64,000 nucleotides of DNA, taken from NCBI GenBank assembly GCA_964016885.1, contig OZ024746.1, positions 2,542,001-2,606,000 of the forward strand, written 5' to 3'. A program made the position numbers and the translations under genes. The notes under the pieces were generated by a model. The model saw only the letters and a program-made list of their open reading frames with translations, did no database searches and was not told the origin of the DNA. Source of the DNA: Eledone cirrhosa (Eukaryota). Each line of letters opens with the position of its first letter. Position 1 is the stretch's first letter. Positions 1-64,000 of this stretch are shown here, in pieces.

Positions 1-580
1 CAATAGCGACAATGTCAACAATAGCAATAGCGACAATGTCAACAGTAGCAATAGCGACAATGTCAACAGCAGCAATAGCGACAATGTCAACAACAGCAGC
101 AATAGCGACAATGTCAACAGCAGCAATAGCGACAATGTCAACTGCAGCAATAGTGACAATGTCAACAGCAGCAATAGCGACAATGTCAACTGCAGCAATA
201 GTGACAATGTCAACAGCAGCAATAGCGACAATGTCAACAGCAGCAATAGCGACCATGTCAACAGTAGCAATAGTGACAATGTCAACAGCAGCAATAGCGA
301 CAATGTCAACAGCAGCAATAGCGACAATGTCAACAGCAGCAATAGCGACAATGTCAACTGCAGCAATAGTGACAATGTCAACAGCAGCAATAGTGACAAT
401 GTCAACTGCAGCAATAGTGACAATGTCAACAGCAGCAATAGCGACAATGTCAACAGCAGCAATAGCGACAATGTCAACTGCAGCAATAGTGACAATGTCA
501 ACAGCAGCAATAGTGACAATGTCAACAGCAGCAATAGTGACAATGTCAACAGTAGCAATAGCAGCAGTAGTAGCAATAGC
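1..580. repeat. 24-bp minisatellite (GCAATAGYGACAATGTCAACWGCA)n, about 23 units, running off the window start
   Basis: Direct tandem repeat. It explains the MSTAAIAT/V repeat ORF 12..647. Confidence 0.95.
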
Positions 581-696
581 AACAGTAGTAGCAACAATAA
601 CAACTGGACCAATTAAAGGACTTCTACATGGTCGACCAATCCACTAGAAATAAGCAGCAAAATCTTTTTTACAAAAATCAAAAAGACAGTAATGTG

Positions 697-1072
697 CTTT
701 CAGGTCTCGAATAACTACCCCCTCCCCCCTCGCTTATTAATTTTTCAGATTTGTCCCCCATCCCCGCTCTTATCCCCCCCACACACCTATTTAATTTTGC
801 TAATCTATCTTCAGCGAAATTTTATTTTAAGTGGTAGCATTCCTGTAACAATTAATTTTCATTATACATTAAAAATATTATACACGGCAAAACAAAGTAC
901 ATTTCAAGAAATCTCATATGTTATAAAATACAAAAGATGGGTTGGGGTCTTAATATGTAAACTAAACGAATAATTCTGTTTTTTTTTTTAAAAATCAACA
1001 GAGACAACCGAGATAAAATACTGATTTTCCAAGCCCCGCTTATCCCCTCTCCTATTATTTGGGACCCGAGAG
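697..1072 (-). mobile_element. Non-autonomous TIR element (Tc1/mariner-like MITE), copy 1
   Basis: Ends are CTTTCAGGTCTCGAATAA and TTATTTGGGACCCGAGAG followed by TA. The body is the reverse complement of 10713-11191 and 41842-42135. Confidence 0.75.
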
Positions 1073-1239
1073 TAGTTCTAGAAAAACTATCTGAAACGAT
1101 GTTCGTTATTGGATTGTTATTGATTATAGATCTGTTTAATCAAATCTGAAATAGAGGAGGATTAAACAACTGGAGTGAAACTATTCTTATGTTAGTATGG
1201 CAGCCAGATATGTTAGGGTGGGACTGCAGTTGATAATAT

Positions 1240-1530
1240 TAACCCCAGTAACTAACTGGTACTTTATCAACCTCAGAAGGAAGAATGGTAAAGTTAACCT
1301 CAACAGAATTTCTAACATCAACAATGGATTTCTAATTTATGCACATGACCAGAACATTTGGTGAAAAGGTAAAGTTGATTAAAACAAAGTATTTGATTGT
1401 TACTTTATTTTGTCAACCTTGCAATGATGAAAGGCAAAGCTGACCTTGGTAGGATTTCAACTTAGAATGTAAACAGCCAGAACAATGGTATTTTATCCAA
1501 CACTTTACTAATTCTGCCAATTCCTCACCC
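1240..1530 (-). mobile_element. Two old, decayed tRNA-SINE fragments
   Basis: Diverged matches to the GGTACTTTATTTT...GATGAAAGGCAAAGTTRACCT core of the young SINE copies. Confidence 0.6.
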
Positions 1531-1859
1531 TTGTAACATCAACAATTAAAAACAGAACATCTATATATAGGAATCATTAGTAAAACATTCACACAGACAA
1601 CACTGGATCAGTTTCATATGATAAATCTCAACCAATTACAAACATTTTCCATGTTTTTAAAGCCATAAAACTTAGGGACAAACCAAGAGGCTTCTTCAAT
1701 ATGGATGACATAGATATGACTAGAATGTTGATTAAACAATGTCCTACATTAAATTACTGGATATCATGGACTTAGAAGATCAGACTGAAAATTGATATAA
1801 ACAATACAAAACTTTTAGTGTTGAATGGTATATCTTGTGATATTCTAGCCATTGCTTAC

Positions 1860-1986
1860 TTGGGTGGTAGACTAAATCTACCACCTGGCCCTTGGGTGCC
1901 TTTAATGGGATCCATTCCATTGCAAGCATTCAGACTATGTCCCCAGTTGATATCTTCCTCTCTCTTTTCTACCATTCGTAGAAACC
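1860..1986 (-). CDS. Probable internal coding exon of an unidentified host gene (FLRMVEKREEDINWGHSLNACNGMDPIKGTQGPGGRFSLPP)
   Basis: On the minus strand: acceptor CCATTTCAG|, a 127-nt exon, donor |GTAAGC. Only one of three frames is open (phase 1 to phase 2). Unique sequence with higher GC than flanks. Protein not recognised. Confidence 0.6.
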
Positions 1987-2800
1987 CTGAAATGGGTTAT
2001 TGGAACGACCCTTCCTCCTCACTGATGGACGAAAATAAAAAGGCTGCTAAGCTAATCATTTTCTATATTATAAGGATATGCAAATATGGTTTCCATAGTG
2101 CTAAACTGATGAAAGAAATTTCCCCAGGGACAGAATAACTGTTCCATTTCAGAATCCTAAATATTAATAGGATCAATAGGAATCTCCATCATAGGTAGAT
2201 TATTTTTGTTCTACTGTGGAATTGAAACCTGCAGCAGGCCAATGAAATACCCATAAATTCCAAATTGCTTTAATGCTGAGAGAAGTGAATTATTCCACCT
2301 ACATTGTTTACATAGAGTTATTGGAAGCCTCAATGAGGTTATTTAATGTGCAAGAAATAGCAGTCAAATCTCCCTCATATCACACCCTACCAACTTAGGA
2401 AAGGAAAAGACAAGGAAATCTAGAACAACATACTCATTATATGGCTGGAATGTATTTAATCCTAGGTTTATTCAATCAGAGTTGACCTGGGTTAAAGAAT
2501 AACAACATCATCAATAACAACTACATAGAGCCGGGCTGGCAGATTTGGTTGAATTAAACTAAGTTTCTGGGCCAAATATATGAGAGTGTCAGTTAATATA
2601 ACTAACCCATATATAGAGTAGAAAACAAAACGAGTTAACATGTGAATATACTAACAGGAACCAATGTGTGTGTGTGTGTATGTGTGATGATGATATATAT
2701 ATATATATATAAATGAAGTATTTCCGTTGGAAAGGTACAGGAAGAAAGAGTGCTCTATGTAGGCTACAGAGCTTATTAGTTATGTAATAAACAAGATAAT

Positions 2801-2860
2801 TACATTTACAAGTGGTTTCTTGAAGGCAGATGTTATGTCTGTCTTCAGTCGTCAGAATGA
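2801..2860 (-). ncRNA. Type I hammerhead ribozyme motif (antisense partner copy)
   Basis: Minus strand reads ttcatt CUGACGA ctgaagacaga-cataaca-tctgccttcaa GAAA ccacttg UA aatgta. Core intact; stems I and III are slightly weaker than in the plus copy. Confidence 0.65.
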
Positions 2861-2872
2861 ATAAAAAAATTA

Positions 2873-2933
2873 TTCATTCTGACGACTGAAGACAGACAAA
2901 ACATCTGCCTTCAAGAAACCACTGGTAAATGAA
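2873..2933 (+). ncRNA. Type I hammerhead ribozyme motif
   Basis: Stem I TTCATT/AATGAA, CUGACGA (2879-2885), stem II TGAAG.CAGA/TCTG.CTTCA, GAAA (2915-2918), near-palindromic stem III A-CCACTGG-U, GUA cleavage triplet (cut after 2927). Confidence 0.8.
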
Positions 2934-2956
2934 ATAATTATCTTATGTTGTTTATT

Positions 2957-3205
2957 ACATGTGATGTGCATGGAGGATGACTGCTGGATAAAGAAGTGCC
3001 AAGAAATCCCAGTAGAAGGAAGACGAAGAAGAGGTAGACTACATAAAACATGGGCGGAGGTGGTGAGAGCAGACCTCAGATCGCTGAAGCTCACCGAGGA
3101 GATGACGAAGGACTGTGACAAGTGGAGAGATGCTGTGTTGAATAGGACCCGACCAACCCTTTCAAGCAGGGAAAAGTGAACGTAAAATGATGATGATGGT
3201 GATGA
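2957..3205 (+). mobile_element. RTE-clade LINE 3' end, short-3'UTR subfamily
   Basis: ORF ...VEGRRRRGRLHKTWAEVV...KWRDAVLNRTRPTLSSREK followed by a (TGA)n tail. Homologous to 12579-13206 and 15138-15335. Confidence 0.9.
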
Positions 3206-3321
3206 TATATATTGGAAAGTGTGTGAGGTCCTTGGTACAGTTAGGTATATTTGAAAAAAAAGGAAAAGAATGACTTCACTTGTAGTTCTAAATAATTTGA
3301 TTTAATTTTATAATATAATAA

Positions 3322-3506
3322 TTGTTTTTACTTTTTGACACAAGGCCAACAATTATCCCAGTGTATTACTGGTACTTTATTTTATCGACCCCGTAAGGAT
3401 GAAAGGCAAAGTTAACCTCGGCGGGATTTGAACTCAGTCCGTAAAGGGACGTAACTATGCTAGAAAGCATGGCGTCCAACCCTCTACCGATACTGCCAAT
3501 TCACCA
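3322..3506 (-). mobile_element. tRNA-derived SINE (young family)
   Basis: Pol III A box TGGCAGTATCGG and B box GAGTTCAAATCCC, plus the GCCTTTCATCCTTACGGGGTCGATAAAA core. At least 8 near-identical copies in the window. Confidence 0.9.
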
Positions 3507-4105
3507 TAATAATATGAGTTGGTAGATCTAATAAGTTCTTTGTTAACTTCGGTGGGAAGAATTTTAAAGATTCCTGGTTAACTTTCTTGGAGAACTTTCT
3601 CGCATTCATCGGTGGCGATTGTCAAACTGAGATCAGGTTATGTTGTGATGTGTGACTCTATATATAGAAGAGATTTGAATGTGTTTGGGGTGTGGTGTTA
3701 ATGAGTGTGGGGTGTGGTGTTAATGAGTGTGGGAGTGAAGGAGTGTTGATGGAATATATATACAGAGCAGAGAGTGTTGAAGTTAAATGATGAATTGTGA
3801 TGATATATATATATAACCCATGCTAGCATGGAAAATAGATGTTAAACGATGATATATATATAAATAGATGTTAAACGATGATATGTATGTATGTATATAT
3901 ATATATAAAAAAGAAATAGGATTTCGCTTCAAGCATAGCTTTATACAATATGTATAAATATTTCGTATCTCCAAAGAAATACGGTTTTAGGAAGCCGTAG
4001 GGGGGCTAACGCGACTGCTGGACTAGAAGACAGGCGAGAATATATACTTTTCTCGTCTGTGTAAATCTTTTTTATTATAAGTTGAGCCAACTTATGCAGC
4101 TTCAT

Positions 4106-4156
4106 ATGCAAATGAGATTAATCACCTCATTTACACAGACGAGAAAAGTATATATT
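4106..4156 (+). promoter_or_regulatory. Octamer (ATGCAAAT) plus TATA-like AAAGTATATATT upstream of a hammerhead
   Basis: The same motifs, order and spacing recur on the minus strand at 45091-45042 in a different element. Confidence 0.45.
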
Positions 4157-4195
4157 CTCGCCTGTCTTCTAGTCCAGCAGTCGTAAGCGGTGGGA

Positions 4196-4248
4196 GGGAC
4201 CGTCCTGACGAAGGCCAGTTAAGCCTGAAAGGCATAGATGGTTGTCCC
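4196..4248 (+). ncRNA. Minimal type I hammerhead ribozyme motif
   Basis: Stem I CCGTC/GATGG extended by GGGA/TCCC, CUGACGA (4205-4211), stem II AGGC-cagttaa-GCCT, GAAA, ggca, UA. The stem III loop is one change from the palindrome ATGCAT. Confidence 0.75.
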
Positions 4249-4361
4249 CCTTGCTTCTGCTGGACATCGCCAGAGGGCGTTAGCCCCCCCCCCCCCCGGT
4301 GTTTGCATAGCTACGGCTTCCTAAAACCGTATTTGTTTGGAGATACGAAATATTTATACAT

Positions 4362-4393
<32 letters not shown>

Positions 4394-5621
4394 ATCTTTA
4401 ATTTGGTCCACTGTTATGGAGGTACCTCCAGACGGCAGCAGGTCTCTGGCATTTGCAACCTCTGTCTGAGACCCCCAAGATGCTCAGTGGTGGAATAAAT
4501 ATAATCAATCACAGGGCAGATTTCTTTGGTGCATGTCGATACCTAAGGATGGGAACTTTCCTCAAGCTATATGGATAGCAACCCTACCACACCGAGTCCC
4601 AGAGACACCAACCCTGCCTGCTGCACTTATCTCTTCTCTCTTCTTGTCTCGATTAGCATCTAAAAATACCCCAGAGCCACACTAACTTAGCAGTTAGGCC
4701 CATGTCTTACTTCACCTTGGATTTCCCTTCTTTCTCACTTCCTTAGTTCTAATCCAAGTATCAAACCACTAGCTATTTAGTGAGATAATATACCTTGGCA
4801 GAATCTAATCCTGGGTATCTACATACACCCCACATTTCTGCTCACTGGGCTACAACATCTACCATCAGTCTGTAATTCGGTTTTCCTAACGACAAACTAC
4901 CTCCTTTCACACATAAAAATCAATACAAATTGTGATAAATAATTAGGACATACCTGTTATGTCTATTCTCACCCTTCTAAAGGGTACATATGTGTCTATG
5001 TATATACGTATGTGTGTGTATATATGTGTATGTATATGTATAAAAATGTGTGTATATGTGTGTTTGTGTGGGTATGCGTGTATCTGGATACGTGTGTGTG
5101 CTGGTATGTATTATATGTTTACAATATGGATTAAAATTTCAACACCTATAATTATAATTTTAACACCTTTTATTATGAGGACTTCATGTTGATAAGCATA
5201 GACATTCCCAAATGAACCCATATCTAGTTACATACATGAACTTTTCACTAACAACTCCAATCAGGAGTAGTAGTAACATATTAACACTATGGCCATCAAT
5301 GTCAGCTAGGTCACCTAGACCAAAACACCCCAATATTCTGGGTATATACAGTGATTATAGTTGGTTGTTAAAAACAACCCTATCAAACTGACTTGTTTCC
5401 AAGACAACTGACCTAAGAAATTTAATGAACTTGGTACTGGAATAAATCTGACCAATGGGAAAGAGGTAGATTCTACTGAATTTGTTCATTCTAAATCATA
5501 TGCCACCAGTGTTTTGAGAAAACAACACCATACTCCAGCACTGGGCATATCAAAAGATCGAAATAACAGAGGTAAACCTTGTTCCATCATTGTTTTTCTG
5601 TTTTTTTCTGTTCAAATTCTA

Positions 5622-5680
5622 GCTGTCTGATGAGGTCATGGCTGTTCCATAATGGTTATCACCGAAATATATATAACAGC
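5622..5680 (+). ncRNA. Type I hammerhead ribozyme motif, followed by AATAAA and (TA)n
   Basis: Stem I GCTGT/ACAGC, CUGAUGA (5627-5633), 13-bp stem II with G-U pairs and one mismatch, GAAA (5664-5667), palindromic ATATATAT stem III, AUA triplet. Confidence 0.8.
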
Positions 5681-5747
5681 GAATATGAATAAATGAAGTT
5701 AATTTTAATCCGTTGACATACTTCTTGTTTATATATATATATATATA

Positions 5748-5942
5748 ACAAAGGAAGTGTGGTAAGGAACCAGGTGGACCATAATGCACCAGAGTACTCT
5801 ATACTATGGGGAGTAGAGTGGGTAATAGGAAAAGAGTCAGAACCCCGACGGCAGAGCTCAAGCCGTTTCAACAGCTATTTCTGGACTAGACATAGCTGTC
5901 AAAACGGCTTGAGCTCTGCCGTCGGGGTTCTGACTATTTTCC

Positions 5943-5944
<2 letters not shown>
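5748..5944. mobile_element. Dispersed repeat (probable Penelope-like tail) ending in a ~57-bp-arm hairpin, flanked by (TA)n
   Basis: Arms 5826-5882 and 5888-5944. Related copies at 13435-13620 (also a hairpin), 37535-37700 and about 28090-28190. Confidence 0.7.
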
Positions 5945-5973
<29 letters not shown>

Positions 5974-6027
5974 ATAATAATAAATGCGAAGACTAAAATC
6001 CAAAGAGGGCTCGATAGGGATAAATAT

Positions 6028-6880
6028 AGAACGGGATGGAAAAAGTTCAGAGAGTTTATACCACTATTGGCCGCTAAAGGGTTCTCTCTAAAAATGAATA
6101 CGAACAGCAATGTTACATGGCAGTGAGACTTGGGCATTGTGTGCAGAGGATATATGCAGACTGGAGAGAAACGAAGCTTGCATGCTACGCTGGATGTGTA
6201 ATAGTAATATACGTGAACGGCAAAGCATAAATGAATTAAGGGAGAAATTAGGAATAAGAGGAATCAGATGTTGTTTACTCGAGAGAAGACTACGTTGGTA
6301 CAGTCATGTGATGCGCATGAAAGACGATAGCTGTATAAAAAGGTGCAGGGCGATAAAAATAGACGGTAGACACGGAGTAGGCAGACCCAGAAAAACCTGG
6401 GACGACTTGATAAATTCCGACCTCACACACTTACACCTCTCTAAGACAATGTCACTGGACCGAGATCTTTGGCGCTACACAGTAATACAGAAGACCCGCC
6501 TTGCCTAAGTACAAAGCGAAACCTACAGTCAGTAGGCACCTCTAACAAAAATACACCCTCATCTTACCATCCCCACCCCATCCACACCACTCCTTTCAAT
6601 GTAAAGTTATGTTGGTACCACAACATCCAGTCCGAAACAAATGAGGTCGTGTAGGTGTCACGACAAAAAAACACACAGTCCTCGCTGTAATGTGGCCGTG
6701 TAGGTAACACGGTAAAAACCTCCCAGTCCACACTGTAAATGTGGTTGGTGTTAGGAAGGGCATCCAGCCATAGAAAACCCGCCAGACAGTCCTATGCGAG
6801 CAGGATAACCAATCTTGCCTCAAGTGGGAAAATTCCTGTCCAAACCCATGCACGCGTGGAAGATGATCGTTAAATGATGA
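6028..6880 (+). mobile_element. RTE-clade LINE 3' fragment, long-3'UTR subfamily
   Basis: [10 protein letters not shown]...LRWYSHVMRM...GRPRKTW. Colinear with 24195-25055 including the 3'UTR, with a small deletion near 6098 and a (TGA)n tail. Confidence 0.92.
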
Positions 6881-7427
6881 TACACACACACACACACACA
6901 CACACATACATGTATTGTCACATACTGTGTTATGGTGAATTTCCCCCCAAATGCCATTAAGAATAAACATGTCTGTGGAGTGACAAGCCACATACACATT
7001 AATTTCATGAACAGTTCATTCCATTAATCGACCAACTGAAATGACCATCATTGGAACTGATGGAGATTCTATATACAACATCTTCCATGTTTCCATGGGT
7101 TAGATAAGTGAAGATGGAGACAAGTCAGATCAGGTGACCAGGTCTTGCTCATAAGGATCTGTTTTGGGCTTTGTTTCCTAACACTAACACTAACCATGTT
7201 ACAGCATGGACTAAGTACTTTATACATATATAGTGGAAATGAAAAAAATCATCGGTGTATATTTGAAAAATGATAAAAATGATATCCATGCTTGTATGGA
7301 AAACAGACGTTAAACGATGATGATGATACTTCTGATGATTCTTATAATTTTTCGAATATGTGTGTGTGTGTGTGTTGTGTACATAGGGAGAATGCAGTGA
7401 CTCCATAAGGAGGTCATATTCCTGTCA

Positions 7428-7680
7428 AGACAAAAAGCACTCAGACCCCTTGTAAGATGATAGTGCTGGTACCATGACAAAAAACCCCAGTCCCGGCTGG
7501 AAAGTGGTTGTCTTTAGGAAGGGCATCCAACCATAGAAATCCAAGTGAAACAAGGTGTGTATGAGCATGACGTGGTCACCTGACTTGTTTAGCCTGATAA
7601 GTGACAGCCTGTATTAAATAGACTGTCACTTTATGAGGCTATGTGAGGATGGAAAATAGATGGTACACAGTGATGATGAT

Positions 7681-7682
<2 letters not shown>
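7428..7682 (+). mobile_element. Decayed SINE sharing the GTGGTTGGYGTTAGGAAGGGCATCC core and RTE-type tail
   Basis: Matches the 3'UTR segment of the long RTE subfamily. Related minus-strand copies at 27120-27282 and 33038-33335. Confidence 0.6.
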
Positions 7683-7737
<55 letters not shown>

Positions 7738-8520
7738 ATATAGGGTGGTAAGTCCAAAACAATAAGAATGTTAAAAGACAACATACAAAGTCAATATGGA
7801 AAGAATACAGTTTGACGATAAACCGATAGATATATGGACAGATGCATATACACACACACATGTCTGTGTGTGTGTGTGTGTGCACGCGCACATGTGACTA
7901 AATATAATAATCTATGTTTGATTATTGGGTTTGAGTGAAAATCCAATTCCTTAGACGCTGGCCAAGGGATTTTCTATTAATTTCTATAATCAATTTCCAT
8001 CAAATCACCTTTCAAATTTGACCTAACACTTTTCTGCTTGATCTCTAGTGGACATTGTTCTGACATTTGCCTCTAACATCTCACATATGTTAATAATAAT
8101 GTAGGAACATGACCTTGCTGATTTCCATGCTCTCATCTCTGTTTCTGTTGTGCTAGGAAAGAATGTTGCATCTATAATTGATTGTTACATGAAATAGTGT
8201 TGATGTGCATTCGTGTGCGTACACATTTCTCTTCTCACATGTCTACATAAATACATATTTGCATAAATTTTCATAAATGTTTATACATAAACATATGCAT
8301 TTCTGTGTGTATATGTGTATATATATATATATGTGTATTGTAAGCGTGTATGTGTATGTATGTATGTGTATGTATGTATGTGTATGGTAAGTGTGTATAG
8401 GTATGTGTATGTATATATGTGTATTGCAAGCGTGTGCAAGAGAAAGTGTATATATATATAAACACACATACATGTGTATGTTTGTGGATATACTTCATGT
8501 GTGTCTATGAGTATGTACAG

Positions 8521-8622
8521 GGAAGAAATTATAAGTGAAACTGTTGTCAATGATGCTTTCAACATTAAGTCATCAGTGGAAACAATGACACCAAAAATTG
8601 TTAGAACTCTCATGAGATGGAG
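8521..8622 (+). other. Weak candidate exon (EEIISETVVNDAFNIKSSVETMTPKIVRTLMRW)
   Basis: TACAG| 102 nt open frame |GTGAGA, symmetric phase. Poor polypyrimidine tract and no recognised homology. Confidence 0.2.
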
Positions 8623-8744
8623 GTGAGATGAGTTACTGAGTGTGAAGCAATTACTTGTTTCCGGCTTTATCACATGGCAGCTTAGAATTTGGTAAATTCT
8701 GTTACACTGAAACAGAATCAACTTTAAATACTTCACAGAAATTT

Positions 8745-9670
8745 GTTCTCTGTCTCCATGTACACTGTCTCTCATGTACACTGTCTCACTGTCTCCATGT
8801 ACACTGTCTCTCATGTACACTGTCTCACTGTCTCCATGTACACTGTCTCTCATGTACACTGTCTCACATGTACACTGTCTCACTGCCTCTCATGTACACT
8901 GTCTCATGTACACTGTCTCACTGCCTCTCATGTACACTGCCTCTCATGTACACTGTCTCACTGCCTCTCATGTACACTGTCTCATGTACACTGCCACTCA
9001 TGTACACTGTCACTCATGTACACTGTCACTCATGTACACTGTCACTCATGTACACTGTCTCACTGTCTCTCATGTACACTGTCTCTCATGTTCACTGTCT
9101 CTCATGTACATTGTCTCTCATGTACACTGTCTCTCATGTACACTGTCACTCATGTTCACTGTCACTCATGTTCACTGTCTCACTGTCTCATGTACACTGC
9201 CTCACTGTCTCCATGTACACTGTCTCTCGTGTACACTGTCTCACTGTCTCTCATGTACACTGTCTCTCATTACACTGTCTCTCATTACACTGTCTCTCAT
9301 TACACTGTCTCACTGTCTCTCATATTCACTGTCTCACTATCTCTCATGTACACTGTCTCTCATGTACACTGTCTCTCATGTACACTGTCTCACTGTCTCA
9401 TGTACACTGTCTCATGTACACTGTCTCATGTACACTGTCTCATGTACACTGTCTCATGTACACTGTCTCACAAGTACACTATCTCTCATGTTCTCATGTA
9501 CACTGCCTCTCATGTACACTGCCTCTCATGTACACTGCCTCTCATGTACACTGTCTCATGTACACTGTCTCATGTACACTGTCTCTCACGTACACTGCCT
9601 CTCATGTACACTGTCTCATGTACACTGTCTCACTGCCTCTCATCTACACTGTCTCTCACGTACACTGTCC
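8745..9670. repeat. Minisatellite based on CATGTACACTGTCT(CT) with CACTGTCT sub-repeats
   Basis: Direct tandem repeat of 14-16 bp units and variants. Source of the His/Cys-rich ORFs in all three frames. Confidence 0.95.
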
Positions 9671-9902
9671 TCCAGAAGTGACAACAACAACTGTTTCTCA
9701 CAGCTACAAGGCCAGAAATCTGAGAAATGGATTAGTTGATTAAATGAAGGCCAGTACTTGACTGGTATTTTATTGTATGACCCTCAGTACTTGACTGGTA
9801 TTTTATTGTATGACCCTCAGAAGGATGAAAGTCAATCTTGATGGGATTTAAATTCAGATCACAAAGAACCACAACTGAATACTGAAAAATATATACAGGA
9901 AA

Positions 9903-10110
9903 CTGACTGGCCAGTCTGCTGATATGCAAATCTGACTGATCAGCCAGTCTGCTAATATGCAAATCTGGCTGATCAGTGGATCTGCTAATATGCAAATCTG
10001 ACTGATCAGCCAGTCTGCTAATATGCAAATCTGGCTGATCAGTGGATCTGCTAATATGCATATCTGACTGATCAGCCAGTCTGCTAATATGCAAATCAGA
10101 CCGATCAGTC
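9903..10110. repeat. 33-bp minisatellite, 6 units, each carrying an octamer motif
   Basis: ATGCAAAT at 9924, 9957, 9990, 10023 and 10089, and ATGCATAT at 10056. Confidence 0.9.
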
Positions 10111-10712
10111 ACTGTGTATTTTTGAAAATAGCATATATTTTCACTAGCTCTGACAGTTTGGCAGGTGAACAGTGAGCTGTACTGATAAAGGGTGATACCC
10201 AGAAACATTTCTTTTTGCAGTTCTTTTTTACATGCCAACACAAGAGCAAGAATGAAGAGTTCATTCTACTGACATGGCTATAAAAATGAGGCTCGTTTGT
10301 TTAATTGCAAACGAATCGAATGTTATTATTAATATTCGAAAAACTCAGATTACATTTATTGTATTCAGCCATGTAGAGCGAAAATTTTGTTTTTATTAGA
10401 AAAATATATTAACTTACACTCTTACTATTCCAGATAGTTTCTAACAAACACAAAGTCACAAATATTTGGTAATGAGTCTTGCCAATTAAATTGATCTCCA
10501 ATACTTGTGCATATTTCATTGACATCTGAAACGTCAACTTCATTCTAATGAATCATAACCATTCTATGTTTAAATTGTACTAACATTCACTTAGTCTTTT
10601 ATACTTTCCACAAATTTCACCTTAGAGGAATTTTAACTCAGAATGGTTATAATGGTTACATTGGCACAAGTCCTCAAATGTGATGGGTGTGAAGAGGGGA
10701 GATGAAGATATA

Positions 10713-11191
10713 TTCTTGGGTACCAAACAATAGGGGGTGAAGGTGGAATAAGCGGGGGGGGGGGGTAAGCAAGGGGGATAAGCCAGGGCGGGGGATAAGC
10801 CAGGGCGGGGGGTAAGCCGGGGGGGGGGGACACAAGTGAGGGGGTTGATTGGAAAATTGGTAATTTTTGTAGGTTGTCTCTTGATTTTATAAAAACCAGA
10901 ATTAATCATTTAGTTTACATATTGAGACCCCAGCCCATCCTATTTATTTTATAACATATGGGATTTCTAGTAATGTAATTTATTTGTCATGTATGTTTTT
11001 TAATGTATAAAGAAAATTAATTGTTGCAAGAATGCTACTACTTAAAATAAAATTTCGCTGGAGATAGATTAGAAAAATTTAATTAGTGGGGGTGTTGGAA
11101 TAAGAGTGAGAGATGGGGTGGTGGAAAAATCTGAAAAATTAATAAGTGATGGGTGGGGGGTGGGGGATGACGATTATTTGAGACCCAAGAG
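10713..11191 (+). mobile_element. Tc1/mariner-like MITE, copy 2, with an internal G-rich expansion
   Basis: TA|TTCTTGGGTACCAAACAAT ... ATTATTTGAGACCCAAGAG. Body homologous to 697-1072. Confidence 0.75.
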
Positions 11192-12284
11192 TGAGTAATC
11201 TATTAAATTAATTCCAGTATTGAAATATTTATTTTATCAACTTCAAAAAGATGGCAGTGCCCCAACATGGCCACAGCCTGTCGGTAGGAACCCATAATGG
11301 AGTAATAGAGTTGTTGTTACTGCTGTTGTTGTTTAGACACAAGTCCACCCTAATTGAGCAGGCCTATGATGAAAAGCATATAAATTATTTAGAAGGGTAC
11401 ATGTTATCCAATACACCCTTCTCTTATTCAAGACAATATAGTGTGATTTGGAGAGAAATTTTACAGCTATTTCTAGCAAGTCAACGACCACCTAAAAGAT
11501 AGATCCCACATTAACTCATGAGAAGCCAAGTGGTATTTGAAATCAGAATCTGTAAAGACAAAATGCCACAAGACATATTGTCTGCTCTACCAATATTGTT
11601 ATTCTTTACTCTCATGTGATGTTTTACAATTTCAACACAAAACCACATATTTTAGAGAGGAAAAGAGGAAAATCTTAAACACTGTGTCCAGTAGAGCTAT
11701 AGGCCAGACATTTCAATTATGTCCTTGTTTTTGCATTCTTCCATATCAGCACTACCACTCCTTGGTTCAATGAACTGAGAATTCTCTGCTACCAATTGCA
11801 ATAGATAGCTGGTAGCACATTGGCAAACACATGTCGCATATGAACATAAAGGGGCAGACCATCCAAACAAGATGATTTACCCCTCATACACAAGGCCGTT
11901 CATATTTCCACCACAGTTATCAGCCTTTTGCTGTTGAGAGTTGCAGTAGGCTGTCAAGGTAGGAACTACAATCCACTACTATCTCAGTCCATCAAATGGC
12001 TTTCATTCCATTGTGTGTCAAAGCACATGCCTTAGCTCTGATAATGCAACCTTCATGTTTTGCATTGAAGAAATGATCCAAGGCCATTCTTGCAACCAGC
12101 ACATTGGTTGCAACTCCACTTTTAATTACCTTTTCTTATTCAATTACTAATTCTCCACCTCTTCTAGCTTTTCCTATTCCTAATTCTTTGCTAAAAGCTA
12201 TTGATTCTAATCTAATTACTCTTTTATGAGTATAACACCACTGATTGTTGACAACTGTCCCTGTCAACTAATGAACTAAAATCC

Positions 12285-12400
12285 TTATCTCACTCTGAAG
12301 GCTTTACACACCAGTAACAATATGTTTAGGTTCCAGTAGCCAGGTCCCTGTCTAAGTGTTCTATTGAGGTTGACCATGCAGATCACAAATTTGTGGTGTG
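12285..12400 (-). pseudogene. Very old CR1/L2-like LINE 3' remnant
   Basis: Translation NILLLVCKAF resembles the C-terminal KILLLVYKAL motif of L2/CR1 ORF2. Confidence 0.3.
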
Positions 12401-12565
12401 GGTAGGCAATCATTTTTAATTTTGGATACTTTACACTATCTTTTTTTTTTTCTCTGGGAGAAATCAACTGTGTTCAGATATGGAGTGAGAATGGGCTCTG
12501 TCAGGTTTGAGCAGGGGTCATGAACATTGCAATCAGGAGCTACAAGTCTCCCTCTATCTATCTAT

Positions 12566-12578
<13 letters not shown>

Positions 12579-12597
<19 letters not shown>

Positions 12598-13206
12598 TTT
12601 TACGTCCGCTTTTCCCTGCTTTCAAGGGTTGGATGGGTCCTATTCAGCACAGCATCTCTCCACTTGTCACGGTCCTTCGTCATCTTCTTGGTGAGTTTCA
12701 GTGATCTGAGGTCTGCTCTCACCACCTCCGCGCATGTGTTTTGTGGTCTACCTCTAGTGCGTCTTCCCTCCACTGGGACTTCCTGGCACTTCTTCACCCC
12801 TCGGTCATCCTCCATGCGCATCACATGTCCATACCATCTCAGCCTTCTCGCCTGCATACCACAACTTATCCCTCTTATACCCAGTTTCTCTCTCAACTCA
12901 TCTATGCTTGGTCATTTATGCACATCCAACGGAGCATGCTTGCTTTATTTCTCTCCAACTGTCGCATATCTTCTGCAGTTGCTGCCCATGTCTCACTACC
13001 ATGCAGCATCGCGCACCTCACACAAGCATTATATAACCGTCCTTTCGTACGCAGGGAGAAACCCTTCTTTGTCAACAGAGGAAGCAGCTCCCTAAACTTC
13101 TTCCAGCTCGTCCTTATTCTAGATACTATGGCCTCGGAACAGCCTCCTCCCATGCTAATCTGATCACCTAGGTACCGGAAGCTATCAACCACTTCTATAG
13201 AATCCA
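12579..13206 (-). mobile_element. RTE-clade LINE 3' fragment, short-3'UTR subfamily, frameshifted
   Basis: [12 protein letters not shown]...MLHGSETW...[10 protein letters not shown]...KWRDAVL, with a (TGA)n tail. Confidence 0.92.
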
Positions 13207-13434
13207 ATGAGTATCACAGCGATTACTACTGCCAACTTTCCCTGTACATCTACTGCATATATATATTGGAAAATGTGTGAGATCTTTGGTACAGTTAGGT
13301 ATATTTGAAAAAAAGGATCAAGATCTACAAACTCATAATATTATATTATAAACTTAAATCAAATTATTTAGAACTACAAGTGAAGTCATTCTTTTCCTTT
13401 TTTTCAAATATATATATATATATATTTGTATATA

Positions 13435-13620
13435 AATCAGGATGGATTCAGTAAGCAACTGGTCAAACCATTACTCTCCAAAGTACTCAATACTTGGGGT
13501 AGTAGCATATGGTTATATGAAAAAAACCAGGACCCTGATGGCTGAGCTCTTGCCATTTCAACAGTTGGTTCCAGAGTAAAATGGCAAGAGCTCAGCTGTT
13601 GGGGTCCTGACTCATTCATA
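13435..13620. mobile_element. Second fold-back copy of the 5748-5944 family
   Basis: Arms about 13517-13558 and 13579-13620. Shares AGTACTC.ATACT.GGG..AGTAG with the first copy. Confidence 0.65.
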
Positions 13621-14277
13621 TATATATCTTCTATAGAATGCAATGACTTTGCAATTGGCTAAGTTGTCTGGCTGTTAGAGAACTGTGAGTGCCTGACAGC
13701 ATCCCAGATTCTAGGTACCCAATCTTGGTATTTGATTAATCATAATAAATAAAATAACACTAACATATTTTCTCTTTCTGAGTAGACACGTAATAACATG
13801 AAAGCTTTCAATTTACCCCAACCCAGATTTAATATATAATTTGATAGCCTATCTAGTAAAAATTACAAACATAAAGTAACCAATGAACTAATAGTAAATG
13901 AAAAATAAATGACTATCAGGAAGGAAGGAAAAAATAGACTAAATAATATCTGTTAGGCAGCTCAAAATAACCATTGATAGATTGAAATGGCAGGTAAATA
14001 AAATAACATTCATTAAGAACTTATGATTGTACTGCATCAGCAAAAGGCTCTTAGTAACATGTAACAATAAGTATCAGGAATAGAATATTGCAATGGTGTT
14101 TTTGCATGAAGTTACTTTTGAATATTGTAGTTCATGCAATTATTCTGAGTTACTGTAGTTGTTTCAATTGAAAAAATATTTTATTACTTTTCTTCTATCA
14201 ATATCTAACAACCTATCTTCCTATTTGTCTAAACTTGGAAAATAACATATTTTGATATTAGAATCAATAAAAAAAAA

Positions 14278-14505
14278 GTGGTGGATTGGCAGAACTCAGT
14301 ATGTCAGATAAAATAACACTGTTGTATTTGTTCTGGCTCTTCACATTTTGAGGTCAAATCACACCGAGGTCAAATCACACCTAGGTCAACTTTGTTTAAT
14401 TCTCCTGGGGTCAATAAAACAAAGTAACAGTGAAGTACCAGAGTTGATTTAATTAAACGTATCCTTTCCCCAAATTTGCTGGCCTTGTGCCTAAATTAGA
14501 AATCA
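14278..14505 (+). mobile_element. Older tRNA-SINE copy
   Basis: GTGGTGGATTGGCAGAA start and TTGCTGGCCTTGTGCCTAAATTAGAAA end. Confidence 0.7.
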
Positions 14506-14554
14506 ATATTAGAATCAGTGAAATAGTGGGGCAAAATACCTTGCAGACAAAGGA

Positions 14555-14739
14555 GGGTCGGATTGGCAGTATCGGTAGAAGGTCCGACACCATGCTTTCC
14601 AGCATAGTTACGTCCCTTTACGATCTGAGTTCAAATGTTGCCGAGGTTAACTTTGCCTTTCATCCTTACGGGATCGATAAAATAAAGTACCCGTAATGCA
14701 CTGGGATAATTGCTGGCCTTGTGCCAAATGTAGAAACAA
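14555..14739 (+). mobile_element. tRNA-derived SINE (young family)
   Basis: Near full-length match to the other copies, with A and B boxes. Confidence 0.9.
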
Positions 14740-14899
14740 GTATTTAATGACATTTCTTTATATTCTCAATTCAATTCTGCTGGGATTTATAAAATAACCA
14801 TTAAACCTTTTGTTTCTGTATTTCTAATGAAACACACTGACTATTATTTGCAAATATATTTGCTGGTGGAATTTAATGAAATAACTTTCTCGCTATTAA

Positions 14900-15100
14900 C
14901 ACTTTAGCATTTAAACCGGTCGTATCTGGCCAGAATTCTCTCACCTCTTTCTGTTTGAAGCGGCTGTAACCAGTCACTCATACTAATGTTAAGGTATTGT
15001 TCTCAAAATAAATGATATCAAAATCTCATAGATTATGTAAAGTAAAGCCTTTACCATGAAAATATAATAGTATATATAGAGTAATGTAAATGTTAAAGGG
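14900..15100. mobile_element. piggyBac-like MITE, copy 1
   Basis: TTAA on both sides and TIR C(C/A)CTTTAGCATTTA. Inverted homolog at 46795-47002. Confidence 0.85.
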
Positions 15101-15137
15101 TTAAGCTGCTGTTTGGAACATAATTCAACAAAGGTTT

Positions 15138-15335
15138 TTCATCATCATCATTTTACGTCCGCTTTTCCCTGCTTGCAAGGGTTGGACGGGTCTTATTCAG
15201 CACAGCATCTCTCCACTTGTCACGGTCCTTCGTCATCTCTTTGGTGAGTTCCAGCGATCTGAGGTCTGCTCTTACCACCTCCGCCCATGTTTTTCGTGGT
15301 CTACCTCTACTGCATCTTCCTTCTACTTGCAATAT
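15138..15335 (-). mobile_element. RTE-clade LINE 3' end, short subfamily
   Basis: VEGRCSRGRPRKTWAEVV...TRPTLASREKRT with a (TGA)n tail. Confidence 0.9.
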
Positions 15336-17055
15336 CTCCACAGGTGATAGTCAGGCTAAGATGCTAGAATAACCAAACACTTTTGTAGGCATCACCTGAT
15401 ACCTTGGTGAGGTGAGCTGCCAACGATGGCAAGAACTTCATGGGCAACAGACCAGCTTCTCAAAACACTTTCAACACAACAGGCTGGAAAAAATAGTCAG
15501 CAGATAATTCCTGGTATTTTAGAGTTTTATTTCATTCAGATTTGGATGTAGTGGTCCTCATTTTTACTACAGTCTCTAGGATGTGGGAAGGCGCAAAAGT
15601 CTAACTATGGCATCCCAAATGAGACGTCTATCTAAGGATAAGACTATCTGGCTTCTTACCATCAACTCTGGACAGTCAGGGTCACTAGAAAACTGAAGGA
15701 ATGTTGACTGAAGTCAGGGTTCACATCATCAGTTTATACCTTATCTTCACACATTTATACATATTTATTAGAATGCTGTTGTAGTGTGCATACATTTTTT
15801 GGAACCCTATATTATATTTGTCTTTTAAAAGTTGGTTTTCTTTGAAATATTTTCATCCTGACAAAGTAAATTTAAATTAATGGGATTTTCTTTTCATTCA
15901 CACAAATGTCTGTAAATTCAGTGAAAGAAATTGATAGATTAGTTTGTTTTAAACTAATTTGAATAAGGAATATGTAAACTGATGAAAGTTGGATTAGATT
16001 CAGTTATACGATATGTGCTCATTTTGAAATCGTTATTTTCACTTTGAGCTGATATGTGCTCACTTAGAATTACAAATGGTATAATAGAGAGGTTGGTAAA
16101 ATATGTACAAACTGAAATAAGAATTGGAGTTATTTTTTAAACACACTGTATCATCTAATCATATAAGAGGTGAACTGCTTATTCTTCAAAATATTTTTGG
16201 TAATGCCTCGACAAATAGCTCCAAGTGAATTTCAATAGCTGGAATATATATATATATTTGACAATGGCCTTGTACACCATGGCACAAACATTTCAAGAAC
16301 AGATTTCAATAACTACTATTTGAAACATTTGCTTGTGTATTCACCCATGTTGAATCCCAGAGAAATATACTTCCTATACACTGAAATTGGAACTTTCTCA
16401 AGTAGATATTCATCCAGACGAAACAAATAATCCTGTATCTGTATCAAAAGTCACACACAGAGCCAATATTCTCAGAAAATTAGAATTATGTGCCATTGTC
16501 GTGTTTACCCCTGGAGAAGCTGAAAGGTATTAATATGATGAGAGTTTTGCTTGGCTGATGAAAATTTGTAATTAACCAGACATATTGCTTAAAATATTGT
16601 ATTCTCTAATTTGTAAAGTCTTCACTGCTACAGTTTGAGAAGATACATTATGTATTCTTGGCAAATTAAATCAAATAGGTTTAGGTTTTGTTTAAGTGAC
16701 ATGAGCTCAATTGCTATCCCACTTTGAAGTCATATTTGCTCACTTTGAAATCTTAATTCTCATTTTGAACTGATGTGTTCTCACTTAGAATTACCAATAT
16801 TGTAGATATACCAGTTTAGTTGAAGTTTAAATACATTATAATTGCTATATATATATGTTATTAATCTTTCCTTGGACAGAATATGAATATTTTTTTCTTT
16901 GGTGAGAAAATTAGAAACCATTTCTGTTGTCCACAGGGAAATAAAGTGAACTACACAACCATACCTGCATCTATTTATGTAGATTTGTTTTGTAATATTT
17001 TAAATATTACAAATATTGTAAATACTGCTGAAATAATTTACCTGCCCTATCACAC

Positions 17056-17152
17056 AGGTGACGACACAGGATCGCGATGTGTGAAGAGATGCCGTGCTGA
17101 AAAGGACCCGTCCAACCCATGCAAGCGTGGAATAGCGGACATAAAAATGACA
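17056..17152 (+). mobile_element. Short RTE 3' terminus
   Basis: GACCCGTCCAACCCATGCAAGCGTGGAATAGCGGACATAAAAATGA matches the shared RTE terminal motif. Confidence 0.7.
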
Positions 17153-18239
17153 ATGTTGATTTTGACAAACATGAGCTTCTGATATAGGAGGAAAACAATT
17201 GAGAAAAAGGATAGTCACACAAAATGGAGTCCACTATTAAATTATTTGAAAATGTTCTCAATTTTGTACATGTGATAGTTTCAATGTTTTTATTGAGTAA
17301 ATAACATTCAAGGAAGTATTTTAGTTGGATAAAAGGCCTACTTCTCTCCTACATATTTTGACATTCCATTGATAAGTGGATTCCAAGCCCAAATATTTCA
17401 CTAGTAGAAAATGGAATAGTGTGATAACATTTCTAATCTCTTCTCACTTTATCCAGAAGGTAAATATAAAATATTGTTATCATAATATTGTAATATTGAT
17501 TCTTAAAAAAGTGAAAAAAAAACAACAAACAAACAAACACAGATAACGAACTAGAAAATATATAGTTTTTAGTTTATTTTTGCTAGGAAGAAATGGAGAT
17601 TGAGTGAGTTTGATGTTTTGTTCACATAGATATATCACTTTGAAAATTCAAACTCACTAACTATATGCTCTTTATTTTGTTTATTGCTTTCTTTTTTTGT
17701 TGTTTGGTCTTTGAGGAATTTTCATTGAATTATCACTGTTGATGTAGATTTTCTAGTTTAATAGACGACACTCAATTCAGATTGCAATTGATATATTATT
17801 TCTATAATATTGATATCTGGGTGAGGAAGGCTATTGGCAGAATTGGTAGGGTGTAATAAAATAAATTGTCATTGCAGTATTTGTTCTGGTTGTTAACATT
17901 CTAAGTTCAAGTACACCTCTCCCCAACACAGTCAAATTTGCCTCTCATTATTCCAGGGTCAATAAAATAAAGTATGAGGTACACTCAAGAAGTTTTGAGA
18001 CTTTCTTTCCAGTCCTTTTTAACTAAACCATGTAACTGTCACTCTAATACATACTTGATATAGTTATAATAAGCTAACATGCCAAATCTTTTTTTTTTCC
18101 AGGCTGAAGGTTTGGGCTGCTACATCACTTTAAACACTGTCATACACGTCTTGTCATGGTTGACTGATTCCACAAGGCAGCTGGACTATTTGGAGGCTCA
18201 ATATGTAATAAAATTTTGTGTCAACCAAATCAAGTGAGA

Positions 18240-19400
18240 AACTAAACAACCAACACACCAGCCAGTCAGTGAACTATATCAACCAAGTTGACTAATCAAC
18301 CAGCTTACAAATCAATTTAGCTACCAACTAACCAACCAATCAAGCAACAAACTGACATACTAATTAACCAAGAAACCAACTATGTAATTAACCAACCAGC
18401 CAGCCAATCAGTGAACTTAACCAAACAAACAATTAAGTAAGCAGCCAATTAACTGACCAAGGGTCAGTCAACCAAACATCTAGTAAGCCTACCAATCAAC
18501 CAACTACCCCCCCAAAGAACAACAACAACAAAAACAAAAACCAAACCAAGCAAACAACTAAACAGCCAGCCAATTAGACAGTGAACCAACTAACCTACCA
18601 CAAGCTAGCCTAGCAACTAACTTACCACCAGCTAGCCTAGCAACTAACCAGCCAACCAACCACCAGCTAGCCTAGCAACTAACCAACCATCAGCTAGCCT
18701 AGCAACTAACCAACCACCAGCAAGCCTAGCAACCAATAAACCACCAGCTAGCTTAGCAACTAACCAACCAACCAACCAACCAACCGCTAGCAACTAACCA
18801 AGCAACCAGCCAACCACCAGCTAGCCTAGCAACTAACCAACCAACCAACTACCAGCTAGCCTACCAACTAACCAATCAACCAGCTAGCCTAGCAACTAAC
18901 CAACCAACCAACCAGCCACCAGCTAGCCTAGCAACTAACCAACCAACTAAGCAACCACCAGCTAGCCTACCAACTAACATACCACCAGCTAGCCTAGCAA
19001 CCAACCAACCACCAGCTAGCCTAGCAACTAACAAACCACCAGCTAGCCTAGCAACTAACCAACCACCAGCTAGCCTAGCAACTAACCAACCAACTAACCA
19101 AGCAACTAACCAACCACCAGCTAGCCTAGCAACTAACCAACCAACTAACCAAGCAACCAGCTAGCCTAGCAACTAACCAACCACTAGCTAGCCTAGCAAC
19201 TAACCAACCAACCAACTAGCCTAGCAACTAACCAAGCACCAGCTAGCCTAGCAACAAACCAAGCACCAGCTAGCCTAGCAACTAACCAACCAACCAACCA
19301 ATCACCAGCTAGCCTAGCAACTAACCAACCAACCAGCCAGCCACCAGCTAGCCTACCAACTAACCAAGCAACCAGCTAACCTAGCAACTAAGCAAGTAAC
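18240..19400. repeat. (AACC)n low-complexity tract grading into a CCACCAGCTAGCCTAGCAACTA(ACCA)n minisatellite
   Basis: Direct tandem repeats with a variable AACC spacer. Confidence 0.92.
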
Positions 19401-19708
19401 CAAGTCAAGTCAGCCAGTTAACATAGCAACTCAGCTTACCACCATGTATTGACATCAATGATACTGTTAGTACCATAGTTAGTGAAAGAATCTTCTATTG
19501 ATATACTTTCTCATCACACTTGCTATCACACTAACACACCTCCCACATCACTGGTGATATCACACAAGATGTCCCCTATCTCTAGTCCCACATCACTGGT
19601 GATATCACACAAGATGTCCCACAACACTGGTGATATCACACAAGATGTCCTCTATCTCTAGTCCCACATCACTGGTGATATCACACAAGATGTCCCACAA
19701 CATGTCCT

Positions 19709-21896
19709 TTTAGCAGTATTAGTTGTAGATGTTATCGAGATGCAAGTGACATAATAACAGCAGAAATTAGAGATGAAATATACGTTTATTTTTTGTTATA
19801 GCACAAACAATGGTGTTGTACAGAGGCTGGTATCTGGCGTGTGATCCGTCGGCTTTCCAGTGGCTGTCTGTCTTTTCTTTCTGGCGTTCTCAACCGGCGT
19901 TGTTCTATCAAGGAGCGTGAGGCGTCTTACTACAGTACCTCGAGCCAGATTTTCAAATTATTGAAAATCGATGTCATTACTCACATGTGGAGTAAGATGG
20001 CGAACAATGCAACAAGGGGAGCTATCCGCTCTAGCAAAAATTGAATCCAGAATAAGGATTTGAAAAATGTTAAAAAAAAACACGACATGCATGCATAAAA
20101 AAAACAAGGCAAAGGAATAGCAGAAACACAGAGGCCAAAAAAAAAGGTGCAGCTAACATAGTCTAAATATAGACGGTGCTGCACAGTTTTTTGGGCCAGT
20201 GGACCCTACGACCTGAACGGGTTGTGGTCTTGTAACGTGGCGATGGTGGTGGATCAGGAACAGTCGTTCGCTCAACAGGCAAATACGAAGGGGTTCGTGA
20301 ATCAGGAACCACAGCGTCCGTATCAAGGTGCGCCTGCTTAAGCCTGTCTAATGTAACTGTCACCCTGGACCCCTTAATATCTAACGTGAAATGTTTAGCC
20401 GTGCGCGCTAAGACACGGTAAGGTCCAGTGTAAGGCTGTGTGAGCTGCCAGCATCTCAACCAGGTGAAAAGGGACTCGCAGAATATTACGTTTGAAGAAC
20501 ATATACCAAGAACAACATGTTGGTGTGTGATAAAAAAAATGTGTGCATATGCAGGCATGTAAAACAGCAAAGAATGTGAATGAACAAAAACCATGAGCAA
20601 GCAAATAGCAAAAGAGCACAAAACAAGTAAATGCATTCTACAAAGAAATATGTGAATGTAACAAACTGATAATTCAAAGTCAATCTAGGGGAGCAGAGAA
20701 ATTGCTCAATAAGTTCAAAGTTTTTCAAAGTCAAATAGTTCACACATCACCAGTGTAAAAACACTAGTTCTATCTGAAAACTGAAAAAGAAGTTTGTTAA
20801 TGCCGTTAGGGGTTAGATGTATGGTGTTTTTGTGAGATTTCGTGGCCATTTTCCCGTCCCGCCACACGGTTGTGTTGCTTCTTGTTAAAGCAAAGTCAAG
20901 GAATCTTCTGTAGAGTAGGAGTCACCAAATATGGCAGTCACGTCTGACGCCATAATGGTGAGAAAACTACTGTCTCAATTTCTCGCGTCCCTGTGGTAAC
21001 GAGACAGAAGGTATGGTGGTTGCGTCGGTAAAGTTACAAGCCGTTTTTAAATTTCCGATGTGTGGTGGTTGGCGTTGGTAAGGTTATGAAGCTGCCACTC
21101 ACTGTTCCCTGTATTGGTCAGTGGTTAAACAACGCTGTCGCTGCTGCTGTCATTGTTGTTGTCAAGCGTAGCCATGACATGTCGGTAGCCATCTTGAAAT
21201 TTTTTCGTGGCGAAAAAGTTTTTGAAATACTGCCAATTTTTCAAAAATCTTAAAAGGAATATTCTGGATTTTCGCAAGTTGCGACGTGGCAATAAAAGTT
21301 AAACTGAATGAATAAGAAGGGCTGCGTGATATTCTTACGTCGGTCACCACTTTAGCAGTATTAGTTGTAGATGTTATCGCCACATTAGCAGGGTGGCAGA
21401 ATCAGTGGTCGTTAGTTGCCAGTGTGGTAAGTGATAGTATCCTCGTTGGATTATCTTGTTGACATAGACGTGAGGGAAGGTCCCTCGATCTATTTACCAT
21501 CTATTTACAATATTCCTTTCGTCAGGTCGCCAATTCCAGCAGCATGGATTAAAGATGTCATTGAGACAAGAGTAAACATAATAACGACTTCAACCGCAGT
21601 AATTAGAGATGAAATGTTTGTTTATTTATATGGTTGAAGTTACAGATAAAAAGAGGTTACATTAGGGAATGTGCCATTGCGCCGGCGAGGCTAGGGGTGC
21701 AATATCTCACTGTTACATTATGCGTGTTGCTGGCTTGAAGTTTCCGGTACAAGAGCGAGATTCTTCAAATCTTCGCGGTGAATTTCTTCCTCAGGGCGCG
21801 TAGGGATACATCCTCTTCTACTGGCGCTGATTGGCTGAACTGAGCCAAATCACGCACAGAGAATGTATGTGAGCCCGCGGAATGTAGGTCACTACA
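19709..21896 (-). mobile_element. Internally deleted Ty3/Gypsy LTR retrotransposon
   Basis: TSD TCCT (19705-19708 and 21897-21900). LTR-like ends 19709-19934 and 21351-21896 both read TTTAGCAGTATTAGTTGTAGATGTTATCG...CTACA. PBS resembling the tRNA-Trp 3' end (plus strand ACGTCGGTCACCA, about 21337-21349). Integrase C-terminus present. Confidence 0.85.
20163..20440 (-). pseudogene. Gypsy integrase C-terminal fragment (GPY/F region)
   Basis: QPYTGPYRVLARTAKHFTLDIKG...VTLDRLKQAH...TTRSGRRVHWP. Confidence 0.85.
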
Positions 21897-22339
21897 TCCT
21901 CTATCTCTAGTCCCACATCACTGGTGTTATCACACAAGATGTCCCACAACATTGATGATATCACACAAGATGTCCCACATCACTGGTGATATCACACAAG
22001 ATGTCCCACATCACTGGTGATATCACACAAGATGTCCCACATCACTGGTGATATCACACAAGATGTCCCCTATCTCTAGTGATATCACACAGATGTCCCC
22101 TATCTCTAGTGATATCACACAAGATGTCCCCTATCTCTAGCATGGCTACAATTTCTCATTTCTATATATTTTCATAGAGACACAGAAATGAAGAGAGAAA
22201 GAAAATAAAAAAATAAAGATGAAATAACCAGCATATATTTTATCCACTACAATTACTATAGGAAGACTGTAGCTTCTTGCTGCTTTTGTTCTTGTTGTTT
22301 AGTATGCTTGCACTGCTGTCATATACTTCTGTACTGGAT

Positions 22340-23287
22340 ATCTCTCTCTCCCTATATATATATTATATATGTATATATATCTATATATATATATGTATAT
22401 ATATATATCTATATATTATATATATGTATATATATCTATATATTATATATGTATATATATCTATATATATATTATATATGTATATATATCTATATATATA
22501 TTATATATGTATATATATCTATATATATATATGTATATATATCTATATATATACAAATATAAATTAGCGAGAATCGTTTTCAGCTCAGGAATTAACGAAA
22601 ATCAACGTCCGATATGTGTGGCAAGCGCTCGATGAATCATGTGAATCAGAGCTACAACATACGTTAAGGGCCAAACACACTGAGATGGTGGTTAAACATA
22701 TCATCTGCACAGCCAAAACAAAACGACCAAGTAATTCGGGTCAAACAATAAAAATATATGTGTTGATACTTTCCCGGACCCTGGACTGATGGTAAAATCC
22801 AGTATTGGTTTCTGCGACTCCAAATCAGGTACTGTCCGCCTACATAAAGAATGTTGGGCTTCTGGTGAGATGATGAACAAGGCAGTCGTGTTATCAACGG
22901 GTTTTGCTCCAAGATGCTATAGATATATATATGTATATATATATCTATATATATGTATATATATATCTATATCTATATATATATATATATATCTATATAT
23001 ATATATATATGTATATCTATATGTATATGTATATCTATATATATATCTATATGTATATCTATATGTATATATATATCTATATGTATATCTATATGTATAT
23101 CTATATGTATATCTATATGTATATATATATCTATATGTATATCTATATGTATATATATATCTATATGTATATCTATATCTATATCTATATGTATATCTAT
23201 ATGTATATATATATCTATATGTATATCTATATATATATCTATATGTATATCTATATATATATATATATATATATCTATATGTATATC

Positions 23288-23333
<46 letters not shown>

Positions 23334-23630
23334 TCTATATGTATATCTATATATATATATATATATATCTATATGTATATCTATATATATATATATATAT
23401 ATCTCTATATATATATATATATATATCTATATGTATATCTATATATATATATATATATATCTATATGTATATCTATATATATATATATATATATCTATAT
23501 GTATATCTATATATATATATATATATATATGTATATCTATATATATATATATATATCTATATGTATATCTATATATATATATATATATATATGTATATCT
23601 ATATATATATATATATATATCTATATATAT
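22340..23630. repeat. (TA)n-derived complex microsatellites (22340-22555 and 22918-23630)
   Basis: TA repeats punctuated by TCTA and TGTA. Confidence 0.95.
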
Positions 23631-25055
23631 AGCGTAAAAGTTGGCGTCCATCAGGGTTCTGTTCTCAGCCCCCTACTATTTATTATTGCCCTTCAGGCTA
23701 TAACAGAGGAGTTCAAGACAGGCTGCCCATGGGAACTCCTATACGCAGACGACCTGACACTCATAGCGGAATCAATGGCCGAGCTAGAGAAGAAATTCCA
23801 AACATGGAAGCACGGCCTAGAGTCAAAAGGACTTAAAATTAACCTGGCTAAGACCAAAGTTCTAGTTTGTAGGAAAGAAAACAAGGCGGCGGTCCCTTCT
23901 GGGAAATGGTCGTGCTCGGTGTGTAGGAAAGGCGTAGGTAGAAACTCCATTTTATGTCCTAAATGCAAAGTATGGGTGCATAAAAGATGTAGTGGGATCA
24001 CAGGTAAGCTAACTAAGAACATAGATTTTACATGTGGCCGGTGTTCTGGTGCAATAAGTAGCAGCAAGTGCCCACAAAATACTAGCTCTTTCAATTGCGC
24101 AGAGGGTTCTATAGAAATAGTGGACAGCTTCCGTTACCTGGGCGATAAAATCAGCAGTGGGGGAGGGTGCTCTGAAAGTACTGTAGCTAGAGTCAGAACT
24201 GGTTGGAAAAAGTTCAGAGAACTTATACCACTATTAGCTGCTAAAGGGTTCTCCCTAAAAATGAAAGGCAGGTTGTACGATGCCTGCATACGAACAGCAA
24301 TGTTGCATGGCAGTGAGACCTGGGCATTGTGTGCAGAGGATATACGCAGACTAGAGAGGAACGAAGCTTGCATGCTCCGCTGGATGTGTAACAGTAATAT
24401 ACGTGAACGGCAAAGCATAAACGAACTAAGGAAAAAATTAGAGATAAGAGGGATCAGATGTTGTTTACTCGAGAGAAGGCTACGTTGGTATGGACACGTG
24501 ATGCGCATGAAAGACGATAGCTGTATAACAAAGTGCAGGGCAATAAAGATAGACGGTAGCCACGGAATAGGCAGACCTAGAAAAACCTGGGACGGGCTGA
24601 TAAACTCCGACCTCACACACTTACACCTCTCCAAGACAATGTCACTGGACCGAGGCCTTTGGCGGTACTCAGTAACAGAGAAGACCCGCCTTGCCAATAG
24701 GCATCTCTAACAAAATACACCCCGTCCCGCCACCACCCCCACCCATCCACACCACCCCGTCCTATGTAAAGTTATGTTGGTGCCGCGCCATCCAGGCCGA
24801 AACAAATGAGATCGTGTAGGTGTCACGACAAAAAAACACACAGTCCACGCTGTAATGTGGCCTTGTAGGCAACACGGTAAAAACCTCCCAGACCCACACT
24901 GTAAATGTGGTTGGTGTTAGGAAGGGCATCCAACTGTAGAAAACCTGCCAGACAGTCCTATGCGAGCAAGACAATCACTCTTGCCTCAAGTGGGACTACC
25001 CCCGTCCAAACCCATGCAAGCGTGGAACACGGACGTTAAACGTTGATGATGATGA
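23631..25055 (+). mobile_element. 5'-truncated RTE-clade LINE (long-3'UTR subfamily) with an uninterrupted ORF 23631-24710
   Basis: [18 protein letters not shown] (RT catalytic motif), Cys/His finger CSVC...CPKC..WVHKRC...[19 protein letters not shown], and a (TGA)n tail. Inserted in a (TA)n tract. Confidence 0.95.
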
Positions 25056-25109
25056 TATATATATATATATATGTATATCTATATATATATATATATATAT
25101 ATGTATATC

Positions 25110-25178
<69 letters not shown>

Positions 25179-25235
25179 CTATATATATATATATATATAT
25201 ATGTATATCTATATATATATATATATATATGTATA

Positions 25236-25278
<43 letters not shown>

Positions 25279-25427
25279 CTATATATGTATATCGGTGCCC
25301 CAGCATGGCCTCAGCCGGATGGCTGAAACAGGTAAAAGAGTAAAAGAGTAATATCTATATATATATATATGTATATATATCTATATATATATATATGTAT
25401 ATATATCTATATATATGTATATATATC

Positions 25428-25462
<35 letters not shown>

Positions 25463-25493
25463 CTATATATATATATATATATGTATATATATC

Positions 25494-25524
<31 letters not shown>

Positions 25525-25557
25525 CTATCTTTATATATATATATGTATATATATATC

Positions 25558-25588
<31 letters not shown>

Positions 25589-25589
25589 C

Positions 25590-25620
<31 letters not shown>

Positions 25621-26007
25621 CTATATATATATATGTATATATATCTATATATTATGTATGTATATATATCTATATATTATATATGTATATATATCTATAT
25701 ATTATATATGTATATATATCTATATATATATATATATGTATATATATCTATATATATATATATGTATATATATCTATATATATATATATATGTATATATA
25801 TCTATATATATATATATATGTATATATATCTATATATATATATATATGTATATATATCTATATATATAGAGATATATATACATATATATATATATAGATA
25901 TATATACATATATAGATATATAGATATATATACATATATATATATATAGATATATGAATGTATATATATATAGTCGCGTACGTACGTGTGATTAGATATA
26001 CATGTGG

Positions 26008-26038
<31 letters not shown>

Positions 26039-26040
26039 CG
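25056..26040. repeat. (TA)n-derived microsatellite containing a short retroposon 3' tail at 25292-25352
   Basis: GGTGCCCCAGCATGGCC...GAAACAGGTAAAAGAGTAAAAGAG. Related tails near 11250-11300 and 58748-58806. Confidence 0.85.
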
Positions 26041-26599
26041 TGCCTCGTGTGTATGTATGTACGTATTTGTGTGTATAAATATTTTTATATATATATGTGT
26101 GTGTATGTGCGTACCTATGTTTGTTTTCTTTTTTCTAGTGTTAATTGATTACTTTCTCTTTGATTTAAAAAATTTTCTCATTCTCATATATTGTTTCATT
26201 TTTATACATATATCGAGAATGAAACTTCTTTTTACTATTACACTCCCTTCCCTCTTTATCTTCCGCATATAAGTGACCGCGCGTGTGTGTGTGTTTATAC
26301 GCGTGCTTTCATACTCGTATGTGTATTTAATACCTGTATCTGGATGCGTGTTAACTATATTATCTTAGAATTTATTTTTCAACTCATATTATATACGTAT
26401 TTGTGGTCACATATACACAAATATACTTGCCCTCATATATGTACTTACGCACACATTTTCACCATACACATACACATGCATTTGTACATACACACATATG
26501 TACATTTGTGAGTGTATATACATATACACATACCCTAACTATATTTCCTTATTTTTTTATATATCTCTTGCATTACTTTTATTTATATATTTTTAGCTC

Positions 26600-26829
26600 G
26601 TTAAACTCTTGCCTTTCTTGAGGAGACTTTTCAAATATTTCACTATGTTTTATATGGCCTTGTCCGATGAACGAACGAGGACGTTTTTCATATTAATCTT
26701 ATTCAGTAAACCTCTGGTAATGAGGTAATTATATTATATTGTTTATTATACATTAAATTTTGCTCTGGTACTTACATAGAGCACTCTTCACTCCTATGAC
26801 TTTTTCAATTTTCAACGGAAACTTCAATA

Positions 26830-26832
<3 letters not shown>
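26600..26832 (+). mobile_element. Penelope-like tail with a degenerate hammerhead (about 26609-26728)
   Basis: AAACCTCTGGTAATGAGGTAATTATATTATATTGTTTATT aligns with 2916-2957, and the tail aligns with the reverse complement of 2711-2772. The core is mutated (TTGAGGA, TAAA). Confidence 0.55.
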
Positions 26833-26865
<33 letters not shown>

Positions 26866-27112
26866 AATGGAAAAGAATGAAACGAAATTTCATTTCTCAC
26901 TCTTAGTACGGCTGATACTTAAATGTAAGTATGTATACGTACATACATATATGTATACAAACGTACAGTAGTATGTATATATATATATCTACATACATGC
27001 ACACATATATATATATATGTACATATGGGTTTACCGAACATTTATGATAATGTTCGGGCTGTTTGTAAACAAACAGCCCGAATTACGCCGTACAGTGTTC
27101 GGCAACCATAAT
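26866..27112 (-). mobile_element. Truncated copy of the 44700-45456 hammerhead element (3' part only)
   Basis: Reverse-complement match to 45222-45456. Abuts (TA)n. Confidence 0.8.
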
Positions 27113-27574
27113 GTATATATATCATCATCATCACCGTTTTACGTCCGTTCTTCCATGCTAGCATGGGTTAGACGGGTTGTCCTGTTGTGAGCAGTGTCTG
27201 GTCGGCTGACCATGCCTTGCTCATATAGGAACTGATTTTGGCTTGGTTTCTACAGCTGGATGCCATTCCTAACACCAACCTCATATATCTAGTATGCACA
27301 ACCTTCCCTCCCATCACCCCTTCCATACACCTCTCTATCTCTACCTCCTCATGCATGTTCCCCACCCAATCCACACCATAAAGGAGTCAATCTGGAGCCA
27401 AGCGCCCAGTCCACACTGAGTATATTTATTATTATAGGAGGATAAAGATCTCATAACTGCTTGTGGAGTCTAGAGGCACCGTCATACGATGTGTCTAGGG
27501 CACTTTTAAACCTGTCAGAGTCCAACCCTCTCCAGGTCTCAACACAGCCAATATTTTCTATAGAGGAAGAATCG

Positions 27575-27722
27575 ACACCAGTACTGGACTGGTACTTTTT
27601 TTAAAGACCTTGAAAGAATAAAAGGCAAAGTTTACGCCAGCGGGATTTGAACTCAGAGCGTGCAATGAGGTGGGATGAATACTGTAAAGCATTCTGACAA
27701 CAACTCTGCCAATTCGCCACCA
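27575..27722 (-). mobile_element. Older tRNA-SINE copy
   Basis: AAAGGCAAAGTT...GGGATTTGAACTCAG...CTGCCAATTCGCCACC. Confidence 0.7.
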
Positions 27723-27727
27723 TATAT

Positions 27728-28030
27728 ATAGTGAAAGAGTGAAGAATCACATGGTCGGATGTACAGGGTTTTATTTACAGTATTAACAATTGTTTCATTG
27801 GTCAGGTGAGTCTAAAGGCCGTTGATTACTTGAGATTGCGTCACTCGACCTTAAATACAGTGTGTGTCTCTGATCAATTCATTGGAATACTGGAGGGTGT
27901 AACACATGGCACTGGTATTCTCTAGTGATTAGCGGCCTTTAGACTCACCTGATCAACGAAACAGTTGTTAATACTGTAAATAAAACCCTTTTTGTACAGC
28001 CGACCATCTTATTCTTCACTCTTTCACTAT
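27728..28030. mobile_element. Fold-back Penelope-like element with a degenerate hammerhead (about 27856-27978, +)
   Basis: Arms about 27728-27834 and 27919-28030. Reads CTGATCA ... CGAAA-cagttg-TT, with TACAGT/ACTGTA flanks and a following AATAAA. Confidence 0.65.
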
Positions 28031-28189
28031 TATTACTCCAAGAATAACCTACATGGAAATTCTTGTAAACTCGCTACCTAACTAAGGAAACCTCCTGTTG
28101 AGTCAAACAACGCTGTATATTAAAACTATCCCTAGTACAGAGTACTCAACCTCTAACTGGATTACCTAAAACGATAACTTATTATCCCA

Positions 28190-28219
<30 letters not shown>

Positions 28220-28225
<6 letters not shown>

Positions 28226-29515
28226 TAAGTTAAAACAATGAAATAAAAAATCAAGTCATTAGAGATATACTTCACTGCATTACGATCGTTTCTAGGTGAT
28301 GATAATACATTGTAGCTATACTCAGTTATTGATCTATGTAAGGTTAGTTACAAAATATCAGATAAAGAGAATATTTAATTACATGCATATCACCAGCTGT
28401 TTTCAAAAGCAATAATAATTTTATTCAATAATAATTTTATTCAGAATTAGTAGTATGTTAGTATCATGTCCTTATTTGGAGGTCGTTGAAGAACTAACGA
28501 ATCAAATTGTTTTTTTCATATGGTGTTAAGATGAAAAGTAATTTACTTTAGTTGAGGTCATGACCCTTTGAAAGGAATGGTTGAAGGGTGTTCATAGTAG
28601 AATTGGCTTAAAAATCTATTAGGAGGAAAGGGATTGTCAAACTGATAGTTGAATGTATCTGGTATAGTGAATTTAAAAGGAATGTCAAAATAAATGGTGA
28701 TTAGTGTTGTATTGAGTTTTAAGGTGAATATAAATTAAGGTTATGGCTAGGAAAGATAGTATATTAAAAGATGAAAATTATAATAAGATAATGAAATACA
28801 GTAATGTGATAATATACAACTTAACCAACACAATATAGTACTGTGTGGTAAATTGCATTTAGTATAATATAGCATATGATACACTCTAAAATACTATCAA
28901 GTATGTTTATGCATAAATAATCAAACTCAGATAAATACATGTTGGCATAGTTAAAACACATAAATTTCATAGATTACAATTCCTGTATCACAATGGATAA
29001 ACAATATTTGGGTACCTCGTTGAAGAATATTCCAATTCCACCTAAAGATGAATATCTAATCTTACTCATACAAAAAACTAACCAATTTATTAGGAGAATG
29101 AGATGGAGGGCCTACCATTTTGACAACAAAACTAATACAAATGAAATGAAGTACCGCTATGGATTCAAAACATACAAAAATCCTCCTCATAATATTCAAC
29201 TGGAACATTTTGAGAGCGCCCTACTGAACATGATTAAAAACAAAGTTCAGAAAACACAAATCAGAATTCCAAAAGGGATTGGATTCTACCCTTCTACAAC
29301 TGAAAAATTCAAACAAGGTCCATGTCCATTCTGACAAAACTGGTAACTTGTACCATATGGATATCGATAAATATAACCAGTTCATATATAAAGAACTTAG
29401 AAAGAACTATAAGAAAGCAAATACCACCGCACTGACATCCCTGAACAACATATCATGTGATATAGTAAAACAGGTCCAGATTGGAGATAGGACTGAGCCT
29501 TTCACGCCTAAAACA
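28220..29515 (+). mobile_element. Penelope-like retroelement 5' portion: inverted pLTR upstream of the ORF start
   Basis: Degenerate minus-strand hammerhead at 28272-28415 (GAAA-cgatcg-UA) beside (TA)n, followed by the ORF N-terminus. Confidence 0.65.
28993..29515 (+). pseudogene. Penelope-like element ORF N-terminus, with a frameshift near 29241
   Basis: SLKNIPIP...LIQK..QFIRRMRWRAYHF...YGFK...PP...FE..LL.MIKN / KFR..KSEFQ...V.SDKTGNLY...YKK. The DKT motif is characteristic of PLE N-termini. It resembles the Naiad type (from memory, unverified). Confidence 0.75.
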
Positions 29516-29519
29516 TCTG

Positions 29520-29892
29520 AATTCCTTGTTTCCACAAGAAGATTATTTTAGATACCTTACTAAAGCAACAAGAACTAAATGAAAATGAACTAGAGATAAG
29601 CAGAAAGGAAGTAACTGATGCCACGATGAAAATAAAAGGGAGTAAAGGCACCAGATATAGATTAAATAAACTTTGAGGTTTTAAGGAGCTGGTTGTGATA
29701 AAATAGTTGATATGTTGCTAAAGATCTATAATACTTCTTGGAAGGAAGGAAAAACTCCTTGAGATTTCTCAAAAATGATTGTGACCCCTATACACAAAAA
29801 AAAAGGAGATAATTTGGGAAGAGCAAACTATCGTGTGCTGCTTTCTATCCCAGGGAAAATATCCCTGCCTATCGTATTGAACAGAATGAAAG
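29520..29892 (+). pseudogene. Decayed RTE-type LINE RT N-terminal fragment
   Basis: EISRKEV....K..K.PD.D, IVTPIHKKKGD....NYR..LLSIPGKI...IVLNRMK, with stops and frameshifts. Confidence 0.75.
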
Positions 29893-30142
29893 GTGGAAGA
29901 AACTCAATATGCCCCCCCCCCTCCTTACAACAAGTTATTTCAGCCACATGTATTTTTTCTCTCTCTTCTCATTCCTGGCTGCAGACAAGATGTTGACAAA
30001 GTTAAGGATTACTAGTGATGCCATCAGAACCTTTTGTGGTGAGGGTGGTGTAATCATCCTGATTTGAAAGATTAAGGTGGTGGCCAGGCTGCAATGCGAA
30101 GATGTAGCAGGCTTCATGGCACTTGGAGAGAAATATGTTGGG

Positions 30143-30257
30143 AGAAGACGAAAAAAAAAGAAAAAAAAAGAAAAAAAAGAAAAAAAAAGAAAAAAAAAGA
30201 AAAAAAAAGAAAAAAAAGAAAAAAAAAGAAAAAAAAGAAAGAAAAAAAAAGAAGAAA
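30143..30257. repeat. Polypurine (A8-9G)n tract
   Basis: Direct observation. Source of the Lys-rich and Phe-rich ORFs. Confidence 0.95.
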
Positions 30258-31615
30258 TTGGTAACAAAATTATATTTTGAAGAGAAAGCTGTATAACTTC
30301 CTTCCCTAAATGCTGTTTATTCTAGCAGAAGATTCTATCTTGAGTATCTGGATTTCTATGTTGTTGTGAAAAAAACTTATATAAGAATCTATTCCTTGAA
30401 AAATCTCTTCCTAAATTTTCCTCTGGCACAATCATTTCTCAATTATTGCTTTCAACATGGAGGTTTTTTTCATTCCTACACATTGAACTGAAGTTGTCAT
30501 GTAATAGACATTTTAAGTAGATTGTCAATGTCTTGCCAAAACTGATGCAGTAATTCTTCTGGTCTTTCCCTTCAGAATACTTTTACACTAAATGGAAATA
30601 TTTCACCTTTGATTTTCTTCTGTAGCTGAGTGAAGAACATATTAAACTGCTAACTCATGCATATGAGTGAACAAAGAAACCACTGCCAGGTCGCTTGGCC
30701 TGTTAGGAATTGGCAGTCACATCTCTCTCAAATTCTACTCTGCCATCGTAAAAAAGGAATGACACTTTGAATAATGTAGTCTTAGATGCACTATTTCTTA
30801 AAGAAAGACAGGATAATTTTGATCATAAATTTCATGGATCTGAGCTGACCTGGAGTTAAGCAACATCAACATCTAACTCATGAGTTGAAATGTACAGCAA
30901 ATATTTCAATGTGTTTCTAAATTCTACATCCTTTATTTCACCCAAAGAATAGCTCCTTGGGTGTTCTAGGAAAGTTACATGAAATAGACTAGCTTCCTAT
31001 CCTGATGAGATATATCTCTCAATTTCTCATTTGTTTAGTTTGGTATTGACAAAAGCCAGACAAACATTTTGGCCAACCCAATATATTTAAATTTTTTAAT
31101 TTTTCAATTTCTAATTTTTAATTTTTTGATTTTTAAAAACAATTTTAATTTTTAATTTCTTTTCTTCAGTTTTGTCATCTTTCCAAATTTTTAACTTTTC
31201 ATTTGCCCTTTATTTTTTTTTTTTGTAGCTTTTTTCATTTTTTCCTTACTTTCTTTATTCCTCATACCTTATATGTGCCTAACACCCACACCACTCCGCC
31301 ACCACAACCACATCACATATAAATTCCATGATCTTCATTGTAGTTGTTATATCTCCATAAGTGATATTCCTATATATCTTATATATTTACTTAACACCAA
31401 TATCACCTATCTTCATAGCTTCCATCATAGCCATTATCCTACATTCAACCATCCTTAGATATTACAGCTCTATACTTCATAGTCTGTGATAGAGGAGGGG
31501 GTATAGGTTGGGTGCAAGGCATAGCTACTAGGGTGTGATAATGAGAGCATCTAAGGGTTTCAGGAGAGGGGTAGACAGCAGCTAAGGGATGAATACAGGA
31601 AGGGACATGTAATAA

Positions 31616-31797
31616 TTGTTTCTACTTTTGGCACAAGGCCAGCAATTACTCAGTACATTACTGGTACTTTATTTTATAGACCCCGTAAGGATGAAAGGCA
31701 AAGTTAACCTCGGCGGGATTTGAACTCAGAATGGAAAGGGCCGTAATTCTGTGTCAAAGCATGACGTCCGACCCTCTACCGATACTGCCAATCCACC
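31616..31797 (-). mobile_element. tRNA-derived SINE (young family)
   Basis: Full-length match with A and B boxes. Confidence 0.9.
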
Positions 31798-32990
31798 AAT
31801 AATGGGGATAGCTGCTAGGGAGTATTAGAAGAGGGGTCATGGGTGGGATATATAAGAGGGGAATGACTACTAGAGTACGATAGTGAGGCAGTCTAGAGAC
31901 TTTTAAGAAGGCAATGGCTAGGAGTGTGCTGGATGTGTGTGGTATATTTTATAATGGCACCAACACTAGAGAGGTTATCAAGTCCTTGACTTCACTGAAG
32001 AGTTCTTCTGACATTATGTTGTTACTGGTCAAATGTCAACAACTTTGTGTCATGTACTGAGTGTATTTTATTATGGCACCTACATTAGAGAGATTGCTTT
32101 GTTCCAAGACAAATGTATTTGAGAGTGAAAATAGGAGGACTAAAGGGAAAACATATATGATGAGTTGACAGAAAGGTTTCAAACAATTCTTAGTACTATA
32201 ACCTCAAAGTCACTTTACTCTTTATTATGCAATATATAATGCTTAATATATTCATATATACAAACATAAATACACATATATATATCTTCATAAATATACA
32301 TGCATACTTATATTTATAGCATTTATAGTTACATAAATTGAAGGAAAAAAAATGAGCTGCAGAAAATAAACTATTAAAACTGGAATTGATTTCTTAATTA
32401 GGTAAAAACACAAAAAAACTAGGTGAGAGCCATCTATCATATGTGAACATGTAAGAACTTTCTTTGATGTTAAAGAAATATCTTCTGTGTTGAAACAGAA
32501 CTTAGATATTTCAAAACATTCACTGGAAAATGAGAAAAAAAGAGAAAGTACATGAAGACAAAATATTTTCTATGCTATATACATTTTTCAGAAATAACAT
32601 TTTGGTTTGAAGCATTAGAGCAAATTTTTTTTTTCAATTACTCTTAAATTTGCTCATTTTATTTATTATTAATTTTTATTTAAAATAGATAAAATTAATT
32701 GAATATATACTTGCAGCATATTCTAGATATGAACATATACTAAAAACATTTGAAATTCATAAATTCATAACCTAAATTTTATAAAAAAATAAGAATTTTC
32801 TAAGACATATATATATTTTTTGGTATGAGTGTGGGGGGGAGGGGACAAAACTTATGACCCTGCAGAAAATAGAATAGTATTCAGAACAAATTCTTAGAAG
32901 CCTGAAGAATCCGTTTGACATAATTATCAAATGGAAACCAATGTAATCATTTGCCATGATTTTGAAGAGTACATATTCCTTAAAAAAAAC

Positions 32991-33037
<47 letters not shown>

Positions 33038-33040
<3 letters not shown>

Positions 33041-33335
33041 TTTAACATCTACTTTCCTTACTAGCAAGAGTTGGTCAGGTTTTTACCAACTGAGTCAGTA
33101 CTAAAGTGGGGTCACTATCCTCTTAGACAGGCTGTGGGTTCTTGCTTACATATGGTTCTATATTCTACCAAGTACATTTTATTGTAGCACCAGCACTAAA
33201 GAGGTTGCCATGTCTTTAACACAAACTGAAGGGTCCTCCCAACATTTTATTTGGCAAGCTTTCTATTGCTGGATACCCTTCCTAACACCAACCACTTTAC
33301 AGTGTGTACTGGGTGGGTGCTTTTATTGTGTAGAG
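33038..33335 (-). mobile_element. Decayed SINE with GTGGTTGGTGTTAGGAAGGG core and RTE-type tail
   Basis: CCCTTCCTAACACCAACCACTTTACAGTGTG on the plus strand. Confidence 0.65.
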
Positions 33336-36300
33336 AGGTTGTTGTATCATTGATACAATTGACACAATCTCATATTTCTCAAACAGTCTTCCAAACAACT
33401 GTTTCCAAAAAATGTGAAACCGAGTTCCAGTGATTAAGATATTCACTCAACAGAAGTTGATGGAACAAATATCACATACATTGCCTTACATTCCATGATC
33501 TGCTATCTGCTATTATATCTGTGGTAGTTGCAAATATTTCATTTTACAATAGGAAAAACGCCTTAGGTGATAAATAGGATATGATTAACAGTCATGTAAA
33601 AAACATCCACCAGAAAATCAATCAATTCAAACTGATTGAAAAAAACATTATCTATACAAAAAAAAAAAAAAAAGAAAGGTATCTCATTTCATAACCTTAA
33701 CAAACAAAAGAATCATGTTTTCAATATGTGGTCAGAAAGAATATACCATTGTGTAAATCATATCATGTCCCTGTCATTACAAATGTGAAATAAATTTATT
33801 TGTGGTGCAGAAAAAAATTAGCTGATCAGAATGAAATCAGTTTTTTTTTTTTTTGTCAGTGACTATGAAATGAAACACAGGACATAGCTACTAACTTACA
33901 ACTCTATATTGACAACAAAGAAAATATATTAATGGACTCTCAATATCCAGGGTGTTGAGGAAATTGTGAAAATAAATGAGGAGTCAATAATAAAAGCTAA
34001 AAATTAAAATATTGGCACATGCTAGTTGATAAATTATACAAACAATGATAAGATTGCTGCTTTACTAAAGTGGTGAAATAAATGCCTATATAGAAAAGAA
34101 TCCTTGCTATACACCCAAAACAATATATTTTCTACACCGACATTCCCAGCACATACATCTAGAGACAGTCAAACCTTTTATTATCATATTTTTAATGAAA
34201 TACATTGCATTGCATTTAATTAAGGATGTATTTTGAGGGATTTACTAAAATGATTTCATTAAGATGGTATTTGTAACAAAGTAACAAAACATTCTTATAT
34301 AAAATTATGTATTAAGATATTAATTTAATAGGAACCCTTTAAAATGCATGGTTTTATTTCTTGGAACTGGAGGTGGTTTTGGGGTGGGCTGGTACTTAAA
34401 GTGTTAAAAACTGCAATGAAGCAACCACTGTCAGGGACTCCATGGCTATGCTGGTAAGATCTTCATGGTTTCTTTTGAGTAATGCTAAACACAAGAAGTA
34501 TTATGAAAGGATGTCTACAAGCTACCAAGAAAAATAAAGCTTTCAATTTGATTTTATATATGAAACTGAAAATTATATTTAAAAACAGCGATCAGTCATG
34601 TCTACACTTTCCAAAACCAGGTAGCTTTCTTGTAGAAATACCTTATCTCTGGTCATTGTTCATTATATTTGTAATACTAGACAATCTCACTACTGAATCA
34701 AATACTGAATCATTCAGTGAAGTTGTCTCATATATATCCTCTGATGATGTCTGTAGTAGTCTCACTAGTAATCTTTCAGTTTTTACTTGGATTTAGCTGG
34801 CTTTTATCATTTACTTTATAGGAGGTTCAGTCTAATGTAATAGCTGTACACAATCAAACACAGATGAATATAAGTTTATGTAAAAAAAAAAGGCCATGTG
34901 TTTCATAAATGAGTAAATATAATTGCAAATGAAATTAATTTGGGACCTGCGGTTAGCTGAAGAAATGACAAGAGAAATCACGTCAAATGCCCTAGAAAGT
35001 AAACTGAAGAATGTTACCACCAAAACACTTAACTCTTTTTTCATCACATCATACTCTAACTAAAAACAAGCTTCACTATTGACTTAATGCCTGTATACTA
35101 CAAGCTCAGTACCCTGTTCCATGTAAACTTGATCTGCCAACACTTCACATTTTAACATCAATCAGAAATTAATATACAGTGAAAATACCAAATCCAAGCC
35201 TTGTTTATCAGGAAATTAGTGTTTGGCAAACAATAAAGTTTGATAATGTATCCAAGAAAATTGATACATTTTCTGTAATTCTACACAGATAAAAATATTC
35301 CATCTGAGATATTTATGTGATCTTACATTTACTTCTTACTCTACCAGTTAGCTTGATAATGAATGAACAAACATTCTCTGTAGTGTAAAGACTGAAAGCA
35401 TGAGGCCTATCAACCATGGGGGAAGATAGTAACAGTAGTTTAGCCCTATTAAATAGTCATGAAATCAACCAGAGAGTGGAAGCTGTTAACAAAAAATATT
35501 CTGCACAGATTTGCTTCTTCAGGAATTCTAAAGTTGATAACATTTTTTTCAGACTAGTGATGCATATTACATTGTATTTGTATCAAGGTTGCCAAATCAA
35601 AATATAGTTTTATAGTAAGATATGCTGTGATTTATAGCTAGAACTAACCAAAATTTACTGAATATAGCTACAAGAGATATAACAATAAATTAAATTATAA
35701 ATTTATTTTAAAAGAAATAAGGGCTACAAAATCTTAAAATTATTGTATTTCAATGATTGACGTATATTTTCTGACTCACAATTATTTGAAAGTTACACTT
35801 ATTTCTGTATATTAATATAAACAGATGTTATTCCTCTACTTTTAAAATTTACTAAGACAGTTCGCAATTGTAACATCATATATTGCGCAGTATTAAACAA
35901 ATCTTTAGACATAGAATAGCATTGGAAAGCTTCAATTCTATTATATTTCTTAACTTTAACATTATTCATGAAGAATCAACATTGAAATAACAATATTAAA
36001 CTATAAGGTCTTTAAAGGAATTGTACCCAGATGCATATAAACTTAGATCCAAAATAGTTCAATACCAGTTTTATGGGTTCAGTCCAACAAACAGATTTAT
36101 TTAAAATTGGTATTCATCAGCAAATATGGATTATTTTGATGTACCCAGTATTCCATCAATTTGGAAACCGAGCCAGCTTCAGCATTTGGTAATCAGAAGG
36201 AGGAGGTAGGTGTAAAAGCCACACTCACTATATTCAATTCGGTATTTGTGCCAACCCTTACCTACAGTCAGGACCAAAAGAATACAATCACAAATACATG

Positions 36301-36415
36301 AGGCTGAAATGGGATTCCTCTGAAGGGTCTTTGGAGTAACGTTACCTGGTAGAGTGTGTAGCTTGGAGATGAGAGAGTCACTCCAGGTAGAGTCACTACT
36401 TCTCTGATATGTATG

Positions 36416-36446
<31 letters not shown>

Positions 36447-37069
36447 GAATGTACGTACATATGCACATTCATAAATACATACATACATACATGTATGAAT
36501 GTATGTATGTATGAGATAACAGTGACGGAGGCAGATTGAAAATTATGAAAGTGAAGGAAAACTCAGAGATTCAACTGTCTTCCCATAGAATTATTGCTTA
36601 TATGCTGTAGTTGGGCCTTAAACTGAAGGTTGAGTTATTGAGTGGAGGATTCCTTAGTTCACCTCAAGGATTGTTATTTAGCTCTAGATCAATACATTAT
36701 CTAATATGGCCATCCATATTTAAGACATTCAAGAATGATTTGAGGGAACTTTGTTTGCTACTTTTAGCAGCTTGATTGGCTATGTAGAGGGTTCCTCGTT
36801 AGCTCATCTAAAAGAAGAGTCACATGATGGCTTCTTTATATCTGTTTCTGCATAACACCAGCAAAACTGCAGTAAATTATAACTAAACCCTGTCATAACT
36901 AATTCTGTCTTAGACTACAACACTATTAAAATATTAACTGCATTGAATAAGTTCTGAGAATATTATCGGTGTTAGGAGTATGTATTGATTGTAATATATC
37001 ACTGAGATGTTGAGATTAATTCTATCTTCACACAAAAATATAAAGTATTATCATTATTATCTCCTCTTT

Positions 37070-37256
37070 GGCGGTGGATTGGCAGTATCGGTAGAGGTTC
37101 GGACGCCATGCTTTGCAGCATAGAGTTACGGCCCTTTATGATCTGAGTTCAAATCTCGCCAAGGTTAACTTTGCCTTTCATCCTTACGGCGTCGATAAAA
37201 TAAAGTACCAGTAATACACTGGGTAATTGCTGGCCTTGTGCCAAAAGTAGAAACAA
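37070..37256 (+). mobile_element. tRNA-derived SINE (young family)
   Basis: GGCGGTGGATTGGCAGTATCGG...GAGTTCAAATC...GTAGAAACAA(TTA)n. Confidence 0.9.
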
Positions 37257-38014
37257 TTATTATGTGAATATCTTCATTTGTTATTATTTTGAATAATATT
37301 AAAACTCCAGGAATATTTTACTGTAGAGTGCTTTTAATCTATTGTAAAACTGTATTCATTGCGTAATCAATGAACCATATTAATCTTTGGTCATATATAT
37401 ATTGGCTGGTCTAGTGATGGGCTTTCTCATTTTTATATGTATTCAAATGCAACTTCGTCCCACCCTTGCAAGCAGGGAAGAGCGGACGTAAAACTGATGA
37501 TGATATATATGTATATATATATATATATATATACGAGATAGGGTGTGGTAAAAAACCAGGTGGACTATAATCCACAAGAGTACTCGATACTTGGGGTAGT
37601 AGAGTGGGTCTGGAATCTTTTCATTTATATATTGTTGGGATGCCATCTTGGACACTTTTAAACCTGGTGCAGGCCATCACTCTCCAGACCTGAACATAGC
37701 TGATTTCTTAGAGAGAGCGTGGAGATACAGAGAAAGAATCGACATCAATACTGGACTGGTTTTATATTTATCAACCTTGAAAGGATGAAAGGCAAAGCTG
37801 AGCTCAGAGTGAAGAGAATCAGAATGAATACAGTATAGCCAATTTGCTGCATATATATTTGAGAGAGGGTGAGAGAGAAGGGCGAGGGAGAGAGAGGGGG
37901 CGTGAGACATACACCCATAAATACATTCATGCATATAAATGCAGAAACACATTGACACAAATGCACACACACACAGAAAAATGGGCGTAAAAAATGATGA
38001 CGTCGGTGTGTGTG

Positions 38015-38137
38015 CATGTGTATACACACATACACACATATATATATATATATACACACACACATATATATATATATGTATACACACACACATATATATA
38101 TATATGTATACACACACACATATATATATATATGTAT

Positions 38138-38193
<56 letters not shown>

Positions 38194-38261
38194 ACACACA
38201 CACATATATATATATACATATGTATACACACACACATATATATATATATGTGTGTGTATAG

Positions 38262-38305
<44 letters not shown>

Positions 38306-38335
38306 ATACACACACACATATATATATATATATAG
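38015..38335. repeat. Compound (CA)n(TA)n microsatellite
   Basis: Direct observation. Confidence 0.95.
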
Positions 38336-38753
38336 ATGCATTGAAAGTAAGAAATCTCACCTACAATGATGGCTGAACATTCTCAAAAGTGATGTTAAGT
38401 TGGACAATAAATCTTAATATTTTGTGGATATTTAAACACATTTTAACAATTGATTTATAGAGCTAAACTGTAAGTTAGGTTCATAGTTAGGCATCTATAG
38501 ATTTTCTTAGATTGCTTCTATATGAACATTTTTTGTATTATCTCATGGAGAAAAATGATTCTTGACTTGTCTTTTCTTTTCTTTTCTATTGGAATATTAC
38601 ATGGAATAACAATCAGTTTACAACCATGACAGATTCCATTCTTTGCAACATCTCATATTTCCTAGACAAATTTCATATATTCTACCATTTAACAGTAAAT
38701 GGTTCTCCAAATAATGCATGCTAAATTATTTCTATTTTTATATTTCATTCTTC

Positions 38754-39597
38754 AAATGAGAAAACTGATCGCTAGAACAGCTGTTAAAACAGCTAGGTGC
38801 TGTCACCTTGTAGATTGTCTCTCTGTTGACCACTGGCTGCTGGCCTCTGTCCCCTGAGACATATTTCATCTACCCGTCACCCACCTTGTAGATTGTCTCT
38901 CTGTTGACCACTGGCTGCTGGCCTCTGTCCACTGAGGCATATTTCATCTACCTGTCCCCACCTTGTAGATTGTCTCTCTGTTGACCACTGGCTGCTGGTC
39001 TCTGTCCCCTGAGACATATCATCTACCTGTCCCACCTTGTAGATTGTCTCTGTTGACCACTGGCTGCTGGTCTCTGTCCCCTGAGACATATCATCTACCT
39101 GTCACCCACTTTGTGGATTGTCTCTCTGTTGACCACTGGCTGCTGGCCTCTGTCCCCTGAGACATATCATCTACCTGTCCCACCTTGTAGATTGTCTCTC
39201 TGTTGATCACTGGCTGCTGGCTTCTGAGACATATCATCTACCTGTCACCCACCTTGTGGATTGTCTCTCTGTTGACCACTGGCTGCTGGCCTCTGTCCTC
39301 TGAGACATATCTACCTGTCCCACCTTGTAGATTATCGCTCTGTTGACCACTGGCTGCTGGTCTCTGTCTTCTGAGACATATTTCATCTACCTGTCCCCAC
39401 CTTGTAGATTATCTCTCTGTTGAGCACTGGCTGCTGGTCTCTGTCCTCTGAGACATATCATTTACCTGTCACTCACCTTGTGGATTGTCTCTCTGTTGAC
39501 CACTGCTGTCTTTGCCCATTGCTGTCTTTGACAAGGAGAAGTGCACTGTTTCAACTAGCTGTTTTAATGGCTGTTCTAGTGATGATGTTTCTCATTT
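38754..39597. mobile_element. Inverted-repeat-bounded element containing a ~70-75-bp tandem array (about 10 units, 38803-39506)
   Basis: AAATGAGAAA...CTAGAACAGCTGTTAAAACAGCTAG (38754-38796) is inverted at 39555-39597. Confidence 0.7.
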
Positions 39598-41181
39598 TAT
39601 AAGTATTCAAATACTCTCACTTCATCTCGATCAGAGACAACATTGTTTTAACTTTATCCTATCTATGATTAACTTTCTATTTAGGACAGACACCACAGCT
39701 TGAAGTTCACTATCCCATTATTTTATTTTATTTGTTTTCTTTCATCCTTTCGTAGGAAAACATGCTTTTCACTGCATTAGTTCCCCACCCAAGAGTAGCG
39801 ATCAATAAAGTGGTAGCAAAAGAGAGAACCAATGGCCTCTCATAGAAAACTGCTGAATACTTCTTTTGTAGAAAGAAAAAGAGAGATCAACAAATGATGG
39901 GGAGTGCTACTTGAAATATTGGACATAGTAAGATGGTTAGTGCATCTGTAGACAGGATCTGGTTCTGGTTATTGGTGTAGAGTTATTATGAAGGTTATTG
40001 GTGTTGAGTTAGGACAAATACACATAGGCTTTTTTTTAATGGTTGACACAGACAGCATTCTTCTTTTCATTTATGTTTAAAATGAATTGCTTAGTTGTCC
40101 TTTTGAGTACTTGGTAGGGTATAGAGTATGATGGTTGAAATCCAAGCAGAGAGATTTGAACTATAGTTCCACCAGTTGGTGAAATAAATCATATGACCAC
40201 ATATAAATAATATATATTTTCGAAATGTTACTTGTAGTGACGGTACAGGACTAAATAATGTCCTTGATTAAGCAGTTTTTTTCTCAAGGGACAAGTTCTA
40301 TTTGTTCTACAATTACAGTTATTTTGGTTGTTTACTTGCTGGTTTGAAGGGTGTGTAGATGCCTGGTTGTTAGGAAGAGTATTAGGATAATGATGACTAT
40401 TATTCCTATTGCTATTAATATCATCATCATCATCATCATTTTACGTCCGCTTTTCCCTATGCGTATGTTCCTCATATGAAATCCAATATTTAGTTACATC
40501 TTATATGAAGAAAAATATATTACAATCCTTTGACCAGGTAATGTTTTTATATTCTTTATTTTTTCCAAAAGAAATCCTCTAATTTATCAGTAAGTATATA
40601 TATATATATATATTTATATATAGAAAGAGAGAGAGAAATTTGCTATTGAAGTGGATATATTTGTCCATTATAGAAAAAATGCTTTATTTAATCTCATCTC
40701 TGCATTTTTTAGTTGTGAAAACATTGAAAAATAGTCTTCAATATATCAATTTAGATAAAATATTATCAAATATCAGTTATCGCATACAAAAATTCATTTT
40801 AGCTATCAAATATTTCATTTATTGTAGAAATTCGCTTATTTAAATAATCATAATATGTATGGAATATTAAGTGTCTCTAAGGAAAATTATATTTCAACCA
40901 TTTATCCATTCCAATAATATTTTTTGTAATCAAATTTCTCCATTATTATAGCAAACAAAACGATTCCCAAACTTATCAGTTGATATGAAATGGTTTATTA
41001 AATATTAAATATCTCATAGAGCAATTTGTCTACACAAAAGAATATCTGTATAAAATATCTTTCTATTGTAAATCCCTGCACTTTCTGCTCATCTGCTGCC
41101 ATTATTCCCTTCTAACAGGACGAGGTGGATAGCAGAAAATAAGAAAAAAAGAAAATTTATTCTGAATTGAAGCGAACGGCA

Positions 41182-41706
41182 GTTGTTACTATTTTGAGTG
41201 TGGTGGAGGTGGTGTTACTACTATTTTGAGTGTGGTGGTGGTGGTACTACTATTTTGAGTGTGGTGGTGGTGTTACTACTGTTTTGAGTGTGGTGGTGGT
41301 GGTGGTACTACTATTTTGAGTGTGGTGGAGGTGGTGTTACTACTGTTTTGAGTGTGGTGGTGGTGGTGTTACTACTGTTTTGAGTGTGGTGGTGGTGGTG
41401 GTGTTACTACTGTTTTGAGTGTGGTGGTGGTGTTACTATATTGAGTGTGGTGGTGGTGGTGGTGTTACTACTATTTTGAGTGTGGTGGTGGTGGTGTTAC
41501 TACTGTTTTGAGTGTGGTGGTGGTGTTACTATATTGAGTGTGGTGGTGGTGGTGTTACTACTATTTTGAGTGTGGTGGTGGTGGTGTTACTACTATTTTG
41601 AGTGTGGTGGTGGTGGTGTTACTACTGTTTTGAGTGTGGTGGTGGTGTTACTATATTGAGTGTGGTGGTGGTGGTGGTGTTACTACTATTTTGAGTGTGG
41701 TGGTGT
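41182..41706. repeat. ~30-36-bp minisatellite GTTACTACTRTTTTGAGTGT(GGT)n
   Basis: Direct tandem repeat, about 16 units. Confidence 0.95.
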
Positions 41707-41841
41707 TTTGCACCTGATTAACCCTTCATGAAAGTGTTGATCTTCAGTTGGTCTTCGATGAACATTTTGTTGTTTGATCAACTAAACATCCTGTTCATTA
41801 AAGTGATTTGCTTTAATTTTATACCTACATAATTCCACTTA

Positions 41842-42135
41842 CTCCCAGGTCCCAAACAATAGGGGGATTGGAATAAGCAGGGTATGGGGGTGATAAATCG
41901 ATAATCTTTCTAGGTTGTTTCTGTTGATTTAAAAAAACCCCAGAATTAGTCAGTTTACGTATTGAGACCCTAACCCATCCTATTTATGTTATAACATATG
42001 GGATTTCTAGTAATGTATTTTTTTGTCATGTATAATGTTTTTAATGTCTAAAGAAAATTAATTGTTGCAGGAATGCTACCACTTAAAACAAAATTTCGCT
42101 GGAGATAGATTAGAAAAATTTAATAAGTTAGGGAG
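41842..42135 (+). mobile_element. Tc1/mariner-like MITE, copy 3, truncated at the right end
   Basis: TA|CTCCCAGGTCCCAAACAATAGG start. Body matches 10713-11090. Confidence 0.7.
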
Positions 42136-42816
42136 TAGAAACATGAATCAAGCTGGGATTATGGTAAAATACACTTGCCTAAGTGGAACCAAACCCAGAA
42201 CTTTATGACTAAAACAAACTTCATAACCACTCCGTCATTCTGACCAAGTAGATATATGATCAAACACTATTTCAACCATGACAATCCCATCAGTCTTTTC
42301 AGAGTTTTGTGTAGTTGAATAACATTTTTTCTTTAATAAAGTGTGATTTGAAGGACATTTAGTTGCTATTTCTAGCAGGTTGAACAATGGAAGGATGGAT
42401 CTCTTGATAGCTTATTAGTCTTGGTGTTATTGTCATTCCAAAAAAGTCTCATTTCATTCAGTTTGATGTTGGAGACTGATACACTTTAGATGAAACTCAA
42501 GTTATAAAGATATTAGATGTCCAGTAAAAAAGTTTCAGCTAATTTATACATTCAGAGTTCTAGCCATTGTCATTCCATTTTTATTGTCTGTCAGAAATTA
42601 AAAATGTTTTCTAAACTTTAAAAAAATTTGGAGTCCACTGCTTAACTTAAGTTTCATTGTGTTGATCTCCCGACAGGTCACTTGTCTATGGCTGATAACA
42701 TTCACAGAGAAAAATGCCTTGGTCATAGATACACAGATTGCTACATATAAATACCAAATTTGAATAACTTGTTGGCACCCTATTGATTTGGGCAAGTGTA
42801 CTCTCATATTTCATAT

Positions 42817-43001
42817 TTGTTTCTACTTTAGGCACAAGGCCAGCAATTACCCAGTGCATTACTGGTACTTTATTTTATCGACCCCGTAAGGATGAAAGGC
42901 AAAGTCAACCTCGGCGGGATTTGAACTCAGATCGTAAAGGGACGTAACTATGCTGGAAAGCATGGCGTCCGACCCTCTACCGATACTGCCAATCCACCGC
43001 C
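42817..43001 (-). mobile_element. tRNA-derived SINE with a 12-bp TSD
   Basis: TSD ATATTTCATATT (42806-42817 and 43005-43016). Confidence 0.92.
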
Positions 43002-43270
43002 CTTATATTTCATATTAAAACAGAGAATGTCTTTGTCTGTGCAATCACTAAAACTCGAGAACCACCCAACCGATTGTTTTCAAACTTTACACATGTAATA
43101 CCTATGGTCCTGTGAGTGTTTTGAGCAAAATGTATTTCAAATTTTCAATGCCCTAGGGACCGCATTAGGCGATCTCTTTCTCTCTTAGTCTTTCTCTTTT
43201 TAGATAGCTACAACGTTGCGCCCTTATAATATCTGTCTGTATGCCTGGCTGTCTGCATTGCGTTATTATG

Positions 43271-43353
<83 letters not shown>

Positions 43354-43837
43354 CAATCTATAAAGCTCAGTGTGTGGTCATGCTCCTTTCTTATAGAAAT
43401 CTACGATATAGAATTTCTTCAATTGAAATTTACAATTCAGTATTCGAAATAGCTTCGATTGCGTCTTGGCACAGATAATCTTTTCAATTTCACCCACAAT
43501 TACGCAAAAAATAGATAAAACTCAATATTTTACGATTTTTCTCTGTCATTTAAACTGCTAAACTCTTTCCACTACCATTCAAAATCTATACAACCTCATA
43601 CTTTCTGCTACTTTCTCTTTCCAAGCTTGATGGTGATACTGTCCGTTTTACTCTCTCATATCATCTGCTATCCTCTAACTACAACCCACACATTTTGCTA
43701 CTTTCTCTTTTATCCAGATACATTTATTCAACAACAAGCGATAAATCTTTTTTAAAACCTTTTCCAAACGCATACAAACACACACTCACTTCAACAACAA
43801 CAACAACAACAATCTGCCTTTTATAGATAATAAACAA

Positions 43838-44193
43838 TATCCTCTATGAGGTCACTAAACCTGCTAGAAACAGCAGCTAACTCTCCCCCATACCCCCCCC
43901 CCAATGTCTTAAATTTAGAAAACATATCTTCTATGAGGTCACTAAAGCTGCTAGAAACAGCAGCTAACTCTCCCCCATATCACACCCATCCCTACTGTCT
44001 TAAATTTAGAAAACATATCCTCTATGAGGTTACTAAACCTGCTAGAAACAGCATCTAACTCTCCCCCATATCACACCACTCCCTACTGTCTTAAATTTAG
44101 AAAACATCCTCTATGAGGTCACTAAACCTGCTAGAAACAACAGCTAACTCTCCCTCATATCACAACCCTCCCTACTGTCTTAAATTTAGAAAA
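43838..44193. repeat. ~87-90-bp tandem array, 4 units, derived from a dispersed repeat
   Basis: The unit CTGCTAGAAACAGCAGCTAACTCTCCCCCATATCACACC matches dispersed copies near 2350, 11445-11480, 30700, 36735 and 42340-42380. Confidence 0.85.
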
Positions 44194-44950
44194 CACACAG
44201 ACAACCATGCAGAACAACTCCATCGCAGCTCTGTTGTTCGGCTGGCATCGTCTACGCGCGTGTTGCGCAAGTACTGTGAAACAATAAATTTCAACACTTT
44301 TTTGCACAGAGATAATATCCATAGGCGAAACTACAATTGTCACTGCTGGCGAAGCTCCTGCTTCCAGGTCTGCAATTCATTCACCCAGTGCCTGGCAGAC
44401 AAAAAAGTGCTGCCATAAAATGGGTGGTGCAACCTAACTTTGGTAACTTAATGACCCCGAGCAACGCCGGGCTTTAATGCTAGTATATTATATATATATT
44501 GTTATGCTTTGGGAGGGTCATGTTGCCAATAAGAAACACACGCACCTGTTACTTTCACCCCAATTTATTATAAATTAAATTTATAAATTTCCGGTTGGCT
44601 GGTTGGTTGGTTGGTTCCATAACCGGACGGTTGTTCATATATTGTCAAAGTTCTTTCATCACACATTCTGTGACCTCTTCAGTGACTGGGGATTCTTTTC
44701 AGAAACGAAATATATATATATATATATATATGTGTAATATAAGTATGTATACGTACATACATATATGTATACAGACGTACAGTAGTATGTATATATATAT
44801 ATATACATACATGCACACATATATATATGTACGTACGGATTCACCGAACATTTATTATAATGCTCGGTGTGTTTGTAAACAAACATCCCGAAATAAGCCG
44901 TACAGTGTCTCGCAACCATCGTTGCTCATTTGTTCAACACCGACAAATGA

Positions 44951-44993
44951 ACGCTGTACTAGTTTCAAGCTTATTAGCTATCGTCAGCAACGT
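44951..44993 (-). ncRNA. Minimal type I hammerhead ribozyme motif
   Basis: Minus strand ACGTTG CUGACGA t-AGCT-aata-AGCT-t GAAA ctag UA CAGCGT. 6-bp stem I, palindromic ACTAGT stem III, GUA triplet. Confidence 0.85.
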
Positions 44994-45041
44994 ATACCTT
45001 CCTGCCAGATGGTTGAATGTCTGAAAGTATATATGTCTGAA

Positions 45042-45091
45042 AATATATACTTTCCTTATGCATATTAACGCCTGAGCAGCCTAATTTGCAT
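45042..45091 (-). promoter_or_regulatory. Octamer (ATGCAAAT) plus TATA-like AAAGTATATATT upstream of a hammerhead
   Basis: Same architecture as 4106-4156. Confidence 0.45.
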
Positions 45092-45151
45092 ATCGAGTGA
45101 GTTAATCGGCCGGGGTACCGAAAACGATAAATGGCAAAAATGAAACGAAAT

Positions 45152-45191
45152 TTGCTGACGATAGCTAATAAGCTTGAAACTAGTACAGCGT
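45152..45191 (+). ncRNA. Hammerhead motif, inverted copy with truncated stem I
   Basis: Identical core to 44951-44993. Only TTG/CAG of stem I remains because the inversion junction falls inside it. Confidence 0.65.
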
Positions 45192-45591
45192 TCCTTTGTC
45201 AGTGTTGAACAAATGAGCAACGATGGTTGCTAGACACTGTACGGCTTAATTCGGGGTGTTTGTTTACAAACACACCGAGCATTATAATAAATGTTCGGTG
45301 AATCCATACGTACATATATACATGTGTGGATGTATGTATATATATATACATACTACTGTACGTCTGTATACATATATGTATGTACGTATACATACTTATA
45401 TTTAAGTAACAGCCGTACTAAGAGTGAGAAATGAAATTTCGTTTCATTTTTTCCGTATATATATATATATATATATAGTGTGTAACGTTTTTCGAAATAT
45501 TTTCTTCTGCGTTCATAGATTTATTGTTTTAGTTTCAGAATATCCCGTTAAGGATGAAAGCAGCGATTCTTTGCTTAAACTTAATCTGTTA

Positions 45592-45638
<47 letters not shown>

Positions 45639-45689
45639 TCGTGTACAGATGTTTTTGCATACACAATAACAAAATATAAACAAACGTAT

Positions 45690-45778
45690 TTACTTCACGA
45701 GGCTCGAGAAGGATAAATATATATCAAATATATAAGAACCTTAGAGCAAATCTCGAGCAACGCCCGGCCAATCTGCTA

Positions 45779-45779
<1 letters not shown>
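45690..45779 (+). mobile_element. Second Helitron 3' terminus
   Basis: CTCGAGCAACGCCCGGCC...CTAG|T, homologous to 44456-44483. Confidence 0.65.
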
Positions 45780-45847
<68 letters not shown>

Positions 45848-45849
<2 letters not shown>

Positions 45850-46215
45850 ACGTTAAAGAAGTTATCACTATATGTTGGTAAAATGGTATTTGTGTGGAAT
45901 GAATATGTAAACAATAGTGAAAGAACAGCTTACCAGAAAATTTTCTTATCGTGGTTAATGGAGTTAAGTAATATAATTTTCCAGGTGTTAAATATTCGAG
46001 TATGGTACAAAGTACCAAGAATTCATAGAATAATTTAGTATAAAATATTTTATTAGGAATAACAGGCAAGGAGTGATGAGAAATTTAAAGATTGATCTAT
46101 TTGATTAAATAATCTAACACATGTTTCATTACCGATATTATAATCATATATGAGAGCTGTATAAGAGTATTTTTTCTATTCTATAAATGCCCCCTATCAG
46201 GTAGATGCGTGAATA
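45848..46215 (-). mobile_element. Penelope-like tail with a degenerate hammerhead (about 46111-46206)
   Basis: Minus strand ATCTAC CTGATAG ... GAAA-catg-TG TTAGAT. Ends in (TA)n. Confidence 0.45.
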
Positions 46216-46595
46216 ACAACATCGTATACCAGTGCAAAATTACAAGCCTAGAAATATACAAATATGTGGGGGCCACAACTAACTTTTTAAGAAAAGATAT
46301 AAACACATCCACTCTTATTACTATTGCAAAGTCATTGCAAAACAATCGTTAAAAATACCCTATTTCACCAAGGAGAATTTCCATTTAATATTTTAACTCT
46401 TTCAAAAATTGGCTCAGGTTTCTCTTTTATTCATTTATCTGCAATTAGTAGGATGACAAATTGCAGAAAGACAGTTTATTATTTCATAAAATACTGAAAT
46501 ATTGTTCAGGCTTAGAGAGAGGGGAAAACAAAAGATGAGAGAACAAAAGATAAAAAAAAAAAAACATATAGAGAAAGTAGTACATTAGATAATAA

Positions 46596-46725
46596 TTGTT
46601 TCTACTTTTGGCACAAGGCCAGCAATTATCCCAGTGCATTACCGGTACTCTATTTTATCGACCCCGTAAGGATGAAAGGCAAAATTAACTTTATGCTGCC
46701 GACCCTCTACCGATATTGACAATCA
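46596..46725 (-). mobile_element. tRNA-derived SINE with an internal deletion removing the B box
   Basis: The core joins directly to CCGACCCTCTACCGATA. Confidence 0.85.
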
Positions 46726-46794
46726 ATAATAATGTATTTTATCTCTAGTTTGATATTTCTTTTTATTCTACTTTTCTCCCAGTTTCTACTTTAA

Positions 46795-47002
46795 CCCTTT
46801 AGCATTTACATTACTCTATATTTACTATTGTATTTTTGTGGTAAAGGCTTTACCTCACATAATATCGAATCTATGAGATTTTGATGTTATTTATTTTGAG
46901 AACAATACCTTAACATTAGTATGGGTGGCCAGTTATTACTGATTTGAACAGAAAGAGGTGAGAGAATTCTGGCTGGATATGACCGGTTTAAATGCTAAAG
47001 GG
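46795..47002. mobile_element. piggyBac-like MITE, copy 2
   Basis: TTAA|CCCTTTAGCATTTA ... TAAATGCTAAAGGG|TTAA. Confidence 0.88.
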
Positions 47003-47409
47003 TTAACAAATCCCAGTAAATTAAAATGTGTGTTAGAGAACATCTAAAGCAAACCATTTCTGTTAGTTTTTGTAGGGCGTACATCAGCGAAAACTAAAAA
47101 AAAAAAATCAAAGCAAGAAAAAAACAAACAAAACATGCAATTAAAGAAAAACTCCCACAGAATAAAACAGTATTCAGTGATTAGTGAACATTGGTTATTG
47201 GCTAAAGTACAAGCAAGAGACACACTGATGTACTTTTTAACACTTGACATTATTCTGTTATAGGTGGGAAGGGAGTCAACAGAGACACCTTGACTTGTCA
47301 TGAATATAAAATATCCCACACAAATCTAAATATAAGACACCATATTATAATATATGGTAATGCTGATGTTTATAGGTGCAGAGTATTTTATATACATTGT
47401 TAGAAATTC

Positions 47410-47785
47410 ACACGTACACATGCATATATATACACACTCACACATATATATATATACACACTCACACATATATATATACACACACACATATATATATACA
47501 CACACACACACATATATATATACACACACACACACATATATATATATATACACACACACACATATATATATATATACACACACACACACATATATATATA
47601 TATACACACACACATATATATATATACACACACACACACATATATATATATACACACACACACACACATATATATATACACACACACACACACATATATA
47701 TACACACACACACACACACATATATATATACACACACACACACACATATATATACACACACACACACATATATATACACACACAC

Positions 47786-47816
<31 letters not shown>

Positions 47817-47882
47817 TACATATATATACACACACACACACACACATACATATATATACACACACACACACATATATATATA
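47410..47882. repeat. Compound (TA)n(CA)n microsatellite
   Basis: Direct observation. Confidence 0.95.
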
Positions 47883-49529
47883 GTAAAAAATAAAGGGAAT
47901 TACTTGGTACAGTAAGATGAATTTGAAAAAAGGGAAAATGACTTTACTGGGGTTGATTTCTTTAATAATAATGCTTTCTTTATTTCTTTCTTTAATAATA
48001 ATCCAAATCTTTACAATATTTATATCAATAATAACTTATTTGAATTATTAATGAACACCAGTACACACACACACACATATTTGTCTTAAAAAACTTATTT
48101 TTCAGTGACTTCTCAATCAGGCGAAAAGGGACACTCTTCGACAAACCTACATTTGGCGCAAAATCAATTTTTAACATTCACGTAACCTCTACCGACCAAT
48201 CAAAATTATTTTGACAAGAATTTTTGCAACACGAATTGGCGCGAAATTTATAGTACTCATTCACGTGACATTCAACAACCAACCAAATTTTAATACCTCT
48301 GGAGCCACTTTTTTCTCATAAAACAGGAAGAATTTCCAAAACGGATCAGATTAGAGCAAACATCACGAGCGCTCTATCTCATAATTATTTTTGAAAAGCA
48401 TTAGAAATGCGCAACCGGTAAAAACTTAAAACTAAAACTGAATACTAACTAATACTTATAACTAATTTATACTTATTCCTAATTAAACTATTTTTCACTG
48501 GGAAAAATTTGTCAGCATTTTCTTTTCCTTTTACTAATATATATATATATTTAAAAAGAGCCCTCATAACTAAGACTTGCGATAAACATAACGTATACAT
48601 AAATAGAGAATGTAAAAATCGTTACAAATGCTAACGTGGCAACAGCAAATGAATGCTACAAGAAATCAGTCAGTCGAACTCGCACTGTCGACTTTAGTAT
48701 ATCAATTCCAAATAGGACAAAGACAGTGGAAAGATGGACAGTCCCATCTCCTCAGTCAACTTCCGAAAATCACAACAGTTTCGGTATATTAAAGTTAATA
48801 TCATTTATTCCAGTGCACATTGGAACATAACAAAACAGAGACAAGTTATAGTGAATTACACAAATATAGAAGAAAAAGCAACCCAAGGGCGTCGACTGTC
48901 AAAGAAGGGAGAGAATGGTACACGAGGGTTTAGCCTAAGGATAAAAATATATAGTAAAACAGAAGAGAGTAATAAAGACTATAGTCAACGTGTAGACAAA
49001 GAAGAATGACACTAAGGTGTAGAAAAGGCAAGAAGGGAGAATAGAAGACAGACCAGGCAGTGTGATGTCTATTATATGATAGTTTAACAGCCTGCGTGAC
49101 TAAGACTTTAGAATATAAATTCAAAATAGGGAGAGAAAATGGGGGAAAAAAACAAACAACGGAATAAACTTTTAAAATACATGAAAGGAGAGGGATACAA
49201 AGAGAAATTTCTAATACAGCGTTTTCATAGGCACCTTGGTGTTAATAGGGAGACATTGGGAAAATGTAGGGTTATTTCTAGTTTGCAGATGAGAGGCATG
49301 GGACTTTGAAATTTAACTTTAAGGTAGTAGAAACTTAACGTATTTAAGATAGATAAAAAACAAAACAAAAAAAAAAACGGAAGTTAGTTTCGGAAAGCGT
49401 ATGGTCTGAATTTATTTTAATTTATTCTTAATTCTATTTATTTGCTTGTGATCTAAGTAGATTTGGGTATTTAAAATGTTTTTGCTGTTCTCAAATTGTG
49501 CGGTTGAATGTTTTGGTTTGAGTTTTGTG

Positions 49530-50200
49530 CTTGTATGAAGCAATCCAATGATTTTCAAGTTCCCACATATAATCCAATTGTGCTCCTCATACTGCATCTT
49601 TTCAAGCACGATTTTCATACAGTCATAGTTTTCCTTTTGCTTTACAGAAAGTCTAAAGCGACCAAGACCCATTTGACCTCACAATTACAAAATTAAGTGT
49701 GCATTCAAAATACCAATTTTCATAAGAAATAGTTAAAGGTTCAACAAAACATATGTCACCTGGTTTACAATGATAGTCATAGTAAATCAAGCACAGTGTG
49801 GCTATATCCGAGACAAATGCAGCAAATTCCACAAATATAAGAGATGTTTAATGTCAAGAACCACACAGATATGTTATTTATTAACATTTAATTGTATAAA
49901 GGACATTTCTGTCATCATCACGACATTTGAAAATAGTGAAAATTATTCAAGTTTGATGCTTTTTATTTACTGAAGATATTTAAATCATGACTTTTGTTGT
50001 TGCATTTACTTTAGATGACATTGAAAAACTATATTTCTAAAGTTATGTCAAGCTCCATTCATGGTTTTGCATTTGATGAAGTCAAATCTATCCTTAGAAA
50101 TAGTGACAATAACGGAAATGTTGAAAAATGGACATTTGAGTTTATGAAATTTCGTGACGTGATAGAGCAAAATGGATTTCAATTTTAAAATCACCCCCCA
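49530..50200 (-). pseudogene. Decayed Chapaev/CMC-like DNA transposase remnant
   Basis: KENYDCMKIVLEKMQYEEHNWIICGNLKIIGLL resembles the Y..H.W.ICGDLK motif. TGACGTGATAGAG subterminal-like sequence near 50155. Possible CACTGGG terminus at 48496. Confidence 0.55.
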
Positions 50201-50605
50201 CCTCCCAATTACTAGAAAACATGTCTCCAACACCAAAACCTATATTCCTCAGCGTTATTAATTAGAGATACTCCCATTCATTCTATCTTAATCTGAATGA
50301 TTATCTGGTCTCTAAAGACTGCTTGAAAATTAAAACATGTTTCCAATGCCTAAGTCCTTTCTTTCAGAGTTTATCTAATCAGTATTTTGTGATCAGAATA
50401 TTCATCTACCTTAAATTCCAAGCAGCTGTCTAATTCTCTGTTTTGCTTCACCTAAACAAATATTTTATCCAAATAAAACTTGTAGTTCCCATACTTACTT
50501 TGTGAGAATATCTGGTCTAAATCTGTTTACGAATCAAATGTGAGTGTCCAGATATATATGTGTTCACCGCCGTAGTTCTACAAGTATGTCTATCTATAAT
50601 CTGTA

Positions 50606-50866
50606 TGTGGTGTGAGGGATTAAACAAACAAGCAAATTTAAGAAGCTTTTACATCAGTATAATATAAAACGAAATATCTTATTCACAGTAATATAAATAA
50701 CAACATTACAAAGTGTTCACAAGTCTTTCGGAATGAAAATACAAATAAATACAATTAACTATTGCTAGAAACCTTACAAATATAACGCACCAAAATATAT
50801 GATCAAAGCGAGAGAACGGAAAAATAAAATAAAAAGGAAACAAAAGCGACCCTCAATTCACCACCA
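50606..50866. mobile_element. Possible solo LTR
   Basis: TGTGGTGTGAGGG...CCCTCAATTCACCACCA ends with an internal TTTATT. TSD not convincing. Confidence 0.3.
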
Positions 50867-51749
50867 AGTACAACAATCTTCAACTCATCACAAGGGCCAA
50901 CGGAAGTTTTTGTATCATATTTTTCATACTAGTTCCATCAAAATTTAAGTAGAAATTTTCATATCAATAACATCCCTGTTCTTGTGTTTATTATATGACT
51001 CTCACATACGATGACTGGAGGTTAGGATAAAGTCGAAACATTTGTTGGGCAGTGCAATAACATTTACTTATAAGATTCAATGCTTTCTTTCAAAAGCTTC
51101 CTCACACGACCCTATAGCAATTCCTACGAATTGCTATAGGGTCATGTGAAAAAAACCCTACCTATCTATTATTAAACCCTTCAAGTGCTGACATCACCCC
51201 TAAAGGAGCCCATCGACTTTCTAGTATGAACACCTTTTAGCTGTCTCCTGCCGTTGGTTATTAAATACTTTCCAGTATTGGCAATTTGGGGAAAAGGGAT
51301 AGTTGATTATATTGATCCCAGTACTTAACTGGTGCTTTATTTCATCGATCTCGGAAAGGTTAAAGACAAAGTTGACCTCAATGAGATTTGAGCACAGAAT
51401 ATAAAGAGCCGTATCAAATACCACGTGTTGAGAAATATTTGATTTATAGTTATTCATGTTTAACTTTGTTGTTTCCGCCTCAGAAATAAAGAGATATAGT
51501 AAAAAGGAAAAAATAAGATCGACAGTTGTCCATTTTTTTTCTTCTCGTTTGCTATCCTTTTTAGCCATTGAGAATTATGTTCCTTAGTTTTCTCTGCAGA
51601 AAGGTTCTGATAAAGCTCTTCACCATGCTTGATCCCAAGACAACAAAAGAACTTGACGTCGTCTACGAATTTAAACGTTATTATTCTTCCACGTATGACA
51701 ATAATTGTTCTAGCAATTCCAGCAAACCTTTCATTTTTCACTCTAAGAA

Positions 51750-52300
51750 TGTTACTATACATTAATTTATCCGATATATACTTTAGATTAAGTGGAATAA
51801 GCATACGTTATCACAGTGATCTGTCGGCCAGCTACATTTTTCATCCTGTTGCTTTCGAGACGTTTGGGGGGAGTCGGGCTGCTGACTGCGAGGTTTCTCT
51901 CTTCACTGGCGGCTCGCCTCATAGAGGTAACTGGCGAATCTCGCGAGGGCGCTTGGTTGTTCCAGCGCATTAGCCTCGTCATCACCCGAAGCAGCGTTAC
52001 GAGTGTGCTGGCTTGCCTCAAAAATCATTAGAAAGGTTGCCCGGTACTCAACGCGACGCTGCTGTCTTTTGCTCTGCTGTTCACCCTTTCTTTTACATTT
52101 TCTTTAATATTGCAACATTAAAAGAATATATCCTTCTGAAAGAATCGCGAACAATGTTATCTAAGCATTTGTAATGTTATTTAATGTATATATTTAAAAC
52201 ATATTTGTTATGTTATTCTACTGTAAATTTATTTATATGCTTTGTATAATAAAAGTTTACTTTCTAACAACTCGTACGAGAATATCCTAGACACGAACAA
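51750..52300 (+). mobile_element. CpG-rich, LTR-like segment
   Basis: Starts TGTTA, GC-rich core, AATAAA near 52248, ends near ...AACA. No partner or clear TSD. Confidence 0.3.
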
Positions 52301-53389
52301 CGGACTGGCGAAAATTTACCATTGAGATTTGAATAATGATTTCGGTTCGAAATTCCGAGTAGATTTACTGAATACAAAATGCACTTGAAGCATGGAGGTC
52401 ACAACGAAGAAACCCCAATAGCAAGACCTTTGTTAAAAAATACACACGAAATTGAAAAACACGAAAAAGCAAAACTTATAAAAAAAAAAAAATACAGAAA
52501 GGTCTGTTCTTTACCAAATTTCGTTTGATCAAGGATAGAAAAGTCTTAGCTGGTCTTGTAAAAAACAAATGATATACGGAAAAATAAGAGGATTCCAATC
52601 CGTTTTGTAGACGCAATTCTATATCTGGGAAAACAGAGATTGGTATTTTATGGTTATTGCGGTTTAGGTTCCTCAGTTACAAATGACGGCAACCTTTTGG
52701 AACGGGATAAGACGTTTGTCAAAAATGATGTATTTTTCCTCGGTGACTGAAATACAAACTCTCAGCCCAGGTATACAAAACAAGATCAGATATATTCCTT
52801 ATCAGGTTCTAACAAAGATAACTGAAATAATGTGGCTAAGTACTCTACAATCATGGATATCTGCAAAAAAGGATAAATTTTCTTTATCCTTGCGATATTT
52901 AACAACAAACAGCGATGCAGTGAACGATTTATAGAATTATAAATATGTATAAAATATACGTAGAAATATCCAAAACAGAATTACCTGGAATAAGCCTAGA
53001 TTTTTTTCACTATTCCTTCTTTCAGCAATCAAAAACATAGGACTATCAATAACTATTTGTTCCCCTCAATAAACGATGGAGCTTGCAAGATTTTCTTGTT
53101 TCGTGCATAATTTTAATTTGGTTTTAATTAATGCAGAAAACTCCAAAGTTGAAATTAAGTTGCTTTTGGAACTCTATAAAGTCTCTATACAATTTTCACC
53201 TGGCAGTTTACTGGTATTTCAAAGAAGACTACCAAACTTTTCAGGGTGCCCAGAAAGTTAGCAGTAGACCCAAATTTCCATAATTATCAGTAAAAGTTGA
53301 TATGTAAACAATTTTAGATGGTGAACTTAAAAAAAAAAAACAATCGGTATTCTTAAACAGTTCCTCGAAGCAAATGGTATACTTGTCGG

Positions 53390-53575
53390 ACCGCCAGTGA
53401 CGTCATATCGGGGGTGTGGGCCGAGTCTCGGTCCATGTGGAGCGGATGAGTGTGTGAGTTTTGTTATGTTCTCTGTCCAGATGCGCATAAAAAGCACACT
53501 GCAGGGAGATTCAGCCCGAATACAAATGGGGGGGGGGCGCAAAGGTAGGTCCCTTCGCTTCTTACGCCATAATGT
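53390..53575 (+). repeat. Unclassified dispersed repeat, second copy at about 56335-56520
   Basis: Shared TCTCGGTCCATG...TTCTCTG.CCAGA...GGAGATTC...GCAAAGGTAGGTC..TT.GCTTCTTAC. Confidence 0.7.
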
Positions 53576-54725
53576 GTGTTCAATTTGTACAAAAGTAGTT
53601 TAGGTTTGGTCAGAGCTTCTCATTTGACTAAACTCTTTAACAATGAACTGGACCAACCGATTTATAAATGTGGGATATGAATACGGAATATAATCCGCAA
53701 AACGTTAGAGATGTGATGAAATTGCAGAGGATGAAGGGTCATTTGGTGTCTGAAAGGAATTCTTACTTAAATCATACTTAGTGTCTTTCTTACTATTATA
53801 AATAGCATTTTAAATAGGTAGCTTTCAAATTTAGATAGTCCAAAATATTTTGACAGCAGATGTAAAGAAATTAGAATTTTTATCCGGCGTACTAAGACAT
53901 CAGTCAAACTCAAGTCGCATAAGAGTTTATTTCATTCAAATACACGTACAAAGCGATAACGCGCATTTAGCAGTAAGACAAATTCAATTATAGAGCAACT
54001 GACTACCAAAAATGTTCTTAAATTCATGATCGCACGTGGTCCTAACCTTTAGACACTGTGCCACGTTTTTCTAACCTTATCGGTAATTAGCTCAGTTGTG
54101 GAATCGTATGATCCTTTATATTGAAAGATTGGTGGCTACTGACGAACATTATAACAATCGGATATTTTTGCAAGAACGAAACCTAAACAAAAAAAAAGAG
54201 GCTGCTTATAGTTTTCATATTGTTTCGTTTTCTTTATACATTACAAAAAGTTCTTTTGATTTTAAATACAATAAAGATTGATAAGATTAAACCTTTTGAT
54301 GTTAAATACAGTCTATCGATTACGTACTTCTTTCAAAATTGTATTTTTCTGGGATTTTGACTTTAAATTTAAAAAAGAAATTCAATGTTAAATAAATCTT
54401 AATTTGGTTCGTATTTTGACGCCTATTTTTTTATGCGCTCGTCCGCCGCTCCAGAACCTGGACATACCTCTACTCCAATTGACTTCATTGTGTCGTATAT
54501 ATTCTTCAGCTTTAGAGATTCCCCCTCTCCTCAAAAGACTGTTCATGTTCTGGAAGTATAACATTTTCCATACCATTTTGAAGACGTCTTCCATTTCGTT
54601 GTTTGATATTCTGAATACACAGTCAGTATACTTGCTAATTCAAATTTATATCATGTTTCCAAGAATTGTGTTTTGTCGATGGCAATTCCAATGTTGATGC
54701 TCTCTCTCTCACACACACACACACA

Positions 54726-54788
<63 letters not shown>

Positions 54789-55413
54789 CTCCAGCTCTTC
54801 CAACATTGTCCTTTTTTTCTTCAGCCATTGCTTATTCAATAATAATTTTTTAAAGTAAATTTTTATTATTACACCCGTCTCGGAGACGGGTGTTATGGCA
54901 CTCTCAGAAAACGAATAATTTGCGATGGGTTTTCAATGCCATATTCAGCCTGCCCTACTGCCAAAAACAAAGAATTGTCAGTGGTCTTCCCCGTTGATAT
55001 TGCTGCTACCTACATCTTGGCAACTTTACCTCTACTAGTGAGACCAGCCAAGCTCATAGATGTTACCCAACAACCTTACTTGGGAGTCTACCCCTGGGTC
55101 GTCTGCTAATTGCTTTTGCCTCCAGACCCAGCATATAGAAAAAAGGAAAGGTCTGGAATTGTACAGATAAAAAAAATCACAAGCTGTGTTGTTCAGAGCA
55201 CAGGTTTCTCCCACAGTTTACAACCTTTGCTAATACTGGGGAGAAAAGGAAGGAGAGAGAAAAACCTAAAACATTTTATTTAAAACTTTCCCAAACATTT
55301 CATAGTCAGTCCATGCACAATTGAATGATAATAAATTCTGTTTTTGATCAGAGCTGAGGAGATGAGCTTTGCTTCACCTCTGCTATCAAACCTTATATTC
55401 CTCATCCAATAAC

Positions 55414-55599
55414 TGTTTCTACTATTGGCACAAGGCCAGCAATTACCCAGTGTATTACTGGTACTTTATTTTATCGACCACATAAGGATGAAAGGCAAAG
55501 TTAACCGCGGTGGGATTTGAACTCAGACCATAAAGGGCCGTAACTCTTTGCTGCAAAGCATGGCATCAGACCCTCTACCGATACTGTCAATCCACCGCC
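55414..55599 (-). mobile_element. tRNA-derived SINE with a 12-bp TSD
   Basis: TSD CTCATCCAATAA (55401-55412 and 55600-55611). Confidence 0.92.
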
Positions 55600-57564
55600 C
55601 TCATCCAATAATGCCTGCCTCATGTGATAGATTTTTCTGTCTGTTTCCACACATTTTACGGGCATTTCTTTACCTACACATTTGTTAACCTTCCTATGCA
55701 CCAACTTTTAACACCACGCATCTCTTGGTACTTTCAAATACCTCAAATAAATAGCTAAAGTGATATTTCTGCTCTTTTTCATTGAGTAATCTTGTTTTTG
55801 TTAGGTGTTAGCTTTGTAAAACAGCCACACAGTGGATGCCCACACCAGTGAAAGTGCCACTTCTTGTGGCTACTTTACTATGGACCTTGCTGGAGGTAAT
55901 TGTGCTGATTGCTGTAGTGCAAGTCATGGTAGGGGTGGTGTTGTTTGACGTATTTGAGATAGTGGTGGTTGTTTAGTAGTTGCCGTTTCTGAACTGTTGT
56001 TAATTTTGTGTTCACCCTCAGTGTTGCTGTTGTTGCTGCACTCTTTCTTTTTTGACAAATGGATTATAGTGGTGTTGTTGTGTTGGTGACTAGAAGTAAT
56101 TGTAAGTGATGAGGTGTTTCTCAGTGGCAACCTTCCTCCAGCTTGCAACTTTTCTCTCTTGTTGACTGGATAGCAAAGATAACATTTTTTTGAACGGTTA
56201 CAAAAAGATTTCTAGTAAATATAGTCCCAAAGAGTGAGAAACAAGATTAACAGATTGTGGAGCTAGGGAGTTAGAAGTGCAGGGGAGGTCTTTCCAGAAT
56301 CGAGGGGCCAGTGACATGAAATCAGAAGTGTCTCCCTCTCTCGGTCCATGGGTCGCCTTGTAATGACTGGTGTAAATGAGTTTGTGAGATTTGCTGTTCT
56401 CTGGCCAGACTTGAAACGGGTGAACATCACACAAGGAGATTCGGTCCAGACACATGTGGAGATTCGGTCCAGACACATGTGGAGATGCAAAGGTAGGTCT
56501 ATTTGCTTCTTACAACACAGATCAAACCTTCAGGGCCATGATCAGTTCTGTATTGAAAGGAATGGGCAAATTATCAATAACAAATCCTAGAAATGTCAAA
56601 CTATTAACAAATTGTCTTTAATTTATGGAGCTGAAAAAACACACCTAACATAGGCAGAAAGAAAAAAATCCAGCTTAGGCACAAGGCCACACATCTGGGA
56701 GGAGGGGTCAATTAATCAGAATTGACTCCACTATTTGACAGGTACTTTATTTTATCCCCTACCCCCGCAAAAGGTGAAAAGTATAGTTGTTGACATCATT
56801 TGAACTCGATAGCAATAATAATAGCAATAACAATAATAATTGATAAAAAAAACAACAACTCCTGCACACATCATAGACATAAAAGTGATTTAAGGTAGAC
56901 TGTACGTTTTCAAAAGTTTCAATAAGCCAATATTTCTGTAAATCCAGTGGAACCTCTCATTCTGTGTTTGCCTTTTGCTGTCTGCTGATGATTAAGTCTA
57001 GTATATTGATTAAAAGTTGAATGTGATTCTTTGAGATCAGGTATGAATAGCCAACATCTATTATAACTACAGTTATAGGTGATCAATAGACAAACACAGC
57101 TGATTTATTCGTGGAAATCATAGCTTCATTTTGCATACTCTCTTATCTTTAGATTTCCTCATTTCATTCTATAATGGCAAGTATTCTAAGAAAATTTCTG
57201 GCTTGGCTTTTACCCAAATTCCAGTAAATGGTTTTTATATAAATTCTATCATGATGGTCTCATAAAAAAACTTTCCTTTTGTTTTGTAAATGCACTTTTC
57301 TAATTGCTTTTTCTAACATGACACATTAAGTCACAGAAATTACTACAACCACTAATGTAAAAAACATGCTAGTGCAAAAGTTACTCAACCATTTTTAAGA
57401 GTTAGTATTAAAGTTAAGATAAGGGTTTCATGTGTATATTTTAGGGGAAATATTTGTACTTTACAACAACACCCAAATATATTTCAATATCTATTAACAT
57501 ACACATGTGCACTCCTCCCACCATTCGTGTATATATGTATGTATGTATGTATATATAATGTGTT

Positions 57565-57599
<35 letters not shown>

Positions 57600-57603
<4 letters not shown>

Positions 57604-57830
57604 CCAAAGCACTACCTCATGTTTCAAGGCCTGGTGGTGACCATATCTCCAGAATGTAAGAGGGAACTTTTTTTTATCCCTCTTCCATTCTTGAGATATG
57701 ATCAATATTGGGCCTTGAAACCTTGGCTTTCACTTTTGTTCCATGTATGAACATAAATAAATAATATTTCAGCTCTCTTCTCGAGCATTGTTTTCCTTTA
57801 TCCTTTTTCACTCCTATAGATATTGCTACG
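57600..57830. repeat. Fold-back (arms about 57620-57666 and 57677-57722) beside (TA)n, probable Penelope-like relic
   Basis: TTTCAAGGCC...AGAGGGA / TCCCTCT...GGCCTTGAAA. Confidence 0.6.
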
Positions 57831-57969
57831 TATGTAACCCATGTTATCATGGAAAAATGGACATTAAACGGTGATGATGATGATATACATATATATCATG
57901 CTTTTTATGTCCACTTTTCCATGCTGGCATAGAGATGGAGATATATATTTATATATGTACAAAATATAT

Positions 57970-58205
57970 GTTGACAGGTGTTACATAACCACTGTTACTA
58001 GTGTGGAGCTGTTATGCAATCAGTACAACTGGCACCAGTGTGACATCATCAGATGTTGCCTGTGTCATATCAACTCTCATAATTGTGTTAACATCTAATA
58101 ATGTTACACCAGTGCCAGTTGGTGTTGTAATTATTGCATTACAGCTCCACACTGGTGTCACTGAAATATGTATAATCCAATAAATACAATCGTGTAACAT
58201 TTGTC
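57970..58205. repeat. Imperfect long inverted repeat (MITE-like)
   Basis: AGTGTGGAGCTG..ATGCAAT...AACTGGCAC / GTGCCAGTT...ATTGCAT..CAGCTCCACACT. Confidence 0.7.
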
Positions 58206-58421
58206 TTCATGTGTATTTCCTACATGGAAACTCTGTCACATTTGATTGCCACCTTTATGATGAATAGATATAACTGACATGGAGTGCTCTTATCTGCTTA
58301 CACCTGTTTATTGAGACATCACAACTTTTACAGATAAACAACACTAATCAACTGAGGCTAAATGTATCTTCAGCTTGACCAATGCCTTTCGAATTAAATT
58401 TGGTCAATAGAAACTGTCATA

Positions 58422-58628
58422 CGAGGGGATGCTGAAAAGTTCCTGGCTTTAAGAGTCTCACACAATGGTAGTTGGAGTCCCAACCTTCTGAATTCTTTTT
58501 ATAGGGCTTAGAAAAACTGAAGGACCACTGCAATAAGTGTATGAATATCAGAGGGAATAAAATCCTAATTAACTGATCCTCCTGTATTTTCTTTTTATCC
58601 AAAGCCAGGAACCTTTCAGCATGCCTCG
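58422..58628 (+). mobile_element. mariner-derived MITE
   Basis: TA|CGAGG..ATGCTGAAAAGTTCCTGGCTTT TIRs |TA. Internal GLEKLKDHCNKCMNIRG resembles a mariner transposase C-terminus. Confidence 0.88.
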
Positions 58629-59031
58629 TATATATGTGCATGCGTGTGTATGCATTTATGTCCCTTAATGTAGTGGTTCAACAAAAGATTGATAAAATGA
58701 GTATACAACTTAAAAAGTGGATGGTGGGGTCAATATGATTGACTTAAGCCAGTGTCCAACATGGATGCAATCTAATGACTGAAACCAGTAAAAGAATAAA
58801 GAATAACTAAATACACAATTATCTATTGACAAAGGCTTCTAAGATACAATGTATAATGTTAGTATAATGTTAGTGTGAATGATCTAGAATAGAAAAGCTG
58901 TGAGGAGACTGTGGTGTATATGGGAGATTACAGCTATATAAAGAATTTCAGAGAAATGTGGATGGATTTTATGAAAGAAGTACACTTAGGAAAGGGATGA
59001 ATCTCATGACAAATGACTGTGAAGATTAGTG

Positions 59032-59127
59032 ACATGTGGTATTGGAGAAGATACACCAACCAACATGTGGTATTGGAGAAGATACACCAACCAACATGTG
59101 GTATTGGAGAAGATACACCAACCAACA
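59032..59127. repeat. 31-bp tandem repeat, 3 copies
   Basis: ACATGTGGTATTGGAGAAGATACACCAACCA. Confidence 0.9.
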
Positions 59128-59273
59128 TTAAATGTGACCCGAGTCATCCATGCCCTACTATTTTGCTATTCTCTTCAGTAGCTATTCTTGACAACACTGT
59201 ACTCTGAAATATATATTAAGACATGTGCATGTAGGCACACACATACATTTATAGATACACATATGTGTATATA

Positions 59274-59347
<74 letters not shown>

Positions 59348-61100
59348 TATATATTTTCGTAGGTCCTTCTGTTAGGTGAACGTGTGTTACTCTCTTTTCC
59401 ATGCATTTGTGAATCAAACTCATGACCTTATGATTGTCAGCTAAACCCTCTAACTATGCACATTCACCATTTACTGAAACTATACCAACAGATAAATAGT
59501 TTAATAAATATGTATTGAATTGTTTAGATTTTTTATTTATTCAATTGTGGCTTTTCAAGTCTAGAGAGTTCTATACTGCAAGCAAAGAACATTTTAATGA
59601 TTTATGATCTACATATTGCTGTTTAGAATACAATAAATGTGGTTATTGCACAATACCTCATACATAGATCTAAAATATCTATTTAGCTGAAACCTAAAAA
59701 AAATATTATGTAATTTTTTTACTATTTACAAGACATCGTTTTGGTCTATTTTCTTATAGTAAAATGGTTTTATTTTATTTTCTAAGACAGAAAGGTTTAT
59801 TTATTGTTCAATATAAAGCAAAGGGTAAAAGTTCAAATCCAGTTAAAGTTTAGAATTCTGTACTGTATTTATGAAATGATTTTTATACATCTCCCAGCAT
59901 GTTTATTATTAAACATAAAGCTGAGATTGAAGTTTCGAACCTAGTTAAAGTTAGATATTAGATGTTATTGTTTATTAAACAATAAACAATTATAATTGTT
60001 TACCCCACGATATTAGATGTTATTGTTTATTAAACAATAAATAATTATAATTGTTTATTAACTATATAATTATTTCTATACCAAACCAAAAAATGTAAAC
60101 TATTTTACAAGATTTGATGTCACATAGATGAATCTCAAATACATTTGACCTCAATTTGAATCTGGTATTAAAGTACAAAGATGTTTGTTAGTTTCTGACA
60201 ATCAATAGTACTTGATTGTCAGAGATGGAACATAGGTAAATAATAGAATAATTCTGTTGTACAACAGATTCAAATAGGTAAGGCTGAATGTATTATTCTA
60301 TGTACTATATTGACGAGTTGTAGTGCACCTGAGCACTTTACACAATAATTTCATTATTATTATAAACTTTCTATAACAATGATTACATACACACTTGCAC
60401 ATTCACATGTACACAAGGGTTGCAAGGACACAAAAAAAAAATAGAACCCCCCCCCCCCCCTCTATTTTACATTTCAAAGTTAGCTTGGCACAAGTAATTG
60501 AATTGAAAAGTTATACATACAGGTATTAAATTAAAAAATTCTAATCATCCTAAAACTAAAAAACCCACCTGAGGGTATAAATAAATTACTATGGCCGTCG
60601 CTGGTGGGGCATCCTGCTGAAGGGGGCCCGGGGCAATTGCCCCCTTTACCTCCCCCCCCATTAAATCCACCCCTGCCTACAACTCCATTGAGAGTTACGG
60701 GTCCATACATATCTATTTTTCTTCGTTTTCAGTTTTCTTTCTTTCGTTATAAGTATTATTTTCTTATTAAAACTCATTTTTGTGTAATTCTGCTGGACAA
60801 CAAAATATGATTTTATCAGTATACATATTTGATTCCTTACAATTAAGCCAATAAATCAATAAAATTGATTTCTTTTAGTGAAGCACCTGAACACAATTTG
60901 TGGGGAAGGTGTAAAGTTGAGCGGATTTTAAACTAGTATATTACTGGTATGTATTTGATCGACGATTAAAGATTTGAACAAAGTCAACATGTAAAAAAAT
61001 ACACCCAACCGTTTCTATAATTTCATTCCCATATCATAACTTTGTATTCCGTAGACGAGGGTAGAGTGAAGAGAATCGACCCACGTATTTATTACTAATA

Positions 61101-61283
61101 GCGGTGGATTGGCAGTATCGGTAGAGGGTCGAACGCCATGCTTTCCAGCATAGTTACGTCCCTTTACGATCTGAGTTCAAATCCCGCCGAGGTTGACTTT
61201 GCCTTCATCCTTACGGGGTCGATAAAATAAAGTACCAGTAATGCACTGAGTAATTGCTGGCCTTGTGCCTAAAGTAGAAACAA
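61101..61283 (+). mobile_element. tRNA-derived SINE with a 12-bp TSD, nested in an older antisense SINE
   Basis: TSD TTATTACTAATA (61089-61100 and 61284-61295). Confidence 0.92.
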
Positions 61284-61480
61284 TTATTACTAATACCTGG
61301 TCTCGATAAAATGAATACAAGAGTGAGGTGAAAGGCAAGTTAGAAATGAGCGAGATTTGAACTCAGAATGCGGGGTGGATGGCACAGTGATTGTGCCAAG
61401 TCGCCACAGATCAATAATAAATATAACAGTGTGTCAATAATAATGCACAACAGTGCATTTGCATTCAACCGGCATTTAAA

Positions 61481-63582
61481 ATGAGAGTTACCTCCCCTCG
61501 TAACTGTGATGGCGACCGAAGCATTGATATCCATGGATGGCATTTATGTTCACTGATTCTACGTTGCAGACGTGAGTACCTTGCTTTTTAACTTCATGTT
61601 GTTTATTACTATTACTTATCAGCTGACTGAATCTTTCGATATCACCCAAGCTATAGTTCAGTTGTTTTTATTTTGACGACTTCCAACCGATACTAATGTA
61701 TGTAGTTAGGTTTTCACGACCGAATTCTTTTGTGTACATACATAAACATAACTGTACATCATCCGAAATCGCATATGTGTGTATGTATGTGTAAATGTCT
61801 ATATTATATATACAGAATATATATATATATATATATATACTTTGAGGTGTACGATGCCGTTTAGCTTTTTTTTCTCTTTTGGCACATATATTGTCTTTAA
61901 TTACAACTGTCAATTATATGTGTCACATACACACACACAAATGAATATATGCACGCGTATGTATGTATACATAAGTGTTTTGTAACTACGTACTAATACT
62001 ATATTGCTTCTGTTGGTTACGATTATAAAATACCTTTTTCTTATATCACTTTACTATGTATTTTATGTTTCTGTAAGCTAAACAGATTCATTGCTATCGG
62101 AGTTAAAACAGTAAATAAATAAAATAAAACGGTTTTAACAAATTTTGTTTCATATAAAGAAAAAAAATAAATAAAGCGAGTAAACAACTCTTAACTAACA
62201 ACAAACCTATTCAATTATCAATAATCGTTTCTCATTAACTTTATCATTACTTTTATAATAGTAAATTCTTTGTTTCGAATGAAGTATATATATATATATA
62301 TATACATAATTCTTTATACATTCTGAAATATTCTTTAGTCTAGAGTATTTTCGGGCAGTTTGGGAGACGAAAGAATTAAAATAAATTTTATTTTGACAAT
62401 TCGCCTTACTACACCTTGCTATTTAATGTGTTGTCAATGTGAATTCTTTTACTCTATATTGGAGCGTTTAGAAATGTTTTGATAACATTTGTATAACACT
62501 TTTAAGAATAATCACTGTCCTAACGAAATTGACACTTAAGATTAAGCTAATTTCTTCCACATATAACAACAATCCATTCTTTTATTTCTTAGTTTACATT
62601 CATTTGTAGATTTCCTTTTAACAGCCCAAACTAGAAAGATAAAACAATACAACGCTTCCGCCCCTCACTTAATTTGCTTCGCTCACTTTTAATAATTACG
62701 TCAAATAAGTGTTATTAGTGTTAAATGTACACATATGTATCACTCTTAATGACACCAGCACGTACAATCTTTCCTTCCTAATGCCGACCTATATTTACCG
62801 TCTTTTTCCTATTATATCACCCCCCCCCTCTCTACAACATTCCCTCTCTCTCTCTCTCTCTCTCTCTCTAGACTCGCTGAATACTTTTCGCCAGCTGCTT
62901 TTTAAAAAATTACTATTTTATCAAAATAAAATATTTTGGGCTACATTTCTTATACAGAAGATCATCTCTTCGTTTTATGATGACGGTGGGCATTTTTGTT
63001 CGTATATTTTGGAGATTTCTAATAGTTTCAACCACTTTCTTTCAACTCCTTTACCATAAATAAATAACAATTAACAAACGCAATTCTTCTAATTAACTTA
63101 AATGCTCTTACTTATTGTCACACCACATCTATTTCACGTTTCATAATTCTCAGTGACATTCATTACACAATAAAGTTTATATCTTTTTAAATGTAATTGT
63201 CAGTTTCTTTTAAGATACCCTATCCAGGATTATTTACTTGTTGCTAACTTAATCGTTTCCTTCTATTTAATTGAAGCTATTTCAGTTATAAATTGTATCT
63301 TAGCAAATGAAAATTAGGAGGAAAACTAGTTAAAATAAAATTGTTTTCTAGTCGAGTTTAATATTGAAATGCAAGGGAAACTAACAAAATTCCTTTCTTT
63401 AACCATGACATTATTATTTCCAACGATTATCTCTTCCCGCAGAAGTGATACACTATCCAGCCACTCCCCCTCCTTTAAACACACTGTCGCCACCGCTTCG
63501 ATATTCCCGCCTTCATATAAAACCGCAGAGTCGTGGCCAAGCAGCATATGGTCGTTTCCATAAACAAAATTCCTACCAATAA
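61481..63582 (+). other. Weak candidate two-exon ORF (61481-61571 joined to 63443-63582)
   Basis: ATG...AGAC|GTGAGT donor and CTCTTCCCGCAG| acceptor are phase-compatible, and both segments are CpG-rich unique sequence. No recognised homology. Confidence 0.25.
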
Positions 63583-64000
63583 CCGCCTCTACTATGTAAC
63601 AAGAGTTGTACGTGCGGAAAATCAATATCCAGCTTCTGGCTCCAAATTTCTTTCTCTTCTCCCTCACTTCTATCTCTTATATTTTACTCTAACGTTGAAA
63701 TTTTCTGCTATTCTTTTCACAATTGAAATATTTTTCTTTTCCCCTTTAAAATTGTCTTTCTCTACTATTGTTTAGTTCTTCATTGTTTCAGAATGTTTAA
63801 GCATTTTTCATTGAGTCGCACTTATTTCGTCTTGAAGTTTACAATTGTTTTACTCTACCAAAAGCATTTACAGAAGTTGTGAAATTGCTATCTTCTCCAT
63901 TCAGGGAATTTCCTCCCAAAGAAAATTATAAATAAACAAAAAAAAAAAATAGCTATTATTGTTCCGTGAAATATTGAGTGGATTGAATTTTATTTCTAAA

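Follow-up and report, generated by a model that had tools for sequence, protein, structure and literature searches.

Our analysis of a 64,000-nucleotide stretch of Eledone cirrhosa DNA (contig OZ024746.1; hereafter the window) revealed two sites that are almost certainly copies of non-coding hammerhead repeats, i.e., non-LTR retrozymes. The explanation that we favour on balance from their sequences is that these retrozymes carry a captured snRNA-type promoter, are probably read by Pol II through their T-runs and are mobilised, as is likely, by Penelope-like elements. Seen directly in the DNA are an octamer-YCA-TATA block, its match to host promoters, a ribozyme fold, tandem units and an insertion footprint.

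Hammerhead repeats in the window

The order of octamer, TATA and ribozyme core that a sequence-only reading of the window had proposed was confirmed at both sites, one on each strand. In copy 1 (+), ATGCAAAT (4106-4113) is followed after 31 nt by AAAGTATATATT (4145-4156) and after another 48 nt by CTGACGA (4205); in copy 2 (-), ATGCAAAT (45091-45084), 30 nt, AAAGTATATATT (45053-45042), 54 nt and CTGACGA (44987) succeed one another. The octamer-TATA pattern had 2 matches in the 64-kb window versus 0 in 100 shuffles. The sequence-only reading rested on these two examples and overlooked a third, decayed copy of family H. The features are as follows.

3907-4368 (+): entire insertion of element 1 (family A), flanked by (TA)n tracts
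3907-4065 (-): 5' inverted arm of element 1, which lacks the ribozyme and bears the longer 3' end (tail)
4066-4368 (+): main arm of element 1
4068-4073 (+): sense-strand T6 ahead of the octamer, which might act as a Pol III stop within the repeat unit
4105-4116 (+): octamer block TATGCAAATGAG
4122-4124 (+): YCA at octamer+16
4149-4154 (+): TATA box, 43 nt after the octamer start
4179 (+): predicted transcription start, A of CA, at TATA+30
4198-4243 (+): type I hammerhead, core at 4205, stem II at 4212-4226
9895-10390 (+): third, decayed cassette copy, family H, with approximate ends
44745-45456 (-): element 2, family B, both arms ending in (TA)n
45153-44745 (-): main arm of element 2
45153-45456 (+): inverted arm of element 2, with tail
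45155-45191 (+): second hammerhead core, in the inverted arm, separated from the promoter and most of stem I
45081-45092 (-): octamer block TATGCAAATTAG, the same as upstream of host U6 locus L032
45073-45075 (-): YCA(G) at octamer+16
45049-45044 (-): TATA box, 42 nt after the octamer start
45033-45028 (-): second TATA copy, from a 16-nt local duplication
45003 (-): family-typical predicted start, A of CA
44951-44993 (-): type I hammerhead, core at 44987, palindromic loop III CTAG

Both CTGACGA cores lie in complete type I hammerhead folds (own descriptor) with 7 and 6 pairs in stem I, and no hammerhead was found among the 150 of 153 Rfam matches listed for the window. The predicted cut of element 1 falls after 4236; its loop III reads GGCA, with the palindromic TGCA elsewhere in family A, and its region 4170-4270 folds with a z of -3.6 versus shuffles. 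Element 2 has a U-U at the base of stem II and a predicted cut after 44957; its ribozyme, taken as an isolated 81-nt stretch, folded no better than shuffles (z +0.8), and the window's reading frames over this element are microsatellite read-through only. The family H copy carries five octamers and one variant with 33-nt spacing (9924-10096), TCAGT at 10105, a damaged TATA near 10133 and a mutated core, CTGATAA, at 10182.

Two details of the proposed cassette stood in part. Within the shared TATA word AAAGTATATA is truly common, and the full 12-letter identity is partly luck: since most family B copies read AAAGTATATACT, the shared word shrinks to AAAGTATATA, the deviating column having its commonest letter in 77% of 92 family B copies. 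The TATA-to-core gaps of ~48 and ~54 nt are present as well, the longer one reflecting the 16-nt duplication in copy 2; the window's B copy has 104 from octamer to core where 52/58 copies of family B have 88, and 13/15 family A copies have 99. The start that had been expected 25-30 nt after TATA is predicted in both window families at a pyrimidine-A 30 nt after TATA. We placed the predicted starts at TATA+30 because host genes start there. An A occupies this position in 14/15 copies of family A and 54/58 of family B, and in copy 2 the predicted start lies 30 nt from the duplicated TATA.

Repeat families across the genome

The octamer-TATA-CUGAYGA order occurs 21,121 times genome-wide against 23 in a reversed control, an enrichment that the sequence-only reading had put forward as a check, and is spread over at least seven families; further genome counts gave 613 versus 3 and 472 versus 13 in controls. 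Conservation of motifs and spacing instead of uniform homology was borne out by the columns identical in 7/7 family representatives (octamer, A+9, CA+17/18, five TATA columns and six core columns, A+9 and CA+17/18 not being search requirements) and by the leader regions, which align between representatives no better than shuffles. The seven families do not count as independent cases, because the octamer was a search requirement in the discovery of F, G and J and because common ancestry of the families, clear for B and I, is possible. Over 664 kb that, the window aside, had been picked without regard to the octamer, 11/12 ribozymes of families A, B, H and I have it upstream (9/10 minus the two window copies), with a background of 1.7% per 21-nt slot. 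The idea of a general hammerhead module did not hold, as families K and L and the Penelope-type long-stem-II ribozymes of this genome are without the octamer.

Descriptor matches with stems I-III were obtained in families A, B, H, I and K, and pair 3 of stem I in family B is T-G in 36, G-T in 32 and A-T in 24 of 99. The repeats form tandem units of 310-500 nt, represented by arrays of family B (units of 456-502, 466 and 478-482 nt), family I (467 nt) and family K (310 nt, 11 units) and by two family A cores 353 nt apart in locus L030. Whole natural units of B, I and K have no protein coding capacity, and no ORF was found in units of A, B, I and K.

Insertion footprint

Both window sites show a Penelope-type footprint consisting of a (TA)n target, head-to-head arms and two 3' ends. 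Head-to-head arrangement was found at 17/40 family B loci, 14 of these 17 having arms that end at unit positions 354-377 and 410-428; in family A, 10/15 copies are inverted and 13/15 have a TA/CA flank. An abundant element with RT and GIY-YIG and the same (TA)n ends adjoins B or I arrays at three loci (L097, L098, L206) and is a candidate driver, although no sequence link between its terminal repeat and A or B emerged. It has no Pfam match of its own; its Atlas neighbours carry HTH_animal, GIY-YIG and RVT_1 on a share of members. That the repeats themselves are an autonomous Penelope-like element was rejected, the units closing on themselves without an RT and GIY-YIG ORF.

Likeness to host snRNA-type promoters

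Three separate host U6 promoters have the octamer block at -76, -77 and -78, the third reading ATGCTAAT, and it stands at -77 in both U6atac, with one mismatch, and RNase MRP; TATA lies at -30 in these genes, 46-48 from the octamer. The block was present in 5/5 host type-3 promoters examined, and none of the U1, U2, U4 and U5 promoters examined had an octamer at -70 to -80. A CCT follows at octamer+15/16 in U6 and U6atac; RNase MRP is without it. The host Pol II snRNA promoters bear YCA at -55 to -58 in 15/15 non-redundant U1/U2/U5 promoters, and also in U4, with a TATA-like word near -30 in 14/15. According to the portions of the sources consulted, fly Pol II promoters have PSEB 30-37, and Pol III promoters TATA 34-41, from PSEA (PMC1761439), and human type-3 promoters recruit Pol II too (PMC6023835).

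The octamer block, a proximal YCA or CCT and TATA at -30 make the elements similar to host type-3 and Pol II snRNA promoters. The earlier notion of a free-standing POU promoter thus gives way to that of a host snRNA-type promoter, which the block resembles by its match to U6, U6atac and MRP: 11-12 letters of the element octamer blocks are the same as in U6 and MRP (in element 1 all 12/12 agree with the blocks preceding host RNase MRP and U6 locus L031), and elements and host U6, U6atac and MRP have the same AG after the octamer, which was unselected. We regard it as highly probable that the octamer-YCA-TATA block functions as a promoter.

Octamer-to-TATA distance is 43 in A (15/15), 42 in B (58/58), 41 in I (7/7), 40 in H (3/5), 39-43 in F (12/12) and 47 in G (13/15), so that the host spacing of 46-48 is matched by G and 2/4 J copies only. 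YCA-to-TATA distance is 27 nt in A, 26 in B, 25 in I, 24 in H, 23-27 in F and 27 in K. Hence five families (A, B, F, H and I), both window copies included, have YCA and TATA at Pol II snRNA distance, and differ from host promoters in joining a Pol III-class octamer to Pol II-class spacing; the combination of octamer and short spacing found in A and B was seen in no host gene examined. A start-like CA stands at TATA+29/30 in A, B and H, at +30/31 in I and at +27 to +29 in 10/12 F copies, and G has a G at TATA+30 in 9/14 copies, like U6. With +1 at 4179, the YCA of element 1 would sit where host Pol II snRNA genes have their proximal element, the wider match being weak in family A. Scoring with a host Pol II element profile placed H in the top 0.35% of genome positions, B in 1.4%, K in 1.7% and F in 4.7%, and A, G, I and J at an unremarkable 12-20%; because of this score, the Pol II reading of family A rests on three letters and the spacing. 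No downstream 3' box within one mismatch was found in A, B or I, and one in H, an absence that fits Pol II read-through. A distal element at ~-260 was not found in A, B or I. Against the favoured reading, 5' ends of copies did not cluster at the predicted start or cut (in a biased sample of 128, one lay at the cut and none at the start), family G has T5-T7 soon after the ribozyme in 8/15 copies despite its Pol III spacing, and the weak profile match of four families and the octamer-free hammerhead families weigh in the same direction.

Alternative explanations

A Pol III type-3 (U6-like) promoter in all families, with unit-length templates arising by leaky termination at T4-T6, appears unlikely. 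Among host genes examined the proximal octamer block does precede only Pol III genes, family G combines exact U6 spacing with G at +30, A and B copies have their longer 3' end at the T-run or no more than ~10 nt from it, and T4 runs are the only ones in the unit of a young B array. Nevertheless, the spacing in A, B, F, H and I falls 3-8 nt short of the tight host value, and T6 in A, two T5 runs in I and T5 or longer in 47/92 B copies intervene between ribozyme and next promoter, yet copies routinely extend past the T-run. The two 3' ends are also explicable by internal RT starts, as the consulted part of PMC11167929 indicates.

It is improbable that the block is an ordinary mRNA-type Pol II promoter of POU octamer, TATA and initiator with no role for SNAPc, its U6 likeness reflecting shared factors. 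An initiator looks like CA at TATA+28 to +31, which the elements would fit, and the weak PSE-profile scores of A, G, I and J and the multiplication of the octamer to five in the window's H copy point the same way; however, the AG after the octamer is common to host genes, YCA keeps a constant place at octamer+16 and, as in U1/U2/U4/U5, precedes TATA by 24-27 nt, the octamer-free family K has CCAGT and TATA, and the geometry of G is exactly that of U6.

RNA structure could hold the octamer and start letters, because both lie in or beside predicted pairing: 4-7 of the 8 octamer letters pair in predicted hairpins in every family, and the predicted start is at the end of an extended stem I, 5-7 nt downstream of where its pairing begins. 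That octamer and TATA persist for the sake of RNA structure or of protein binding to the RNA, with transcription from flanking promoters, is nonetheless improbable. In its favour, the octamer is matched by an imperfect inverted partner in families such as A, B and I, TATA lies within a palindrome in B, H and A and whole circles fold strongly (z -8.0 in B, -4.9 in K). Against it, the local hairpin folds better than shuffles in H (z -2.9) and I (-2.1) but not in A (-0.2), B (-0.9), F (+1.1), G (-0.7) or J (0.0); the partner arm changes side and letters from one family or B subfamily to another around a constant octamer; no compensatory change touches the octamer; and the same words stand at like distances ahead of host U6, U6atac and MRP, in DNA that is not transcribed.

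Proposed expression and mobilisation

Under the preferred reading of a captured snRNA-type promoter, SNAPc, TBP and probably a POU protein would assemble on the block, and transcription would start ~55 nt ahead of the ribozyme cut. Given a promoter, Pol II probably transcribes families A and B, and is the most likely polymerase there because their YCA-to-TATA distances (27 and 26 nt) equal that of U1/U2/U4/U5. It would read through the unit's T-runs into the next unit; ribozymes paired through the palindromic loop III would cut, the capped leader would be lost, and unit-length RNA, now containing the next promoter, would be released and circularised or kept multimeric. A Penelope-like RT/GIY-YIG protein would nick (TA)n and copy retrozyme RNA from internal sites, and since this RNA would hold the next promoter, new insertions would carry a promoter upstream of an intact ribozyme.

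More speculatively, an ancestral retrozyme might have taken a host U6/MRP promoter, after which several lineages switched polymerase via a gap between proximal element and TATA about half a helical turn shorter and a U1/U2-type YCAG core. If so, G and J keep Pol III geometry, and the Pol II geometry of A, B, F, H and I, a group including the family expanded to tens of thousands of copies, lets them pass their own T-runs; the genome would then present a selfish RNA whose promoters form a natural series of conversions from Pol III to Pol II.

Relation to known elements and significance

The promoter of newt satellite 2 includes an octamer and a PSE. This hammerhead repeat is a precedent, with an internal snRNA-type promoter transcribed by Pol II (Coats, Zhang and Epstein 1994, as cited in PMC2220036). 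Our elements differ in that TATA belongs to the block, the octamer is 16 nt from YCA, the host promoters most like it are of the Pol III class (U6, U6atac, MRP) and two spacings occur among families. Schistosome hammerhead repeats have an A/B-box internal promoter. In these SINE-like repeats, as in ours, the promoter is followed by the hammerhead and comes to lie at the 3' end of the cut unit, so that tandem copies are needed; they differ in being apparently Pol III-transcribed (PMC6765202, in the portion consulted). A promoter ahead of a hammerhead is described for both systems, and to this extent the module that the sequence-only reading did not recognise as described has precedents.

The units resemble metazoan non-LTR retrozymes (Cervera and de la Pena 2020, PMC7229834; Li, Clavereau and Pollet 2026, bioRxiv 10.64898/2026.07.22.740005) in being short, non-coding and tandem with one type I hammerhead each, in occurring as dispersed monomers and arrays, and in co-existing with Penelope-like elements, as far as the consulted parts of both sources extend. 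Those parts describe no internal retrozyme promoter, the word "promoter" occurring twice in that of PMC7229834, both times for T7 constructs. Published retrozymes, by the same sections, have RNA circles shown, whereas the Eledone cirrhosa elements are known here from DNA sequence, and most copies here are, unlike theirs, head-to-head partial units in (TA)n. Penelope pseudo-LTRs (PMC4209133, PMC8557442 and PMC11167929, consulted in part) likewise have a type I hammerhead whose loop III is palindromic, an inverted arm on the 5' side, a tail in some copies, microsatellites as targets and a promoter inside the repeat; they differ in a tail of 30-40 nt versus ~45-60 here, and A, B, I and K units have no ORF. 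No publication on an octamer-TATA-hammerhead cassette was found, octopus hammerheads included, within a scope beyond which subscription papers and the mussel, coral and axolotl unit sequences (PMC7229834 supplement) may bear on novelty.

Retrozymes are highly expressed in most tissues, according to the consulted part of PMC7229834, and a built-in promoter, which is likely, would explain the transcription of such protein-free elements. Our analysis names a candidate retrozyme promoter, predicts its start with single-base precision and distinguishes two spacings, each pointing to a different polymerase. It also defines, incidentally, the U6/MRP promoter of Eledone cirrhosa, with its unusually proximal octamer, which is useful for guide-RNA expression. 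Should they be active, the dispersed octamer-TATA blocks, which number more than 20,000, could serve as binding sites for POU, SNAPc and TBP genome-wide.

Cassettes in the window

The sequence-only reading had proposed that two elements on opposite strands share an octamer, a TATA box and a CUGACGA-type hammerhead core, and our sequence check bore out the motifs, spacing and strand at both sites, both cores lying within type I hammerhead folds. The elements belong to two of several non-coding hammerhead repeat families of this genome, and a third copy was found in the window.

Window 3907..4368 (+): element 1, family A
Window 44745..45456 (-): element 2 (copy 2), family B
Window ~9895-10390: third cassette copy, decayed, family H
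Window 4140-4161 and 45053-45036, also fetched stretches L095 and L096: TATA-centred palindromes

The 12-letter TATA word described as shared is present in both copies, partly as an accident of copy 2, family B usually carrying AAAGTATATACT. The similar gaps of 48 and 54 nt are as measured and again partly accidental, copy 2 having a 16-nt duplication; the octamer-to-core distance in family B is usually 88 nt. The TATA box is centred in a short palindrome whose flanks differ between families (AAAG-TATATA-CTTT in B, GAAAA-TATATA-TTTTC in H). In the Rfam scan of the window no hammerhead was among the matches shown, all of which were microsatellite-driven miRNA matches.

Distribution among hammerhead families

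The proposed genome-wide cassette search returned 613 matches to the strict pattern vs 3 in the control, and 21,121 vs 23 when the ribozyme core was included; inspection by eye put about 83 of the 100 core-pattern matches listed first in family B. A variant pattern (472 matches vs 13 in the control) brought further families to light, and three more cassette matches, with spacings of 58, 45 and 50, were left outside family assignment. Families F, G and J were discovered by demanding the octamer.

A 664-kb sample (60 stretches plus the window) was chosen regardless of the octamer; the hammerhead descriptor revealed 54 ribozymes in it vs 2 in one shuffle. Twelve belonged to families A, B, H and I, and 11 of these had the octamer upstream, with two octamers displaced by deletions and one copy truncated. 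Among 29 long-stem-II ribozymes, one of them with just 27 nt of upstream sequence, a single one had an octamer with one mismatch between -105 and -85, against a background of 1.7% for this slot, and none was found upstream of two unclassified short ribozymes. Neither the 11 ribozymes of the family K array, which have CCAGT and TATA, nor the -105 to -85 slot of 18 Rfam Hammerhead_1 matches, all of family L, contained an octamer. An octamer before all hammerheads is ruled out by these K, L, long-stem-II and unclassified ribozymes. Since it is missing from K, L and the long-stem-II class, the cassette is characteristic of only some of the families with compact ribozymes.

L209:281-3381 (-): family K, tandem array of 11 units of 310 nt each, CCAGT 27 nt before TATA, no octamer
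L226-L243: family L, compact hammerhead with Rfam Hammerhead_1 match, AT-rich upstream, without octamer or TATA block
Window 2750-2950: near-perfect hairpin formed by an inverted pair of Penelope-type long-stem-II hammerheads with cores at 2879 (+) and 2855 (-), usual slot free of an octamer
Window 5627 (+) and 44682 (-): further long-stem-II hammerheads

Members of the 44682 family that extend further (L211, L197, L006) carry GCGCATGCGC, CCGGATGT and AAAATGGCG upstream, which we take to resemble NRF1, ETS and YY1 sites and which may form a different, housekeeping-type candidate promoter.

Host snRNA-type promoters and the element block

Three separate host U6 promoters carry ATGC(A/T)AAT(T/G)AG at -76 to -78, CCT 15 nt from its start and TATA at -30. 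At the best U6atac locus the octamer block lies at -77 with one mismatch, and the single RNase MRP gene has TATGCAAATGAG at -77, without CCT. No octamer occupies the U6/MRP position in U1, U2 and U5 (15 non-redundant promoters) or U4; in these genes YCA(G) stands between -55 and -58, most of them also have a TATA-like word near -30, and family K, with CCAGT, TATA and no octamer, has their layout. Left out of the promoter count as retrocopies were the U6 loci L044 and L045, 12 more matches, mostly 5'-truncated, and five of six U6atac loci; none has a promoter. Several U6 retrocopies adjoin (TA)n or (TG)n tracts. A U6atac retrocopy at L288:1390-1530 is joined head-to-head to a family H element, which suggests that the same reverse transcriptase switched from one template to the other. 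A tandem U6 array has an insertion of ~190 nt between TATA and gene in 6 of 16 fetched copies (L037, L038, L040-L043). A distal word, TTAYYTCCCTTG, is common to host U1, U2 and U6 upstream regions at about -250 to -285 (L031, L032, L071, L072, L075, L148), and AATTAAA lies near -89 in U1/U2/U5.

In one natural copy each of seven families, the octamer, A+9, CA at +17/18, TATA and the core are invariant, and the columns between them vary; A+9 and the CA are letters outside the search requirement. YCA and TATA are 23-27 nt apart in A, B, F, H, I and K, which resembles host Pol II snRNA genes; G and two of four J copies have 31 nt, as host U6 does (31-33). TATA+30 is the A of a CA in A, B and H, with a CA nearby in F and I, and is G in 9 of 14 G copies. 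Scored with a 12-column profile built from the host Pol II element, H, B, K and F rank in the top 0.35-4.7% of genome positions; A, G, I and J rank at 12-20% only, which counts against the Pol II reading.

The two spacings would also accommodate a captured U6/MRP-type promoter whose proximal-element-to-TATA gap was later shortened in several lineages, converting Pol III into Pol II geometry, a history that we regard as rather unlikely. Under Pol III spacing, T-runs were expected to be absent from family G, and this expectation was contradicted by T5-T7 shortly after the ribozyme in 8 of 15 copies.

Other results run against a promoter. The octamer is paired in predicted hairpins, although these are better than in shuffles only in H and I, and the partner arm varies where the octamer is constant. 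The extended stem I ends at the predicted start. When the ends of copies were used to stand in for RNA ends, 128 B 5' ends showed no accumulation at the predicted start or cut; this sample was picked for intact cassettes, and the inner microsatellite of the unit creates false ends at 240-280. Column conservation in family B is high throughout the unit and carries no information either way.

Nature of the elements

Both window sites are insertions with (TA)n tracts on either side, each made up of a main and a 5' inverted arm. At other places in the 3.0-Gb genome these sequences form circularly permuted, self-closing units that lack an ORF and measure 456-502 nt in B, 467 in I, 310 in K and about 330-350 in A. 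Head-to-head arrangement was found in 17 of 40 B loci, and in 14 of these 17 the two arms have different ends, at unit positions 354-377 and 410-428; in family A, an inverted arm is present at 10 of 15 loci and a TA or CA flank at 13 of 15. According to the consulted portions of the sources, Penelope insertions are recognized by inverted arms, a tail in some copies and microsatellites as targets (PMC8557442), with two internal RT starts giving rise to the tail (PMC11167929), and non-LTR retrozymes by short, tandemly arranged units that carry a type I hammerhead (PMC7229834; bioRxiv 2026.07.22.740005). B and I are sister families, and the families at large may share ancestry; when their bodies were aligned with one another the scores were low, and TA tracts inflated the z-values. 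A candidate driver of the repeats is an abundant RT + GIY-YIG element that ends in (TA)n and adjoins B or I arrays in three loci.

Other repeats were observed in the window.

Window 26876-27019 (-): short family B fragment, tail region only
Window 28951-29334 (+): 127-aa frame whose SLKNIP...RRMRW motif presumably marks a Penelope-like ORF at its N-terminus
Window 6098-6508 and about 23640-24710 (+): two almost identical fragments from the C-terminal part of a LINE reverse transcriptase, which we take to be RTE-like
Window 3315, 31607, 42808 and 55404: a repeat of ~190 nt in four scattered copies, probably a SINE

A Pfam search of the frame at 28951-29331 gave no match. The LINE fragment at about 23640-24710 adjoins a long (TA)-rich tract.

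Proposed expression and novelty

On the motif layout, snRNA-type initiation would occur at TATA+30, predicted to be window position 4179 in element 1 and octamer+72 in family B. For A and B the polymerase would most likely be Pol II, because copies routinely pass T5-T6 tracts between the ribozyme and the next promoter, without a 3' box. Read-through of a tandem array may be followed by dimer-type cleavage via palindromic loop III, a mode described in the part of PMC4209133 consulted; the capped leader would be lost, and the unit RNA would then hold the promoter. A Penelope-like protein would reverse-transcribe this RNA at (TA)n, the template likely being a circle or an uncut multimer and not a linear monomer released by cleavage, because copies have an intact ribozyme with the promoter upstream. 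Single insertions, as both in the window, hold one complete promoter-ribozyme unit each, are unable alone to give a cut-to-cut monomer, and are probably dead ends or weakly active.

The retrozyme class itself is already known. As far as the consulted text of each source goes, an snRNA-type Pol II promoter has been reported for newt satellite 2 (PMC2220036) and what appears to be a Pol III promoter for schistosome hammerhead repeats (PMC6765202). No description of the octamer-YCA-TATA block in retrozymes was found in the literature searched. New here are the match to U6atac and MRP, the octamer-independent sample and the two spacings.
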